From contig JABLTJ010000008.1 in assembly GCA_013166775.1 (NCBI GenBank), forward strand, positions 1 to 64,000: 64,000 nt of DNA. The letters are read 5' to 3'. Shown piece after piece: positions 1 through 64,000 of this stretch. This stretch comes from Promethearchaeati archaeon. Lineage in GTDB: Archaea; Asgardarchaeota; Heimdallarchaeia; Heimdallarchaeales; Heimdallarchaeaceae. Numbering within the stretch: the stretch's first letter is position 1; each line of letters starts with the position of its first letter. The notes under the pieces were generated by a model. That model was not told the origin of the DNA. It did not search any database and saw nothing but the letters and a program-made list of their open reading frames with translations. A program made the position numbers and the translations under genes.

Positions 1-393
1 ATATGCTCTGATTGCTTCAAGACGACCTACTATCTCATTCTTATTATCAGTCACTCCTCTAGCGAAAATTTTGCCATCTCTAATAGTAGGTTCAAAGGGT
101 GGAGAATCCCAAAGTTCAATGGGATCTTCAGGTTGAACATCATAATGGTCGTAAAAAAGAATAGTTTTATCTGCTCCTACATTCATTTCCGCACAAAAAA
201 CTGGTTTGGTTGGTGTTTCAGCAACAAAATAATCAAAACCCGCATCTCCAAAAGCCCGACGAAGATAATCAATAGCTTCCTGAGTACCTGTATTTTTAGC
301 TGCGACGCTTGGGATTCGTAAAAAGTTTTTTAAAAGCTCTAATGATTGTTCTCTATTCTGCTCGATTATCTGGAAAACTTCATCAAGTGACAT
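1..393 (-). CDS. M20/M25/M40 family metallopeptidase (5' part; runs off the window edge)
   Basis: Not in ORF track. Manual translation from ATG 393: MSLDEVFQIIEQNRE...TILFYDHYDVQPEDPIELWDSPPFEPTIRDGKIFARGVTDNK, the M20 HxDVQP and RGxxDxK motifs. Confidence 0.9.
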   Translation of the reverse strand, partial: MSLDEVFQIIEQNREQSLELLKNFLRIPSVAAKNTGTQEAIDYLRRAFGDAGFDYFVAETPTKPVFCAEMNVGADKTILFYDHYDVQPEDPIELWDSPPFEPTIRDGKIFARGVTDNKNEIVGRLEAIRAY

Positions 394-472
394 ATTTCTC
401 GTTTAGTTCGTTTATAGTCAATTTAAAAACATTATCTACAAATCGCAATGAATGTAAACATGATAGAGAATC

Positions 473-1729
473 TTATTCTAAAAATTTAGTCCAATTAGGT
501 TTTCTTGTTCTGCAATTTGGACAAGTATCTGTTTTATCTAACCACATAATTAAATGATCCTTATGTGCGTAAATCCCACAACAAGATGTTTTAATAATCT
601 CTTTTGCTTCAGAAGGATAAAGATCTAGCAAACAAACACCACATTCAGGTCTATTCTTTCCACATTTTGGGCATTTTCTATCAGAAATATCTAAGGAGCA
701 ATTACACTCATAACACTTAATTTGCTCTACTTCAATCAAACCTGCATCTTCAGAGATTAATCTTTTGATAACAATTTTTAACACATTTAGAACATCTAGA
801 ACTCTTTCTGTTTCAGTGATTTCAGCTAAGAAGTATTTGCGATCTATTTTGAAAGAATCGATAAATGAATGAAGAGAATACAGTGCTTCAATGATTTTTT
901 CTTCTTCAAGTATTTTTTCTAAAATTTTTGGATGACTATAATCAATCAAGTAGATTTTTGCTAATTCGGGAATACTGAGTTCTATTCTTTCTTCTTCTTC
1001 GGTTTCAAATTTCATTAATACAAGAGAAAAAGGCTGAAATTTGCCAAATATGGCTTCAATTTTTGTTGCACCATTGATAAAATGCTCAATAATAACTGCT
1101 AATAGAGAGGAAAAATCGCTTTTTTCATGAAAATCAAATTGATAGCTTATGCTATCTTGATGAAAGGTTTTTTTGATATTTTGACCATGAATCTCATTAA
1201 TAGTTCCTTCTATTTTTTGACATTCTTCATAAAAACGAACGTCTAATAGTTTCTCATCTGCAGATAAATTTGAAATCGCTTCAGCAGATAATTCTCCCTT
1301 AAATTGATTTCTAATTTTCATTGAATCGTAATCAATTCCTTCTACAATTCTACCCATTTTGTAAAAATATATTTCTTTATCTGTACCTTTCAATTTGGAA
1401 GCTTTTAGATAAGATTGTATCATTTCAGCGAAAGCTAAATTTGCTCCTGCTGATGGAGACATTCCAATCCCTCTTCCTGGTGTTATTGGTCTATTATCTT
1501 CTGGTAGATATTCGAATCTTTTAGCATAGAAATTCATATCTGCAAATATTCCACTTGTTAGAAGCAATGTTACAGGTACAACAATCACAAATGATGCCAG
1601 AATAAACATAAATGTCTGAAATGATGCAAAAATTCCCACAAACGTTATTATGATAACGGCAGAAACAACTAGAATAATCCTCCATAATCCCAAGACTCTC
1701 TTAAAGAAATCTGTAACCCTTCTGCTCAT
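473..1729 (-). CDS. Membrane protein with C-terminal zinc ribbon and RING-finger-like domain (putative E3 ligase-like)
   Basis: Two N-terminal hydrophobic helices; CYECNC..CPKC ribbon, then CGVC...CCGIYAHKDHLIMW...CPNCR. Confidence 0.75.
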   Translation of the reverse strand: MSRRVTDFFKRVLGLWRIILVVSAVIIITFVGIFASFQTFMFILASFVIVVPVTLLLTSGIFADMNFYAKRFEYLPEDNRPITPGRGIGMSPSAGANLAFAEMIQSYLKASKLKGTDKEIYFYKMGRIVEGIDYDSMKIRNQFKGELSAEAISNLSADEKLLDVRFYEECQKIEGTINEIHGQNIKKTFHQDSISYQFDFHEKSDFSSLLAVIIEHFINGATKIEAIFGKFQPFSLVLMKFETEEEERIELSIPELAKIYLIDYSHPKILEKILEEEKIIEALYSLHSFIDSFKIDRKYFLAEITETERVLDVLNVLKIVIKRLISEDAGLIEVEQIKCYECNCSLDISDRKCPKCGKNRPECGVCLLDLYPSEAKEIIKTSCCGIYAHKDHLIMWLDKTDTCPNCRTRKPNWTKFLE

Positions 1730-1931
1730 AATTGTAGTACTCTGGGATTTTCAGATAAATAAAGGCATTCATTCACTCCCCTATGTTTTCAGTGCTTGCA
1801 ATTCGCAATTACATGGTAAGGGAACCTCTATGCAATTTTCTCAGATTGTATTTTCAAAAAAATGAAAGAGTTGTAGGAATATTATGTAATTATATGAGAT
1901 ATAATCTTATAACATACGTATTTTTTTACAG

Positions 1932-2819
1932 TTGATTCTCTTGAAAATTAGAGTTGTAACTAATGCAGCAGCAGATTTACCAGAAGAAATTTTGAAAGAA
2001 CACAATATTGCTAAAATCCCACATGTTGTTTATTTCGATGATAAAGAGTGGAAATTGGATGTTGATATATCCACAAATGATTTTTACGAATTATTAAGAA
2101 CTCAAAAAATTATTCCTCCAACTTCAAATCCTGAACCTTTAGATTTTCGTGATGTTTTTGAATCAAGTTTTGAAGAAGAGGGTTATGATCATATTTTTTG
2201 TGTAACAGCTGCAAAAGTTTTAGGTAGTTCTACATACTCAGCTGCAAGAATGGCTGCAAAGCAATTTAAAAACAAGATTACATTGATTGATACTGAATCA
2301 ACTTCTGGAGTGCAAGGTTTGATTGCTTTAAACATAATGGAACTAGCAGAGAAAGGAAAAACAGTAGAGCAAATTACACAAATAATTGAAAATTTAAAGA
2401 AAGAATCTTATTTAATCGGGGGATTTCATACGCTTGATAACATCTATAAATCAGGTAGGCTAGAATCCAAATTTGTTCTATATCTTACAAAATTTCTAAA
2501 AATCAAACCTATAGTAAAAATGGTGCCACCAGGAACGTTAGAATCACGGTTTCCAGGGTTATTTCTTAAAAGAACAATAATAACTCGTTTAAAGAAAATG
2601 GCATATAAGGATCTAGAAAGAGACTTAGAGTATGATATGATAGTTTCACATGTAGAAAATCCTAAAGCTGCAAATAAAATAATTAGTGAAATAAAGAAGA
2701 AAATTAAAATTAAAAAATGTCTCATAACATTTGCTGCACCAGTTGTTGGAACTCATACAGGATGGGGAACAGTTCTTGTTTCATTACTGCCTTCTATTGA
2801 AAAGGAGCATGCGAAATAG
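1932..2819 (+). CDS. DegV family fatty-acid-binding protein
   Basis: VVTNAAADLP, PTSNP, GGFHTL..KSGR, IKPI, VVGTHTG motifs. Confidence 0.9.
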   Translation: MILLKIRVVTNAAADLPEEILKEHNIAKIPHVVYFDDKEWKLDVDISTNDFYELLRTQKIIPPTSNPEPLDFRDVFESSFEEEGYDHIFCVTAAKVLGSSTYSAARMAAKQFKNKITLIDTESTSGVQGLIALNIMELAEKGKTVEQITQIIENLKKESYLIGGFHTLDNIYKSGRLESKFVLYLTKFLKIKPIVKMVPPGTLESRFPGLFLKRTIITRLKKMAYKDLERDLEYDMIVSHVENPKAANKIISEIKKKIKIKKCLITFAAPVVGTHTGWGTVLVSLLPSIEKEHAK

Positions 2820-2843
2820 AAATTACCAAAACTACTTGCTCTT

Positions 2844-3686
2844 TTAAATCTCTATTTTTTCGAAAAATATATTTGCCTTATTTGCTATCTCTTCCTCATT
2901 TCCTTTTTGTATTCTATGTTGTGTAGTTTTTAATTTCACAATCTCAGAATTTGGATTATGTAGGAATTTTTTTGATGCTTCAGGGTCTACAAAATAGTCC
3001 TTCTCTCCTACAAACATAATCAATGGAACATCTATCTCTTTTTGTCTATCTCTAATATCGTATTTGATGGTGAATTCAAGTACATATCTGCGTAGACACC
3101 AATTATCATTCACTTTCATACGCTCAGTTGCCCAACTAACATTTTGCGATTCCTTCGTTCTTCTTAATTTGAGGTATAATCCATAAAAAACAATAATTAT
3201 CTTCTGAATAAAATTCATCATAAAAGAAGGAAGCCAACCAAGGATAGGTAACCAGAAAGGAGTGTTTATCTTTTCTTCAGGGCTAATAACAGCTAATGCA
3301 TTAGGTTTGGGACCTTTTCCATTCAAATAGTAATCCATTGCCTGAAAACCTCCTGAGCATCCTCCAAAAATCGTGAAATTTCCATCTTCAATTTCCAATG
3401 ATTCCAAAACAAAAGCTAGTTCTCTCCTATATTCTTTCGGTGAATAGAATCCCTTTTTATGAGGAGCGATAGATTTTCCAAAACCTCTTGGTTCATAGAT
3501 AACTACATTTCCGTAGCTCATTAATGATTTAGCCAATGGTGAATAATTATCTATTCCACTTAGCCATCCTGGTATCAATACGATTGTTCGAGAAGAGTGC
3601 TTTTCATTTATTGAAGGAAATTTCGCTATTCTAACCTTGATTTCAGGATCTTTATTAGTAGAAATAAACTGTATATTTTCCTTCAT
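2844..3686 (-). CDS. Alpha/beta hydrolase
   Basis: LIPGW, EPRGFGKS, nucleophile elbow GCSGG, GEKD, C-terminal His. Confidence 0.85.
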   Translation of the reverse strand: MKENIQFISTNKDPEIKVRIAKFPSINEKHSSRTIVLIPGWLSGIDNYSPLAKSLMSYGNVVIYEPRGFGKSIAPHKKGFYSPKEYRRELAFVLESLEIEDGNFTIFGGCSGGFQAMDYYLNGKGPKPNALAVISPEEKINTPFWLPILGWLPSFMMNFIQKIIIVFYGLYLKLRRTKESQNVSWATERMKVNDNWCLRRYVLEFTIKYDIRDRQKEIDVPLIMFVGEKDYFVDPEASKKFLHNPNSEIVKLKTTQHRIQKGNEEEIANKANIFFEKIEI

Positions 3687-3792
3687 TAAGAGAGCAATAA
3701 GTCGTGGTTTAATTTAATTATTTCCCATTTTTATCAAATTCAGATACTTGATTGAATGAAAGATTTAAGAAATCTACTTATTTTTCTTCATT

Positions 3793-4989
3793 ATGGATAA
3801 AAAAAACAAACGTAATCTCAAATTTGATACACTCTGTTTACATGCAGGACATGATGTATTTGAGACAAACTCTATTGTTCCTCCTATTTATCAAAGTGTA
3901 GCTTATCCCTATGAGAGTGCTGAATATGCGGCTAAACTCTACAATTACGAAATTGAAGGCTTTACTTATGGAAGAATGGATAATCCAACAAGTAGAATCT
4001 TTGAGGATCGACTAGCAGCATTGGAACTATCAGAAAAGTCATTACTGGCATCTTCAGGAATGGCTGCAGAGTTTATCGCTTGTGTAGGTCTTCTGGAAAA
4101 AAATGATGAATTCGTGTCATCTGGAACTACTTATGGTGGTACAAACCAATTGTTTACTGTTACATTCCCAAAATTCGGTATGAATCCTCGCTTAGTATAT
4201 AATCCTGAAAACATAGATAATTGGGCGGAAGCAATTACTAACAAGACAAAATTCTTGTTTATTGAAACTCCATCCAATCCCAATCTATTTATTGGTGATA
4301 TAGAAGCCTTAGCAAAGCTTGCACACGATCATGGGCTACCCCTAATAGTAGACAATACAATTGGTTCTCCTGCACTTCAACAACCAGTAAAATTTGGAGC
4401 TGATATTATGGTTCATTCAGGAACCAAATATTTGAGTGGCAATTCTACTTGTATTTCAGGCGCAATTGTAGGTAAAGGTGAATACATAGATCACATCAAA
4501 GCTACTGAATATAGAAACATTGGTCCAGCTATTAGTCCTTTTAATAGCTGGTTGTTGCTACTGGGAGTAGAAACGCTAGGACTTAGAATGAAGAAACACA
4601 GTGAAAATGCTCAAGCTGTAGCTGAATTTCTTGAAGGTCACTCTAAAGTTGTTTCGGTTAACTATCCAGGACTACAAAATCACCCTCAGCATGAATTAGC
4701 TAAGAAACAAATGAAAGGTTTTAGCGCTTTGCTTTCTTTCGTTACTAAAGGTCAACTTGAAGACGCAAAGAATGTCATCGATGCTTTTAATCTATTCATA
4801 CATGCTGGGCATTTAGGTACATCTGTTTCTCTTGCAACCCATCCTGCATTCTCTACACATCAACAAATAACTCAAGAAGAAAGAATCAAACTAGGTATTC
4901 CCGATACAATGATTAGATTATCAATAGGTTTGGAAGACATTAACGATTTGATAGAAGACATAGATCAAGCATTATCGAGGATTAGTTAA
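3793..4989 (+). CDS. PLP-dependent Cys/Met metabolism enzyme (O-acetylhomoserine sulfhydrylase / methionine gamma-lyase family)
   Basis: PPIYQS, YGRMDNPT, SSGMAA, ETPSNP, VDNT, HSGTKY (PLP lysine), IRLSIGLE. Confidence 0.92.
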   Translation: MDKKNKRNLKFDTLCLHAGHDVFETNSIVPPIYQSVAYPYESAEYAAKLYNYEIEGFTYGRMDNPTSRIFEDRLAALELSEKSLLASSGMAAEFIACVGLLEKNDEFVSSGTTYGGTNQLFTVTFPKFGMNPRLVYNPENIDNWAEAITNKTKFLFIETPSNPNLFIGDIEALAKLAHDHGLPLIVDNTIGSPALQQPVKFGADIMVHSGTKYLSGNSTCISGAIVGKGEYIDHIKATEYRNIGPAISPFNSWLLLLGVETLGLRMKKHSENAQAVAEFLEGHSKVVSVNYPGLQNHPQHELAKKQMKGFSALLSFVTKGQLEDAKNVIDAFNLFIHAGHLGTSVSLATHPAFSTHQQITQEERIKLGIPDTMIRLSIGLEDINDLIEDIDQALSRIS

Positions 4990-4995
4990 GTTTTC

Positions 4996-6060
4996 TCAGG
5001 AAGCAATGAATTCCTTCAAAGTTTTAAAGAGGTTTTCAAAGGCTTCGAGATTTGCTATTTCATAGCCATGGCTATTTTCACGGACTTGTCCAATTGTTGC
5101 AAGTTGATCAGCAACTCCAGTTAACCCTACTGAACTAGCATCACTTGCAGCTCCTGTAAATATAGCTCGTTGAAGTTCGACTCCTACCGATTCTGCAGCT
5201 TTTGTTAAATCTTCTATCAACTCTGTACTATAGAACTGTCTACGATCCTTTAGCCAAATACCTGGTCGTTCATCCACTTCTAGTGGGGAATGAGAAGCTG
5301 TTGGACAACCATCGACAGCTATGAAATAAGTAGGCTGAATTTTTTGTGCAAGGGTTCGAGCACCAAAACAACTAGTTTCTTCTTGTACAGTAAAAGCTAT
5401 TGTAGTATCTATCTTTAGTCTAATTTTTTCCTCTTTTAAGATATTAAGCAATCTTAGCAGTGCAACAGCTCCCATTCGATCATCAAAAGTCCAAGCTGCT
5501 ATCAATGGATTGTCTTCTTCTCCTAAAATATGTGGTCCACAATCTGAACGGAGGGGAAGGATTCTTGTCCCTGCAATAATACCAAATTCCTGTAGTTTTT
5601 CTGGAGTATACCCAGTAACTACTTTCACCTCTTCCCATTTGATTTGTGTGTCAGTCTTTCTTCCTCCATGACCTGAACCCATAGCAGTAATACCTTTGAT
5701 AGTTTTATTTTTGCCAAAGATTTCTACCGGTCTTTCACCAAATTTCCAGGGTAGACTACCACCAACACGCTCAACGTTTAACGAACCATCATCATTAATT
5801 TTAGTTACCATTAAACCTATTTCGTCTATATGAGCTGCTAAGCAACACGAAATGTCATTTCTTTCTCCTTCAATTTTTACATATACGTTCCCAGTATGAT
5901 CCTTTACGGGATTATATCCCCAAGACTTTAGCTTAGTGATGATAAATTCAATCATTTCTCCTTCAGTACCAGAAGGTGCGGGAATAGCTAATAATTCTGA
6001 AAACATAGAGATAATTTCTTCTTGATAAGGCTGCATTATGACAGGTCTATTAAGCATCAA
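4996..6060 (-). CDS. M42 family aminopeptidase
   Basis: PSGTE, AAHIDEIG, FDDRMG, VQEE, SHGYE metal-ligand motifs. Confidence 0.88.
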   Translation of the reverse strand: MMLNRPVIMQPYQEEIISMFSELLAIPAPSGTEGEMIEFIITKLKSWGYNPVKDHTGNVYVKIEGERNDISCCLAAHIDEIGLMVTKINDDGSLNVERVGGSLPWKFGERPVEIFGKNKTIKGITAMGSGHGGRKTDTQIKWEEVKVVTGYTPEKLQEFGIIAGTRILPLRSDCGPHILGEEDNPLIAAWTFDDRMGAVALLRLLNILKEEKIRLKIDTTIAFTVQEETSCFGARTLAQKIQPTYFIAVDGCPTASHSPLEVDERPGIWLKDRRQFYSTELIEDLTKAAESVGVELQRAIFTGAASDASSVGLTGVADQLATIGQVRENSHGYEIANLEAFENLFKTLKEFIAS

Positions 6061-6097
6061 TAAAAAGTTTTTAGATAAAAATGATTATCTCAATTTT

Positions 6098-6130
6098 AAC
6101 AAAACAAAAAAGAGGGGGGAAGGGAGAAAA
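6098..6130 (-). terminator. Pyrimidine/T-rich archaeal terminator-like tract after tbp
   Basis: Minus strand directly after the tbp stop reads TTTTCTCCCTTCCCCCCTCTTTTTTGTTTTGTT. Confidence 0.5.
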
Positions 6131-6709
6131 TCAGAAATCAAAAGCATTGATTTCATCTAGGGTGTTATAGGTGTTTTCTACAGCTTGTCTAACTTGTTCT
6201 TCGGTTTTCGCACCTGTACAAACAAGATTACCTGATTGGAACAATAGAAGAACAGTTTTTGGCTCAGCAAGACGATAAATCAGACCTGGGAACTGTTCAG
6301 GTTCATACATTGAATGCTCAAGCCATAAAGCTGCAAGTTCAAGATTAATTGTTCGATGATTGAAATGTCCAGAAGCAACAATGTTCTGTACTATAATCTC
6401 TGGTTCTTCAGTAATTTTAGTTCCAACTGTTCTTAGAATTTTGATCATTTGTTGAACTCCTTCATGTACCATTTGAGTGGATTTAGCTCCAGTCAAAACA
6501 AGTTTTCCAGAACTGAAGACGAGACTTGAAATCTTGGGTTTTTTTATTTTTAGAATCAATCCAGGAAAAGTCTCAGGATTATAACTGACAAATAAGTCAT
6601 CATCATCAATAAGAGTTTGATAAGCAGTAACAAGATCGATAGTTGTAAAAAGATTAATGCTTGCTACAACGTTTTGAATTACTATACCATAATCAATTTT
6701 GGGTGCCAT
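6131..6709 (-). CDS. tbp: TATA-box binding protein
   Basis: Two repeats: QNVVAS..YNPETFPGL..FSSGKLVLTGAKS and QNIVAS..YEPEQFPGL..FQSGNLVCTGAKT. Confidence 0.98.
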   Translation of the reverse strand: MAPKIDYGIVIQNVVASINLFTTIDLVTAYQTLIDDDDLFVSYNPETFPGLILKIKKPKISSLVFSSGKLVLTGAKSTQMVHEGVQQMIKILRTVGTKITEEPEIIVQNIVASGHFNHRTINLELAALWLEHSMYEPEQFPGLIYRLAEPKTVLLLFQSGNLVCTGAKTEEQVRQAVENTYNTLDEINAFDF

Positions 6710-6855
6710 TTTCCCATCTATCCTTTATATATTGAACGAACAAAAAAGAGATTGTTTATAAAGCTTTTTATCAGCTGTTCAAAAAGAGATTTAAACAATA
6801 GGCTCTCTTATTCGATTCTACAGTAGGATGGTGTCACCTTACTGGATTGATTTTT

Positions 6856-7659
6856 TTAGACTTTACATTTACAATCTAATGGAACAGCTTTTGTAGCAAT
6901 AATTTTCTTCATAATTTCTTTAATCTGTTTTGTTTTCTGCTTGAAAAGCTCAACTACCTCTTCGTGTGAAACTTTCTCTTGCATACCCGCACCATAATTT
7001 GTGATTAAACACAAGGTTGCATAACACATTTTTAGTTCTCTTGCTAGAATTGATTCAGGAACTGTGGTCATTCCAACAACTGTTCCTCCCAATTTCTGAT
7101 ACATAATAATTTCAGCAGGTGTTTCGAATCTTGGGCCTTCTGAACAAATATGAACTCCTTTAGTGTAAACCATTTCTCCTATGTCTTCTACTGCTTTGAC
7201 AAATATATTCCTTAAATTAGGACAATATGGCTCAGTATAATCTAGATGAACAACTCCATCTCTTTTTGTTTTATCATCAAAACTAAAACTTGCTGTACCC
7301 TCAAAGAAAGTGAGTTGTCTGCTTTTAGTCATATCTATTATTTGATCTGGAACTACAAACTCTCCTGGATTTATACCTAAGTCTATTGAACCAACAGCAT
7401 TAGTGGCAAAAATCTGTTTAACACCAAGCTTATAGAGAGCATAAATGTTGGCTCTATAATTTATCAAATGAGGTGGTACAGAGTGTTTTGGACCATGCCT
7501 TGGGAGGAAGTAGATCTCATTATTACCATGTTTGGCTTTTACTATATTGTCCACTTTTCCATATGGTGTCTTTAAAGAAATATTTTCTGCTTTCTTAAAT
7601 AAATCATATACTCCTGATCCGCCAATAATAGCTATTTTCTTCTGCATCATTCTAAACAA
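6856..7659 (-). CDS. mtnP: S-methyl-5'-thioadenosine/purine nucleoside phosphorylase (MTAP family)
   Basis: IIGGSG, TPYG, LPRHG..H..PPH.INYRAN, EGPRFETPAE, VGMT. Confidence 0.92.
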   Translation of the reverse strand: MFRMMQKKIAIIGGSGVYDLFKKAENISLKTPYGKVDNIVKAKHGNNEIYFLPRHGPKHSVPPHLINYRANIYALYKLGVKQIFATNAVGSIDLGINPGEFVVPDQIIDMTKSRQLTFFEGTASFSFDDKTKRDGVVHLDYTEPYCPNLRNIFVKAVEDIGEMVYTKGVHICSEGPRFETPAEIIMYQKLGGTVVGMTTVPESILARELKMCYATLCLITNYGAGMQEKVSHEEVVELFKQKTKQIKEIMKKIIATKAVPLDCKCKV

Positions 7660-7689
7660 GATTAGTTATATTAAAAGAATGTTTCGCAA

Positions 7690-9435
7690 TTATGGGCCAT
7701 TTTTGAGGCTAGTCTTCTGTTTTGTAAAAATGATTTCAACCTCATCAATAGATTTCCACTTAACACTGCAACCTATGCTTTGACATATTGAGATTAAAGC
7801 TTCCTTAACCTCTGGAAAATGTTCCTTTAGTGTATCTAAAGGGATTTTTTGGTTTTCTTTAAGAAAATCTTCTACGTTTTTAATTATTTCATTGGTTACC
7901 AGTCCAAAACTCGAGATGAATTCAATCGAATTTTGCTTTAGAATGTCTTCTATTTCAGCTAATTGTAATATTTTCACAGTTTCTTCTGGTGAATAAGCTT
8001 TCAATCTTCTTTGGATATCTTGTAAAGATAATGTTGAGGATTGTTCAACGATTTCATTGCTAATTAATTTAATCTCCTTGGTAAAAATGGGGAATCTTTC
8101 TTCGAAGTCTGAGAAATTCTCTTCAAGTAACTTGAGCAGAATATTGTTTGGAATTTGAGCACTCGAATAATACAAGATTTTTGCATCTCTCACATCTGTA
8201 AAGTGCGTTTTTAATTCCTCATCTACCAGGTAAATTATTGGTAATTCCTGATTTGCTAGTTCTTTCATCTGGTTCTTCTTTTTCTGAATATATTTTAAGG
8301 TGTAAAATCCCACAATCTCAAGAAAAATACTTTTTCCACTTCTTTCCAATAAAAAATCAGGTACATACATTTTCTTTCCTATGATAATTGCTTCTGGCTC
8401 AGGAATTGCTTTCCAACCATGAAAGCTCTTCCAAGTTCTAAGAAATCTTTCCTCAACCTTGGAATCTATTTCAGGTTTGAAAGATTCTTCTTCGTTAGCT
8501 TTTGACATAGGAAGTAGAGGTAGATTATCAGATCTTAGAAAGAACAGTGCTTTTCTGTTTCTTGGTTTTACTATAGCTTGTAACTGAAAATCTATTTTAT
8601 CACGAAGTACAGATCTGATAATATACATCGCAACATTCGATATATTCTTCCCCCACCCTCCTTTTTCTCGAAACATTTCCAAGGGTGGTTCAATAGAGAT
8701 ACTGTACCCATCTTCATCAAGAATAATTTCTGTGAAAACATAATTCTTCTTCGAGATAAATATAAGGTTCTTGCCTAAATATCCGGGTAGTTTCTTAAGA
8801 AGAATATTGAAGCTTATACTAAAACAAAGGGTTGTCTCAATTGCATCAAGATTATAACTACTGATTAATCTTTGAGTTTCAACTGATTCATTCTTTTGTA
8901 GAATTTTCTCTGATTCTAGATCTAAAAACATTACTGTATCAAATTTATTCCTAGGAATAGCTAGTTCACTCTCGAGTAATTTTATTGTTTCTTCCCTTTC
9001 TGAGAGAGTTACAAACCCTTTCTCATCTCTATTTACAATTTCAAAGATTCTTGCACGAATTTGTGCAGGTGTTAAATCAAGTATAGCTGTTCTTTCAGCT
9101 CCTGAAGATGAAAGGAAGGATGTTATATCTTCTGATTTAGATTCTTTAATCTCTTTTTTAGTTTCTCCAAATATATCATCAGTTGTTTGAGAAAAAAATG
9201 AATAATATCTTGAAGCAGAAACTAATAACGATTTGGCAATTTTTTCTGATGGAAATAAACTCCAAAGAAACTGAAATGGAATATCTGATTTAACCTTTCC
9301 AAGATTTTCTTCAAGAAAATCTATGAATGTTTGAACTATCTTTCTTTCTTCTATCTGAAGATAGATAGGATTAAAAACTGCTTTTGAGCCAGTTCCAGTA
9401 ATTTCAAAATCAAATTCGGAAAGTGAAATTCTCAT
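7690..9435 (-). CDS. bax1: DUF790 / Bax1-like endonuclease, partner of XPB
   Basis: PEPE..VPDFLL..FLEIVGFYTLKYIQKK PD-(D/E)xK-type core; shares base 9435 with the XPB stop. Confidence 0.8.
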   Translation of the reverse strand: MRISLSEFDFEITGTGSKAVFNPIYLQIEERKIVQTFIDFLEENLGKVKSDIPFQFLWSLFPSEKIAKSLLVSASRYYSFFSQTTDDIFGETKKEIKESKSEDITSFLSSSGAERTAILDLTPAQIRARIFEIVNRDEKGFVTLSEREETIKLLESELAIPRNKFDTVMFLDLESEKILQKNESVETQRLISSYNLDAIETTLCFSISFNILLKKLPGYLGKNLIFISKKNYVFTEIILDEDGYSISIEPPLEMFREKGGWGKNISNVAMYIIRSVLRDKIDFQLQAIVKPRNRKALFFLRSDNLPLLPMSKANEEESFKPEIDSKVEERFLRTWKSFHGWKAIPEPEAIIIGKKMYVPDFLLERSGKSIFLEIVGFYTLKYIQKKKNQMKELANQELPIIYLVDEELKTHFTDVRDAKILYYSSAQIPNNILLKLLEENFSDFEERFPIFTKEIKLISNEIVEQSSTLSLQDIQRRLKAYSPEETVKILQLAEIEDILKQNSIEFISSFGLVTNEIIKNVEDFLKENQKIPLDTLKEHFPEVKEALISICQSIGCSVKWKSIDEVEIIFTKQKTSLKNGP

Positions 9436-10853
9436 TATATAACCTCCGATTTTCTTCTTCGTTTTACTGTTCCAGCTTCAAGAGTCTCTGGAGATACTAG
9501 TTCATATAAAATGGCCTCTCCCTCTTTTGGTCGTAATATCCTCCCCAGTCTCTGAATGAATTGTCTAGCTTGACCAGTACCACTCACTATAACTCCTACA
9601 TTAACAGAACCACAGTCCCATCCTTCATCTAGCACTTTTCCCGTAACTATTTTTGAGTATTCTCCCTTACTGAATTTTCCAAGAATATCTTCCCTCTCTA
9701 TGCTTTTAGTTTCATGTGTTATTGCTGGTATAAGGTGATTTCTACTTATTTGATATACCATATCATTAAATTCTGAGAAAATTATAATTTTGTCATTTTG
9801 ATGTTCTTGAAGTATATTTTCTATTTTTCTTAACTTTGATTTAGAAGAAAAAACTAGTGTTCTAGCTTTTCTATGTGCATCTAGTGCTGCTTTTGCTTCA
9901 AAATCTTGATTTACTCTGAAAATCAAGTAACGCTCATAATCCTGCGGTGTTTTAATCTGTATCTTTCTTCTTCGAAGGTATCCTCTATAGATTTCCATAT
10001 ATTCATCATAAAGAATCCTTTCTTCTTCATCTAAGGGTATCTTTACACTTTTCAGTTTATAATTGGCAACATATCCCTCTCTAGCTAAATCTGAAATCTT
10101 AGCAACAATAATTGGTTCTCCAATAAGTCTGAAAAGTAATTCTTCACCTTTATCTGATCTATCAGGTGTAGCAGTTAAACCCAATCTAAATCTTGCTGGT
10201 AATCCTTCTAGAACCTTCAGTGTTTCTCTAGCAGCTCCATGATGTGCTTCATCAAAGATTAGCAGGTTAAAGGTTTTTCTTAATAAATTAATGTTTAATC
10301 TCGCACTGTCGTATGTTGTGACAGTTATTTCTTTAATCTCTTTTACTTGATCTCCTAATTGTCCAATCATATCTCTTGTAAGGGAAGTGTATTTTGATAT
10401 ATGATCAATCCATTGATACAATAGATTCTTTGTAGGGACCACAATCACTGCTTTCTCCCCTAGTTCTTCTATAACTTTTAATCCAATGAGCGTTTTCCCG
10501 GCAGCTGTAGGTAAAATTACAACTCCACTGCCATTGTTTCTCATGAATTGGTCAACAGCTTCATTCTGATAATCTCGTAAATTGAGTTTCACTTTGAACT
10601 TAGTTACATATGATTCTGAAAAAGAACTATCTTCAAGAACTAGCGATTTTACTCTGTATCCCTTTTGTTCAAGTAAATTAAGAATCATGTTGTACTTGTG
10701 AGGAGGCGCTCTGTATTCGTTTTCTTTTTTTGGATTAGCTTTGATATGTTTGAGCAAATCTATATTCTCAATCCTTTTTTCTGACTCAATTATCAGATCA
10801 AAAGCTAAACCAAAGCGTACTTTGATATCCTGTGTCATCAGCTCTTCCTCCAT
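9435..10853 (-). CDS. xpb: XPB/Rad25-like SF2 DNA helicase
   Basis: LRDYQ, LPTAAGKT, DEAHH, LTATP, LDEGWD, QRLGRILR. Confidence 0.9.
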   Translation of the reverse strand: MEEELMTQDIKVRFGLAFDLIIESEKRIENIDLLKHIKANPKKENEYRAPPHKYNMILNLLEQKGYRVKSLVLEDSSFSESYVTKFKVKLNLRDYQNEAVDQFMRNNGSGVVILPTAAGKTLIGLKVIEELGEKAVIVVPTKNLLYQWIDHISKYTSLTRDMIGQLGDQVKEIKEITVTTYDSARLNINLLRKTFNLLIFDEAHHGAARETLKVLEGLPARFRLGLTATPDRSDKGEELLFRLIGEPIIVAKISDLAREGYVANYKLKSVKIPLDEEERILYDEYMEIYRGYLRRRKIQIKTPQDYERYLIFRVNQDFEAKAALDAHRKARTLVFSSKSKLRKIENILQEHQNDKIIIFSEFNDMVYQISRNHLIPAITHETKSIEREDILGKFSKGEYSKIVTGKVLDEGWDCGSVNVGVIVSGTGQARQFIQRLGRILRPKEGEAILYELVSPETLEAGTVKRRRKSEVI

Positions 10854-10918
10854 TCAAATAACCATATTTAGATATAAAAATCCTACTTGTAAAAAAGAAA
10901 ATATAAAGGAAAAAGAGT

Positions 10919-11995
10919 TTAAATTGATAGTTTTCTTGGATTAAGGTATAGGTTAGACTCGCTATCATCTAATTTGACATCAGTATCTGTGTTTTTCAGC
11001 TCTTTAAGAGATTTCTTTATGTTTTTCTTGATACCCTTTAGGAATCTCAGAGTAGAACTAAATAGGATCAACATATTGAAAAATGTCTTATCAGTTGCTA
11101 ATTTTTCATCATAAATATCTATTTTAAATTTTCCACCAAGATTCGCGAACTTTCCATTTATCTTAGCAATTATTTTGTCGTGAATATCTTTTACCATCCA
11201 ATCTGAACCAGGAGTTAATCTTTTATCATCGAAAACAAAAGATCTGAAAATATCATTTTCATCTAAGTAACTGAAACCAAAAACTTGTCCTTGAAAACGA
11301 GGATAATGAGCTAAACGTTTGATTCTGAATAAATTGCGAGTATGTTTAAAGATACAGATGAAAGCAGGACATGGTTCTTTTGTGGCATGAGATATCGCAA
11401 AACTTTCTCCTTGCAATCTTTCAATACTGCCTCTCCAGTATCCACTAGGGGAGAACATTTTCATTACAAATCTTCTTTCCAACGGATCTGTCTCTTTCCA
11501 AATTTTTTCGCGAAGTGCTAAATGACCATAGTCCTTATCATTGATTTTTACTAAACCAATCAGATCCATATCTCTAGTCCATTGTCTATCCTTTTGAGCT
11601 CTCTGGGCATCTAATCTTATACCCCATTCCTGTCTATGCATTTTGGTTCTCCAAAGATCAACAACAATATGGGAGTAAACAATTTGTTCTTCCTTCTTTT
11701 TCTCATCCTCTGTAGGTAATGTCTCATCCAGCTTTTTGGGAGTTATTTCCTTTTCCTCCTCTTCAGCTCTATCTTCCTTATACTCCTCTTCGAATTCTTC
11801 TTGGATTTCCTCTTCTTCTTCTATCTGCATTTTTGCTTGAGTATGGACTTCCTCTTCCACTTCCTCTTCTTCTATTTCTTCTCTTTGATCTTCAATAGCA
11901 TCTAGAAGTTCTGATTGAAAAGAGCTTTTTTCCTCTTGTACCTCTTCTTTTTCTTCTTCTTTACGCTCGTATTCTTCACTATTCATTCTAATCAT
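10919..11995 (-). CDS. Hypothetical protein: Glu-rich N-terminus, beta-rich C-terminus (possibly tubby/LURP/scramblase-like)
   Basis: ~100 aa acidic stretch; C-terminal GSDWMVKD..IIAKINGK..GGKFKIDIYD followed by a hydrophobic helix. Fold call is tentative. Confidence 0.55.
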   Translation of the reverse strand: MIRMNSEEYERKEEEKEEVQEEKSSFQSELLDAIEDQREEIEEEEVEEEVHTQAKMQIEEEEEIQEEFEEEYKEDRAEEEEKEITPKKLDETLPTEDEKKKEEQIVYSHIVVDLWRTKMHRQEWGIRLDAQRAQKDRQWTRDMDLIGLVKINDKDYGHLALREKIWKETDPLERRFVMKMFSPSGYWRGSIERLQGESFAISHATKEPCPAFICIFKHTRNLFRIKRLAHYPRFQGQVFGFSYLDENDIFRSFVFDDKRLTPGSDWMVKDIHDKIIAKINGKFANLGGKFKIDIYDEKLATDKTFFNMLILFSSTLRFLKGIKKNIKKSLKELKNTDTDVKLDDSESNLYLNPRKLSI

Positions 11996-12080
11996 TCCTT
12001 CGTTATAAGATTATTAAAACAAATTCTTTAAAGTTTCTGATACGATTATATGATATCAAAGTGCAAATTGATGATTTATT

Positions 12081-12839
12081 TCATAAATCTTTAATAGATT
12101 TTAAAAGTAGAGGTAGGGTTTCTAATGCATCTCCTCTAACAACATAATGTACCAATTTATCATAGTAAGTTGGTGTAAGATTAAACAGAGCTTTCTTTGT
12201 AGATGGTGGAGGTGCAAGAAGAATATCTGCAGCAGGAAATACTTCTAGACTTGTTGCTACTCCAATACCAATACTACTTGCTTTAGCGATTTTCATCGCT
12301 GGCTTAAAGATTGCCATATCTAAAGGCTCCTCAAATAAAACAACTTTTGGCTTTAGAGGTTTTTTACATCTTGGACAAGTAGGATAAGGTACTTCCTTTA
12401 GATGTCTCTCAACATCCATATCCTCCTCAAACGAGCACTTCCAACAATGCATAATATCTGGAGTTCCATGTAATTCAGATACGTTTTTTGATCCAGATTT
12501 TTGATGCAATCCATCTATATTTTGTGTTGCTATGAAGACTTTATCGTCACCAATCAGTTTCTGGATTTCAGTAATAGAATCGTGAATTAGGTTAGGTTTA
12601 ACTTCCCCAAAAGTAGAGTAAAGTTCTTTGAAAAACTCCCAAACCTTTTCAGGTCTCTTTCTAAATGCTCGAAGTGTAGCAACTTCAAGTGGATTGTACC
12701 TCTCCCATAATCCTCCTGGAGAACGGAAATCTGGTATCCCACTATGTACACTACAACCTGCACCAGTGAAGAACATTACAGAGTCAGCTTCCTTGATAAG
12801 TTGAGCTATTTTTCTTATTGTTTCTTCAACCTTAATCAT
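12081..12839 (-). CDS. Sir2 family NAD-dependent protein deacylase
   Basis: FTGAGCS..SGIPDFRSPGGLW, TQNIDGLHQ, ELHG, Zn Cys pairs, KPKVVLFEE. Confidence 0.93.
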   Translation of the reverse strand: MIKVEETIRKIAQLIKEADSVMFFTGAGCSVHSGIPDFRSPGGLWERYNPLEVATLRAFRKRPEKVWEFFKELYSTFGEVKPNLIHDSITEIQKLIGDDKVFIATQNIDGLHQKSGSKNVSELHGTPDIMHCWKCSFEEDMDVERHLKEVPYPTCPRCKKPLKPKVVLFEEPLDMAIFKPAMKIAKASSIGIGVATSLEVFPAADILLAPPPSTKKALFNLTPTYYDKLVHYVVRGDALETLPLLLKSIKDL

Positions 12840-12984
12840 AATCTACCAACTTAGTTTTTGATTCTAGTTCTTCTTAGATTTCACATGTAATTAGTTCTAT
12901 TTAACCTTTAACTAGCTAGTATAATAGATTACATTCTCAAGTCCTCTTCGAAAACTTAAAAAAATCTAATCTTTTCCAAAACCT

Positions 12985-13581
12985 ATGGATTATTATTTAA
13001 CAACACCAATTTCTCCAGAAAAATTGAAAGAAATCAAGATTGGAGATATCGTGTATGTGACTGGAACTATAGTAACAGCCAGAGATGAAGCGCATCTTAA
13101 AGCTTTGGAACTACATAAAGAAGGTAAAAAACCACCTGTAGATTTTGAGGGAATAGGTTTGTTTCATTGTGGTCCTGTCATGAAAAAAAATGAGAATGAT
13201 GAATGGACTGTCGTAGCTGCAGGACCTACTACTTCAGCAAGAATGGAAATCTTTCAAGACGAATTCATTAAAACCTTTCATCCTGGAATCATAATAGGTA
13301 AAGGTGGAATGGGAGAACGAACTACTAAAGCATGTCAAGAAGAAGCGTGTATTTATGGTTACTTTACTGGCGGTGCAGCTCTTTTAGCTGCTGATAGAAT
13401 AAAGAAAGTCAAAGATGTTTTCTGGTTAGAAGAGTTAGGAATGCCTGAATGTCTCTGGGTATATGAAGTAGAGAATTTTGGCCCTTTAACCGTTACAATA
13501 GATACTCACGGTGGAAACCTAACAGATGAATCTAAGAAGAAAATTGAAGAAAATAAAAAGAAAATCTTACAGGAGTTGTAA
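12985..13581 (+). CDS. Class I fumarate hydratase / tartrate dehydratase beta subunit
   Basis: TARDEAH, HCGP, AAGPTTSARM, IGKGG, ELGMPE. Confidence 0.93.
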   Translation: MDYYLTTPISPEKLKEIKIGDIVYVTGTIVTARDEAHLKALELHKEGKKPPVDFEGIGLFHCGPVMKKNENDEWTVVAAGPTTSARMEIFQDEFIKTFHPGIIIGKGGMGERTTKACQEEACIYGYFTGGAALLAADRIKKVKDVFWLEELGMPECLWVYEVENFGPLTVTIDTHGGNLTDESKKKIEENKKKILQEL

Positions 13582-14464
13582 TTAGATGAAAAATATAGCA
13601 CAAGTAATAGAAGATACTGCAGCACAATTACTCAAAATTGCTGCAACAAAGTTACCAACTGAAGTAAAAGAAACGTTAGTTGACAGTGAAGAGAAAACTG
13701 TAGGGGTATTAGGGAGATCACAACTCCAAGCAATTAATGAAAATGTAAGAATTGCTGAATTAAGTAGTAAACCAATGTGTCAAGATACCGGATTAGTTTC
13801 TTTCTTTGTTAAAATTGGTGATAAGTTCCCCTTGCGATCGGAAGTGAAAACTGCTTTGATAAAAGCTACAAAAAAAGCTACTTCTGATGTTCCATTAAGA
13901 CCTAATGCTGTTGATATGTTTAAAGGAAACACAAAGAATAATGTAGGTCTAAGAGGTTATGTTCCATGGTTTTATTTTGATCTTGCAGAAGGAGATTCAT
14001 TAGAAATCATTGCTTTACCAAAAGGGGGAGGAAGTTCCAACGTAGGTAAAATGAAGATGGTTCCTCCAGGTAAAGGAATCAAAGGTGTCAAGGAGTTTGT
14101 TGTTGAAGCTTTAGCTGCAGCAGGTCCTCTTGCCTGTCCGCCATATACTGTTGGTGTAGGTGTTGGTGGTGGAGAAGATATGTGCATGAACCTAGCAAAG
14201 AAAGCACTTCTAAGACCTTTATTTGTGTATCATGAAGATGAAACAATCGCTGATTTGGAAAAAGAACTTCTACATACTTTAAACAAATTGGAGATAGGAG
14301 CTATGGGTTTAGGTGAAGGACCTTCAATACTAGATGTTCATATGGAGTTTGCAGCGAGACATCCTGCTAGCTTACCAGTAGGTGTAGTAATCTCATGTTG
14401 GGCTCTTAGACATGCGGGAGCTACTATTGATAACGAAGGAAATGTGAATTGGCACATTCATTAA
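13459..14464 (+). repeat. Left copy of ~1-kb imperfect direct repeat (beta-subunit 3' end plus whole alpha gene)
   Basis: Aligns by eye with 16983-17989 (GTATATGAAGTAGAGAATTTTGG vs GTTTATGAAGTTGAGAATTTTGG onward). Confidence 0.95.
13586..14464 (+). CDS. Class I fumarate hydratase / tartrate dehydratase alpha subunit (copy 1)
   Basis: PMCQDTG, PLRPN, PKGGGS, ACPP, RHPASLP, SCWALR [4Fe-4S] Cys motifs. Confidence 0.93.
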   Translation: MKNIAQVIEDTAAQLLKIAATKLPTEVKETLVDSEEKTVGVLGRSQLQAINENVRIAELSSKPMCQDTGLVSFFVKIGDKFPLRSEVKTALIKATKKATSDVPLRPNAVDMFKGNTKNNVGLRGYVPWFYFDLAEGDSLEIIALPKGGGSSNVGKMKMVPPGKGIKGVKEFVVEALAAAGPLACPPYTVGVGVGGGEDMCMNLAKKALLRPLFVYHEDETIADLEKELLHTLNKLEIGAMGLGEGPSILDVHMEFAARHPASLPVGVVISCWALRHAGATIDNEGNVNWHIH

Positions 14465-14465
14465 A

Positions 14466-15713
14466 TTATCTTTTTTTTCTCTTATAAAGAAAAATAACAA
14501 CCAATGATCCTATAATTTGTGAAAATAAAGCTGCTGAAAAATTACTCCATGTTTCATTAATTTCAGTGTAAGGAGATAAAGGGGGGTGTTTGACAGTGAT
14601 ATTCTCATTTAAAATATCAAGTTTGTTGTTTTCTGAGAAAATCATAATTGCTTTGCAAGTATCATAGATATCACCATGTATTTCATCTTTCCATTCAAAA
14701 GGAAAATTACCATATAGCTCTTGTTGTGATTGTTTAATTTCCAAGATCATATCCTCATTGTTGATAAACTGTGAATGGTAACTATTTCCATTTATTCTGG
14801 TAAAATCCATCAATACATATGCAATAGAAATTCTAAAAGCTGAATAGTAATTCCAATCAAAACTTTCAGTAATTATCTCATTCAATCTGGTTTTGTTAAT
14901 CAGATGAACTTGATTACTAATGTTTAGATATGAATATGCATAGACAGTTTCTCCAATATTCTCTCCACCCGGCATTAAGGGGTGAGAAAAATAACCACTT
15001 GATGTTTGCCAACTTAGTAAATAGTCAGTAGCTTTTGACCAATTGACTTGACTAAGCTCATTTAATTCTTTAAGTAAAACATATGCGAAATATGTGGAAC
15101 TGGCTGGAGCAAGACCATCTTTATGCGACCTAAAACCTCCTTCTTCGATATAATTATTCATAATCATATTAATCCATTTTATCTTGGAGATTCTCTCTGA
15201 TTCATCTAAGAAGCTTAAAGTTTTGAAAATTCCTAAAAGATCTTTTGATCCATAATAATCAGAATTTTCATTCACTTCCGATTCAATCCAATTTAATAGA
15301 ATTGTTGTGTTAATCTTTGTAATCTCATTTAGCTTTAACAATGTACCAAAACCAAACCAAGTACTCCAGATATCAGGATTTTCAACAGCTGAATTACCAT
15401 CCAAAACCTCTCTTATTGGTTTTCTCATGAAACCTCCACTTTCTTTATCAAAACAACTTATTATGTACTCAACTACTGCTTGAAATCTACTCATTTCAAC
15501 ATTCTCTAGAAGATACTCTCTACTAAACGATGCAACTGATTTATTTTTTTTAATGATAAAAATTACACTAAAAGTACTTATACTTAATAAAATAATCAAT
15601 AAAAGGGACATTAAAGCTATTTTATTTCTTCTCTTGTTTTTGAATATCTTAAGAAAAGAAAATAAAGAGAAAGAAGTGATGTCTTTCTCTTTAATATCAT
15701 CTTTGTTATTCAT
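14466..15713 (-). CDS. Membrane-anchored prenyltransferase/squalene-oxidase repeat (alpha/alpha barrel) protein
   Basis: N-terminal TM; repeats SGGF..DIWSTWFG, EGGF..ASSTYFA, SWQTSSGYF..GETVYA, SQQELYGNF..IYDTCKA; C-terminal TM plus KRKKR. Confidence 0.75.
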   Translation of the reverse strand: MNNKDDIKEKDITSFSLFSFLKIFKNKRRNKIALMSLLLIILLSISTFSVIFIIKKNKSVASFSREYLLENVEMSRFQAVVEYIISCFDKESGGFMRKPIREVLDGNSAVENPDIWSTWFGFGTLLKLNEITKINTTILLNWIESEVNENSDYYGSKDLLGIFKTLSFLDESERISKIKWINMIMNNYIEEGGFRSHKDGLAPASSTYFAYVLLKELNELSQVNWSKATDYLLSWQTSSGYFSHPLMPGGENIGETVYAYSYLNISNQVHLINKTRLNEIITESFDWNYYSAFRISIAYVLMDFTRINGNSYHSQFINNEDMILEIKQSQQELYGNFPFEWKDEIHGDIYDTCKAIMIFSENNKLDILNENITVKHPPLSPYTEINETWSNFSAALFSQIIGSLVVIFLYKRKKR

Positions 15714-15739
15714 CTATTACTATCACATCATTGTTTTTA

Positions 15740-16780
15740 TTAAATATATGTCAATGTATCGGTGTTATAATCTTTCATTCTATATGGAAAATCTGGTAAA
15801 CTGCTAAAGAACCAAGGTAAAATCAGAATCGGAAATAGTAGTATTAATATTATTATTAGAGCAGCTATCATTGTAAGTGTAATAGCCCATGTAGGATAGA
15901 TAGAAATTAGATAACTCGTAATGTCCTCTTCTGTTCCCCAGAAATCATCTGCTAATGAATCAATAAGATTATCTACAGAACCACCAAAAACATCGTCCAT
16001 CACTTCTTGATTAACAGTATCTGCATTATCAGATGCTTCATCGTAATCTTGTTCAACAAAAGTAAAAGCTTCTTCTACAGAATAATGCTCAGTTAAAGCG
16101 TAGTAATAAAAGATATTTGCAACAGCTTTAGACAAAGCAACACTCGCATCACCTATTCCTCCAATAACAACTTCTGCTCCTAGTTTATGAAAACCATCAG
16201 CAAGTCTATCATTATCCATTGAGTGGCAGCCTGTCATTAATACAAATCTCAAATGCCAATAAGATTTTTCTGTACTAAGATCATCTAGATCTGAATATTT
16301 CACTTTACTTTCATCTGGTAATTTTAGGTACGGTTCTTCATCTTCTATATCTCCATGGCCTACGTATGAAATTGCTAACTTATTAGTTGTCATAGAATCG
16401 GAATCATCTATTGCTTGTAGAAATTCAGTTTTGTCGTCGGTTGTTGGGTTATGTATATGCCAATTCCATTGAGAATATATATCTTCTGTATCTGTTGTTT
16501 GAGGATCACCGAGATCTGGATCTGGATTGAGTGATAGAAGTGTTCTATAGTAGTATGTAGGTGGTGGATCTCCCCCTCCTCCTCCCCCACCACCGCCAGG
16601 ATCCAATTCGATGGGTCCATAACTACTAAACAAGTAAGCTAGAATTCACTGCTTTTTGATTTCAAATATACCTTCTTTTGTAAGTTCTATTTGTAATGGC
16701 ATAGATGTACTAGTAGAAATCAATAAAATAGAAATGAATAGTGTTGATAGTAGAGATTTTTTATGCTTATTTTTAATCAT
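15740..16780 (-). pseudogene. Exported caspase/CHAT-fold (clan CD-like) protease with in-frame TGA at 16646-16648
   Basis: ATG 16780 preceded by AGGTGA; MIKNKHKKSLLSTLFISILLISTST signal-like peptide in frame with track ORF 15740..16633 across one TGA; YVGHG and FVLMTGCHS dyad motifs; C-terminal TM. Confidence 0.7.
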
Positions 16781-16797
16781 TTTTTTTCACCTAATTG

Positions 16798-16818
16798 ACT
16801 TGAATTATATTTTCAAGT
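16798..16818. promoter_or_regulatory. Inverted repeat ACTTGAA-N7-TTCAAGT over the probable TATA region of the cassette
   Basis: Perfect 7-bp arms, 18-38 bp upstream of ATG 16780. Confidence 0.4.
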
Positions 16819-16872
16819 TATTGATATGTAATCTCTCCCTTTACTGAAAGTTTCAAATTTACGAAATATGAA

Positions 16873-16898
16873 ATTCAGCATAAAGATTCAGCATAAAG
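16873..16898. repeat. 13-bp perfect tandem duplication ATTCAGCATAAAG x2
   Basis: Directly visible in the sequence. Confidence 0.9.
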
Positions 16899-16982
16899 AA
16901 ATTGAAATAAACTATTTAAAGTTTTGTTAAAATAAATCTTTAAACGTGAGGAAGTATAATACACAAGAAGTATTCAAGTATA

Positions 16983-17105
16983 GTTTATGAAGTTGAGAAT
17001 TTTGGATCTCTGACGGTTACAATAGATACATATGGTGGAAACCTAACAGCTGAATCTAAGAAGAAAATTGAAGAAAACAAGGAGAAAATCCTACAGGAGT
17101 TGTAA
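16983..17105 (+). pseudogene. Orphan 3' fragment (last 40 codons) of the fumarate hydratase beta subunit
   Basis: VYEVENFGSLTVTIDTYGGNLTAESKKKIEENKEKILQEL* versus intact VYEVENFGPLTVTIDTHGGNLTDESKKKIEENKKKILQEL*. Confidence 0.92.
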
Positions 17106-17110
17106 TTAAA

Positions 17111-17989
17111 ATGAAAGATATTGCACAAGTAATAGAAGATACAGCAGCTCAATTACTCAAAATTGCTGCAACAAAGTTGCCTACTGAAGTAAAAGAAACG
17201 CTAGTTGACAGTGAAGAGAAAACAGTAGGAGCATTAGGAAGATCACAACTCCAAGCAATCAATGAGAATGTGAGGATAGCTGAAGCTACAAGTAAACCAA
17301 TGTGTCAAGATACAGGATTAGTTTCTTTCTTCGTAAAAATTGGTGATAAGTTTCCACTACGTTCAGAAGTGAAAACTGCTTTGATTAATGCTACTAAAAA
17401 AGCTACTTCCGATGTTCCATTAAGACCTAATGCTGTTGATATGTTTAAAGGAAACACTAAGAATAATGTAGGATTAAGAGGTTATGTTCCTTGGTTTTAT
17501 TTTGATCTTGTAGAAGGAGATTCATTGGAAATCATTGCTTTACCAAAAGGAGGAGGAAGTTCCAATGTAGGTAAGATGAAGATGATCCCTCCAGGAAAAG
17601 GAATCAAAGGAGTTAAGGAGTTTGTAGTTGAAGCATTAGCTGCAGCTGGACCTCTAGCTTGCCCACCTTATACTGTAGGTGTAGGTGTTGGAGGTGGAGA
17701 AGACATGTGTATGAATTTAGCTAAGAAAGCACTTCTAAGACCTTTATTTGTATATCATAAAGACGAAACAATAGCTGATTTGGAAAAAGAACTTCTACAT
17801 ACTTTAAACAAATTGGAAATAGGAGCTATGGGTTTAGGTGAAGGACCCTCCATTCTGGATGTCCATATGGAATTTGCAGCAAGACACCCAGCATCTTTAC
17901 CTGTAGGTGTAGTTATTTCATGCTGGGCTTTAAGACACGCTGGGGCTACTATTGATAAAGAAGGAGATGTGGAGTGGAATCCACATTAG
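17111..17989 (+). CDS. Class I fumarate hydratase / tartrate dehydratase alpha subunit (copy 2)
   Basis: 292 aa; 13 aa differences from copy 1 by manual count. Confidence 0.93.
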   Translation: MKDIAQVIEDTAAQLLKIAATKLPTEVKETLVDSEEKTVGALGRSQLQAINENVRIAEATSKPMCQDTGLVSFFVKIGDKFPLRSEVKTALINATKKATSDVPLRPNAVDMFKGNTKNNVGLRGYVPWFYFDLVEGDSLEIIALPKGGGSSNVGKMKMIPPGKGIKGVKEFVVEALAAAGPLACPPYTVGVGVGGGEDMCMNLAKKALLRPLFVYHKDETIADLEKELLHTLNKLEIGAMGLGEGPSILDVHMEFAARHPASLPVGVVISCWALRHAGATIDKEGDVEWNPH

Positions 17990-18040
17990 TTTTCTTACAT
18001 TGAGTAACTCTTATTACTGTCAGTAAATTTAGATAAAAAC

Positions 18041-20089
18041 ATGAGTGAACCAGTTAAACCACCAATTGCAAAAAAAGAGTTAAAGGTTACTAAGATTCAT
18101 GATAAAGAATTACATGATGATTATTTTTGGCTTAGAAACAAAGAAAGTCAAGAAGTAATCGATTATTTGACAGTAGAAAACGATTATACTAAAGCCAAAA
18201 CAAAGCATCTTGACACTTTCGTTGATGAATTATTCAACGAAATGAAAAACAGAATTAAGGAAGATGATGAAAGTGTTCCTTACAAGCACAAAGATTACTA
18301 TTATTATAATAGAAATGAGAAAGATAAAGAGTACAAAATCTATTGTAGAAAACATTTAAGTCTCGAAAGTGAAGAAGAAATACTTCTTGATTTAAATGCA
18401 ATGGCTGAAGGACTCGAATATTATAAGATTCAAACAATGAAAATTAGTCCCAACCAGAAACTGCTTGCTTTTTCAGAAGACAAAACAGGATATGAGAAAT
18501 TTGCTATTTTTATAAAGAATCTTGAAACAGGAGAAGTATCAGATACCGGAATTAAGAACATTGGTTGGAATTTTGAATGGGGAGATGATAATACTATTTT
18601 CTATAATTTGAGAGATGAAGCTCAAAGACCTTATTCACTGAAGAAACATGTTTTGGGTACTTCAGTTGAAGAAGATGTTTTAATTTTTGAGGAAAAGGAT
18701 ACTAAAAGAAGAGTATATCTCTGGAAGAGTAACGATAAAAAATACATATTTATGAACTCTGAATCAACTTTAAGTTCCGAGATACGATTTCTAGATTTAA
18801 ATGATCCTCATGGGAACTATGTAATATTCTTACCAAGAGAAGATACACATGAATATTCAATAGCTCATAAAGACGGTTTTTTCTATATTACAACAAATAC
18901 AGATGATTCTACCAATTTCAAATTAATGCGAACTCCAGTTAGTCAGCTTAACAAGGAAAAATGGGAAGAGATTATCCCACATGATGAAAATGTTAGACTC
19001 TTAGGTTCAGAGAGTTTTGAGAATTTTCAGATAATATACAAAAGAACTGAAGGATTGCAAAGGATAGAAGTTTTCTATAGTAAGAATGATGAAAAGAACC
19101 ATGATATTCAATTACCTGAACCTGTTTATGGTGTCTGGAGTGGAGCAAATGCTGAATATTCCACGGATTTCTTTAGAATACGTTACACCTCTCTAATTAC
19201 TCCAATGTCAACATTTGATTATCATTTAAAAGAGAAAAAACTGGAACTGAAAAAAGAAGAAGAAGTAAAGAATTACAATAAAGAAGAATACATTACAGAA
19301 AGACGGTTTGTTAATTCACGAGATGGGGTTAAAATCCCTATTTCCATTGTTCAGAAAAAAGGAATAAAAGATTCAGCTCCTACAATGATTTATGGGTATG
19401 GCTCCTATGGAGTTTCTGAAGATCCCTATTTCTCCCCTACACGTATTAGTTTGATAGAAAGAGGAATGACATTCGTTATTGCTCATGTTAGAGGAGGTGG
19501 AGAACTTGGAAGACAATGGTATGAAGATGGTAAATTCCTGAAGAAGAAAAACACCTTCAATGATTTTATTGATTGCGCTCAATATCTTGTTGACAATAAG
19601 TTAACAACACCTGAACAATTGACTGCTATGGGTGGAAGTGCTGGAGGTTTACTTATGGGGGCTATAATGAATATGAATCCAGAGCTCTTCAATTTGATAA
19701 TTGCTAGGGTACCTTTCGTTGATGTAGTCATTACAATGTTAGATGAAAGCATTCCCTTAACTTCTGAAGAATGGGAGGAATGGGGAGATCCAAGAGATAA
19801 AGAATATTTTGATTATATGCTTTCGTATTCTCCTTACGATAATGTAGAAGCTAAAGATTATCCTAATACATTAGTAACATCTGGTTTAAATGATCCTCGA
19901 GTAGCTTTCTGGGAACCAGCTAAGTTTGTTGCTAAACTCAGATCATTAAAAACCGATAATAATGAACTTCTACTTAAAACGAATATGGGTGCGGGACATC
20001 ATGGAGCTTCAGGAAGATATGAAAAAATGAAGGAGATTGCTTTTATTTATGCATATGCTCTAGATAAAGCAAAATTAGTGAAAAGTTAA
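18041..20089 (+). CDS. ptrB: Oligopeptidase B (S9A)
   Basis: DDYFWLR, YGYGSYG, HVRGGGELG, GGSAGG, NDPRV, AGHHG. Confidence 0.95.
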   Translation: MSEPVKPPIAKKELKVTKIHDKELHDDYFWLRNKESQEVIDYLTVENDYTKAKTKHLDTFVDELFNEMKNRIKEDDESVPYKHKDYYYYNRNEKDKEYKIYCRKHLSLESEEEILLDLNAMAEGLEYYKIQTMKISPNQKLLAFSEDKTGYEKFAIFIKNLETGEVSDTGIKNIGWNFEWGDDNTIFYNLRDEAQRPYSLKKHVLGTSVEEDVLIFEEKDTKRRVYLWKSNDKKYIFMNSESTLSSEIRFLDLNDPHGNYVIFLPREDTHEYSIAHKDGFFYITTNTDDSTNFKLMRTPVSQLNKEKWEEIIPHDENVRLLGSESFENFQIIYKRTEGLQRIEVFYSKNDEKNHDIQLPEPVYGVWSGANAEYSTDFFRIRYTSLITPMSTFDYHLKEKKLELKKEEEVKNYNKEEYITERRFVNSRDGVKIPISIVQKKGIKDSAPTMIYGYGSYGVSEDPYFSPTRISLIERGMTFVIAHVRGGGELGRQWYEDGKFLKKKNTFNDFIDCAQYLVDNKLTTPEQLTAMGGSAGGLLMGAIMNMNPELFNLIIARVPFVDVVITMLDESIPLTSEEWEEWGDPRDKEYFDYMLSYSPYDNVEAKDYPNTLVTSGLNDPRVAFWEPAKFVAKLRSLKTDNNELLLKTNMGAGHHGASGRYEKMKEIAFIYAYALDKAKLVKS

Positions 20090-20718
20090 ACTTCATTTAT
20101 TTCTTGCTTCTTTCCACTTTTACTCTTTTTCTTGTAAGTTTGATATCTTTTTAGTATGAAGGAAATCGCAGTTAGAACCAAGAGTATACCATAGATAATT
20201 TTCAAAGTTAACGAAGTAGATAGATGTGCTCCAATTAAAATTCCATGAATTACTCCAAAGGTTACAGCAATGTAGTTGAATACATGGATATATCTCCACC
20301 ATTTTCTAATCTTGCTTTGTAAGAAACCTGCTATTACTGCTACGATAATTAAATACAATGCGGGTCTTCCTGCCCAAATCAAGAATAATTGCCAAGAAGA
20401 AAAGTCTGGTATGAAAACTCTTGGATTTTGATTGATAATAGCAATAAATACAGGATGCAGGATGATTAATCCTAATCCAAATAAAGCTATAAAATGATGA
20501 ACTGTTTTTTATGGTTTTCCGAAAATCTGATAGATTTCCCTTGTAAAAGCTGCCATTATACTAGAAATCAATAAAGAAAGTAAACCAAATAGTGCAAATA
20601 TTTTCGCAAACTCCTCTATTGTGCTTGAAAAAGGTCCAATCATATAAAGTATGAAAACAAGAGTGTATAGACTAGTTACACCTGCAATGATTAGAACCTA
20701 TTTACCCTTTTTTTTCAC
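20086..20718 (-). pseudogene. Ferric reductase-like transmembrane (heme b) protein with two in-frame stops
   Basis: GTG 20718; one frame MKKKGK*VLII...FGKP*KTVHHFIALFGLGLIILHP...WRYIHVFNY..GVIHG; TAG 20698-20700 and TAA 20509-20511; two His pairs 13 aa apart. Confidence 0.8.
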
Positions 20719-20765
20719 AGATTAATCAAATTGTGATCAATAATAAATATTACGCATTTCTTGAT

Positions 20766-21476
20766 TTACCAAGGAAGTTCATTGCCTTTCCAATCAAGGA
20801 ATTTACCACTTTGAGAGAGATCAGATTTTTCAACTAAATCTATAATCATTGAAATAGGCTCTTCTATCTCTTGAGGTGCATTTGGTCCTCCCATATCTGT
20901 CTTGATCCATCCTGGATGAATAACTAAAACTACAATTCCTTTATCTCGAAGGTCATTAGATAATATCTTAGTTATCATATTCAGCGCAGCTTTACTAGTG
21001 CAGTAGCTATACTTCCCCCCTTGGGCTCGCTTAGCTATACAACCATTCAAAGATGTTATATTGATGATTTTACTTTTTTCTCCTTTTTCAAGCAAAGGTA
21101 GAAATTTCTCGCTCATTAATAAAGGTGCTATCGAGTTAACAAGAAAAACTTTGCTAAAATCCTCCTTGTACACCTCTCCCAAATTGAATATTTTTCCTTC
21201 TTCCCCAGATACTATCCCTGCATTATTAATGAGAACGTCCAAGGATTCAAACTTTGTTTTCACTTGCTCGAATACCCTATCTCTATCCTCCTCTTCTGTT
21301 ACATTGAGTTGGATTACTGTGAGATTATTTGGGAATCTAGATTTTAAGTCTTGTAATTCGCTAGCTTTCATCGGGTTTCTGCAACTAGCAATTACATTCT
21401 CACCTTTTTCCAGATACTGTTTAGTAAATTCTAATCCTAATCCTCTACTACTTCCTGTAATTAAGATATTTTTCAT
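20766..21476 (-). CDS. SDR oxidoreductase (CsgA/C-factor-like)
   Basis: TGSSRGLG, NNAG, YCTSKAALN, HPGWIKTDMGG. Confidence 0.92.
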   Translation of the reverse strand: MKNILITGSSRGLGLEFTKQYLEKGENVIASCRNPMKASELQDLKSRFPNNLTVIQLNVTEEEDRDRVFEQVKTKFESLDVLINNAGIVSGEEGKIFNLGEVYKEDFSKVFLVNSIAPLLMSEKFLPLLEKGEKSKIINITSLNGCIAKRAQGGKYSYCTSKAALNMITKILSNDLRDKGIVVLVIHPGWIKTDMGGPNAPQEIEEPISMIIDLVEKSDLSQSGKFLDWKGNELPW

Positions 21477-21539
21477 AAAATCACCTTTCTTTCTTATCCT
21501 TCTTCTTCAAGGATTGAACACTAATTAAGTTTTTCAAAA

Positions 21540-22487
21540 TTAATCTGACAGATTGTAATCGCTGGTTGTATAATTCTCTCTAATCACAACCTCATTGTTC
21601 TGATATTTCGTAGCAAATTGGCCACAATTTGAACCTATTTCGTTTTCTTCCCATTCCCCTATACTAATAGAAGCTTCAAATCCTCTCTTCTTGAATTCTT
21701 CTACAAGAGGATTTATTTCAGAATTTTCTGCAGTAATTCCGCTTTGAAGCTTATTGTGAATAGCTCTATCTGTTGGGTTAACTGGTGTTAGTTTAATCCA
21801 GTATTTTTCAGGATTAAAGTGTTTTAGGATTATGTCAGGATCTATCTCTGAATCTTCTGCAACAGCAAAGTTCAGAGTGATTTTTCTATCTCCTTTCACA
21901 TACCACTTTTCACCAAAAGAAGCTATCTTCTCTAAATTCCAGATAGTAGGGTTCATCCATTTTCTTCTCTCTTCTTCGTTAGTTGAATGAATTGAAAATT
22001 GAAGTTGGAATAGACCATTTGGATAATGTTTATTTTTAATTTCGATAAGTTCCTCAAGAAAATTTTCGGATCCTTTAGGAGCAATAGTACTAATACATGG
22101 CATTAATCCTGGTGCATCATATATCTCTGGCAATTCTCTTATAGCATCGAGAACATTTTCATTAAGTGTTGGCTCTCCCATTCTGGCAAATTGGATTTTG
22201 AGCTTAGGTATAGGTATGTTTCCATCTGGGAAACGCGAATGTATCATATAATCTATCTCTTCTAACATTCCCTCCTTGGAAACTTTGCCATGATAATACT
22301 CTCCAGCATCACACATTAGGCAACCTATGGGACAACCGTACATTGTAGAGATGATTAACACCCATTTCTCTTCTCTAGGAATAGGTGGTTGCAGACTTTC
22401 AACAAACTCCACAACTTTTTCATCTTGTTTAGCAATATAGAGAATCGCTAAATCCTCTTTACCATACTTGCCTAGGAGCTCCATCAT
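21540..22487 (-). CDS. RlmN/Cfr-like radical SAM protein (divergent)
   Basis: GCPIGCLMC, RMGEP, QFSIHS..R, GSNCGQ. Confidence 0.85.
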   Translation of the reverse strand: MMELLGKYGKEDLAILYIAKQDEKVVEFVESLQPPIPREEKWVLIISTMYGCPIGCLMCDAGEYYHGKVSKEGMLEEIDYMIHSRFPDGNIPIPKLKIQFARMGEPTLNENVLDAIRELPEIYDAPGLMPCISTIAPKGSENFLEELIEIKNKHYPNGLFQLQFSIHSTNEEERRKWMNPTIWNLEKIASFGEKWYVKGDRKITLNFAVAEDSEIDPDIILKHFNPEKYWIKLTPVNPTDRAIHNKLQSGITAENSEINPLVEEFKKRGFEASISIGEWEENEIGSNCGQFATKYQNNEVVIRENYTTSDYNLSD

Positions 22488-23388
22488 AATCCTCTTTCCG
22501 CGATAGCTTTTTTACTATTTCCATTACAACGTTCATTCCGTCCCCCATAGCTATGGAAACTTGTCTGTAATTTCCTTTCTTCACATCCCCTATAAAATAA
22601 AGGTTTGATTCATCTTTTGGTTCTTCATATTCTTTTTTTAGTTCATCAGATAAAAATTCTATATTTGGTTCTCTGCCTATTGCTACAATAATTAAGTCAG
22701 ATTCAATTTCATTTACTTCTTTTTCAGTTTTAGTTGCTAAAACTACCTTTCCATTTTCAATAAATATCTCATACGGAATTCTATTTGATATAACCGTGAT
22801 TTTTTTCTCTTCCTCAACCCTTTTCTGGAGAATTGGTAAGCTTTTTGCTTTATCAGTTCTCTGAATTATCGCTATTTTCTTAGTAATTTTACTGAGATTA
22901 AGAGAATAATCATAAGCTACATCACCACTGCCTATAACTACTATTTCTTTGCCTTTTGAATTTCCTTTTGCATTGTAAATCTCGTAAAATAATTTACCTT
23001 TTTCAAAAGCTTCATCTTCACCTTTGATGTCAAGTTTTCTTGGAATCGAACCTGTTCCTATAATCAAGAAATCAGATATGATTTCGGATTCTTCTGCTAA
23101 GATTATATATTTTTCATTAACTCTTGAGATTGATTTTACTTTATCATTAACAATAGGGATTTTGCTGTATTCAAGCTGTTCTTCCATTAACATAACAAAA
23201 TCCTCTCCACTTATTCCTTGAGGAAATCCAACTAGATTTTCTACAAGGTTAGCATTTCTTATTGTTCCCCCTATCCTTTCTGTCACTATTAAAATTTCAA
23301 TTCCTGAACGAAACAGTTGAATCGCTGCTGTTGCACAAGCAGGTCCCCCTCCTACTAAAGTGATGTAAGTTTGAATTTTCTTAATCAT
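22459..23388 (-). CDS. TrxB-like NAD(P)/FAD oxidoreductase lacking CxxC
   Basis: VGGGPA, IGG..ENLVGFP, IGTG, IGSGDVA, FIGD; probable start ATG 23388 overlapping the upstream stop. Confidence 0.85.
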   Translation of the reverse strand: MIKKIQTYITLVGGGPACATAAIQLFRSGIEILIVTERIGGTIRNANLVENLVGFPQGISGEDFVMLMEEQLEYSKIPIVNDKVKSISRVNEKYIILAEESEIISDFLIIGTGSIPRKLDIKGEDEAFEKGKLFYEIYNAKGNSKGKEIVVIGSGDVAYDYSLNLSKITKKIAIIQRTDKAKSLPILQKRVEEEKKITVISNRIPYEIFIENGKVVLATKTEKEVNEIESDLIIVAIGREPNIEFLSDELKKEYEEPKDESNLYFIGDVKKGNYRQVSIAMGDGMNVVMEIVKKLSRKEDYDGAPRQVW

Positions 23389-24031
23389 TAAGTATCTCCT
23401 CAGATGAGACACAGATTCCAAATCCATGTGAAATAGCTCCAATTGTACCTACATGTAATTTCTCTGTGTAAGTTGCCGTTCCATCAACTACAAAGAAAAT
23501 CTCAAAATTATTCATAAAAGCATCTCTTGCAGTAGTTTCACAACATAAATGTGTCATAACACCTGTGATGATAAGCTGCTCGATACCAAGTTCTTTGAGT
23601 AATCTCTTGAGCTCTGTATTCTGAAAAGCGCTATAATGATTCTTAGAAATAACAATTCCTTTGGTAGAATCAATGTAAGGGGATATGTCTGATGTATTAA
23701 CTTCTTCAGAAATAGTGTCCTTCCACCATTTCAACATCATATCATCGGGATCTGAGCTAGTTATGTGTTTGGTAAAAATGACTGGACGATTTTTGTTATT
23801 CATAAATTCTATTAATTGGTTTATAGCTAGAATGATAGTCCTTGCAGATGGTACATGAGCGTGAGAATCTTGCTCCAAAAAGTAATTTTGCATATCTAGG
23901 ACCAACAAAGCAGCTTTGTTAACATCCAACTCAAATGGTTTTTGAGTTTTTATTGATTTGCTGTAAAGTAACCACTCCTCGACCTTTTCTTTCCTGTTGG
24001 TGAGAGTGAAGTAGAATTCTTTTTCCATCAA
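23381..24031 (-). CDS. Isochorismatase family cysteine hydrolase
   Basis: LLVLDMQNYF, KNHYSAF, GVMTHLCCETTARDAF (D-K-C triad). Confidence 0.92.
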   Translation of the reverse strand: MMEKEFYFTLTNRKEKVEEWLLYSKSIKTQKPFELDVNKAALLVLDMQNYFLEQDSHAHVPSARTIILAINQLIEFMNNKNRPVIFTKHITSSDPDDMMLKWWKDTISEEVNTSDISPYIDSTKGIVISKNHYSAFQNTELKRLLKELGIEQLIITGVMTHLCCETTARDAFMNNFEIFFVVDGTATYTEKLHVGTIGAISHGFGICVSSEEILND

Positions 24032-24078
24032 TATTTTTAATGAATACTCCTTAATAAATTGATTTGCTTACTACAATT

Positions 24079-24912
24079 TTATTTGTAAGCTAGAATACTC
24101 TCTCCATCCAAAACTCTCTCTGTTTTGAAACCAACATCAGTTAAACGATTTTGTACTCCTTTAACAAAATCTTTTCCTCTATATTTTGATCCAGGTTTTC
24201 CAACATAATGAAGTAATCTACCATTTTTTCTTAGTATTCTAAATAAATCTCTGTAAAATTCTCCAGAGTATAGTTCCCCAGCATGAGAAAAACGTGGGGG
24301 GTCATGTAAAATAGCATCAAAAGCTTCATCTTCTAATGATTTGACACTACTACTAGCATCTTCAAGAATAAGTTTTATTTCTTCTTGTTCAATTCCTTCA
24401 AACAAATCTTTGGAATATGGATTATATTTAGCTATCTCTATCACATTGTGATCCTTTTCGATTGTTGTAACTTTTGAATCTCTCCTATAGGATGCAATTG
24501 CTGTGTACCCTAATCCGGTGCAAATATCCAAAACAACTTCATTAGGGTTGATTCTAATTGTTTCAACCTTTCTTCGAGCATCTTCTAAAGGTGTCATATG
24601 CTTGGTTCTGTGCATTCTTATTCCATCGATTTCTATAGTCGGAGCAGTATTTTCTATTGGTTCGAGTTTATAGTACTTCTCATCAAAAAAAGCAATTATT
24701 TTTGGTATTGTATCAAGAAGGAAAACTGCAGGTTTTTTTGCTAATTTCTCTATAACCTTAATGTCATATTCGAAATCGCTAATGACAATCTTATCCTGTC
24801 TAAGCTTTACTTCTTCTTCAGTAAATCCAAGATCTAGGTATGCTTTGACAGATCCTTTTCGTTGTTCGTAAGCTACTAAAATTCTCTCAGCTTCAAAGGA
24901 ATCTATTAGCAT
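24079..24912 (-). CDS. Archaeal SAM-dependent methyltransferase (COG2521-like)
   Basis: PTIEIDGIRMH, LDICTGLGYTA, HDPPRFS.AGELYS. Confidence 0.85.
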   Translation of the reverse strand: MLIDSFEAERILVAYEQRKGSVKAYLDLGFTEEEVKLRQDKIVISDFEYDIKVIEKLAKKPAVFLLDTIPKIIAFFDEKYYKLEPIENTAPTIEIDGIRMHRTKHMTPLEDARRKVETIRINPNEVVLDICTGLGYTAIASYRRDSKVTTIEKDHNVIEIAKYNPYSKDLFEGIEQEEIKLILEDASSSVKSLEDEAFDAILHDPPRFSHAGELYSGEFYRDLFRILRKNGRLLHYVGKPGSKYRGKDFVKGVQNRLTDVGFKTERVLDGESILAYK

Positions 24913-25003
24913 CTAAATCCTCTTCTGTGCGAATAGAACTTATTGATTTAAAACTTTGATTTTGATTGAGAAAAATAAGAGACTTTGAACTAAATCTCAA
25001 AAG

Positions 25004-25747
25004 CTATTTTTTTAGTTCATATGGTTTGTCTCTTAACTTATCTTTTGCACCTAAGCTTTCAGCAGTATCTATCCAGTTTTTGTTCCCACTGTCAACATAT
25101 GCTTGAAGAGGCATGGGAATAAATTCTAGCTTCTTTAGTTCACTCTCTGGAACTCTCTCTCCTTTTGAGAGATGATCTACAGCTGTTTTTATTACAGAAT
25201 CAATGATTTTTGTAGGTTTTTCATATATTTCTTTTCTTGGATCATCTTCAGGTAAAGGTTCCAGCATTTTCAAGAATTCTGGAATTGGATACATTGCATA
25301 GGTACCAGCTGCTCCTATTGGTAAACCACCTGCCCAAGTGAACCCATTTTTTTCAGCAAACTGCTCATAGATTCTTAATGCTATGTTATTATGATAATAT
25401 TCTAAATATCCTGCATTCGAGTTAGCAAAAAGAAGTCTATCTTTCTTACTTAATTTTCCTTGATTGTTTTTTTCCGTTATAATATCCATTAGTTTTATAG
25501 TCATATATGGTGCTCCATCTATGTAGAGAGGAGAAGAAAGAACAATAATATCACTTCCATCTATGGACTTAATCATTTCATCTATTTTCTGACTATTCTT
25601 TATTATTTGATATATTTTGAAACTCTGTTGAGCTATACCTTTCTCTTCAAGTAATCTAGTTACATAGGACCCTAGGGAATAAGATGCACTCTTATCTCCT
25701 CTTGGACTACACATTAGAAAAGTAACTTGTTTAGTCATTGTCATCAC
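25004..25747 (-). CDS. Flavodoxin-like NAD(P)H-dependent oxidoreductase
   Basis: CSPRG, SSPLYIDG. Confidence 0.75.
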   Translation of the reverse strand: MMTMTKQVTFLMCSPRGDKSASYSLGSYVTRLLEEKGIAQQSFKIYQIIKNSQKIDEMIKSIDGSDIIVLSSPLYIDGAPYMTIKLMDIITEKNNQGKLSKKDRLLFANSNAGYLEYYHNNIALRIYEQFAEKNGFTWAGGLPIGAAGTYAMYPIPEFLKMLEPLPEDDPRKEIYEKPTKIIDSVIKTAVDHLSKGERVPESELKKLEFIPMPLQAYVDSGNKNWIDTAESLGAKDKLRDKPYELKK

Positions 25748-26309
25748 CTACAATTCTCACTCCTTCTTCTACTTTCTTCTTGACTGTTGATTCATCATCA
25801 GAGTGATAGATTATTTGTGTTGCGTGTTTGGGAGCAAAATTATTCAGTACATTTCTTTCCACAAGTTCAGAGAAAATTTCTTCTTGTTTAAGATTCGGTT
25901 CTTCTAAAGTTCCAATTACAATTAGATTTGGATACTTGTCATATCTTGTTTCATGATGAATTTCTTCTTTGTATACTCTGAAGAAGGGTAACATTAGGCA
26001 GATTGATCTATCAAGAGCTTTTTTCAATTCAGATGAATACCCACCAAAATGCACTGGGGTTAGATATATCAAATTATCAGCTTGAATCATTTTCTTTGCT
26101 ACTTCTCGAGCATAATCATCAATTATACAAACACCTGGTGTCTGAATCCAGCACTTAAAACAACCTAGACATGGCTTGATGGCATTCTTATGTAGATCAA
26201 TCGTTTCCCCCTTAACATCCCTCTTAACCAATTCTTTAGAAACTAACTCATTAATTTTAGGAATGAAAGAATCATCTTTGTACATCCCATTTAGGATTAA
26301 ATAACTCAT
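25731..26309 (-). CDS. Iron-sulfur flavoprotein / flavodoxin family protein
   Basis: PCLGCFKCW..PGVC..DD, TPVHFGGYSSELK..DR. Confidence 0.85.
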   Translation of the reverse strand: MSYLILNGMYKDDSFIPKINELVSKELVKRDVKGETIDLHKNAIKPCLGCFKCWIQTPGVCIIDDYAREVAKKMIQADNLIYLTPVHFGGYSSELKKALDRSICLMLPFFRVYKEEIHHETRYDKYPNLIVIGTLEEPNLKQEEIFSELVERNVLNNFAPKHATQIIYHSDDESTVKKKVEEGVRIVGDDND

Positions 26310-26432
26310 GAAAGTGTATGTTTTTCTCTTCCTTTTATATGTATGTTAATCCAATGAGTTAAAATATAATGAGAAGCAGTTTATCAAAAAAACAGGAAAA
26401 TCTTATTTAAAACTCATTCCTACAAACCTCTC

Positions 26433-27275
26433 ATGAAAGGAAAAATAATATTCATTTCTGGGTCTACTGATGGAATTGGAAAACAAGCAGCTCTTGAATT
26501 AGCAAAACAAGGCGCCTATATCATAATTCATGGAAGAAATGAAGATAAAACCATGAAAACAGTTGATTTTATCAAATCAGAGTCGAAAAACAAGAATGTA
26601 GATTTTGTTTTAGCAGATATGTCTTCCTTTCAGCAAATTAGATCGATGTCTGAAGCCCTTCACGAACGTTATGAAAAAATTGATGTGTTGGTAAACAACG
26701 CAGGAGCACAAATTCATGAATTCCAAAATTCTGAAGACGGATATGAATTGTCTTTTGCAGTTAATCATTTAGCTTATTTCCTTACTACTTCTCTCTTGCT
26801 GGATTTGGTAGCAAAATCTGAATACAAACGAATAGTGATTGTAAGTTCAGGGATGCATTTTAGAGTAGAAAAATTAGATTTTGATGTACTCGATGGAAAG
26901 ACTGAGTATAATCTATATAATAATTATGCCCATTCCAAAGTTGCAAACATAATGTTCAGCTATAAGCTTTCACGATTGTTGAAAGATACTGGAGTAACTG
27001 TAAACTGTCTTCATCCAGGACTTGTCAATACAAATCTCAATCCTAGGAGACCACAACATATCGTAGACAGAGCTATACCAGTAGAAGAAGGTAATATCAG
27101 TACAATGCGTCTAGTTACTGATCCTGAACTAAAAAGAGTTACTGGTAAATACTTCACCTCTGATGGAACAGAAGTTGAATCAAGTCCTGCAACGTATAAT
27201 TTAGACGATCAGGAAAAACTGTGGTCTTTATGTGAAGAGTATATTGGTGAAAAGTTTCCAAAATTCCCATCTTAG
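26433..27275 (+). CDS. SDR oxidoreductase (retinol dehydrogenase-like)
   Basis: SGSTDGIG, NNAG, NHLAYF, YAHSK, LHPG. Confidence 0.92.
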   Translation: MKGKIIFISGSTDGIGKQAALELAKQGAYIIIHGRNEDKTMKTVDFIKSESKNKNVDFVLADMSSFQQIRSMSEALHERYEKIDVLVNNAGAQIHEFQNSEDGYELSFAVNHLAYFLTTSLLLDLVAKSEYKRIVIVSSGMHFRVEKLDFDVLDGKTEYNLYNNYAHSKVANIMFSYKLSRLLKDTGVTVNCLHPGLVNTNLNPRRPQHIVDRAIPVEEGNISTMRLVTDPELKRVTGKYFTSDGTEVESSPATYNLDDQEKLWSLCEEYIGEKFPKFPS

Positions 27276-27640
27276 CTATTCTTGAAAAGATGGTTTAGCT
27301 GTATTTTCAAGAGGTTTTATGAATCGATTACTTACATTGCAATATAAGATTCCAATGATTCCAATAACTGCAACAGCTACAAATAACCAAATTGAAAATA
27401 ATTTATATATATCAGGATTTATGAATCCGATAATCGCCCCAATCAATAGAGGGATACCTAAAATAAAAACAAAATTGAATAAAAATTCGACAATCCTTTT
27501 CTATCAACACTGAACTCTTTTTTCCTGATAGCTTTGTGAAATACTTCATATCTGTCAATTAAAAAGTTAAGCTGACCAAATAACATTAAAAAACCAAGCA
27601 CGAACAGAACGATGCTAATGATTATCGAGTAAACTTCCAT
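27276..27640 (-). pseudogene. Small multi-TM membrane protein (DUF3784-like) split by a frameshift near 27465
   Basis: Track ORF 27458..27640 continues in another frame as ILGIPLLIGAIIGFINPDIYKLFSIWLFVAVAVIGIIGILYCNVSNRF..QE* ending at 27276; break falls in an A5 run. Confidence 0.65.
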
Positions 27641-27966
27641 GAATGATCAACTACTAATGAAAATAGTTACTTTTAAACACTAGCAAAAAACACCAAGAGA
27701 TTCATAACTTATTTGCATTCAAAGGGTAACAGTATAAAACTGTCAAGTAAATAAGCTTCATAGCATGTGAGCTATTTAGAGGTCCTAAAGAGAATTGGAA
27801 ACAAATAGGTTAAATATTTTTTACAGCATAATGAAAATGAAACGAAATCATTTTTTCTACTAATAAGCTTGCTGTTTAGTGGTCCTTATTAGAAGGGAAT
27901 GCTTGCCTTACATACCGTTTGTCTATCTTTAAATATATCAATAGACTATTTTCTTTTGGTGGACAT

Positions 27967-28416
27967 ATGTTTGAAAAATTATCAAAAGAAGATTTCAAGT
28001 TTTTTTTACTCAACTCAAAAAAAGAGATTTCCTATATTTTCGGTATTCTAGATGACAGGGAAGCTTTAGATGTCATATCCTTCCTTTTCTATGAACCTTC
28101 TAACTTCAAAACTTTGAAAGCAGAATTTACTCACATTGATAAGAATAAGTTATCGAGTTACTTATCAAATTTCTGGGATTTTGGGATTATAGAAATAAAC
28201 ATCCATGACAAATATCAAATAACAAAGACTGGCAAGAAGTTTTTTCAACTTACAATTCAGTTAGTCGTTGAATCTCTTATGAGTCACGAGATTACAGATG
28301 AAAAGATGAGAAAGATACTGGTTCAAAAGGTTGGAGAAAAAGAACTTAAACAATTCAAAAAAGAAAGACAAGAAAATAAGGCTAAAGGAATTCAATTATC
28401 AATGATAAGAATTTAA
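27967..28416 (+). CDS. Winged-helix (HxlR/ArsR-like) domain protein
   Basis: F..LK......K..LS.YL....GII......YQITKTG; ATG 27967 preferred over TTG 27919. Confidence 0.65.
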   Translation: MFEKLSKEDFKFFLLNSKKEISYIFGILDDREALDVISFLFYEPSNFKTLKAEFTHIDKNKLSSYLSNFWDFGIIEINIHDKYQITKTGKKFFQLTIQLVVESLMSHEITDEKMRKILVQKVGEKELKQFKKERQENKAKGIQLSMIRI

Positions 28417-28497
28417 ACTAGTTTTATATTGATAAGACAAAATAATATTTCAATAAAAAAAAAGTATAGTGAAGTTGCAAAGCTGCTTCTTGACTAT

Positions 28498-29898
28498 CTA
28501 ATTCAACTTTTGTGTTGCTTTCCTTGGAATGACTTTTCCTGTTCCTGCCTTTGCAGTTATCTTACCATCTTCGTAGACAACTTGCCCACGTCTAATAGTT
28601 ACTTTAGGCCATCCAGCGTATGATTGCCCATTATAAACAGAAAATCCTGCTTGTGAGAACATATCTTCATCTCTAATAACACGTTCTTCTTCTAAATCCC
28701 AAAGAACAAGATCAGCATCAGAACCAATTTGTATAGTTCCTTTTCTTGGATAGAGTCCAAACAGTTTTGCTACATTCGTTGATGTTAATTCAACAAATCT
28801 TTCTAAAGTAATTTTCCCAGAAGCAACACCTTTTGAGTAAAACATTGGCAACATGACTTGAAGTTCATTTATTCCTGGAACCAATTTGCTAATACTAAGT
28901 TCAGGATTCAGTTTTTGTTCTCGAGTGTGAGGTGCATGGTCGGTTGCTACAGTGCTTATTGATCCTTTTTTGACACCTTTCCAGAGCGCTTCTACATCTG
29001 ATTTTTCTCTTAATGGTGGTTGAACAACATAAAATGCTCCTTCTGGTTCGAGATATTTTTCTCTGGTTAGATAGAGAAAAATTGGTCTTCCTTCAACATA
29101 TACTGGTATATTCTGAACTTGAGCTTTTTCACAAATCTTGAGAGCTCCTTCTGAAGAAAGATGAACAACATAAATTGGAGCTCCAGTTGAATTTGATATC
29201 TCAACTGCCTTTTGTGTAGCAACTGTTTCTGATTCCACAGGTCTGCTATCAGCATAATACTTTAGTGATTCCTTCCCATCTTCAGTCATCTTTTCACAAG
29301 TTGTTTTAATAATCTCATTATCTTCACAATGTATCATTGAAAGCATTTCATTATTCTTTGCAGCTTGAATTGCTTTTATGTACATCTCCTCATTAGCATC
29401 ATAATCATCTGTAACCATGAAGATCTTTATTGTGTTACATCCTTTCTCCATCAACTTTGGGATTTCTTGAATTGTTTCGTCTGTTGGGGTAAATATTACT
29501 GGGTGGATAATGAAATCAGCAATTGCATGCTCGTTTATTGATTTCGTTTCTCTTTCAATAGTTCCTAATGGTTTTTCATCTTTATCTGGTACTGAAATGC
29601 AACCTAAAGTAGTTATTCCTCCTGCAAGTGCTGCTTTGGAACCACTCTCAAAATCATCAGACCATCGGAATTCCTTTGGAACATAATCAGGTAAAGAGAG
29701 ATGAACATGTGGATCTATTCCTCCTGGCATAATCACTAAATTCCCAGCATCAATCTCCTTTACTGATCTAGAAAAAGTTTTTAATTTCTGACCAATTTCA
29801 TTGATTTTTTCGTCAATGATTCGAATATCTGCTTTGATACGTCCTGTTTCAGTAAATATCAAACCATCTCGGATTACTATTTCACTCATATTATACAA
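28498..29898 (-). CDS. Dihydropyrimidinase / cyclic amidohydrolase
   Basis: PGGIDPHVH, AALAGG.TT, IKIFM, IHCE, VHLS, ATDHAP, GSDADLV. Confidence 0.9.
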   Translation of the reverse strand: MYNMSEIVIRDGLIFTETGRIKADIRIIDEKINEIGQKLKTFSRSVKEIDAGNLVIMPGGIDPHVHLSLPDYVPKEFRWSDDFESGSKAALAGGITTLGCISVPDKDEKPLGTIERETKSINEHAIADFIIHPVIFTPTDETIQEIPKLMEKGCNTIKIFMVTDDYDANEEMYIKAIQAAKNNEMLSMIHCEDNEIIKTTCEKMTEDGKESLKYYADSRPVESETVATQKAVEISNSTGAPIYVVHLSSEGALKICEKAQVQNIPVYVEGRPIFLYLTREKYLEPEGAFYVVQPPLREKSDVEALWKGVKKGSISTVATDHAPHTREQKLNPELSISKLVPGINELQVMLPMFYSKGVASGKITLERFVELTSTNVAKLFGLYPRKGTIQIGSDADLVLWDLEEERVIRDEDMFSQAGFSVYNGQSYAGWPKVTIRRGQVVYEDGKITAKAGTGKVIPRKATQKLN

Positions 29899-29916
29899 CT
29901 GCTATTCTTTCTGATT

Positions 29917-30297
29917 TTAAGATTGTTGGACTCCTGGCATCTTTCTATTTTCTGGTGTATCTTCATATATCCGCCATTCAGCTATAAGATTATCTCTGAT
30001 TTTTGCTGTCCAAACTGCAGGACCATCTAAAGGATCATGGGAGCATGTTGAATATCCCAGTAAGATGACAAAATTTTCTTGATTTTCAACTCTTGTAAAA
30101 ACATTCTGATAATCTGGGTACTCATCAAAGAATTCTTCCCAGCACTGTAACATGTGTTCTTTGCCATTGTGTACTTTTCCCAGAATATCGATGAACACAT
30201 GATCTTCTGTCATTAATTTTGCACACCCATCTACACTTCGAGCATTAATCTGTTCATTATAAAGAAGAGCAATAATCTTTGGATATCTTTCTTCCAT
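29917..30297 (-). CDS. NTF2/SnoaL-like protein
   Basis: EDHVFID..G....W..FF..YPDY...IAEWRIYED. Confidence 0.8.
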   Translation of the reverse strand: MEERYPKIIALLYNEQINARSVDGCAKLMTEDHVFIDILGKVHNGKEHMLQCWEEFFDEYPDYQNVFTRVENQENFVILLGYSTCSHDPLDGPAVWTAKIRDNLIAEWRIYEDTPENRKMPGVQQS

Positions 30298-30418
30298 ATG
30301 AAGACATTCTTTTTTACGAATTTAATGTTATTGTGAAAGAACTCTTGTGTGTTAAATAAAACTTTGAAATTCATCTAAAACTTTAATATTACTTCAGTAT
30401 TTCCGATATTGTTTAATT

Positions 30419-31795
30419 ATGAGCTCTAAATTTGCTACCAAATTCAAGGATTATCTTCCTGAAGCTAATCTGATGCCTTTATTAATTTCCTATCTGTTAG
30501 ATGCTCTCGCTATTTCTCTCTATTGGATTTTCTTCTCGATTTGGTTAAATGAAGAAGTAATTACTCCTGAAGCAGGTTATAATTACCCTTATCTCATGTT
30601 AGCAGTAGTTCTCTCACTCCCTGCATTTATTTCTATAATTGGCAGTTCTCTATTAAGTAGCTTTTCTGATAAAATCGGACGTAGAAAAGAGATCATGTTT
30701 TTTGTTCGACTGTTATTAGTGACACAATTTATTTTACTCATCTTCTTTAATAACTCAGCTTTGCAGATTATACTTATTTTAGCAGCTTTCAGTTTCCATA
30801 ATGTGTATTATATTTTACACAACGCTTTGAGTACATCAATTTGCCATCCAGATAAGAGAGGTCAAGTATCTAGTTTTCAACTTTTCTTTGCTAGTCTAGG
30901 ATGGATGATAGGGAGTAGCGTTTCGGGTGTGATTTTCAATAATCTAGGAATACTTGGAAGTTTGAGTTTTGGTGCAGGTTTTGCGTTATTAACTGGAGTT
31001 ACTGTCTTGTTGTCTCCAAGTAAACCAAAGGAAAATGAAACTAAAGAAGCAATTAAAGATGAAACTGAAGAATCTTATAGTTTACCAATAGCACCTAGTT
31101 TGCAAGCAAAACCAAATGCCGCTAAATATCCTTTTCCAATTAGTGTTAAATTGAAAAGAACAAAAAATAAATCAAGAAGCTATTGGCAGATACTTACAAG
31201 TAGAAGTATTATCTTCTTCCTACTGACTCTTGCTGTTTTGGATTTTGGAACGGGACCCTTTAATGCTATGTCCTCAGTTTATTTAAAAGGAGTAGGACTC
31301 CCTAACAACTTTATCGCTTTAGCAAATACTCTTGCAACTTTTATTGGAATGATTTTCCAAATCTTTCTTGGAGTAATTCTTGATAGGAGAGGAAGACGTC
31401 CAGTACTTCTAGTTGCTGTATTAGTATACCCAATATTGTTTTCCCTTATCTATGTACTATCAAATTACTGGATAGCTGTGTTTATCCTGTATTGCTATCC
31501 ACTTTATGCTTTAAGGAATCCAACAGCAAATTCCATTATGTCTGATTTAACAAATACAAAAGAAAGAGCAAGAGGTATGAGTCTTCTATCTTTTCAAAAC
31601 ACAATTTTTCTTTATCTAGGATCTTACATAGGCGCATTTATCGCAGACATATCAGCTCAAGGATTATACATATTTCCTATATTCCCAATAGCATTTGGAA
31701 CAATTGCTTTGTTTTTAGTATTTTTCTTTATAAAGGAAACTAATGTTAAATTACTTAAACCGTATGAAAACACAGTTAAATTACTTGCAGAGTGA
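30419..31795 (+). CDS. MFS transporter
   Basis: About 12 TM helices; SDKIGRRK and LDRRGRRP motif A. Confidence 0.92.
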   Translation: MSSKFATKFKDYLPEANLMPLLISYLLDALAISLYWIFFSIWLNEEVITPEAGYNYPYLMLAVVLSLPAFISIIGSSLLSSFSDKIGRRKEIMFFVRLLLVTQFILLIFFNNSALQIILILAAFSFHNVYYILHNALSTSICHPDKRGQVSSFQLFFASLGWMIGSSVSGVIFNNLGILGSLSFGAGFALLTGVTVLLSPSKPKENETKEAIKDETEESYSLPIAPSLQAKPNAAKYPFPISVKLKRTKNKSRSYWQILTSRSIIFFLLTLAVLDFGTGPFNAMSSVYLKGVGLPNNFIALANTLATFIGMIFQIFLGVILDRRGRRPVLLVAVLVYPILFSLIYVLSNYWIAVFILYCYPLYALRNPTANSIMSDLTNTKERARGMSLLSFQNTIFLYLGSYIGAFIADISAQGLYIFPIFPIAFGTIALFLVFFFIKETNVKLLKPYENTVKLLAE

Positions 31796-31812
31796 AAAAA
31801 CTGTAATTATTC

Positions 31813-32085
31813 TTAATCTATCTCCTTAACTTCTACGTAATCAATGGTAATGGTACTGATTGTTTCGATAACCTCTCCAATTATCTCAACTTTTTTATCA
31901 ATAAATTTGTGAAGATTTGGATCCTTTTGCCATAAATTAGTTTTTTTTCTTACTAATATCTCCTCCCATCTGGCTTTATATTCGTCCAGAGGTTGAAGAT
32001 AATATTCAGGACCAGCAGACAAAGTATCTTTTCCTACAAGTTTTTCTATTAAAACTCCTACAATCTTCCCTTTCATTTGTTTCAC
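31813..32085 (-). CDS. Small hypothetical protein (possibly OB-fold)
   Basis: 90-aa beta-rich ORF, KKVEIIGEV pattern. Confidence 0.6.
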   Translation of the reverse strand: MKQMKGKIVGVLIEKLVGKDTLSAGPEYYLQPLDEYKARWEEILVRKKTNLWQKDPNLHKFIDKKVEIIGEVIETISTITIDYVEVKEID

Positions 32086-32087
32086 AA

Positions 32088-32311
32088 TTATACGTTTACT
32101 TTGTAATCCCTAGATTTTAAATTTTCCACCCAATCTTTCAGATTATCATAAAACAATAAGATTTTTTTTGTACCTTTTTGTTTATTCCCAATTTCTTCAG
32201 ATTTCTAAGATTGCTAAGACTTTCCGGAAGTTCTTCCAATGGATTATTAAAAATCTGCAGCTCTACAAGATTAGTCTAGTTCCCTATATTTGCTGGTAAA
32301 GTAACGCTTAG
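32088..32311 (-). pseudogene. Leucine-rich-repeat protein 3' remnant
   Basis: Manual translation LSVTLPANIGN*TNLVELQIFNNPLEELPESLSNLRNLKKLGIN, then after a shift in the A-run ILLFYDNLKDWVENLKSRDYKVNV*. Confidence 0.75.
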
Positions 32312-32329
32312 CTAGTATCGATAAATAAC

Positions 32330-32896
32330 TTATTTTACAATATCTTTCAATATTTTATTGTTTTTCACTATTCCCCAAGCACAGAATTCGAGATTCTTCC
32401 AACGTAAGAATTGTTGATTATCTGGTATATTTAGCAAATGAGCAAAGTAGAGTGATAAGTTAATACCATGACAAACAATAAGAATCTTCCTATTTGAAAA
32501 CTCCAGATTCAAAGCTCTTACACCAACTAGAAATCTATCCAAAGTACTCTTTGCTGATTCCCAATTATCAGCACATTCTTCCTTATCCGTTAAAGCTCTC
32601 TCAACCTTTTTATCGTACTCACTTTTTCTTGTTTGATAAGAAAATCCTCTGTTCAACTCATTAAAACTAGCATTAGACTTAATCTTTTTATCTAGTTTTT
32701 TTGCGATGAAAGACGCTGTTTGTAAAGCTTTTTTCTCTGCTGATGAAATTATTATTTCTATATCATCAAATACTCCACTTTGTACTTTCTCTTTGATATT
32801 CTTGATTCCTTCTTCTGATAGATCCCACTGATCAGCTGGTTTAGATAAATCTACATTTGTTAAAGCATGTCTTAAGAAAATGAATTCATTTGACAT
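32330..32896 (-). CDS. Histidine phosphatase family protein
   Basis: FLRHA, SSAEKKALQTA, NELNR, IVCHG. Confidence 0.88.
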   Translation of the reverse strand: MSNEFIFLRHALTNVDLSKPADQWDLSEEGIKNIKEKVQSGVFDDIEIIISSAEKKALQTASFIAKKLDKKIKSNASFNELNRGFSYQTRKSEYDKKVERALTDKEECADNWESAKSTLDRFLVGVRALNLEFSNRKILIVCHGINLSLYFAHLLNIPDNQQFLRWKNLEFCAWGIVKNNKILKDIVK

Positions 32897-32900
32897 AAAT

Positions 32901-33476
32901 TTAAATTACCTCTCCAGTTATATCTCTTATAACTTCATTGTCTTTGACTATTCCCCATGCGCATTGTTTTAGTGATTTATACCTTGGAAATAGATTTGAC
33001 AAAGGTTCCTTTAACTGTTGAGTGAAATAAAGAGTCATAACTATACCATGGCTAACAATCAGAATTTTCTTGTGGTTATACTCACTGTTTATTCTATCAA
33101 TTGCCATTTGGTATCTTTTGTAAGCTTTATTTGCAGGTTCCCAGTTTGCTATATCTTTTTCATAATTTGTCAAAACGGATTCTGCAATTTCCATATATTC
33201 AGCAGAAGTTTCTATCAGTTCAGCTCCTTTTTCAATCTCATTTAAGTCTGGATTTGTAATGATTTCCTTATCTAAACGATTTGCAAGGAAATAGGCTGTT
33301 TGAATACACATTTTCTGTGAAGAAGAGATTATCACATTTACATCATCAAATATTCCCGCAGTAAATACTTCTTCTATGTACTTTAATCCTTCATCCGATA
33401 AAATCCACTTTTCAGAATGAGCATCAGTGTCTTTTTTGATTTTTGCATGTCTTAGAAAAATAATTGTGTTTTGCAT
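32901..33476 (-). CDS. Histidine phosphatase family protein (tandem paralog)
   Basis: MQNTIIFLRHA, SSSQKMCIQTA, IVSHG; ATG 33476 preferred as start. Confidence 0.88.
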   Translation of the reverse strand: MQNTIIFLRHAKIKKDTDAHSEKWILSDEGLKYIEEVFTAGIFDDVNVIISSSQKMCIQTAYFLANRLDKEIITNPDLNEIEKGAELIETSAEYMEIAESVLTNYEKDIANWEPANKAYKRYQMAIDRINSEYNHKKILIVSHGIVMTLYFTQQLKEPLSNLFPRYKSLKQCAWGIVKDNEVIRDITGEVI

Positions 33477-33680
33477 GTAATCAAAAGAAAACAGAAAGGA
33501 AAAATAAAAATCTTTTCTAAAGACCAATTATTGGAATGTCCACTCTAGATGATAGAAAGTAGAAGCCCCATTTCATCGTTTCGACCACTTATTTTATCTC
33601 AATACCATGAATATATTTTAAAAACTGATTGAACATAATGAAATAAGAAGCAATCCAATACTGGAAATGGATGTGAAAAA

Positions 33681-34360
33681 TTGTTCAAAATACATACGAT
33701 AAAATTTGGTTTTGTAAAAGTGTACCTCCTAGAAACAGAGAGTGGATTGGTTTTAATTGATACTGGTTTACCAAAAAGCGAAAATAAACTCTGGAAGTAT
33801 ATGGAAAACAAAAACTCAAACCTAAGGATATTAAACTAATCATTATTACTCATGGTCACCAAGATCATGTTGGAAGCTTAAGAGCAATTAAAAACAGAAC
33901 CAAAGCACAAATTCTTATTCATGCACATGATGGTTTATTACTGAATGCTGGAATAAGTCCCAAAGTCTATCCTACTATTTGGATTTTAAAGAAATTCTAT
34001 AACCCAGATAAAGAATTAAAAATTACACCAGTAAAATCTGATATTATAATTACTGATGAATATTCATTAGAAGAATTTGGTATTAATGGGAAAGTTATAC
34101 ACACCCCTGGGCATACAAAGGGTTCAATTACTGTGATAGTTGATTCAAAATATGCTTTTGTTGGAGATCTAGCTATGAAAATTCCTCCCTTATCTTTTTC
34201 ATATGAACCTATTATAGCTGAAAACTTGAAACAAGTATATTCTAGTTGGCAGAAGATTATTGATTATGGAGTAGAAGAAATTTACCCATCTCATGGAAAA
34301 ATTTTCAATATTAAATTATTGAGCAAAATTCTAAATAAAAGAAAAGGAAAAGAGAAGTGA
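33681..34360 (+). pseudogene. MBL-fold metallo-hydrolase with frameshift near 33805-33815
   Basis: VYLLETESGLVLIDTG in one frame; IIITHGHQDHVGS, HTPGHT, VGD, YPSHG in another; break at GAAAACAAAAACTC. Confidence 0.85.
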
Positions 34361-34364
34361 GATA

Positions 34365-36026
34365 TTATTCGTAGAGTTGTACTAAACGATCGATTACAAT
34401 ATCACTTCTATATTCAGGTAAGAGCATTGGAGCATAGCGTTTTTCTTTCAACCCTAAAGAATCTAGTGTCAAGGTATTTTTTCTAACATGGTCTAAAGAT
34501 AATTTTCCTACTTTGACCTTATTTATCTCTTTAGCCGCTTCTATACCTGCACGACGACCAAAAACATTGATTTCGAGGAGTGAATTACCCATAAGACGAT
34601 TCTTACCGTGAACCCCTCCTGAAACTTCTCCTGCAATCATCAGTCCAGGAATAGAACTATGACACCTTTCATCATGTAAAACTCCACCATTTTGATAATG
34701 GAGTGTTGGATAAATTAGAATTGGATCCACAGTCATATCTATACCAAAGCGTTGGAACATACGGTCCATTGCCGCGAGATTTTTCTTTATGGTTCCTTTC
34801 CCTCTGATTTCCTCAATTAAAGGAGAATCTAACCATACTCCTCTCATACCTGTAGGAGATTCGATGTAATTATCTGTATTATTACAACATCTAATAATTG
34901 CAGAAGCTTCAACGTCTCTAGGTTCCAATGGATAACAAACTTGCTCTCCGTTTCTTCCTAATACTTGAGCTCCTAATCCTCTAACCTTTTCAGTAATTAG
35001 AAGTCCAACGATTTGCTCTGGATATGCTGCTCCAGTAGGATGGAATTGGGTTGATTCAAGATTCCTTAGTTTTGCGTTAGCTCTATAAGCCATTAGTACT
35101 CCATCCATTGTCGCACCATAATGATTTGTTGTTGGAAATCCTGCAACGTGAAGTCTTCCAAATCCTCCGGTTGCCATAATAGTAGTTTTCGCTCTTACAA
35201 CGAAATATTGTTTTGTTTCAAGATGATAAAGAATAGCACCTGCAACTCTACCTGTTTCATCAGTTAACAATTCTATTGCGGGAGTGAACTCTAGTACTGG
35301 GATGTTAAGATTTCTAAATTCATCTCTTACAACTCTAAAGATTTCTAAACCTGTATAATCCTTTGAACTATGCATTCTAAATCTGGATGTACCTCCACCA
35401 GAAAGTACCATGAAATTCCCGTTTTCATCTAAATCATACATTACACCAAGATCTTTGTGCCATTTTAGAATTGTTGGCGCGTCACTAACTAGAGCTTTTG
35501 CTAATTCTGGAATATTATCAAAATGACCACCACCAACAGCATCAAGATAATGAATCAAAGGAGAATCCTCAGGCCTATCTGCAATTTGAATTCCTCCTTG
35601 TGCCATTACTGTGTTAGCATCACCGTGTCTTAGTTTACTACTAACAAGAATGTCTTCAGCAGGTACTCCTGAGTAATTAGCCCATATTGCAGCAGCAGTG
35701 CCAGCACCTCCAGCACCTATAATTAGAACTCCCACATCATAATCGATTTTTGAAAGATCAATTTCATCAGGATTGATAATCGGGTAAGATTCAAGAATAT
35801 TTGCAATTTCTTCAGGAACTATATCACCCTTGTTTTCTCCATATAGAAGAGCCCTTTTTACATCTGTTTTGTAGTCTGGATGGTTTTCTTTGAGAACCTT
35901 GTCACGTTCTTCCATTGTCATGTGAGGAAATGCTTCATTAATACGCTTGCTTCTAGTTTTATTGACATTTTCAATCGATTTTCTCATTTCTTCTGTATAT
36001 CCACCTATTAGTTTCATTTTTTGCAC
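34365..36026 (-). CDS. Fumarate reductase/succinate dehydrogenase-type flavoprotein (TfrA-like, soluble)
   Basis: GAGGAG, ANTVMAQGG, QFHPTG, TEKVRG, PRD, LHYQNGG, HGKNRLMGNSL. Confidence 0.88.
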   Translation of the reverse strand: MQKMKLIGGYTEEMRKSIENVNKTRSKRINEAFPHMTMEERDKVLKENHPDYKTDVKRALLYGENKGDIVPEEIANILESYPIINPDEIDLSKIDYDVGVLIIGAGGAGTAAAIWANYSGVPAEDILVSSKLRHGDANTVMAQGGIQIADRPEDSPLIHYLDAVGGGHFDNIPELAKALVSDAPTILKWHKDLGVMYDLDENGNFMVLSGGGTSRFRMHSSKDYTGLEIFRVVRDEFRNLNIPVLEFTPAIELLTDETGRVAGAILYHLETKQYFVVRAKTTIMATGGFGRLHVAGFPTTNHYGATMDGVLMAYRANAKLRNLESTQFHPTGAAYPEQIVGLLITEKVRGLGAQVLGRNGEQVCYPLEPRDVEASAIIRCCNNTDNYIESPTGMRGVWLDSPLIEEIRGKGTIKKNLAAMDRMFQRFGIDMTVDPILIYPTLHYQNGGVLHDERCHSSIPGLMIAGEVSGGVHGKNRLMGNSLLEINVFGRRAGIEAAKEINKVKVGKLSLDHVRKNTLTLDSLGLKEKRYAPMLLPEYRSDIVIDRLVQLYE

Positions 36027-36030
36027 CTCT

Positions 36031-36747
36031 TCAATTTGTCTCCTTATCTCTATTCTTGTATTTCTCTTCTAGTTCATCTTTTGATAAAGAGAATAATTCT
36101 TTGAATCCATCTTCATAAATTCCATCATCAATTTCCTTAATCCTCTCACCGAGATAAGAAGGTGTTTTCATTATGTATCTTCCATAGAGTCTTCTGACTA
36201 ACTGTGCTACATGGTACTGTGGTATCTCTGCAGGACATCGTATAACACACAGACCGCAGCTTACACAGTCGAAGCTTTCCTCAGCTGCTTTGTCAATTTG
36301 ACCTTGAAGACTGTGTTGAATATAATCCATTACTTTGATATCTTGCGGACATACTTTACTACAAGCATTGCAACTTAGACATCTAGCTACTTCCGGGAAG
36401 TAACGAAGAACTGCATTAGCAGATGCGACTAAATTATTGATATCATATACAGGTCTATCTGCTGGTACGAATGGTAATTGTGTTAGAAACATCCCCTCTT
36501 CAACCATGGTTTGACAAGCAAGTGCTGTGTAGATGTGGAAGTCACCTTCCTTTCTATAAACTGTGGAACATGCTCCACAGAAACCTGCTCTACATCCTGA
36601 ACCTCTTGTAAACTTATAGCCTACAAATTCCATAGCTTTCATTATAGTTAATGTTGCTGGAACCTCATAGACTTGCCCCATTATGTATATCTTAACTTTA
36701 TAATTTTCTTCTTTCTCGTTTTCTGTTATAGTTTTTATTTTAGACAT
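36031..36747 (-). CDS. Fumarate reductase-type iron-sulfur subunit
   Basis: [2Fe-2S] CRAGFCGAC..ACQ; two 4Fe-4S motifs CLSCNACSKVCP and CVSCGLCVIRCP. Confidence 0.85.
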   Translation of the reverse strand: MSKIKTITENEKEENYKVKIYIMGQVYEVPATLTIMKAMEFVGYKFTRGSGCRAGFCGACSTVYRKEGDFHIYTALACQTMVEEGMFLTQLPFVPADRPVYDINNLVASANAVLRYFPEVARCLSCNACSKVCPQDIKVMDYIQHSLQGQIDKAAEESFDCVSCGLCVIRCPAEIPQYHVAQLVRRLYGRYIMKTPSYLGERIKEIDDGIYEDGFKELFSLSKDELEEKYKNRDKETN

Positions 36748-36756
36748 TTTAATCCT

Positions 36757-37656
36757 CTACAACAATTTTAACTCCTCTAATAGAATTCTAGGATCAATTT
36801 CATGATCCTCAAAATGGTTAATCTCCAATGATTCACCAAAGGCTAATGCCATTAGTTGACTGAAATAAAACACAGGTAAAGAATCTTTTCTTCCTGTTTT
36901 TTCATCTATTACTTTTTGTTGCTGATCTATATTATAAGCACATAAAGGACATGCTACTGCAAGTGCATTAGCTCCTCGTACTCTTGCTGCTTCAACAATT
37001 TTCTCTACTTGACCTGCAACTATATCTTCCTGATCCACTATATGATATGATCCACAACAATACTTGAATAATGGAGAGAAAATAGCTTCTGCTCCAAGGC
37101 TTTCCATTAAGTCTTCAAGAACTGTTGGCATTTCTATATCATCAATTTTTGCTTTTTCTGGATGCAATAACATACATCCATAATATGGAGATACTTTTAA
37201 TCCTTCTAACGGTTTAACAACATTACTCCTTATTTGTTCAAAACCAATGCTATCTCTTAACACTTCAAGAAAGTGTTTTACTTCCATGTCAATTGAATAA
37301 GTTTCATTATCTTCTTCTAGTTGAAAGTTTATTGTTTCTAAATCATCAGGATTTTCCTTGACTTCTTCATTAACAATTTTCAAAGTACTATTACACATTG
37401 AACAAAGAGTAACGACATGGTTTGATGTGTCTTTTAGATCCTCCAAATGATTTTTAGAACGAGCTAATACTCTTACTGGAGCAATACGTTTCATCAAATT
37501 ATCTGTGGTCATTGTATGAACAGTCCCACAACAATTCCAGTTTGGGATTTCAACAAGTTCTGAATTTAGTTTTTTACTCACAGCAATAGCTGTTTCCTCA
37601 AATCCTTTCGCGTTAGTTTTCAAGTTACAGCCTGGAAAGTAGGAATATTGTACCAT
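36757..37656 (-). CDS. hdrB: Heterodisulfide reductase subunit B
   Basis: Two CCG domains: YFPGC/WNCCG/CSMC and YYGC/YCCG/ACPLC. Confidence 0.92.
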   Translation of the reverse strand: MVQYSYFPGCNLKTNAKGFEETAIAVSKKLNSELVEIPNWNCCGTVHTMTTDNLMKRIAPVRVLARSKNHLEDLKDTSNHVVTLCSMCNSTLKIVNEEVKENPDDLETINFQLEEDNETYSIDMEVKHFLEVLRDSIGFEQIRSNVVKPLEGLKVSPYYGCMLLHPEKAKIDDIEMPTVLEDLMESLGAEAIFSPLFKYCCGSYHIVDQEDIVAGQVEKIVEAARVRGANALAVACPLCAYNIDQQQKVIDEKTGRKDSLPVFYFSQLMALAFGESLEINHFEDHEIDPRILLEELKLL

Positions 37657-37662
37657 CTATAA

Positions 37663-38073
37663 TCACCCTGTTTTTTTGCGAAAACTTCCAACCAGTGCTA
37701 TGTTGGGAAGCTTATTTAATACATCCTTAGGAATATCAGCTATTTTCATTTTTTCAGGTTCTTCTCTCAAGATATATTCACGTACAGCCTCCATTAGAGC
37801 TGCCACATCTATTTCACGAGGACAACGTATTGTGCAAGTGAGACAACTTGCACATATCCAATGTGTATTTGCTTTGAGAACTTTTTCCTTTTGTCCCATC
37901 TGAATGAAATGAATAAGTTGGTTAACTGTTTTATCCATTTTATTACTGAATGCACATCCCGCAGAACATTTACCACATTGATAGCAGCTATAGATATTCT
38001 GACCTGAAATTTCCTGTATTTTCTCTATGAAGTCTTTTTCTTCTTGTCCGAATTTAATATATTCATAAGACAT
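37663..38073 (-). CDS. hdrC: Heterodisulfide reductase subunit C
   Basis: CYQCGKCSAGC, WICASCLTCTIRCPR. Confidence 0.92.
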   Translation of the reverse strand: MSYEYIKFGQEEKDFIEKIQEISGQNIYSCYQCGKCSAGCAFSNKMDKTVNQLIHFIQMGQKEKVLKANTHWICASCLTCTIRCPREIDVAALMEAVREYILREEPEKMKIADIPKDVLNKLPNIALVGSFRKKTG

Positions 38074-38557
38074 TGGTTTTTATCTCCTCTTTTGTTTTTT
38101 GGAGAATAACATTATACACTTGCTTAACGATTTCATCAAACTTACTTTTTAGTTCTTTTGATAGCTCATCATTAAATTCCATTACATTTATTATTTCTAT
38201 ACCAAGAATAATAATATCTTCTGGTATGTCATCATGTACTTGTTTACAAAATTCTAAAGCTGTGAAGAAATCCATATTATGATAATCTGAAATATGCAAA
38301 GCACTTGCAAAATCATCCGGTTTAAGTTCTACAACAGTTCCTTTTTGATAATTTCTTGTTTGAATTGAATCAACAAGAATAATTTTGTCGTAACCTTTGA
38401 ACAACTCTACAAGTCCAATCCCCCCTACTGAAACATCTCCAATAACTTCAACACTACTTGGAAGAGAAAGTGTCTTTTGAATGAAGTCGACAACTTTGAT
38501 TCCTACCCCATCATCTCCAACTATAGGGTTTCCTAAACCAATCAAAGCTATTTTCAT
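38063..38557 (-). CDS. Hydrogenase maturation protease
   Basis: GLGNPIVGDDGVG, VDSI, H. Confidence 0.92.
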   Translation of the reverse strand: MKIALIGLGNPIVGDDGVGIKVVDFIQKTLSLPSSVEVIGDVSVGGIGLVELFKGYDKIILVDSIQTRNYQKGTVVELKPDDFASALHISDYHNMDFFTALEFCKQVHDDIPEDIIILGIEIINVMEFNDELSKELKSKFDEIVKQVYNVILQKTKEEIKTNVL

Positions 38558-38610
38558 TCTGTTCTCCTCATTTTGTTCATTCCAGTTATTGAATCCGTTT
38601 ATTATAATCC

Positions 38611-40578
38611 TTATTCATCTGCTAAAGCCTTTATTAAGGATAAAATTTGGCTATCTGTATAACCAAGTTGATCTATGGCTCCGTTCAAACAGGTTGCAGC
38701 ACATGTTCCACAACCTTTGCAGACTGCTGCATTTACATCAGCTATTTCGAAAGTATACCCATACCTATCTATTGCTTTCAATTCGATTGCACCATAAGGA
38801 CATGAATCTACACACATGCCACATCCACGACAAAGTACATCATTTACTTTAGCGATAGTTGCTTCAACTTCTAGTTCTTTTTGAGCTAAGATATTAATAG
38901 ACCTAATAGCTGCTCTTCCAGCATGAGATACAACATCAGGAATATCCTTTGGACCAGAAACTGTACCTGCGATATAAACTCCAGATATTGAAGTTTCAAC
39001 AGGTTTAAGCTTAGGATGAGCTTCTTTAACAAATCCTGACATGTCTCTAGAAAGTTTAAGCAGATTGGAAATTTCTTTAGTACCCTCACTTGGTTGAATA
39101 CCAGTTGCCAAAACTACCATATCTGCATGCATTTCTATTGTTTCAGCTGTTAAAGTATTAACTCCCTTGATAAGTATTCGATCTCCATCTTGTAAAACTT
39201 CTGAAACTTTACCTCTGATGAAAATCACATTCTCTTCTTCAGCTGCTCTTTTGTAGAATTCCTCATAATCCTTCCCACCTGTTCTAATATCTATATAGAA
39301 ATTCACTGCTAAACCACTATGCACATGATGTTTGTATTGAAGAGCATGTTTAGTTGCGTACATACAACAGATCTTTGAACAATAAGAGAGATTTTTAGCA
39401 GGATCTCTAGATCCTGCACAGTGAATAAAAATAACTGTTTGAGGTATCCTTCCATCTGAAGGTCTTCTCACCAATCCAGCTGTAGGTCCATTTGCTGCTA
39501 AGATTCGTTCAAACTCTAAACCAGAAATGACATCTTGAATAGTGCCATAGCCATACTCTCCAATATTCTCTATTGGATATGTTTCATATCCTGTTGCAAC
39601 AACTATTGCCCCAAATTCATCTTCAATAATTTCCTCTCTCATGTCAAAATCAATAGCTTCTGGTCCACATACGTCTCTACATTTAGAGCAAATCAATGGT
39701 TCGATTCCTAGACAATTATCAGGATTGATAATGTATGATGCTGGAACTGCTTGAGGATTAGCAATATAGATAGCTTTTCTTGGAGAAAGATTTTCATTAT
39801 ATTCATCATGCACAATTACAGGACATACTGGAACACAATCATCACATAAAGTGCATTTATCTTCAATTACATATCTAGGATTTCTCTTTATTTTTACTTT
39901 GAAATTTCCAATGTAACCATCAACTTGTTTTACTTCACTATTTGCATAGAGTGTGATATTAGGATGACGTCCCACATCAACCATTTTGGGGCTCAAAATA
40001 CACTGGGAACAGTCCAAAGTTGGGAAGGTTTTGTCTAATTGAGCCATCTTTCCTCCAATTGTAGATTTCTTCTCAACAAGAGTAACTTGAAAACCAGAAT
40101 TTGCAATGTCTAGAGCTGCTTGTATTCCAGCTATTCCTCCTCCGATGACAAGAGCTTTTGATATAACTCCAACCTTTTTTCGATCTAGAGGTTCCATTAG
40201 CTCTGATCGCATAACAGCTCCTTTTACTAGAGATACTGCTTTATCTGTTCCTTTATCTTTGTCAGCATGAACCCAAGAACATTGCTCTCGAATGTTTACC
40301 ATTTCCAGACAATATGGGTTTAATCCTTTATCTTCTAGCACGGCACGAAATGTTGGTTCATGCATACTAGGAGAACAAGCTGCTACTACAACTTTATCTA
40401 AACCAAATTCTTCTATATCCTGTCTGATTAATTCTTGTCCTGGATCTGAGCATTTGTATTTGTAGACACGACTTACTGCTACATTTGGTAATAGTTTAAC
40501 ACTATCTGCTACTTCTTCTGTATCTACTGTGTCTGCAATGTTGCTTCCACATTCACATACATATACTCCAATTTTCAT
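38611..40578 (-). CDS. hdrA: Heterodisulfide reductase subunit A (paralog 2)
   Basis: CECGSNI, AACSP, NIREQCSWVH, GGGIAG, KTFPTLDCSQCIL, HCAGSRD, YCSKICC, inserted and C-terminal ferredoxins. Confidence 0.95.
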   Translation of the reverse strand: MKIGVYVCECGSNIADTVDTEEVADSVKLLPNVAVSRVYKYKCSDPGQELIRQDIEEFGLDKVVVAACSPSMHEPTFRAVLEDKGLNPYCLEMVNIREQCSWVHADKDKGTDKAVSLVKGAVMRSELMEPLDRKKVGVISKALVIGGGIAGIQAALDIANSGFQVTLVEKKSTIGGKMAQLDKTFPTLDCSQCILSPKMVDVGRHPNITLYANSEVKQVDGYIGNFKVKIKRNPRYVIEDKCTLCDDCVPVCPVIVHDEYNENLSPRKAIYIANPQAVPASYIINPDNCLGIEPLICSKCRDVCGPEAIDFDMREEIIEDEFGAIVVATGYETYPIENIGEYGYGTIQDVISGLEFERILAANGPTAGLVRRPSDGRIPQTVIFIHCAGSRDPAKNLSYCSKICCMYATKHALQYKHHVHSGLAVNFYIDIRTGGKDYEEFYKRAAEEENVIFIRGKVSEVLQDGDRILIKGVNTLTAETIEMHADMVVLATGIQPSEGTKEISNLLKLSRDMSGFVKEAHPKLKPVETSISGVYIAGTVSGPKDIPDVVSHAGRAAIRSINILAQKELEVEATIAKVNDVLCRGCGMCVDSCPYGAIELKAIDRYGYTFEIADVNAAVCKGCGTCAATCLNGAIDQLGYTDSQILSLIKALADE

Positions 40579-40592
40579 ACTTTTCTCCTCTT

Positions 40593-41429
40593 CTATATAT
40601 CTCCTTGAAGTTCCTTTAATTGATCATAAGAAAATACTGGGCCATCTTTGCAAACGTAAAGATTACCAATATTACATCTCCCACAAATGCCTATCCCACA
40701 TTTCATCCTCATTTCTAATGTGGTGTAAATTTGCTCCTCCTTGAATCCTAATTTCAGAAGATTCTGTATAACATAATGGATCATTATTGGAGGACCACAA
40801 GTTATTGCAATTGCATTTTCGGGTGCTGGATTAACTTCTAGAAGATTATCAGGAACAAAACCAACATATTTTTCCCAATGTTCTTCGTCAACATCAATTG
40901 AGAGATGCGCTTTAACATCATTTCTTTTTTCTAATTCAACAAATTCATCTTTATAACAAAGGTCTGCACTTGTTCGTGCTCCATAAATAATATCGATATT
41001 TCCATAATCTTCACGATTATCTAGTATGTAATTGATAACTGATCGTAATGGTGCTTGACCGATACCTCCCCCAATGAAAATTAGATTCCTTTTCTTCCAC
41101 CCTTCTACATCAAAGTTGTTACCATAGGGTCCTCTGACTCCGAGTGTATCCCCTTTCTCTAATTTGTGTAAAGCTGAGGTAACTTTACCGTGTTTCATTA
41201 CACTGACTTCAATGTAGTCCTTTTGTGTTGGTGAAGAGGAAATTGCGAACATACATTCTCCTGAACCAAAGAGACTAATCATTACACACTGTCCTGGGAT
41301 GAAACTGAAATTCTTCTTCTTATCATCTTGAAATGCTAGTCTGAAGGTTTTGATAGCTCTGTTCCCTTCAACTTCCTCTTTTACTCCTTCTATAATTGCT
41401 AAAGAAGGTAAATATGGATTCGCTTTCAT
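40593..41429 (-). CDS. flxA: FlxA-like FAD/NAD(P)H-binding [2Fe-2S] subunit (AsrB/HydG family)
   Basis: FIPGQ, RGPYGN, GGGIGQAP, CGPPIM, CGIGICGRC, VCKDGPVF. Confidence 0.82.
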   Translation of the reverse strand: MKANPYLPSLAIIEGVKEEVEGNRAIKTFRLAFQDDKKKNFSFIPGQCVMISLFGSGECMFAISSSPTQKDYIEVSVMKHGKVTSALHKLEKGDTLGVRGPYGNNFDVEGWKKRNLIFIGGGIGQAPLRSVINYILDNREDYGNIDIIYGARTSADLCYKDEFVELEKRNDVKAHLSIDVDEEHWEKYVGFVPDNLLEVNPAPENAIAITCGPPIMIHYVIQNLLKLGFKEEQIYTTLEMRMKCGIGICGRCNIGNLYVCKDGPVFSYDQLKELQGDI

Positions 41430-42451
41430 TCTTTTACCTCCCCTATCTTATTAATAATCTCAATAATATCTATATTTGCAGAACAATATTCTATGCATCG
41501 GCTACAGCCGGTACAACCAAATACTTCAGTGTTTTTTGGAAAATAGTTAAACTTGTGGTACACTCTATTTCGTACTCTATTCATTCTAGCAGGTCGAGGA
41601 TTATGCCCTGATGCATGATGTGTATATTCAGGATACATGCAGGAATCCCATACACGAATACGAGCTCCCTTGTTTAATGTACTCTCATCTTGCATATCAA
41701 AACAATGACATGTTGGGCAGAGATATGTACAGGTTCCACATCCAATACATTTTCTTGCAGATTCATACCAAATTGGATGATCAAACATTCCGTCTAATTT
41801 TTCCACGATTCCAGTAAGTTTCATAGTACGTTTTATTTTTCCTATAGCTTCTCTTTCTACTTTATCTCGAGATTTCTGATCCTCACCAGAAGCTGCATCA
41901 AAAAGAGTTTTGTGATCTTCTAAGAACTTCTTTCCAATTTCAGAGTTCCCTTCAATATAATACTTATAACCTAGATCTGTGAACAAAATATCAACGTATT
42001 CAATTGAAGCAGGACTATCATCAAATGAAGTGCAGAAACATGCAGGTCCTGGATTATTACAGCTCAATCCTATCAGCACACTATTTCTTCTTCTTGCTGA
42101 ATAATATGGATCTTCAAAATCTCCAATGAAAACAGGATCCAGAAGAGCAAAAGCTTTGGCATCGCAAGTTCTGATAGCATAGATTACAATTTTTTCATTT
42201 TCTTCTGGTATTTTTTCAACGTTCCCCTTTTTTCCTGGCGTGAAGTGGAATAATGTTTCAGTTTGCTTGAATATTATAGATTTTGGAGGTACTCTGGTAT
42301 TTACATAAGATGTGTCTATCTCTGATGCTTTTTCTACTTCCTTGAACAATGAAAACCCATTTTCTTTAACAGGAGCAAAGAGCTTATTCTTTGCTATAAT
42401 CTGAGTAAATAGCTCTGGAAGTTTTTCCTTAGAAATTATTGCATTTTCCAT
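41426..42451 (-). CDS. flxB: FlxB-like 4Fe-4S subunit (AsrA/HydB family)
   Basis: RTCD, CFCTS, CIGCGTCTYLCPTCHCF, WDSC, CTGCSRCIEYC. Confidence 0.8.
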   Translation of the reverse strand: MENAIISKEKLPELFTQIIAKNKLFAPVKENGFSLFKEVEKASEIDTSYVNTRVPPKSIIFKQTETLFHFTPGKKGNVEKIPEENEKIVIYAIRTCDAKAFALLDPVFIGDFEDPYYSARRRNSVLIGLSCNNPGPACFCTSFDDSPASIEYVDILFTDLGYKYYIEGNSEIGKKFLEDHKTLFDAASGEDQKSRDKVEREAIGKIKRTMKLTGIVEKLDGMFDHPIWYESARKCIGCGTCTYLCPTCHCFDMQDESTLNKGARIRVWDSCMYPEYTHHASGHNPRPARMNRVRNRVYHKFNYFPKNTEVFGCTGCSRCIEYCSANIDIIEIINKIGEVKE

Positions 42452-42460
42452 TTTATTACC

Positions 42461-43444
42461 TCACATTATAAATTCTTCTGGATCGTCTGGATTGAAGGTT
42501 CCAAACAAGGTCTTTTCCTCAGGATCCAAACCTGCAGTGTAATCATAGAGTTCTCTAATTTCTTTTTCCAACACCTTATTTAGCTTCATCAAAGGAATTT
42601 CCGCAGGACAAGCTCTTTCACATTCACCACAACTCACACATCTACCAGCTAAATGAAAAGCTCGCATTATATTCCATGCAGTGTTTTCAGAAAGGTCGAC
42701 TGATCTTCTTATCCATTGTGGATCAAGGAAATCCGCCATACATGTTTTACAATAGCATAATGGACAAGCTTCTCTGCAAGCGTAACATCTTATGCAATTT
42801 TCGAAATGTTTCTTCCAATATTCCCATTTTTCAGACAAACTCTTTTCTTCGAATTCTCTTACTTCAATATATGTTGGTTCTGTTTCAACTTCAGTTTCTT
42901 CTCCAATCAAGATATCAAATATGACTGGATTTGGGTATTCACATTCCTTGCAAACATCAGCTAATAATTCTTTTTTTGGTATTTTTTGAACTGATTCTTC
43001 AATTGAAAAGACGTAGTGATTCTTCTCTTCTTTGACATCAGTATATTCGGTTTGATTTGGGAATTTGTCTTTTATCTTTTTAGTATTAACAACTCCTGTA
43101 CAAGGAATTCCTATTAATACAAGGTTCTCTCTCTTCAAGCCTTTCTCTTGAAGAATCTGCACTAATGCCCTTGAATCACATCCTTTTACAACAATACCAA
43201 TCTTACGATCATCTTCTTGTTCTTCTCTTTTCAGAGGAAGTTTTTCTTCTAAAATTGGATAGACTACAAGGTTTTTAGTGCAAAGAGGATTAAATATGAA
43301 TTTTCTAGCATCATCAGATGTATAAGCGAATGAAGGAGCTGTTTCGAAACCATAAGTACCTTCTTCATAACCCACTATATACCTCACGTCTTCTCGAGAT
43401 ACTGTTTCTTTTACAGCATTAATGAGTTCCTTCTGGTCTACCAT
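42461..43444 (-). CDS. flxD: FlxD-like / FdhB-like 4Fe-4S subunit
   Basis: KGCDSR, CIRCYACREACPLCYC, HLAGRCVSCGECERACP. Confidence 0.78.
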   Translation of the reverse strand: MVDQKELINAVKETVSREDVRYIVGYEEGTYGFETAPSFAYTSDDARKFIFNPLCTKNLVVYPILEEKLPLKREEQEDDRKIGIVVKGCDSRALVQILQEKGLKRENLVLIGIPCTGVVNTKKIKDKFPNQTEYTDVKEEKNHYVFSIEESVQKIPKKELLADVCKECEYPNPVIFDILIGEETEVETEPTYIEVREFEEKSLSEKWEYWKKHFENCIRCYACREACPLCYCKTCMADFLDPQWIRRSVDLSENTAWNIMRAFHLAGRCVSCGECERACPAEIPLMKLNKVLEKEIRELYDYTAGLDPEEKTLFGTFNPDDPEEFIM

Positions 43445-43863
43445 TCATTCTTCCTCCTAACCTGTTTCATTGGGCCTAATTTCCTAATATCTTCAGTAAC
43501 TTCTTCAATGACTTGTGCAAATTTTCTTCCTTCTGCTGCAGAAACCCATGTCATTCTGACTCTATCTGGTTCAATTCCTAAGAACTCAAGCAGTTTTTTC
43601 ATCATAGTAATTCTTCTTCTCGCTTGATAGTTTCCATGCTGATAATGACAATCCCCAGGATGACATCCTCCTATTAAAACTCCATCAGCTCCTTGTTGGA
43701 GAGCATTAACAACAAACATGGGGTTGACTCTGCCGGAACACATTACTCGAATAATTCTGATATTTGATGGATATTGAATTCTACTTGTTCCTGCCAAATC
43801 TGCGCCAGCATATGAACACCACGTGCATAGGAAGCCTATAATCTTAGGCTCGAAATCTTTCAT
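43438..43863 (-). CDS. mvhD: MvhD-type [2Fe-2S] subunit (FlxC-like)
   Basis: FLCTWCSYAGADLAG, VMCSGRV, GCHPGDCHY, WVSAAEG. Confidence 0.9.
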   Translation of the reverse strand: MKDFEPKIIGFLCTWCSYAGADLAGTSRIQYPSNIRIIRVMCSGRVNPMFVVNALQQGADGVLIGGCHPGDCHYQHGNYQARRRITMMKKLLEFLGIEPDRVRMTWVSAAEGRKFAQVIEEVTEDIRKLGPMKQVRRKNEW

Positions 43864-43877
43864 TTCGTTCCCCTTTT

Positions 43878-45347
43878 TTATCTTTTAAGGACTTTGATTA
43901 ATTGTTTTTTATGATCATAAATCTCGACTTTTATCGGCATTTGTCCTGGCAAAGAGTGAGTTGCGCAAGCCAAACAGGGATCATAAGCCCTGAAAGCCAT
44001 CTCGATTTTATTCAGACCATCATCATTGTATTGTCCTTGTTTTACCATTTCCTGTGCTGCTTGTTTCACACTTAAGCAAATAGCTGCATTGTTATTTGTT
44101 GTCGCTACTATGATATTAGCTTTTCTCACTCTTGCATTATCATCGGTCTGATAATGGTGATATAGTGTTCCACGAGGTGCTTCAATTACTCCTACTCCCT
44201 CACCAGTAAATGCTCTTTTATCTACTTGGGTTCTACAATTTTCTGAGTACAATTCTGGTTCATCCGCTATTTCTATCATTCTTTCTCCACAATGGAGAAG
44301 CTCCACTAATCTTGCCCAATTGAATCCAAGTGTATGATGTGCTGGTTTACCTCCTAGTACTTGGAACATTTCTTCAAATGCTTCTTGTGCTAAGGGGGTA
44401 TTTATTTTATCTACAACGTTTAATCTTGCTAAAGAATTTACTCTGTACAATCCACTGTCAGGATTGGCTTCAAAACCTTTCCATCCTATTTTCTTGAGAT
44501 ATGGAAATTTTAAATAGGACCAAGGTTCAACATGTTCTGCTAAATGGTCTAGATAATCTTTTGCTTCATATTTAACAACTTCTTTTCCTTTACTATCAAT
44601 GATTCTAATGGTATCTGATGAATAAAAATCTAATTCATTATCTGGACCTACAACTGATTTGTAATAACTTTCCATCTTATAAGCATCAAGATTAATAAAT
44701 GACATCAAATCTTTGTTCTTGACTACAAGATCATTAAATACTTGCAATCCTAGCTTTCCAAATTCTACTGCTTCTTTACTCATCTGTAGGATTTGTTCAG
44801 CTTGCTCTTTGGTTAGGCTTTTACTTACTCCTCCAGGTATAACAGTTACTGGATGAGTGGCTTTCCCACCAATCATTGCTTGTATTTTCTGAGCATAACC
44901 TCGTATTTTGATCGCTTCTTTAGCAACATCAGGAAATGCTTGAAAGATGCCCAATATATTATGAGTACCTGGTTTAGTTTTTTCACCTAGAACAAAATCT
45001 GGTAGAGCAAATGCGTAAAAATGAAGTATGTGACTGTGAACATTATGTCCAAGAGCAAGCATCTCTCTTAGTAATTTTGCAGTTCTTGGAGGATCAACTC
45101 CATATATCTGATCTGCTGCTTTAGCTGGAGCTAAATGATGAGGGATTGGACATACACCACATATCCTAGGTGTAATCCGTAGTACTTCTTCTATAGGTCT
45201 TCCTAAAACAAATCTTTCAAAACCTCGAAGCTCTACAACTTGATAATAAGCATCTTTTACATTCCCTTCATCATTAAGTACTATAGATATTTTTGCTAGT
45301 CCTTCTAATCTAGTTACAGGGTCAATTGTTACTACTTTGCTACTCAT
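43878..45347 (-). CDS. mvhA: [NiFe]-hydrogenase large subunit, group 3c (Mvh)
   Basis: TRLEG, L1 RICGVCP, EAPRG, L2 RAYDPCLACATH plus C-terminal extension. Confidence 0.93.
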   Translation of the reverse strand: MSSKVVTIDPVTRLEGLAKISIVLNDEGNVKDAYYQVVELRGFERFVLGRPIEEVLRITPRICGVCPIPHHLAPAKAADQIYGVDPPRTAKLLREMLALGHNVHSHILHFYAFALPDFVLGEKTKPGTHNILGIFQAFPDVAKEAIKIRGYAQKIQAMIGGKATHPVTVIPGGVSKSLTKEQAEQILQMSKEAVEFGKLGLQVFNDLVVKNKDLMSFINLDAYKMESYYKSVVGPDNELDFYSSDTIRIIDSKGKEVVKYEAKDYLDHLAEHVEPWSYLKFPYLKKIGWKGFEANPDSGLYRVNSLARLNVVDKINTPLAQEAFEEMFQVLGGKPAHHTLGFNWARLVELLHCGERMIEIADEPELYSENCRTQVDKRAFTGEGVGVIEAPRGTLYHHYQTDDNARVRKANIIVATTNNNAAICLSVKQAAQEMVKQGQYNDDGLNKIEMAFRAYDPCLACATHSLPGQMPIKVEIYDHKKQLIKVLKR

Positions 45348-46348
45348 ATTAACTCCTCCTCTGAATGAAGTTTATAAATTAATGATTTACCATACGTAAA
45401 TCGATAAAAAGTTCCCAAAGGATCTGGGATTTTGTCTACAATTTTATCCAATTCTTCCTCCGTCATTTCTTCCTCTATTTCAACTTCAAGGAGAGATGTT
45501 AATGCTGAAATCATTTTCAGTCCATGATCTTTAACCTTATCTGTTGGCCCCAGACATCCTCTACAACCAACATTCATTTTGGTACACAGACCATCACATC
45601 CAGCTCTTGTTGCAGGCCCTAAACAGAGAATGCCTTGAGGTAGCAGACATAAATCTGGATCCATCTCATCAACCTCTTGAGGTGAAATGAACTCTTTAAA
45701 TGAAATCTTTTCAGGTTTGGTTCTACCACATTCTTCACACAAAGTTTTGGTTCCTGCAATTACTGAACCCTTTGGAGGAAGTTTTCCTGTATTAGCATAT
45801 AGCTTCAGTACTTCAACTACTTGCTCAATCAGTGGTACCATTGGAGGACATCCGGGAACAAAATAATCAACATCGATTACTTCTTCTAAAGCATCAGCAT
45901 TTTCTAATATACCTGGTAATGTTAGTTCAACATCATTTATTTTTACAGATGTAAGTGGTACAGTATTTTCTGGATTATCCATTGAAGGTACATCTTTGTA
46001 CACAAGATCAAACATGTCCTGCTCAAATGGCATATTTGCTAAACTTGGAATACCACCAAAATTAGCACACGCACCAAACGCAACAACAACTTTGGATTTC
46101 TGGCGCAAAATTTTTGCGATTTTTGCATCTTCTGTTGTTCTTATTGCCCCATGATAAATTCCAACATCTACTTCTTTATCTTTCAATTTCTTCAAATCAT
46201 CTAACTTGAAATCCATTGCTGTTGGCCAGAATTTGAATTCAACAAGATCAAAAACCTCTAGTATCTTTTCATTTAAATCAAGGATTGCTACATCGCAACC
46301 TGCACAAGTTGCTCCAAGAGCTATCGCTAGGTTAATCTTCTTCATCAT
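45344..46348 (-). CDS. mvhG: [NiFe]-hydrogenase small subunit (Mvh)
   Basis: CAGC, GACA, PGCPP, LCEEC, CLGPATRAGC, CRGCLG. Confidence 0.92.
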   Translation of the reverse strand: MMKKINLAIALGATCAGCDVAILDLNEKILEVFDLVEFKFWPTAMDFKLDDLKKLKDKEVDVGIYHGAIRTTEDAKIAKILRQKSKVVVAFGACANFGGIPSLANMPFEQDMFDLVYKDVPSMDNPENTVPLTSVKINDVELTLPGILENADALEEVIDVDYFVPGCPPMVPLIEQVVEVLKLYANTGKLPPKGSVIAGTKTLCEECGRTKPEKISFKEFISPQEVDEMDPDLCLLPQGILCLGPATRAGCDGLCTKMNVGCRGCLGPTDKVKDHGLKMISALTSLLEVEIEEEMTEEELDKIVDKIPDPLGTFYRFTYGKSLIYKLHSEEELI

Positions 46349-46794
46349 GAATCTCCTCCTTTACCATTCTTACCATAAGGAGGAAGTTTCTTTAAATCCT
46401 CAACCATTTCTGTTGTAATCTTAGCAAATTTAGCTCCTTCTGTAGCTGATATCCATGTAATCCTAAATCTCTTTGGATTTACTCCAACTTGCTTGAGAAG
46501 TCTTGAAAGTAAAGCCATCCGTCTGAATGTTTTGTAATTCCCTGTTTTATAATGACAATCTCCAAAATGACACCCTGTTATGAGTACTCCATCTGCACCT
46601 TCTAGAAAAGCTTCCACAACATGCTGAGGATCTATTCTACTAGAACAATTAACCATAATAGGTAGAACATTTGTAGGATAATGTAATCTGGAAGTACCTG
46701 CTAAATCTGCACCTTTTCCAGAACACCATCTACATAAGAATAACACAACATTAGGATTTGAATTTAGTTCAGTAATTTGTGTAGTTTTGCTCAT
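46345..46794 (-). CDS. mvhD: MvhD [2Fe-2S] subunit
   Basis: FLCRWC..GADLAG, NCSSRI, GCHFGDCHY, WISATEG. Confidence 0.9.
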   Translation of the reverse strand: MSKTTQITELNSNPNVVLFLCRWCSGKGADLAGTSRLHYPTNVLPIMVNCSSRIDPQHVVEAFLEGADGVLITGCHFGDCHYKTGNYKTFRRMALLSRLLKQVGVNPKRFRITWISATEGAKFAKITTEMVEDLKKLPPYGKNGKGGDS

Positions 46795-46798
46795 TTCA

Positions 46799-48751
46799 TC
46801 ACACCCTCAAAAGTGCCTTTATGCTAGCACTTATACTCTCGTAAGTAGAATTTCTTAATTCAATGCTTCCTGAAGGACAAGCTGCAGCACAACTCCCGCA
46901 TCCTTCACATAATGCTTCATTTACAAGCACTTTGTTCTGATTTTCATCATAGTAGATAGCTCCATATGGGCAAACATGAATGCAAGTATGACAAATTCCA
47001 CAAGTAAGATCATCTATTTCTGCTATGACTGGATCTCTCTCCAAGAAATCAGAAGATAATATAGTTTCAGCTTTAGCAGCTGCTCCTGAAGCTTGAGCAA
47101 CAGCTTCAGGAATATCTTTGGGGCCTGATGCTGTACCTGCTACAAAAACACCTGAGATAACTGTTTCAACCGGCTTTAGTTTTGGATGAGCTTCTTTTAC
47201 GAAACCTTTACTATCACATGAAAGTTTCAGGATATTGGAAATTTCTTGTGTTCCTTCGCTTGGTAGTAATCCTGTTGCTAGAACTACCATATCTGCATGT
47301 AATTCAATTGATTCAGAAGTAAGTGTATTCACTCCCCTAATCAGTACTTTCTCTCCATCTTGTAATAATTCTGATACCTTTCCCCTAATGTAAATTACAT
47401 TTTCTTCTTCAGCAGCTCTTTTGTAGAACTCCTCATAATCCTTACCTGCAGTTCTGACATCAATATAGAAATTTATAGCAACTCCATCATGGACCAGATG
47501 TTTATACTGCATAGCATGTTTTGTTGCGTACATGCAACAAATTTTCGAACAATATGGAAGGTGTTTTGCTGGATCTCGAGAACCTGCACAATGAATAAAA
47601 ACAACTATCTTTGGAATATTCCCATCAGAAGGTCTTCGAATCACACCTTGTGTAGGTCCATTTGCAGAAAGTAATCTCTCAAATTCCAAACCTGAGACAA
47701 CGTTATGAATGTTGCCATACCCATATTCTCCTATTCTTTCATATGGATAAACCGAATAACCTGTTGCAACAACAATCGCTCCAAATTCCTCCTCAATAAA
47801 TTCTGCTTTCATATCAAAATCTATAGCCTTGGGATCACAGACTTCTTTACATTTTGCGCAAATTAGTGGATCGATTCCAAGACATGTACTAGGATCTATA
47901 ATATATGAAGCTGGGACAGCTTGAGGAAATGCTATATAGATTGCCTTTCGTGGAGACAATCCTGCATTATATTCATCATGAACTATAACTGGACAAACAT
48001 GAACACAATCGTCACATATTGTACACTTTTCTTCAATTACGTAACGAGGTTTCTTCTTAATTTTTACCTTGAAGCTTCCAACATAACCATCAACATTTTC
48101 TACTTCGCTGTTAGTTAGTAATTGAATATTTGGATGACGACCTACAGCAACCATTTTTGGCGTTAATATACATTGAGAGCAATCCAAGGTTGGGAATGTT
48201 TCTGCAAGTTGAGCCATTTTTCCTCCGATTGTTGAATCCTTCTCTACTAGTGTAACCTGATATCCTGCATCTGCAATATCTAATGCCGCTTGTATTCCTG
48301 CTATCCCTCCACCAATAACTAGTGCTTTTCTTGTAACAGGAACATTATAGGGTTCCAATGCTTGATTTCTTTTTACCTTTTCAATTGTTGATTCAATTAT
48401 CTTAATTGTTTTTTCTGTAGCTTTTTCTTTGTTTTCATGAACCCAAGAACACTGTTCTCTTATATTAGCCATTTCTGTAAGATATTGATTCAATCCCGCT
48501 TCTTTAGTAACAATTCTGAAAGTGTCCTCATGCATATCTTTACTACAAGCTGCTACAACTACTCGATCTAAATCATGTTTCTTGATTGCTTCCTTGATAA
48601 TAGTTTGACCTGGTTCTGAGCACATATACATACTATCTTCTACATGTACCACATCCTCATAGTCTTTGATGCTCTCTAAGACTTTCTTAATATCAACAGT
48701 GTGAGCAATATTTCTCCCACAGTGACAAACAAATACACCAACTTTACTCAT
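46799..48751 (-). CDS. hdrA: Heterodisulfide reductase subunit A (paralog 1)
   Basis: MSKVGVFVCHCG (ATG 48751), NIREQCSWVH, TFPTLDCSQCIL, YCSKICC. Confidence 0.95.
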   Translation of the reverse strand: MSKVGVFVCHCGRNIAHTVDIKKVLESIKDYEDVVHVEDSMYMCSEPGQTIIKEAIKKHDLDRVVVAACSKDMHEDTFRIVTKEAGLNQYLTEMANIREQCSWVHENKEKATEKTIKIIESTIEKVKRNQALEPYNVPVTRKALVIGGGIAGIQAALDIADAGYQVTLVEKDSTIGGKMAQLAETFPTLDCSQCILTPKMVAVGRHPNIQLLTNSEVENVDGYVGSFKVKIKKKPRYVIEEKCTICDDCVHVCPVIVHDEYNAGLSPRKAIYIAFPQAVPASYIIDPSTCLGIDPLICAKCKEVCDPKAIDFDMKAEFIEEEFGAIVVATGYSVYPYERIGEYGYGNIHNVVSGLEFERLLSANGPTQGVIRRPSDGNIPKIVVFIHCAGSRDPAKHLPYCSKICCMYATKHAMQYKHLVHDGVAINFYIDVRTAGKDYEEFYKRAAEEENVIYIRGKVSELLQDGEKVLIRGVNTLTSESIELHADMVVLATGLLPSEGTQEISNILKLSCDSKGFVKEAHPKLKPVETVISGVFVAGTASGPKDIPEAVAQASGAAAKAETILSSDFLERDPVIAEIDDLTCGICHTCIHVCPYGAIYYDENQNKVLVNEALCEGCGSCAAACPSGSIELRNSTYESISASIKALLRV

Positions 48752-48755
48752 AGTT

Positions 48756-49313
48756 TTATCCTTCTTGCTTGTATTCTTTTCCTTTCTTAAATGCAATAAG
48801 ATTTTTCTCAATGTATCGAGCTTTAATCTTTTGTTTCATAACCGTAACAAGAGCTTCTTCGGATACTATGTCTTTTGCATTAGCACATACATATCCTAAC
48901 ATTGCTATATTAGCAAAGATTTTACTACCAAGAGTTTCTGCAATTTTTGTTGCAGGGATTTTAAAAATCTGTTTAGCTTTATTGGCATTATCATCCAAGT
49001 GTACTAGATTCTCTTCAACAAATAAAATTCCACCTTTCTTAAGTTTAGGAATATATTTGTTATATGCTTCTTCGGATAATACTACAAAATAATCTAGTTC
49101 TGTAGCTTTAGGAAAATCAATCTCTTCAGTATCTATTACGACATCTGCGCTACTAGCACCTCCTCTGCTTTCAGGACCATAGCTTTGTGTCATTACTGAG
49201 TTCTTTCCTTTTTCATACAAAGCAACAGCTTCACCTACTAATCTTCCCATAAGACCTATACCTTGACCCCCAAATCCTGCGAAACGTACTTCTACTCTAG
49301 CCATAATAATCAC
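48756..49313 (-). CDS. korC: 2-oxoacid:ferredoxin oxidoreductase gamma subunit
   Basis: AGFGGQG, TQSYGPESRGG. Confidence 0.88.
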   Translation of the reverse strand: MIIMARVEVRFAGFGGQGIGLMGRLVGEAVALYEKGKNSVMTQSYGPESRGGASSADVVIDTEEIDFPKATELDYFVVLSEEAYNKYIPKLKKGGILFVEENLVHLDDNANKAKQIFKIPATKIAETLGSKIFANIAMLGYVCANAKDIVSEEALVTVMKQKIKARYIEKNLIAFKKGKEYKQEG

Positions 49314-50179
49314 TCCTTACTAACTGAAGCTCTTCCCCTCTTTTGGAGATCTAAAAGATGATCTGTTAATGTCGGTCTACCTTCAATATCTACAAATTTT
49401 CCAACAATCAGTGGTCCATCTTTTTCTATACCAACCTCTCGTGTGTCAGCTCCGTGTTGTAGTTCTGTGTGATCCTTATAGAATTCAAGTATCATCTTTC
49501 CTTCTGCTAATTGATTCCGACGTCCATAGGTTGTGGGGCAACTACCAAGAACCTCAACAAATGAGAATCCTTTCTTAGAAAGAGCTTCTACGAGAGAATC
49601 TTTCATCCTTCTTACATCCAATGCAGTCCACCTTGCAACATATACTGCTCCACAAGAGGTTGCTAAATCAGGTAAGTTAAATGGCTCTTCAACTGCACCA
49701 TAAGGGGCGGTGGTTTGAAATTGACCTATGTAAGAAGTGGGCCCAACTTGACCTCCAGTCATACCATAGTTAAAATTGTTTACACAAATAACAGTTATAT
49801 CTGCATTTCTTCTTGCAGCATGAATGAAATGATTCCCACCTATTGCAAAGAGATCTCCATCTCCTGAAATAACAATTACCTTTCGTTCAGGATCTGTTAT
49901 ACCTAATCCGATTGCAAATGGAATAGCTCTTCCATGTGTTGTATGAAAACTATCAAAGTTTAGATATCCTGATATTCTGCCTGTGCATCCAATTCCAGAT
50001 ACTACTGCAACTTTTTTTGGATCTAATCCTGCTGCAAGTATTGCATCTACTATAACAGTTGTTATCGAACCCAAACTACAACCTGGGCAGAAAATATGTG
50101 GAATCCTTCCTTTTCTCAAATAACCATCCAAAGGGTGTTCATGAGATTCAATTAACTCAATTTTTTCTTCTACCATCAT
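49310..50179 (-). CDS. korB: 2-oxoglutarate-type ferredoxin oxidoreductase beta subunit
   Basis: FCPGC, SGIGC, HTTHGRA, GDGD..IGGNH, NYGMTGGQ. Confidence 0.9.
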   Translation of the reverse strand: MMVEEKIELIESHEHPLDGYLRKGRIPHIFCPGCSLGSITTVIVDAILAAGLDPKKVAVVSGIGCTGRISGYLNFDSFHTTHGRAIPFAIGLGITDPERKVIVISGDGDLFAIGGNHFIHAARRNADITVICVNNFNYGMTGGQVGPTSYIGQFQTTAPYGAVEEPFNLPDLATSCGAVYVARWTALDVRRMKDSLVEALSKKGFSFVEVLGSCPTTYGRRNQLAEGKMILEFYKDHTELQHGADTREVGIEKDGPLIVGKFVDIEGRPTLTDHLLDLQKRGRASVSKE

Positions 50180-51348
50180 TTACCCTTCTCTATTTCTTTT
50201 AAAATCTCTTCAGGAGTATGTATTGCTCCCCCTAGTTTGAAAATTCCTTTAACTTCAGTTTTACCATGAGACGATCTTTCGATTTCTCTAGTTATTTGTC
50301 CATAGTTTATTTCAGGAACAATAATTTTCTTCACTTGATCTGCTAGTAAATCTATTCTCTCATCAGGAAATGGCCAAACAGTTATTAACCTTAACAGACC
50401 TACTTTAATGCCTTTTTTCCTTGCTCTATTAACAGATCCCTTTGCAGCTCTTGCACTTGTTCCAAAGGAAATTAAAGCAATATCTGCATCATCCAATTTA
50501 TATTCTTCAGTTTTGATAATTTTCTTTTTGTTCTTTCGAATTTTGTCATTGATTCTTCTTACATTTTTTTCTTGTGCTTCAGCGGATATTTCAGGATAAC
50601 CTCTCTCATCATGAGTCAAACCTGTCATCATAACTCGATAACCATCACCTGCTATTGCCATCAGTGGTACAAGATCTTTCCCTGCTTTATATGGTAAATA
50701 TTCTTCTGGTGGTACTGTAGGCTTTTTTCTGTTCACAATTTTTATTTTCTCTTTAGCCGGAATTACAAGTTTTTCACTCATATGACCGATTGTTTCATCC
50801 ATAAGAAATGTAACAGGCAACCGATATTGTTCTGAAAAATTAAAAGCTGATATAACTAGATCGAAACTCTCTTGGACAGTACTTGGAGATATTACAATTG
50901 GTTCATAATCTCCATGTGAACCCCATTTTGTTTGCATGACATCTTGTTGTCCAACTAAAGTTGGTAATCCTGTTGAGGGACCACCTCTCTGCACATTCAC
51001 TATTACACAAGGTGTTTCAGTCATCATTCCTAAACCTATATTTTCTACCATTAAAGAATAGCCTGGTCCTGATGTAGCAGTCATACTTTTAGATCCTCCC
51101 CAAGATGCACCAAGAATACTTGCTATTGAGGCAATTTCATCTTCAAACTGGACAAAATGACCATTAATTTGAGGTAATCTTCTTGCCATATGTTCAGCAA
51201 TTTCAGAACTTGGAGTGATTGGATATCCTCCGAAGAACTTACATCCAGCAGCAAGTGAACCTTCTGCTACAGCAATGTTGCCAGTTACGAAATGTTTACC
51301 TGTCATAACTTCAAGCAATTCAGCTTCTTCTTTACTCATCTTCTTCAC
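50176..51348 (-). CDS. korA: 2-oxoglutarate-type ferredoxin oxidoreductase alpha subunit
   Basis: [32 protein letters not shown]. Confidence 0.9.
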
Positions 51349-51655
51349 TTCCTTCTTCCTCTTCAGGAGCTACAACAAAAATCGCAAATTCTGGGCAAAT
51401 CAATTCACAAAAGTGACATTCAGCACAATCATCGAATGTTTTACCATCAATAAGTTTGGGTGGATGATATCCTTTTTCATTAATTTCACCTGATTTCTCA
51501 AGAATCTCTTCAGGGCAGTGAATAATACACCACTCACACTCTTTGCATCTTTCCTTAATTAAGAAAACCTGGGGGGCTTTACTTTTATATTTACTAATGT
51601 CAATAAAAGCAGGCCATTCCGGTTTTTTCCTTCGTCTATCTAGTGACGATTTCAT
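51332..51655 (-). CDS. korD: 2x[4Fe-4S] delta subunit of the 2-oxoacid oxidoreductase
   Basis: [28 protein letters not shown]. Confidence 0.88.
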
Positions 51656-51692
51656 TAAAAATTACCATTATCTGATGTTGAGCGCGGACAAG

Positions 51693-51729
51693 TGTTTACT
51701 TATATAAAGTTTTATCTTTGTAAACAATT
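51693..51729 (-). promoter_or_regulatory. Probable promoter of the kor-hdr-mvh-flx operon, flanked by inverted repeat TGTTTAC-N20-GTAAACA
   Basis: Minus-strand TTTATATAAG at 51699-51708 lies between the arms. Confidence 0.5.
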
Positions 51730-51889
51730 ATAATATTAAGTGTTTTCTAAAAATAAAGGAAATCGAATTTTACTTAGATTTCATCTATTTTTTGTAGACA
51801 ATTGCTAAATTTGAACGATTTTTTATGATTTTTTTTCTGAACCTTTTTCCCCTGAAGAAAAATTAAAAAGAAAGAACGAAATATAATAG

Positions 51890-52540
51890 TTGTTAAGTAT
51901 GTTAACCAGAGATTTAAGTGTGACAGTTCTTGGGAATACTGGTGTTGGAAAATCAACTCTTATTCGCCGTTTAAAGGGAGAAAAAATAGAGGATATCAGC
52001 CCTACTACTAGCATTGAGGTTCATCAAAAATCAATACGATTAAAAAGTCAATCTTACAAATCTGCATTTAGTATAGAAAAATACCGAAATTATAGAGTTA
52101 GAGCTATTGATTGTCCTGGTGATATGAGTCTATGGCCTTACTGGAAAAAAGCTCTAGCTGATTACAATACAAATGGAATAATTTTTATGATTGATCCAAC
52201 ACAAGACGCAAAAGTACAAATCGACGCTTTAACTCAAGTATCAAACTATTTTCTTATGACTTTGGATGACGATGTAGTGAGAGCCGAAAGAAAAGCACGA
52301 AAAGTCAAAGCAATATTCTTTCTAGTTGTCAATAAAGTGGATCTCTTGGAACATAGTAAAGGAAAAGCAGATCAAATTCTTCGCGAACACTATCAAAATG
52401 CTTGGAATCATCTTAAAGAAAGATATCCAAATAGTGGGCACTATTGGGAAGCTATCTCTGCTATTGATGAATCGGAAAAAATGGATGAATCGATTGATGG
52501 TGTTTTTGAAACCATAAAAAGAGAGATTTATGGAGATTAA
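51890..52540 (+). CDS. Small Ras-superfamily GTPase (Arf-like)
   Basis: G1 GNTGVGKST, G2 PTT, G3 DCPG, LWPYW, GIIFMID, G4 NKVD, G5 SAI. Confidence 0.88.
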   Translation: MLSMLTRDLSVTVLGNTGVGKSTLIRRLKGEKIEDISPTTSIEVHQKSIRLKSQSYKSAFSIEKYRNYRVRAIDCPGDMSLWPYWKKALADYNTNGIIFMIDPTQDAKVQIDALTQVSNYFLMTLDDDVVRAERKARKVKAIFFLVVNKVDLLEHSKGKADQILREHYQNAWNHLKERYPNSGHYWEAISAIDESEKMDESIDGVFETIKREIYGD

Positions 52541-52606
52541 TTTTTCAATTTTTCATTCAATAGAAAAACTTAATTTATTTTTATCTCAACCACTGCTAGT
52601 GGTTTT

Positions 52607-53524
52607 ATGAGTAACAATCCAGAAGAACCTGAAGAAGAGCTTCAAGAAGAACCTGAAGAAGAGCTTCAAGAAGAACCTGAAGAAGAGCTTCAAGAAGAAC
52701 CTGAAGAAGAATCTCAAGAAGAGCCTCAAGAAGAGCTTCAAGAAGAGCCTCAAGAAGAATCTCAAGAAGAGCCTCAAGAAGAATCTCAAGAAGAATCTCA
52801 AGAAGAATCTCAAGAAGAATCTCAAGAAGAATCTCAAGAAGAATCTCAAGAAGAATCTGAGGTAGAAACAAAGAAAGAAAAGAAAAAATATGTTCACAAC
52901 TGCACAAAGTGTGGTTCTTGTTGTGAAAAATGGCAAGAAATTCCCATCTACATAGAAGATATGCAAAGATGGCTTATCGATGGTAGCATTCAATATATAT
53001 TACCATTTCTTCAAGTTAGAATTTCTCCTCCAGCTTATGTCCGTCTAGTTCTGCAAAAACCTTCAGTTGAAGGAGAAGATCCAAATCCCTCCGGATGCCC
53101 TCTCTATGACTTTGAGAACAAGATATGTAACTTGTACTCTTCTATGCCTTTACACTGTGCCTCATATCCCCTAGCTTTTAATGGAGAAAATTTCTATCTT
53201 GTTGATTCGGAATCTCCTGGGTTGGGAAACGAAACAATGACAGCTGAATCTCTAGAATCAGCTAGAAATGTAGCTAAAGAACACTTTTCAGCTCTCTCAT
53301 CATCGAGTGCTCTCTTACCTGTGCTTTACAATATTATCTTGATGAACATAATGCAACAGAGTCAAGAAGCTATGAAAGCTCTATCAGATGAAGATAAAGA
53401 ACAGTTAGAAAAACTTCTTTCGAAATCAAATGAGGATACTGAAGAAATTACTGAAGAAATTACTGAAGAAATTACTGAAGAAATTACTGAAGACGATGCT
53501 GCTCCAAGTTCAGATGAAGAATAG
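52607..53524 (+). CDS. YkgJ-like cysteine-cluster (Zn/Fe-chelating) protein with acidic repeat termini
   Basis: CTKCGSCC, CPLYD..ICNLY..MP..CASYP. Confidence 0.82.
   Translation: MSNNPEEPEEELQEEPEEELQEEPEEELQEEPEEESQEEPQEELQEEPQEESQEEPQEESQEESQEESQEESQEESQEESQEESEVETKKEKKKYVHNCTKCGSCCEKWQEIPIYIEDMQRWLIDGSIQYILPFLQVRISPPAYVRLVLQKPSVEGEDPNPSGCPLYDFENKICNLYSSMPLHCASYPLAFNGENFYLVDSESPGLGNETMTAESLESARNVAKEHFSALSSSSALLPVLYNIILMNIMQQSQEAMKALSDEDKEQLEKLLSKSNEDTEEITEEITEEITEEITEDDAAPSSDEE
52620..52859 (+). repeat. 12-bp-period coding minisatellite (EEPE/EELQ/EEPQ/EESQ), about 20 units
   Basis: GAAGAACCTGAA, GAAGAGCTTCAA and GAAGAATCTCAA units in tandem. Confidence 0.95.
53438..53493 (+). repeat. 12-bp tandem repeat ACTGAAGAAATT x4 plus partial unit (TEEI)
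   Basis: Directly visible in the sequence. Confidence 0.95.
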
Positions 53525-53531
53525 TCTAATT

Positions 53532-54212
53532 TTATTCCTCATCATCTTGACAGTACATCGCGCCTGATTCCATTAGATGACCATCTTTAGCTTTAGTATC
53601 TAAGTATTTTTTATTGTATACATTCGGTGTGATTGCAACAGGGATTCTATCTGTAACATTAACTCCACTTTCACAAAGTCCTGCAACTTTAGTTGGGTTG
53701 TTGGTTATCAATTTTAGAGATTTAACTTTCAAAGATTTTAGAATATCTACTGCAACCAAATAAGACCTCTCATCAGCTTTGAAGCCCAGCAATTCATTTG
53801 CTTCATTTGTATCATACCCCATCTCTTGCAGAGAATAAGCTTTTAGCTTGTTAAACAACCCTATTCCTCTACCTTCTTGTCTTAGATAAATTAAAATTCC
53901 ATCATCTTCTTTTGATAGAATATTTAATGCATATTCCAATTGTTCTCTGCAGTCACATCTCAAAGATGTAAAAACATCACCTGTTAGGCACTCAGAATGA
54001 ATTCTAACTGGTATGTTTTCTTTATTAAATGGGCTCCCTCGATAAATAACGGTATGTTCTTTCATATCCCTTAGGCTAAGAACACCAATAATTTTAAATT
54101 CACCAAATCGTGTTGGTAATTCGGCAAGGGATCCAAAATGTATTAATTCTGTATCCTCTAAACCCAATTCGATGATTTTAGTCCGTACCTTTTTCTCAAC
54201 GTCTTCTGTCAA
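53532..54212 (-). CDS. ribA: GTP cyclohydrolase II
   Basis: LPTRFG, VRIHSECLTGDVF.SLRCDC..QL, LRQEGRGIGL.NK, ITNNP.K. Confidence 0.95.
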   Translation of the reverse strand: MTEDVEKKVRTKIIELGLEDTELIHFGSLAELPTRFGEFKIIGVLSLRDMKEHTVIYRGSPFNKENIPVRIHSECLTGDVFTSLRCDCREQLEYALNILSKEDDGILIYLRQEGRGIGLFNKLKAYSLQEMGYDTNEANELLGFKADERSYLVAVDILKSLKVKSLKLITNNPTKVAGLCESGVNVTDRIPVAITPNVYNKKYLDTKAKDGHLMESGAMYCQDDEE

Positions 54213-54268
54213 AGCAGTTCCTCTCTCAACTGAATAATGTTTTTAGCTTTTTTAATCTTAAGTTCTAA

Positions 54269-54571
54269 CTAATAAGTTATTTTGAAGTTGGGTAGATCTT
54301 CCTTTGAATCTTCCCACTTTACATCTGTATTGTAAACTTTAGCAGAAGGAGGTCCTACTCTTGCAAAAGAAATCAGTTTAGTCAAATCCTCTTCCTCACC
54401 TTCCGCAACAATTTCTACTGAACCATCTCTCACATTTCTGACTGTCCCTTTTAAACCAAGTTTTTGAGCGAAATCACGAGTATTAGCTCTGAAAAAAACA
54501 CCTTGAACCATTCCATATACTTGAATTGTCACTCGTTTTTTATTATTTGTCATTTCCATCACTTCTTCCAA
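54269..54571 (-). CDS. acyP: Acylphosphatase
   Basis: GMVQGVFFR, GTVRN..DGSVE, GPPSAKV; true start may be 54553. Confidence 0.93.
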   Translation of the reverse strand: MEEVMEMTNNKKRVTIQVYGMVQGVFFRANTRDFAQKLGLKGTVRNVRDGSVEIVAEGEEEDLTKLISFARVGPPSAKVYNTDVKWEDSKEDLPNFKITY

Positions 54572-55340
54572 CTTTCTGAATAATCTTATCTACAAATTCT
54601 GGTAAAGTTTTTTCACACGGACCATAAATAGAATAATCACTTAAATCAGATATAGGTGTTTTTTCTATATTGAATTCTATAATAACGGATTCGTTACGTT
54701 TTGCTAGATAAGGTAAAGAAGCAACGGGATGCACTATTCCTGAAGTTCCGATAATTAACAAGATTTGTGCTTGCAAAGTCCAATCGAGAGCTATGCTCCA
54801 ATTATTGCTTTCTAAAGTCTCCCCAAACCAAACAACATCAGGTCTAAGCAAATTTTCCTTGCATTCAGAACATAAAGGTGGTTCCATATCTTTTTGAGCT
54901 AATTCTAGCTTATCCCATCTTTCAATGTGTGAACAAGAGGTGCATCTGGCATATCTTATTCTCCCGTGAATTTCTACATAGTTTTTAATACCTGCAATTT
55001 CATGTAGACCGTCAACATTCTGAGTGATGACTCCAGTAGCAAGATTAGCTTTCTCTAGTTTTTTTAGAGCAATATGGGCAGGATTTGGTTTAGCATTCAG
55101 TAAAATTCTCATTCTAGCTCTATACCATTCCCAGACTAGTTTAGGATCTCTAGCAAAAGCATAGGGTGTTGCTAAATCTTCTGCTCTATATTGATTCCAT
55201 AATCCATCTTCACCACGAAAGGTTGGCATACCAGAAGCTTTGGAAATACCAGCTCCTATTACTGAAACTATACTATGATCTACTAATTCGAGTTTTTCAA
55301 CAACGGAATCAATATTCATATCCTCAATAATATCTCCCAT
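54543..55340 (-). CDS. cobB: Class III sirtuin (CobB-like deacylase)
   Basis: GAGISKASG.PTFRG.DGLW, WEWYRAR, TQNVDGLH, EIHG, LRPDVVWFGE, GTSG. Confidence 0.9.
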   Translation of the reverse strand: MGDIIEDMNIDSVVEKLELVDHSIVSVIGAGISKASGMPTFRGEDGLWNQYRAEDLATPYAFARDPKLVWEWYRARMRILLNAKPNPAHIALKKLEKANLATGVITQNVDGLHEIAGIKNYVEIHGRIRYARCTSCSHIERWDKLELAQKDMEPPLCSECKENLLRPDVVWFGETLESNNWSIALDWTLQAQILLIIGTSGIVHPVASLPYLAKRNESVIIEFNIEKTPISDLSDYSIYGPCEKTLPEFVDKIIQKVGRSDGNDK

Positions 55341-55397
55341 AAATAAAAATGTATAGTGAAAAGATAAAATGAGATTACTATCGTATCTTTGATGATT

Positions 55398-56501
55398 TTA
55401 GATATTAAATTTACGTTTCTTTCCTGTAATCTCTTGATATAGTTTGTCGATACTATTAGCATACTCAGGATACCTAGTATATGCAATTTGGAATGCCATA
55501 TCTAATTCGGATTCTTCTAGATTAGCAAATTGCTGTTTTGGATTTGTTGTTAAAGCATAATACTGTGAGATTATACTTGTGCCTGAATATCTGATGATTT
55601 TTACAACTTCTTCCTCTAATTTTCTGACTACTGCATCTATTATATCTTTGTGAGCATATCCTCCGCCTTCTGCGTCAGCTTGTATTCTTTGTATAATCTT
55701 CTTAGAGAAATCACTCTCTTCTCCTCCTTTTGCTGAACCAACCGTCAAATCACAAATAACATTTGCAGGATAATTTGATAGAAGTTCCGGAGTTGCGAAT
55801 AAAACATCGAACTGATCAGGTGAAACATATTCAGGTGGGAATAGTGATACTAGTAATTCTCTTCTAGGTTGAAATGATTGGAGAGAAGATAGAAATGGTT
55901 TAACCATCTCTTTTGAGCACATTACTATTACTGGTTTTCCATTTAGTAATGCATGAACTACTCTATCCTGTCCTTTGATGATTAGTCTCATAAAGAAATA
56001 AGGGGACGCGGCAGATCTTACTATTTCTATTGTCTGAACACCAGCTGCAAGATCCTGTTTACTTTCTAATATAGAATTGAGATTTGTTGCCCAATTGAAT
56101 ACTCTAGTCTTTAGTGATTCATCCATTTGATAGCCTGGCTCATACAAAAGAAGACCTGATATTTGTTTTGCTGTGTTTGAACTGTGATAATTGAAAACTG
56201 GCACTTTTGTGTATAATTGTGATTGTAATTCTTCTGGGATAATAAAGGTAAGACAAGCCATTGTTATGGGAGATCTCTTGCTTTTGCAAGGAACACCAAA
56301 GAAGAAAGAGTAAGAAACTCCACCTATGTCATGAAGTGGCATAACTGCACTCGCTTCTCTTAAAATATCAGTAGCTGCAGCTCCCATAAGCATACGAATA
56401 GATATCTTCTGAGATTCTTCTTCAGATAGATTATCAAAGTATATTGCTTTTGTTCCAACTGTATCATCAAATACGCTAAAACAAACTTTGTTTACCATCA
56501 A
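55398..56501 (-). CDS. DENN/folliculin-like protein (longin-like N-terminus)
   Basis: CFSVFDDTVG; YSFFFGVP..KRS..MACLTFII; VHALLNGKPVIV. Recognised by pattern only. Confidence 0.55.
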   Translation of the reverse strand: MMVNKVCFSVFDDTVGTKAIYFDNLSEEESQKISIRMLMGAAATDILREASAVMPLHDIGGVSYSFFFGVPCKSKRSPITMACLTFIIPEELQSQLYTKVPVFNYHSSNTAKQISGLLLYEPGYQMDESLKTRVFNWATNLNSILESKQDLAAGVQTIEIVRSAASPYFFMRLIIKGQDRVVHALLNGKPVIVMCSKEMVKPFLSSLQSFQPRRELLVSLFPPEYVSPDQFDVLFATPELLSNYPANVICDLTVGSAKGGEESDFSKKIIQRIQADAEGGGYAHKDIIDAVVRKLEEEVVKIIRYSGTSIISQYYALTTNPKQQFANLEESELDMAFQIAYTRYPEYANSIDKLYQEITGKKRKFNI

Positions 56502-56661
56502 TCTTTATTGGCGTTAAGTTTCTATTAAATGTATTGTTGAGGGAAATCAAGAATTGAGTAGTTGGCGTTTAAGAACCTTAAAATCTTGAATGTAGAACAA
56601 GAAGAAACATATTGTTTTTAAAGGCTATTTACATAGATAAAATACCTATCCGGTGATATGA

Positions 56662-56991
56662 GTGGTAGAAAATGGAGAAATTCAAAAAGAACTAACTGAA
56701 CGGTTAGGTAGAACAAAACGACTAATTCTCATAGAGCTTTCGAAGGGAGCTGCCGGATATAAGAAACTTTCAAAGAAGCTGAAAATCGGTTTAGACACAA
56801 TACGTTCTCATGTTAAAACAGGTAAGCATTCAAAATCACTAACGCAACTCGGTCTGATAAAACAAGAGGAAAGGGGATGGTCTGTAACTGATTTAGGTTT
56901 TGATGTATTGGAATTATTGAAGAGAGATCCAGAATTTGCTCCCTTCTTTGTCGTTGACCCAACTTTAAAAGAAAAAGAACTTGATTCCTAA
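56662..56991 (+). CDS. Winged helix-turn-helix protein
   Basis: ILIEL....GY.KLS.KL.I..DTIRSH...L..LGLI....W.VT.LG. Confidence 0.75.
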   Translation: MVENGEIQKELTERLGRTKRLILIELSKGAAGYKKLSKKLKIGLDTIRSHVKTGKHSKSLTQLGLIKQEERGWSVTDLGFDVLELLKRDPEFAPFFVVDPTLKEKELDS

Positions 56992-57037
56992 GAATCGATT
57001 TTTCTTCTTTTTTTTCTCTTTTTAAAGAAAGGGAACC

Positions 57038-58666
57038 TCAATAACACTCTAAAGCTTTTTCCAAAAACTTGATTGTCTTTTCTTTACTAAGTGCATCTAT
57101 CAAGGTTCCTGCTCTTGGACCAAATTTCTTGCTAAGAACGGATACATATAATGCTCTAAAGAAGTTTGCAGTTTTGATTTCTTTTTCTTTAGCTATCTTA
57201 TACAAGTATTGAGTAATATCATCACCATGAAGATTATCTGGAAGTTCTTTGATAGCAGCAAGTAGGTTTTCATAAATTCCTTGTTCTAACTGATTAACCA
57301 TATCACAATCTGTCTTTTCTGAGATGCTGAATTTAAAATTGTCATTTGCATAGTTATCTAGCCAATATTTTGTTCGAGTAAAATTTTGTTCAAATGTTAC
57401 TTCAAGTTGTTTGGAGTCTTCTATTGAGGATCGTTCAACCATTTTCTGAAATGTTTTGTCTCTGTCGAACATGAAGACTTGCATCAGTGTAGCTAGATGT
57501 CCTATTTCTATAGGTAGTTGATTTGAAACAGAGTCTTTATCGATTAGTGCAAGTTCAAAAGCTTTCCAAGTTTTTTCCTTTGACTTCTGATGATCTACGC
57601 CTTCACCATAGATATACACTTCTCTTGCTTTAGAAAATTCTGAAGCAATTTTCGGGAGATCATTTTTGACATCAAAATCAAAATCTGTTCTCAGATTATG
57701 CCTATAAATTAAATATAGGAAAATCTCTGGATCAAGCATCTTATGGAACTCAGAGACAGGTACTCCGCTTCCTACACTTCCACTTGCTTTTTTTCCACCA
57801 ACTGTAAGAAAACCATGTTGAATCAATAATGGGAGCTTTGTTTTTCCAAAGATTTTTTCATGAAATGCAAGGGATGTATCAATTGATCCTCCTGCGGCAC
57901 CGTGGTCTTTACCTGAAGATTCAACTGAAACACCAAAGAAATCTTGTCTAGCTGCCCAGTCCAATCTCCATTTGAGCTTCCAAGTAGTGTCACCTAACAT
58001 TATCTTTCCTTGAAAACCACACCCATTTTTCTCCTTTTGACAGAGAATTTCCATTCTGATTTTACTGTTTTCTATTTCTGCACTCAATGTTTTTGGAGCA
58101 TCTATATTCTTACATTTTGGACATTGAATCATGAAGAAATCTTCCATTCTAGATCCTGTGATTCGCTCTGTTATCTCATAAACTTCCTCCTTTTTTTCTA
58201 TGAAGAGTTTTGCATATTTGTCATAATCTCCCTTTTTGTAGTATTCTGATATAATTGTTGGTTCAGGATTGACATCGAAATTATGCATGATATTAAGAGC
58301 ATCGTCGATAAAGTGCCCCGCGTAAGAATCATGGCATCCTAGCGGATCTGGTACTTCATTAATAGGATATCCTAAATATGGTTCTAATTCTTTTTCGAAT
58401 TTCTTAAAGAATGAAGGGATTCTATCAAATGGATCTTGATCATCAATATTAATTATAAATCTGGGATTTGTGCCTAGATTATCTAATTCTCTTGCAATGG
58501 CTCTGCATGTTACACCCTCTCTGAAATTTCCAAGATGATAATATCCACTAGGAGACCACCCTGTACAAACAGTTTGTTTTTGACCAAAAAGCTCTATTGC
58601 TTTTTCACTAATTACTGTTGCCCAGTGTTTAAAGGTCATATCTTCTGCTTCTTCTTGCTCTGACAT
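57038..58666 (-). CDS. lysS: Class I lysyl-tRNA synthetase
   Basis: SPSGYYHLGNFRE, KLKWRLDW, GKDHG, KASGS, GPR; ATG 58666 preferred as start. Confidence 0.93.
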   Translation of the reverse strand: MSEQEEAEDMTFKHWATVISEKAIELFGQKQTVCTGWSPSGYYHLGNFREGVTCRAIARELDNLGTNPRFIINIDDQDPFDRIPSFFKKFEKELEPYLGYPINEVPDPLGCHDSYAGHFIDDALNIMHNFDVNPEPTIISEYYKKGDYDKYAKLFIEKKEEVYEITERITGSRMEDFFMIQCPKCKNIDAPKTLSAEIENSKIRMEILCQKEKNGCGFQGKIMLGDTTWKLKWRLDWAARQDFFGVSVESSGKDHGAAGGSIDTSLAFHEKIFGKTKLPLLIQHGFLTVGGKKASGSVGSGVPVSEFHKMLDPEIFLYLIYRHNLRTDFDFDVKNDLPKIASEFSKAREVYIYGEGVDHQKSKEKTWKAFELALIDKDSVSNQLPIEIGHLATLMQVFMFDRDKTFQKMVERSSIEDSKQLEVTFEQNFTRTKYWLDNYANDNFKFSISEKTDCDMVNQLEQGIYENLLAAIKELPDNLHGDDITQYLYKIAKEKEIKTANFFRALYVSVLSKKFGPRAGTLIDALSKEKTIKFLEKALECY

Positions 58667-58728
58667 AATTGAAAGACATTTGATCAAAGTAACTTAAAAA
58701 TTGTGGTTTCCGAGCTAAAAATATGGAA

Positions 58729-60081
58729 TCAAATTTTCCGATATAGTTTTTCCATCTCATCTCGCCATTCAAGAAAATTATTAGGAGATTTTGGATAATT
58801 TTTACAGAGTATATTAGTTTTTTTGCTAATATCAATAGCTTTTTTCATTAGTAGTAATAAGTTGTATCTTGGAAAACATCGCAAAGCTATTCCTAGATAT
58901 GAGAAAATGGAGCGTTTTTTCAGTATACCTTCTGAGGTTAGATCTTCTTGCTTTACAACTTTTCTTTTGAGTAAAAATTCCAATTTCTTAGGACCTAGTT
59001 TATTAAGGGCTATTGTTAATATTCTCCTTCTAACATGTTTTGAGCCAAAATCTGAGAAAATGAGTTCATTATATTTCCAGAGATCCTTTGTTTCAAATCT
59101 TTTATTTACTATTGCTTCTTTTGCAATTTCACCCGCAAAACAACCTGCAATCAGAGCAGGACCATGTCCTTCTGCTGTTAAAGGATCTGGGTGATATGCA
59201 GCATCACCTGCAATAATTAGACCAGGAGCGACTGAATTCCATAGAGGAGGTCTAATTGGTACACATCCACCTCTACCATCTATTGTATCATACGTACCTT
59301 TTGGATAATATTTCTCCATAGCTTTGAAATATACTGATTTTACTCCTTTATCTAAGTTCTTTTCTTCTTTGATAAAACCCGTTCCACAATTTACTTTTCT
59401 ATCACCATCGGCAAAAAACCAAATGTAACCTGGTTCTGGTATATCCTCTTCATATTGAAGAACAATCTTTCCTTTCAAATCATGTTCCTTGTCCAGCTTA
59501 ATGATCTCTCTGTAACAAGATGCATAATCAGCTTTTGTTAATTCTTTATCTAATAAAGGCTCAAAATCCTTCGGAAGATTAGTTCTAATTGCTGCAAGAA
59601 CACCACTGCAATCAATAACCATTGAAGAAAGTAATTCTTTTTCCTCATTTTTACTGCTTCTTACAATGACTCCACTAACTTTGTTTTTTTGGATTATTGG
59701 TTTGAGTGCTTTGGTTTCAGAAAACAACTTAACTCCACTCTGGAGTGCATCTTTCAATAACCTCTGTCCATATAAATGACGATTAATCATATATCCTACA
59801 GCAGGAAGAGTTATGTGATCAATTGGAAGCAATGTCCTTAGAGCTAGAACTTCTATATTTGCATTAATTTCATTTTCTAGTGGAGGTTCAACATTTACTT
59901 TTTCAGAGAATCGATGTGAGGTTTTTTTTGATATTGCTTCACCACAGACTTTTTCACCAATATCTTCCCTTTTCTTTTTGTCAATCAGAAGTACATTCAA
60001 ACCTTCTCTCCTGCAACTAAGAGCTGAGCTAACACCTGCAGGTCCCGCACCTATAACAATCACATCGAAAGTCTCTGTCAT
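58729..60081 (-). CDS. Geranylgeranyl reductase family flavoprotein
   Basis: IGAGPAG, KVCGEA, GYIWFF, AGDAA..PDPLTAEG; ATG 60081 preferred as start. Confidence 0.85.
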   Translation of the reverse strand: MTETFDVIVIGAGPAGVSSALSCRREGLNVLLIDKKKREDIGEKVCGEAISKKTSHRFSEKVNVEPPLENEINANIEVLALRTLLPIDHITLPAVGYMINRHLYGQRLLKDALQSGVKLFSETKALKPIIQKNKVSGVIVRSSKNEEKELLSSMVIDCSGVLAAIRTNLPKDFEPLLDKELTKADYASCYREIIKLDKEHDLKGKIVLQYEEDIPEPGYIWFFADGDRKVNCGTGFIKEEKNLDKGVKSVYFKAMEKYYPKGTYDTIDGRGGCVPIRPPLWNSVAPGLIIAGDAAYHPDPLTAEGHGPALIAGCFAGEIAKEAIVNKRFETKDLWKYNELIFSDFGSKHVRRRILTIALNKLGPKKLEFLLKRKVVKQEDLTSEGILKKRSIFSYLGIALRCFPRYNLLLLMKKAIDISKKTNILCKNYPKSPNNFLEWRDEMEKLYRKI

Positions 60082-60141
60082 CAAGTTATTAGGATATAAC
60101 TCCAATATAAATTTAATGAGATACAACAATGAGAAATCTCA

Positions 60142-61719
60142 TCAGAATAGGAGATCAAAGTTGTATGCTAATAATTCTCTTTCAACATTAGTCTCTTTTT
60201 CAAGAATTTCTACTTCAGTCTTTTCTCCTAATTGCACAGAAAATATCTCAAACAATGGTTGAGTATCTCCAGACACTGTTAATATCACAGTAATATCTTG
60301 ATTTCTTTCTGGAGGATTTGTAACCCATGTTAGAGATTTTTGATTCTCATCTCTTATCTCTTCCATAATTTGAGCTTCAGCTGGTTCGGTGTTTACTAAT
60401 ACATGATTTGCTGGGATTCTATCTGAAAAGGAAACCATATCCTCTAGATGTTCCAGAGCTCTGATAACATAAACAATCTTATATCCAGATCCTCTCGTTG
60501 AAGGTTGAAGAATTTTCAAGCATTTCATAATATCTCTATTTTCTTTATCTTTTACTAGTTTTTTACCTCGATATAGATATGGGAAGTAATCCAAGTGATA
60601 AGATTTCTCGATTAATTCTTTTGGTTTTACAGAAGTATGTTTCCACCTTACAGTAATTCCTTTCATTTTTGCTCTCTCAATGATGCCTTGCGGAGCAATT
60701 GCTTCAGGGATAGTACGTAGAATATTGAATTCAGGTGGAATAGTATCCGCAATATATAGCTCTTTAATTTGATCTTCATGAGAATTTACATATTTGGTGT
60801 ATGCTCTATATTCCAAATCTGATGGATTAATATTTTCGAAAGTTTTTAGTACAGTAATGTCATTCTCTGTAAATTCTAATATTATTCTGTTTATTCTTCG
60901 CTTAACATAATAAGTAATATTAACTCTCTCTTTGGGACCTAGTTCAGAAAGTTTCCATCTCATGAGTAAAGAGTCTTCACCCTTAGATTGCTCTTTCTTA
61001 GCTTCTTTGTTATCACACTCTACCATTAACACATTGTAGCTGTATGGTATTTGATCAACAACATCAATATCTTTTATGGGTTCATCATATCTGTTTATAA
61101 TAGTTGAAATTATTGAGTAGCTTCCAATAGTATCTCCAACATTGATGTTTTTCTCTATCTCCACGCTCTTCTTCTCATCCCCCAGATTGAATTGATGAAC
61201 TCCTTTAATTCTATTTGGAACTACTACTTGATGTCCATCCAAAACCCTTTGAACTAGTTCATTTATCACCAATTCGTCTTCAGGTAACTGCTGAAGCTTA
61301 ATTAATCTGCCAATTATTACAGTATTTTCATCAATTCCCAGAAGATCAGATAGATGATCAGTTGGTATTTTCAAAGTTTCAAGTATTATTTCCTCTAATT
61401 GCTGTGTAATCATTTCTTCTGATCTAATTAATCGTAATAATAAAGAATAATCACTTCTGATTCCCATATTCTCAAAATACTCTTCAATCCATCTTGCAAC
61501 TCTTGTTTCATGAGGAGCTAGAATTGTTGCCCAAAAATCATATACTGTTCTAACTAGTTCATGAAGATTGATGCATTCTTTTTCATTTATTAAATCCCTT
61601 GTATCATAAAATGATACCAAACCACTCATTGCTGTACTAAAAAGATTAGTATCTGGTTCTATTTCAATGAAATACCTTGATGATCCCCATACTGGTTTTC
61701 TTTCAGCCATTTTACTCAA
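60142..61719 (-). CDS. Hypothetical protein with three DUF11-like beta-sandwich repeats, no signal peptide
   Basis: Repeats DQIP..RW, DTIP..RW, DRIP..TW. Confidence 0.6.
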   Translation of the reverse strand: MSKMAERKPVWGSSRYFIEIEPDTNLFSTAMSGLVSFYDTRDLINEKECINLHELVRTVYDFWATILAPHETRVARWIEEYFENMGIRSDYSLLLRLIRSEEMITQQLEEIILETLKIPTDHLSDLLGIDENTVIIGRLIKLQQLPEDELVINELVQRVLDGHQVVVPNRIKGVHQFNLGDEKKSVEIEKNINVGDTIGSYSIISTIINRYDEPIKDIDVVDQIPYSYNVLMVECDNKEAKKEQSKGEDSLLMRWKLSELGPKERVNITYYVKRRINRIILEFTENDITVLKTFENINPSDLEYRAYTKYVNSHEDQIKELYIADTIPPEFNILRTIPEAIAPQGIIERAKMKGITVRWKHTSVKPKELIEKSYHLDYFPYLYRGKKLVKDKENRDIMKCLKILQPSTRGSGYKIVYVIRALEHLEDMVSFSDRIPANHVLVNTEPAEAQIMEEIRDENQKSLTWVTNPPERNQDITVILTVSGDTQPLFEIFSVQLGEKTEVEILEKETNVERELLAYNFDLLF

Positions 61720-62317
61720 TCCTCACTATCTCTTTAACGGAAATCACTTCGTATTCTTCGAGGGTCTCAGTAGTCATTCTAAGTTCTTCAGTATTCTCCA
61801 ATTTATGATTGAAAATAGTTATTGAGTATGATCCTTCTGGTAAATCGTTAAGAATAAAATTCCTTACTTGAGTATTGTTTTCAAAGAGCACGTTTGGAGA
61901 AGTTACTGTAGTAGTGAAATCCCCGAAAATATCCTTTTTACCAATTTCAACTATCTCTTTGTCTGTTCTAGTTTCAGTTCTTCTTTCATAGATAGTTCTA
62001 ACAGTATCTAGATGAAAGCTATGAAGATCCTTCTTGATGGATTTTTCATAAGTTTCTTTTGCCTTGCTTAAATCTACTAAAAGTAGATATCTGCTTATCA
62101 ATTTGCTATAAGCATATGCAAGATAATCTTCTTCCTCGAATTTTTCCATTGTATCCTCAAAAAAGTGCCACAAAATAACTGATTCTAGCAATTGATCCTT
62201 TTTTTCAAGTTCAATAGTTCTGGTTTCAAGAAACTTCACGAAATCCTCAACGGATTGTTTAGCTAAGATATCTTTGGCTTCACGGATAGTAACTTGGACT
62301 GTATCCTCAGTGCTCAC
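61712..62317 (-). CDS. Hypothetical protein
   Basis: 201-aa ORF overlapping the downstream gene start; helical N-terminal half. Confidence 0.7.
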   Translation of the reverse strand: MSTEDTVQVTIREAKDILAKQSVEDFVKFLETRTIELEKKDQLLESVILWHFFEDTMEKFEEEDYLAYAYSKLISRYLLLVDLSKAKETYEKSIKKDLHSFHLDTVRTIYERRTETRTDKEIVEIGKKDIFGDFTTTVTSPNVLFENNTQVRNFILNDLPEGSYSITIFNHKLENTEELRMTTETLEEYEVISVKEIVRIE

Positions 62318-62527
62318 TTTAAATCACATTCCACAACTTTACTTACAATTAATTATGTTTGAAACTTATTATTATAATGTTTTGTTCGTTTTCGCATTTA
62401 ATGTTTTTCTGTGTTTCAATAAGAAACTGAAGATGATTATAGTTGTTGGATTTTCATTCAAATAAAGAGTTTTAAGAAAATGACAAAGGAGATAAAGTTA
62501 AAAAAACCCTAATTTTGATATGTTAAT

Positions 62528-63544
62528 ATGATTGAAAAAGATAGAGCAGAATTTTGTGCTTTCCATTATACAAATGAAACAGACGGGAAGTGCACCTTAT
62601 GTGGTCTTACACTGTGTAATTTAGATCAGCAATATAATATTGCAGCTGAAAGAATCTGCCAGCTTTGTTATAATATTTCCAGAGCCAGAAAACTAATAAA
62701 ATATTTCCAATTCGGTCTTTGGGGTATTGCAATAGCGATTTTTATTATAATTTGGCAAGTTACTGATGAATTAAATCTCTTTGCTCTAATCCCACTACTT
62801 CTAGTACTAGTGTTCCCCTATCTTATGAGACCATTAATCATGAAACTTTACTTTAGAGAATTATCGCCCAAAGAATCTGTGTTACCTATCATACGATATT
62901 TTGAAGCATCAGGGAATCAAGATCATTACAAGATATTCATGAAAATCCTGAGTAAGCTTCCAGAAGAAGAAAAGAGTGAAATTAAAACCAAGTTATTTGA
63001 TTACTTAGTACCAGCTTTAGCATTCAATTATGCAAAGCTTCCAGAAGAATGGGATACTGAATTGGTTGAAAAACTAAAAATGTCAAAGGATGAATTTGTG
63101 GGGATTCTTCTTAGTGAATACAGAAAAACTCTGATACAAACTGCTGTTCATAATCCACAAGAAAATTTTTCAAAATTCCTCATCTATCTAAGTGAAAAGG
63201 CTCAAGATAAAGATTTACTCAAAGAATATATCAATGAAATAACATCTAAAGATGTAATCTCTTCAACAGATGAAGAGCTAAATACTATTTACAACAAACT
63301 TCTTGAGGAATTATACCTGTATGAAGAAAAATTCAATGAAATCTGTGACGAACTCAAACTTACAAAACAGAAAGATCTGATTGCTCAATTACTAGAACGT
63401 TATGAACCTCCTCCTGTTCCAAAGAATCAGATTGAAGCAGTTTTAACTATTGACCAGCTAAAGGAAAAGCGAAGAAAGGAAAACGAGCAACCACAAGTTG
63501 TTATCTCTAATCCAAACGATGAACAACAGATTGTGATAGAATAA
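62528..63544 (+). CDS. Membrane protein with N-terminal B-box-like Zn finger
   Basis: CAFH..CTLCGLTLC..ICQLC, two TM helices, helical C-terminal domain. Confidence 0.65.
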   Translation: MIEKDRAEFCAFHYTNETDGKCTLCGLTLCNLDQQYNIAAERICQLCYNISRARKLIKYFQFGLWGIAIAIFIIIWQVTDELNLFALIPLLLVLVFPYLMRPLIMKLYFRELSPKESVLPIIRYFEASGNQDHYKIFMKILSKLPEEEKSEIKTKLFDYLVPALAFNYAKLPEEWDTELVEKLKMSKDEFVGILLSEYRKTLIQTAVHNPQENFSKFLIYLSEKAQDKDLLKEYINEITSKDVISSTDEELNTIYNKLLEELYLYEEKFNEICDELKLTKQKDLIAQLLERYEPPPVPKNQIEAVLTIDQLKEKRRKENEQPQVVISNPNDEQQIVIE

Positions 63545-63768
63545 GAATAATATTCTTCCCCTATTTTTAATTTTTGTCAGCAATAAGAACTAATAAAACA
63601 CACATTTGTTTTATAAGCTGAGAATAGTGGACATGAAGAATAATAACAACCACTGAGTTTGTGATTTACCTAGCTCACTCTGATTACACTATTCTCATTT
63701 TCATCGAAACTCTTAATAGCAATTTTTTTTCTCAATTAGATGAAAGGTTCAGTGGTCGCTTTTAATGG

Positions 63769-64000
63769 ATGAAAAGAACTCCCAAAAACAGCATAAGTCT
63801 AGATTTTGGAGAATAACAGGCACATCACTTTATTTCTTCACACTAGTTGTCTTAGTTGTTGGTTTAATTTACCTCATATGGTCTTCGAGATTAATCATAA
63901 TGGAGAGAAGACTTTTTCCAAATGATTTTTCAATTGGTGCAGTCATACTGAACTTCTTATCACTACTTGTTGAGGTTATAGGAATTCTCTACACTGTTAT
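63769..64000 (+). CDS. Membrane protein, 5' part (runs off the window edge)
   Basis: ATG 63769 open to the edge: MKRTPKKQHKSRFWRITGTSLYFFTLVVLVVGLIYLIWSSRL...LLVEVIGILYTV; loosely resembles GT2/BcsA N-termini. Confidence 0.65.

Follow-up and report, generated by a model that had tools for sequence, protein, structure and literature searches.

The window analysed here, a 64,000-nucleotide stretch of DNA from a Heimdall-group Asgard archaeon, carries on its minus strand 18 co-directional ORFs running from position 51655 to 34365, all of which were confirmed at their coordinates (Table 1). Their family assignments were upheld by Pfam and NCBIfam, and their order is KorDABG, HdrA1, MvhD-G-A, FlxD-C-B-A-like, HdrA2, hydrogenase protease, HdrC, HdrB, FrdB-like, and FrdA-like. 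They form one tight unit: the 17 junctions comprise 8 overlaps of 4 to 17 nt, 8 gaps of 4 to 14 nt, and a single larger gap of 53 nt, and GGAGG-like motifs precede most of the genes. The contiguous, often overlapping 18-gene operon of the preliminary description was thus borne out in ORFs, coordinates, families, and junctions; its gene order was right in overall content, except that the Flx-like genes run D-C-B-A and not C-D-B-A. The HdrA1 start at TTG 48811 was replaced by the ATG at 48751 (MSKVGVFVCHCG) as the most likely start. The operon had also been said to lack a membrane anchor gene, and no anchor was found among its proteins upon inspection of hydrophobicity peaks of at least 1.6: such peaks occur only in the FAD-binding motif of each of HdrA2 and FrdA and, over short stretches, at residue 34 of KorB and residue 5 of MvhG.

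Table 1. Features of the operon and of its surroundings in the window
Feature	Position	Strand	Basis
TATA-box-like TTTATATA	51701..51708	-	~49 nt upstream of korD ATG; candidate archaeal promoter, read from sequence
KorD, 2x[4Fe-4S] delta subunit	51332..51655	-	Fer4 families; best NCBIfam OGOR_delta, below cut-off
KorA, 2-oxoacid:ferredoxin oxidoreductase alpha	50176..51348	-	POR_N + PFOR_II
KorB, TPP-binding beta subunit	49310..50179	-	TPP_enzyme_C
KorG, gamma subunit	48756..49313	-	POR family; NF006323, 182 bits
HdrA1, bifurcating-type HdrA	46799..48751	-	NF040770 HdrA2 model, 824 bits over positions 1-641
MvhD1, [2Fe-2S] adaptor	46345..46794	-	FlpD family, 167 bits; 5 Cys
MvhG, [NiFe] hydrogenase small subunit	45344..46348	-	Oxidored_q6; best NCBIfam VhuG
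MvhA, [NiFe] hydrogenase large subunit (group 3c-like)	43878..45347	-	NiFeSe_Hases; best NCBIfam VhuA, 414 bits
MvhD2/FlxD-like adaptor	43438..43863	-	FlpD family, 200 bits
FlxC-like Fe-S protein	42461..43444	-	FrhB_FdhB_C + Fer4
FlxB-like Fe-S protein (sulfhydrogenase beta/AsrA-like)	41426..42451	-	Fer4_22
FlxA-like FAD/NAD(P)H-binding [2Fe-2S] flavoprotein	40593..41429	-	FAD_binding_6 + NAD_binding_1 + DHODB_Fe-S_bind
HdrA2, second bifurcating-type HdrA	38611..40578	-	End-to-end alignment with HdrA of PDB 5ODC, 696 bits
Hydrogenase maturation endopeptidase (HycI/HybD-like)	38063..38557	-	HycI; TIGR00072, 98 bits (cut-off 47)
HdrC-like, 2x[4Fe-4S]	37663..38073	-	Fer4_8/17; best NCBIfam QmoC (N-terminal part), HdrC
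HdrB-like, two complete CCG motifs	36757..37656	-	CCG x2
FrdB-like Fe-S subunit	36031..36747	-	Fer2 + Fer4; [2Fe-2S] + two CxxCxxCxxxCP motifs
FrdA-like flavoprotein (P0001)	34365..36026	-	FAD_binding_2 only, residues 100-483
T-rich tract after frdA stop	34331..34360	-	Candidate archaeal terminator, read from sequence
Class I fumarate hydratase beta + alpha	12985-13581, 13586-14464	+	Fumerase_C 146 bits, Fumerase 274 bits

Kor and electron-input modules

KorD has 8 Cys arranged as two CxxCxxCxxxC motifs. KorA passes model NF006412 (572 bits, cut-off 411) but not the 2-oxoglutarate-specific NF007206 (414, cut-off 579), and KorB finds its best NCBIfam match, below cut-off, in the 2-oxoglutarate Fd oxidoreductase beta subunit. 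Because KorA passes the generic 2-oxoacid model only and the genome holds seven OFOR alpha-type genes, 2-oxoglutarate is the presumed substrate of Kor.

Judged by sequence, HdrA1 and HdrA2 are both full-length and of the bifurcating type. They are 66% identical; HdrA1 groups with the Mvh-associated and HdrA2 with the Flx-associated clade of Heimdall HdrA, and residues 2-650 of HdrA2 align with 5-647 of 654 in HdrA of PDB 5ODC. On the hydrogenase side, MvhA carries the Ni-Fe motifs RICGVCPIPH (residue 61) and DPCLACATH (residue 456); beyond the second lies a 25-aa tail for maturation by proteolysis. MvhD2 is 54% identical to MvhD1; the FlxB-like protein scores below cut-off with both ShyB (225 bits) and AsrA (155 bits), and sulfhydrogenase gamma and AsrB are the best NCBIfam matches of the FlxA-like protein.

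HdrCB, FrdB, and the FrdA-like flavoprotein

HdrB-like matches HdrB TIGR03288 (146 bits) and SdhE, the MFR anchor (131 bits), each below cut-off; its closest solved proteins are methanogen HdrB, and like the thiol-disulfide-reducing HdrB it keeps both complete CCG motifs. A CCG domain, which methanogen TfrB possesses, is missing from FrdB-like. Across 32 diverse sequences, every Cys considered is invariant in HdrC-like (8/8), HdrB-like (10/10), and FrdB-like (12/12).

Structure prediction of Frd with Hdr subunits, a check proposed in the preliminary description, favored contact: in the predicted complex FrdB sits on HdrB/HdrC, next to the first CCG motif, with an ipSAE of 0.87 compared to 0.00 for the best of three controls. 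The ipSAE, which expresses model confidence, stands at a mark reached by 58/80 solved complexes and 2/110 mismatched pairs, figures that apply just roughly to this complex, since it was run as three chains with own alignments. The prediction runs had at least 96% of contacts in common, with a partner pLDDT of at least 79. The predicted interface involves FrdB 109-131/140-150, around C123/C126/C129, and on the partner side HdrB 9-14/39-44 (C10, C42, C43) together with the HdrC tail; no solved complex resembling it was found by sequence.

Database copies of the FrdA-like flavoprotein begin at an ATG three codons in, giving 550 aa. It has no Pfam match to Succ_DH_flav_C and stays below the cut-offs of TfrA (283 bits versus 718), sdhA_frdA (232 versus 567), and nadB (240 versus 453); its family shows a conserved N-terminal extension and misses the C-terminal helical domain. 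The dicarboxylate site is intact at the level of residues: the protein keeps the HPT His, TE, PRD Arg, HY..GG His, and NRL Arg, all of them at least 90% conserved in a 106-sequence superfamily alignment. The NadB-specific Glu position is a Gly, and Asn138, invariant in the family, stands where the His of covalent FAD would be. Non-covalent FAD marks enzymes that reduce fumarate but are poor at succinate oxidation. The structure model (pLDDT 93.7) has as top fold matches the Shewanella Fcc3 fumarate reductases (Z 42, rmsd 2.0 A, 390 residues), which are soluble, one-way enzymes; strong matches were obtained with urocanate reductase and 3-ketosteroid dehydrogenase as well.

Conserved linkage and genomic context

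The FrdA-like proteins form a tight family without a name, with members in no fewer than 597 species genomes from both archaea and bacteria. Among the 39 loci with enough flank around the gene, the FrdB gene lies directly upstream in all 39, HdrB/C and HdrA are each present in 34, and MvhD in 33; KorA occurs in 24/39, MvhA in 18/39, and FlxA in 6/39. In 34/39 hdrCB adjoins frdBA, and the position of Kor varies (upstream, downstream, or between hdrCB and hdrA). Recurring as it does in dozens of genomes and many phyla, the linkage goes far past what chance would give. The suggested search for neighborhood conservation found Kor, HdrA/MvhD, Mvh or Flx, HdrCB, and FrdBA kept together in archaea and bacteria, with more than one order of the genes. 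Close relatives that lack one or both input modules still retain HdrA2-HdrCB-FrdBA.

In this 88.7%-complete genome, two further checks proposed earlier gave SucCD, for succinyl-CoA synthetase, on the same contig as the operon, and, for the CoM/CoB pathway, no MCR_alpha or ComA; DsrC was likewise not found. The distant fumarase genes noted previously are indeed in the window, as class I beta and alpha genes ~20-21 kb from the FrdA end, and are pathway neighbours outside the operon. Contig C1 carries an ACL-like/aconitase/IDH operon; the ACL-like gene and the cluster are not strictly co-distributed in Asgard genomes. This genome yielded no malate dehydrogenase of the Ldh_1_C type. Moreover, canonical SdhAB is encoded elsewhere, beside a class II fumarase/aspartase, so the FrdA-like protein is not the sole candidate fumarate/succinate enzyme.

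Proposed model

We propose, with a probability of about 0.55, a soluble fumarate reductase system that works by flavin-based electron bifurcation and is coupled to a Kor that uses its low-potential product. We infer that both inputs are used, electron pairs from H2 passing from MvhAG through MvhD1 to HdrA1 and those from NAD(P)H from the FlxABC-like proteins through MvhD2/FlxD to HdrA2. The HdrA flavin would split every pair. The high-potential electron would pass via HdrC to HdrB with its two non-cubane clusters, enter the [4Fe-4S]/[2Fe-2S] chain of FrdB without an intermediate carrier, and arrive at the non-covalently bound FAD of FrdA, where fumarate would be reduced to succinate; the low-potential electron would go to ferredoxin. 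SucCD would activate succinate, and KorDABG with reduced ferredoxin would then carboxylate succinyl-CoA to 2-oxoglutarate. In this scheme, one fumarate reduced would yield one two-electron ferredoxin, the need of one Kor turnover. A calculation with standard potentials puts 2 H2 + fumarate + Fd(ox) at ~ -70 kJ/mol and the same reaction with 2 NADH at ~ -33 kJ/mol. The system would resemble the methanogen Tfr plus Mvh-Hdr arrangement minus the CoM/CoB thiol shuttle.

The electrons could instead reach fumarate through a diffusible carrier, HdrB reducing a low-molecular-weight or protein disulfide and FrdBA, with or without HdrB, re-oxidizing the thiol in a Tfr-like manner. Methanogen Tfr re-oxidizes CoM-SH and CoB-SH with fumarate, and this precedent, in which Tfr plus Mvh-Hdr operates so, reportedly comes from Heim et al. 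1998. The two full, invariant CCG motifs of HdrB also speak for a carrier, and Rubin-Blum 2019 (PMC6315080) lists it as one of two options. This alternative is the foremost one, yet still unlikely given that ComA, MCR, and DsrC were not found in the 88.7%-complete genome, that FrdB lacks the CCG domain of TfrB, that its predicted docking is direct, and that hdrCB mostly sits beside frdBA. Slightly less plausible is a reverse flow in amino-acid catabolism, Kor oxidizing 2-oxoglutarate and reduced ferredoxin plus succinate being confurcated to H2 or NAD(P)H. The organism seems to ferment peptides, a lifestyle for which oxidative flow would be natural. Its seven OFOR alpha genes are typical of peptide fermenters, a glutamate dehydrogenase gene comes next after the cluster in Ca. 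Heimdallarchaeum aukensis, and the stoichiometry also fits in the oxidative direction. By calculation, however, the reverse flow costs ~ +70 kJ/mol toward H2, requiring H2 below ~0.1 Pa, and ~ +33 kJ/mol toward NADH; the invariant Asn in place of the covalent-FAD His and the one-way fumarate reductases as top fold matches also argue against it, and the canonical SdhAB could oxidize succinate.

Two readings rank lower still. That Mvh-HdrA1, Flx-HdrA2, HdrCB-FrdBA, and Kor are separate, co-regulated neighbors sharing ferredoxin, with no bifurcation onto fumarate, appears improbable: gene adjacency alone does not demonstrate a complex, and the relatives with one or both input modules gone would suit such independence, but HdrA/MvhD stay linked to HdrCB-FrdBA in 33-34/39 loci across phyla despite rearrangements, FrdB is predicted to dock on HdrB/HdrC, and HdrA is not known to act without an acceptor module, be it HdrBC-type or equivalent. 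The least probable is a flavoprotein substrate other than fumarate (another enoate, a C4/C5 dicarboxylate, or aspartate) combined with a 2-oxoacid enzyme not specific for 2-oxoglutarate. The scores below every curated equivalog cut-off, the remodelled termini, the additional fold matches, and the generic assignment of Kor would allow it; against it, the residues that hold the two carboxylates (two His, two Arg) are conserved along with the Thr-Glu pair, the NadB-specific Glu is missing, and the conserved Kor-type partnership suits the fumarate-succinate-2-oxoglutarate segment.

Altogether, the earlier interpretation is partly supported. Its view of fumarate as the high-potential sink, with ferredoxin driving Kor, gains from the conserved unit, the fumarate-site residues, the fold, the predicted FrdB docking, SucCD, and the lack of CoM/MCR/DsrC hits. 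Its other half, reverse confurcation during peptide fermentation, fared badly, being thermodynamically poor by calculation and ill-matched to non-covalent FAD.

Relation to published work

The core hypothesis was proposed in 2019 for the Flx form in bacteria (Rubin-Blum 2019, PMC6315080) and also appears in Mitchell 2024 (PMC11636981); for the Flx form in Endoriftia it was published with transcript co-expression. The earlier expectation of related clusters in anaerobic bacteria proved correct. Literature searches found no purified member of the FrdA-like family or of this complex. The gene set is widespread, and all that sets the Heimdall copy apart is that it merges the two electron inputs: this Mvh+Flx form with two HdrA paralogues in one operon, seen in 0/39 other long loci, is what is new here.

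Organization of the operon and its encoded parts

Every computational test that we ran agreed with a soluble, HdrA-based fumarate reductase that is probably bifurcating and is coupled to a 2-oxoacid:ferredoxin oxidoreductase (Kor), a reading of the operon that we regard as partly supported. The ORFs and their Pfam and NCBIfam assignments confirmed the 18-gene Kor-Hdr-Mvh-Flx-Frd operon of the preliminary description, lying head to tail on one strand and encoding in order KorD, KorA, KorB, KorG, HdrA1, MvhD1, MvhG, MvhA, a second (FlxD-like) MvhD, FlxC-like, FlxB-like, and FlxA-like proteins, HdrA2, a hydrogenase maturation protease, HdrC, HdrB, and the FrdB-like and FrdA-like proteins. The overall order given earlier stood, except that the Flx-like genes run D-C-B-A, and hdrA1 most likely has a different start. 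Eight of the 17 junctions overlap and the rest are 4 to 14 nt wide, apart from a single 53-nt gap, and a GGAGG-like motif precedes most of the genes. The TTTATATA box and the T-rich tract at the two ends would be consistent with a single archaeal transcription unit. The claimed absence of a membrane anchor gene was borne out as well: by hydrophobicity, none of the 18 products has a transmembrane segment, and peaks were confined to brief runs within KorB and MvhG and to the FAD-binding motifs of FrdA and HdrA2.

Judging by their sequences, the encoded parts look functional. MvhA carries the motifs RICGVCPIPH and DPCLACATH and a 25-residue tail, a candidate substrate for the neighboring protease. 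HdrA2 aligned end to end with HdrA of the solved MvhAGD-HdrABC complex (PDB 5ODC; 696 bits), and HdrA1 scored like HdrA2 against the NCBIfam HdrA models. HdrB has two complete CCG motifs with ten cysteines, HdrC two CxxCxxCxxxC motifs, and FrdB a [2Fe-2S] motif and two CxxCxxCxxxCP motifs, without a CCG domain; all thirty cysteines of the three proteins were invariant in 32 sequences from many phyla. Four Kor-type subunits (alpha, beta, gamma, and delta) are present. KorA scored 572 bits against the generic 2-oxoacid model NF006412 (cut-off, 411), and models named for 2-oxoglutarate were the best or near-best Kor matches, below their cut-offs (NF007206, 414/579 bits; NF007207, 235/364; OGOR_delta, 47/125). 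Since KorA passes the generic model alone and the genome holds seven OFOR alpha-type genes, the specificity for 2-oxoglutarate, part of the earlier interpretation, is one that we only infer.

A tRNA scan found no tRNA genes in the window. A small GTPase gene of the Asgard "eukaryotic signature" type lies divergently beside the korD promoter region, and an MFS transporter gene a few kb past frdA could encode a dicarboxylate carrier; in a related Heimdall-type contig, too, frdA is followed by an MFS_1 gene.

Table. Positions of the operon, its neighbors, and related features (G000 is the window's genome; L numbers denote fetched loci, with positions counted within each locus)
Feature	Sequence	Position	Strand	Basis
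18-gene operon, korD to frdA	window	51655-34365	-	ORFs, Pfam and NCBIfam scans
TTTATATA box	window	~49 nt upstream of korD	-	sequence reading
hdrA1 start, most likely ATG	window	48751	-	
FlxC-like gene (FrhB_C/Fer4 protein)	window		-	Pfam domain content
FlxB-like gene (AsrA/sulfhydrogenase-beta-like protein)	window		-	Pfam and NCBIfam
FlxA-like gene (FAD/NAD(P)-binding [2Fe-2S] protein)	window		-	Pfam and NCBIfam
frdA-like gene (product, P0001)	window	34365-36026	-	
T-rich tract	window	after frdA	-	sequence reading
Arf/Ras-superfamily GTPase gene	window	51890-52540	+	
MFS transporter gene	window	30419-31795	+	
Class I fumarase	window	12985-14464		
SdhA, SdhB, then class II fumarase/aspartase in two ORFs (151 and 312 aa)	L008 (G000:C102:86000-96745)	4540-8450	-	
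Operon with IDH-like and aconitase-family genes	L090 (G000:C1:100000-119999)	10079-18492	-	
Second Hdr/hydrogenase cluster	L092 (G000:C107:40000-55000)	6903-14881 and beyond		
3-Ketosteroid-dehydrogenase-like gene and neighbor	L009 (G000:C29)	5647-8619		
Glutamate dehydrogenase gene	L001 (Ca. Heimdallarchaeum aukensis)	12681-14033		
MFS_1 gene after frdA	L003 (Heimdall-type contig)	12928-14268		
hdrA position without a called gene	L007 (Asgardarchaeia contig)	2624-4591		
Maturation protease gene	L094 (G027:C220)	4126-4617		
P0001 orthologue with an internal TAA	G029:C62	4425-6083		

The FrdA-like flavoprotein and its family

Both fold and catalytic residues place P0001, the FrdA-like flavoprotein of the window (553 aa), in the fumarate reductase/succinate dehydrogenase flavoprotein superfamily. 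Its only Pfam match was FAD_binding_2 (PF00890, 191 bits, residues 100-483). The catalytic set, aligned to solved SdhA and NadB, comprises H329 (HPT), T345-E346, R370 (PRD), H443 (HY..GG), and R477 (NRL); these dicarboxylate/catalytic residues are invariant within the family, and their conservation is 90% or more across a superfamily alignment of 106 sequences. The predicted model reached a pLDDT of 93.7 with a 106-sequence alignment, compared to 62.5 with a 10-sequence alignment. A fold search with model residues 76-537 gave as best match the flavocytochrome c3 (Fcc3) fumarate reductases of Shewanella (Z 42.4, rmsd 2.0 A, 390 residues), which are soluble, one-way enzymes, followed by E. coli FrdA (Z 39.7 over 430 residues).

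P0001 stayed below the NCBIfam cut-offs of TfrA (NF004900, 283/718 bits), SdhA/FrdA (TIGR01812, 232/567), and NadB (TIGR00551, 240/453), models that match it only up to about position 418, the TfrA match covering model positions 7-418 of 546. P0001 departs from complex II-type SdhA/FrdA in the TIGR01812 score, the lack of an anchor, the lack of a Pfam match to Succ_DH_flav_C (PF02910), and the family-invariant Asn138 (motif DANTVMAQGG), which aligns with the covalent-FAD His of M. smegmatis SdhA. L-Aspartate oxidase was rejected on the TIGR00551 score and on the Gly aligned to the NadB-specific Glu (E121 of E. coli NadB, 1CHU). An AprAB/Qmo-like reading, prompted by the N terminus of QmoC being the best NCBIfam match of HdrC, was dropped because P0001 retains the dicarboxylate residues and had no match to any Apr model.

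In sequence terms, the P0001 family is distinct and tight; nearly all of it is covered by one representative in a library clustered at 50% identity, and a ~95-residue extension at the N terminus and a short tail at the C terminus are both conserved across it. The nearest database copies (94% identity) belong to Candidatus Heimdallarchaeota/Heimdallarchaeaceae, and full-length relatives of 55 to 65% identity occur in archaea (Asgard, Theionarchaea, Methanofastidiosa, Thermoplasmata, Bathyarchaeia, and Desulfurococcales) as well as in WOR-3, Acetothermia, Thermotogota, Chloroflexota, Spirochaetota, Aminicenantes, and others. Although the family is very widespread, with matches in at least 597 species genomes spread over numerous phyla of archaea and bacteria, our literature search found no purified or biochemically characterized member of it or of the cluster type, nor an Asgard-specific account of the cluster; papers on Culexarchaeia, WOR-3, Oman Acetothermia, anaerobic digestion, and Ace Lake mention the parts and not their linkage. 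A more distant relative, P0123 (727 aa, 44% identical to P0001), is extended at its N terminus by ~215 residues that may represent a fused partner subunit. In the nearest genome, the 94%-identical P0001 orthologue has one TAA within the match, which may be a sequencing error or mark a pseudogene.

Conserved linkage across archaea and bacteria

The 18 operon proteins were compared by tblastn with 80 loci around P0001-family members, and linkage was counted in the 39 loci with at least 9 kb of upstream and at least 4 kb of downstream flank. An FrdB gene directly adjoined the flavoprotein gene in all 39, HdrB and HdrC were present in 34, HdrA in 34, MvhD in 33, KorA in 24, MvhA in 18, and FlxA in 6, with MvhA and FlxA together in none. 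The linkage of Kor, Hdr, and FrdB recurs in both domains, including bacterial loci of several phyla, as expected from the related clusters in anaerobic bacteria that had been anticipated, and the gene tables of independent assemblies agree with this pattern. The position of Kor varies: it is upstream in Asgard archaea, between hdrCB and hdrA in some bacteria, and downstream in Thermoplasmata, Thermotogota, and Chloroflexota; these lineage-specific gene orders argue that the linkage was maintained through rearrangement and not merely inherited. A P0001 orthologue is found in 27 of the 30 genomes of the window's own family and, patchily, in 64 of 399 Asgard genomes.

On an Asgardarchaeia contig with the same cluster, the hdrA position lacks a called gene, possibly owing to an in-frame stop (e.g., selenocysteine) or to a broken gene. 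Consistent with a 2-oxoglutarate/glutamate link, frdA of Ca. Heimdallarchaeum aukensis is followed ~1 kb downstream by a glutamate dehydrogenase gene.

Electron route and direction

Electrons could leave HdrB by a thiol route instead of direct wiring to FrdB, a possible arrangement given that HdrB retains both CCG motifs; however, family searches of the genome (88.7% complete) found no MCR_alpha, ComA, or DsrC (PF04358), and FrdB is predicted to dock onto HdrB/HdrC. In a complex prediction with three chains (HdrC, HdrB, and FrdB, each with a 32-row alignment) and three controls, FrdB against HdrC plus HdrB reached an ipSAE of 0.87 (best control, 0.00). Among the calibration cases, 58 of the 80 solved complexes and 2 of the 110 mismatched pairs attained this mark, a calibration that is only rough here because of the custom alignments and the three chains. 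Three runs shared at least 96% of contacts, with partner pLDDT of at least 79, and at the predicted interface FrdB contributes its first [4Fe-4S] motif (C123/C126/C129), which faces the C-terminal tail of HdrC and the first of the two HdrB CCG motifs (C10, C42, and C43). A sequence search of solved structures found no complex joining HdrB with an FrdB-like partner, so prior knowledge of a similar structure is unlikely to account for this result. Altogether, the predicted complex supports direct FrdB-HdrB/HdrC wiring.

As for direction, the standard potentials are -414 mV for H+/H2, -320 mV for NAD+/NADH, ~-500 mV for ferredoxin, and +33 mV for fumarate/succinate. Calculated from them, the reaction of 2 H2 with fumarate and oxidized ferredoxin yields ~-70 kJ/mol, and with 2 NADH in place of 2 H2 ~-33 kJ/mol. 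The reverse direction, confurcation with oxidation of succinate, is poor thermodynamically, since by calculation it would require H2 below ~0.1 Pa; moreover, the predicted non-covalent FAD and the fold match to one-way enzymes favor fumarate reduction, and the canonical SdhA and SdhB encoded on contig C102 could serve succinate oxidation. This SdhA (588 aa) scored 733 bits against TIGR01812, and no membrane anchor gene was recognizable near the pair; the split of the class II fumarase/aspartase that follows may reflect a frameshift or an assembly error. Bifurcation onto fumarate would explain how anaerobes pay for ferredoxin-dependent carboxylation of succinyl-CoA.

Comparison with known systems

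Many non-methanogens carry MvhADG-HdrABC or Flx-Hdr genes, and the present cluster type offers a concrete candidate for the acceptor that replaces the methanogen heterodisulfide, namely, fumarate, via a dedicated soluble FrdAB wired to HdrBC. The TfrAB of Methanothermobacter, which Heim et al. are said to have described in 1998, is reportedly a soluble thiol:fumarate reductase with CoM-SH and CoB-SH as electron donor, its TfrB joining an FrdB part and a CCG part in one polypeptide. The window resembles it in solubility, in an Fe-S subunit with [2Fe-2S] and two [4Fe-4S] motifs, in the pairing of CCG chemistry with a flavoprotein of the fumarate-reducing type, and in a predicted fumarate to 2-oxoglutarate branch shared with Kor. 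In contrast to TfrB, FrdB and HdrB are separate genes (39.8 and 27.2 bits against the TfrB model NF004898; cut-off, 385), HdrC is added, and P0001 lacks the C-terminal domain and bears the conserved ~95-aa N-terminal extension. Desulfovibrio vulgaris has an FlxABCD-HdrABC system, reportedly the subject of work by Ramos et al. in 2015, and the window shares with it an FlxA-like FAD/NAD(P)-binding protein, two Fe-S proteins, an MvhD-like FlxD, and HdrA, the Flx assignment resting on architecture and gene order, as the libraries used hold no curated Flx model. Unlike that system, the window has the order D-C-B-A, no alcohol dehydrogenase in the cluster, no DsrC found in its 88.7%-complete genome, and HdrCB-FrdBA as its acceptor module.

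With methanogen MvhAGD-HdrABC (PDB 5ODC, 8RVU, 7BKB, and 9SFI), the operon shares full-length HdrA, MvhD and MvhG, MvhA with Ni-Fe motifs, and HdrC with two [4Fe-4S] motifs, and methanogen HdrB proteins are the closest solved relatives of its two-CCG HdrB. It differs by the FrdBA module in the place of the heterodisulfide and by a short HdrC (136 aa); HdrA, HdrB, and HdrC all fall below the methanogen equivalog cut-offs of NCBIfam, and CoM-S-S-CoB as acceptor finds no counterpart in the searches for MCR_alpha and ComA in this genome at its 88.7% completeness.

The closest published layout is the rTCA gene cluster of tubeworm symbionts (Ca. Endoriftia), Thioflavicoccus mobilis, and a RIFOXY gammaproteobacterial aquifer MAG, in which korABCD and tfrAB are interspersed with flxABCD-hdrABC (Rubin-Blum et al. 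2019, PMC6315080, main text and Text S1 Note 3) and for which these authors hypothesized bifurcation directly to fumarate reductase and to ferredoxin/OGOR. Co-expression along that kor-tfr-flx-hdr cluster has since been reported, with transcript data supporting one operon, and Hdr-Flx is still ranked there among complexes whose function and direction are unknown (Mitchell et al. 2024, PMC11636981). The window likewise has Kor, Flx, Hdr, and an anchor-less fumarate-reductase pair interspersed on one strand, two of our bacterial loci (L029 and L039) reproduce the published arrangement, in which hdrCB and hdrA flank kor, and from layout the symbiont tfrA would be orthologous to the P0001 gene. 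In contrast to the published cluster, that of the window is archaeal, with an extra [NiFe] hydrogenase input, two HdrA paralogues, and two MvhD adaptors, and its ACL/aconitase/IDH-like genes are on the separate contig C1 whereas aclAB, acn, idh, and mdh lie within the published one. The core idea is already published, and new here is the merged hydrogenase and Flx form with two HdrA paralogues in an Asgard archaeon. Another cytoplasmic, anchor-less enzyme, the four-subunit FrdABEF of Syntrophobacter fumaroxidans (Sfum_4092-4095), is more abundant with fumarate as acceptor and has never been purified; the description compared here does not report it beside HdrA, hydrogenase, or Kor (PMC5947623).

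Dual-input form and HdrA paralogues

Besides that of the window, four versions of the cluster were found within Heimdallarchaeaceae: H2 only (Ca. Heimdallarchaeum aukensis, L015; L016), Flx only (AB_125, L012; L013, L014, L017, L098, and L099), two HdrA genes with Mvh and without FlxDCBA (L096 and L097, the latter on the same contig as L010), and HdrA2 only with a leftover protease gene (L094). Among these clusters, both complete inputs occur in the window only. In a quick maximum-likelihood tree, all Heimdall HdrA proteins grouped together (SH-aLRT 100) and fell into two subclades, Mvh-linked HdrA1 (100) and Flx-linked HdrA2 (100), with HdrA2 from genomes now without Flx nested inside the latter. 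The simplest reading would be that HdrA duplicated long ago, that each paralogue is tied to a single input, and that differential loss then occurred, with the full set kept in the window. It thus represents an Asgard case of both alternative inputs side by side, each with its own HdrA paralogue, and a natural system for studying how input modules pair with HdrA. In L094, from a close relative whose cluster lacks hydrogenase and Flx genes, hdrA2 and hdrC still flank the maturation protease gene, seemingly a remnant left by the loss of a module.

Pathway context in the genome

The window is part of a 116-kb contig in an assembly of 3.85 Mb. SucCD is encoded on the same contig, ~31 kb beyond korD, with both subunits above cut-off, and a class I fumarase does lie near the operon as previously noted. 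Along with the IDH-like gene, the operon on contig C1 holds large, small, and fused aconitase-family genes, a SucC-like gene (435 aa), and a fused SucD-like/citryl-CoA-lyase gene (717 aa), the last two being a predicted ATP-citrate-lyase (ACL)-like pair; the sole Citrate_synt-family match of the genome falls within it. Kor, fumarase, fumarate reductase, the C1 operon, and SucCD are, as annotated, most of a reductive TCA cycle, and the cluster bears on the capacity of some Heimdallarchaeia for it; an Ldh_1_C-type malate dehydrogenase was not found in the 88.7%-complete genome.

An ACL-like gene is present in 25 of the 30 genomes of the family. Strict co-distribution of ACL and the P0001 cluster in Asgard archaea failed, since a sister family (f5) has ACL in 10 of 22 genomes and P0001 in 0 of 22, and two complete Ca. 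Heimdallarchaeum genomes carry the cluster without ACL. This uncoupling suggests that the conserved unit is the segment from fumarate to 2-oxoglutarate, not the full cycle. We also considered, as an unlikely extension, an HdrA1-HdrA2 heterodimer at the core of a single supercomplex, with H2 and NAD(P)H in and HdrCB-FrdBA and ferredoxin out, which with ACL-aconitase-IDH, SucCD, fumarase, and Kor would form an H2-driven, bifurcation-assisted reductive TCA cycle in this genus; if true, it would imply that close archaeal relatives of eukaryotes fix CO2 autotrophically or mixotrophically.

The second Hdr/hydrogenase cluster of the genome is an unusual Hdr-NuoEF-Mvh combination encoding an HdrC-like protein, HdrB, a fusion of an HdrA N-terminal fragment with a NuoE-like [2Fe-2S] domain, a NuoF-like protein, a NuoG/Fer2-Fer4 protein, MvhD, MvhG, and MvhA. 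Finally, the third full-length FAD_binding_2 protein of the genome is 3-ketosteroid-dehydrogenase-like, and its gene adjoins a glutaryl-CoA/acryloyl-CoA-dehydrogenase-like gene.
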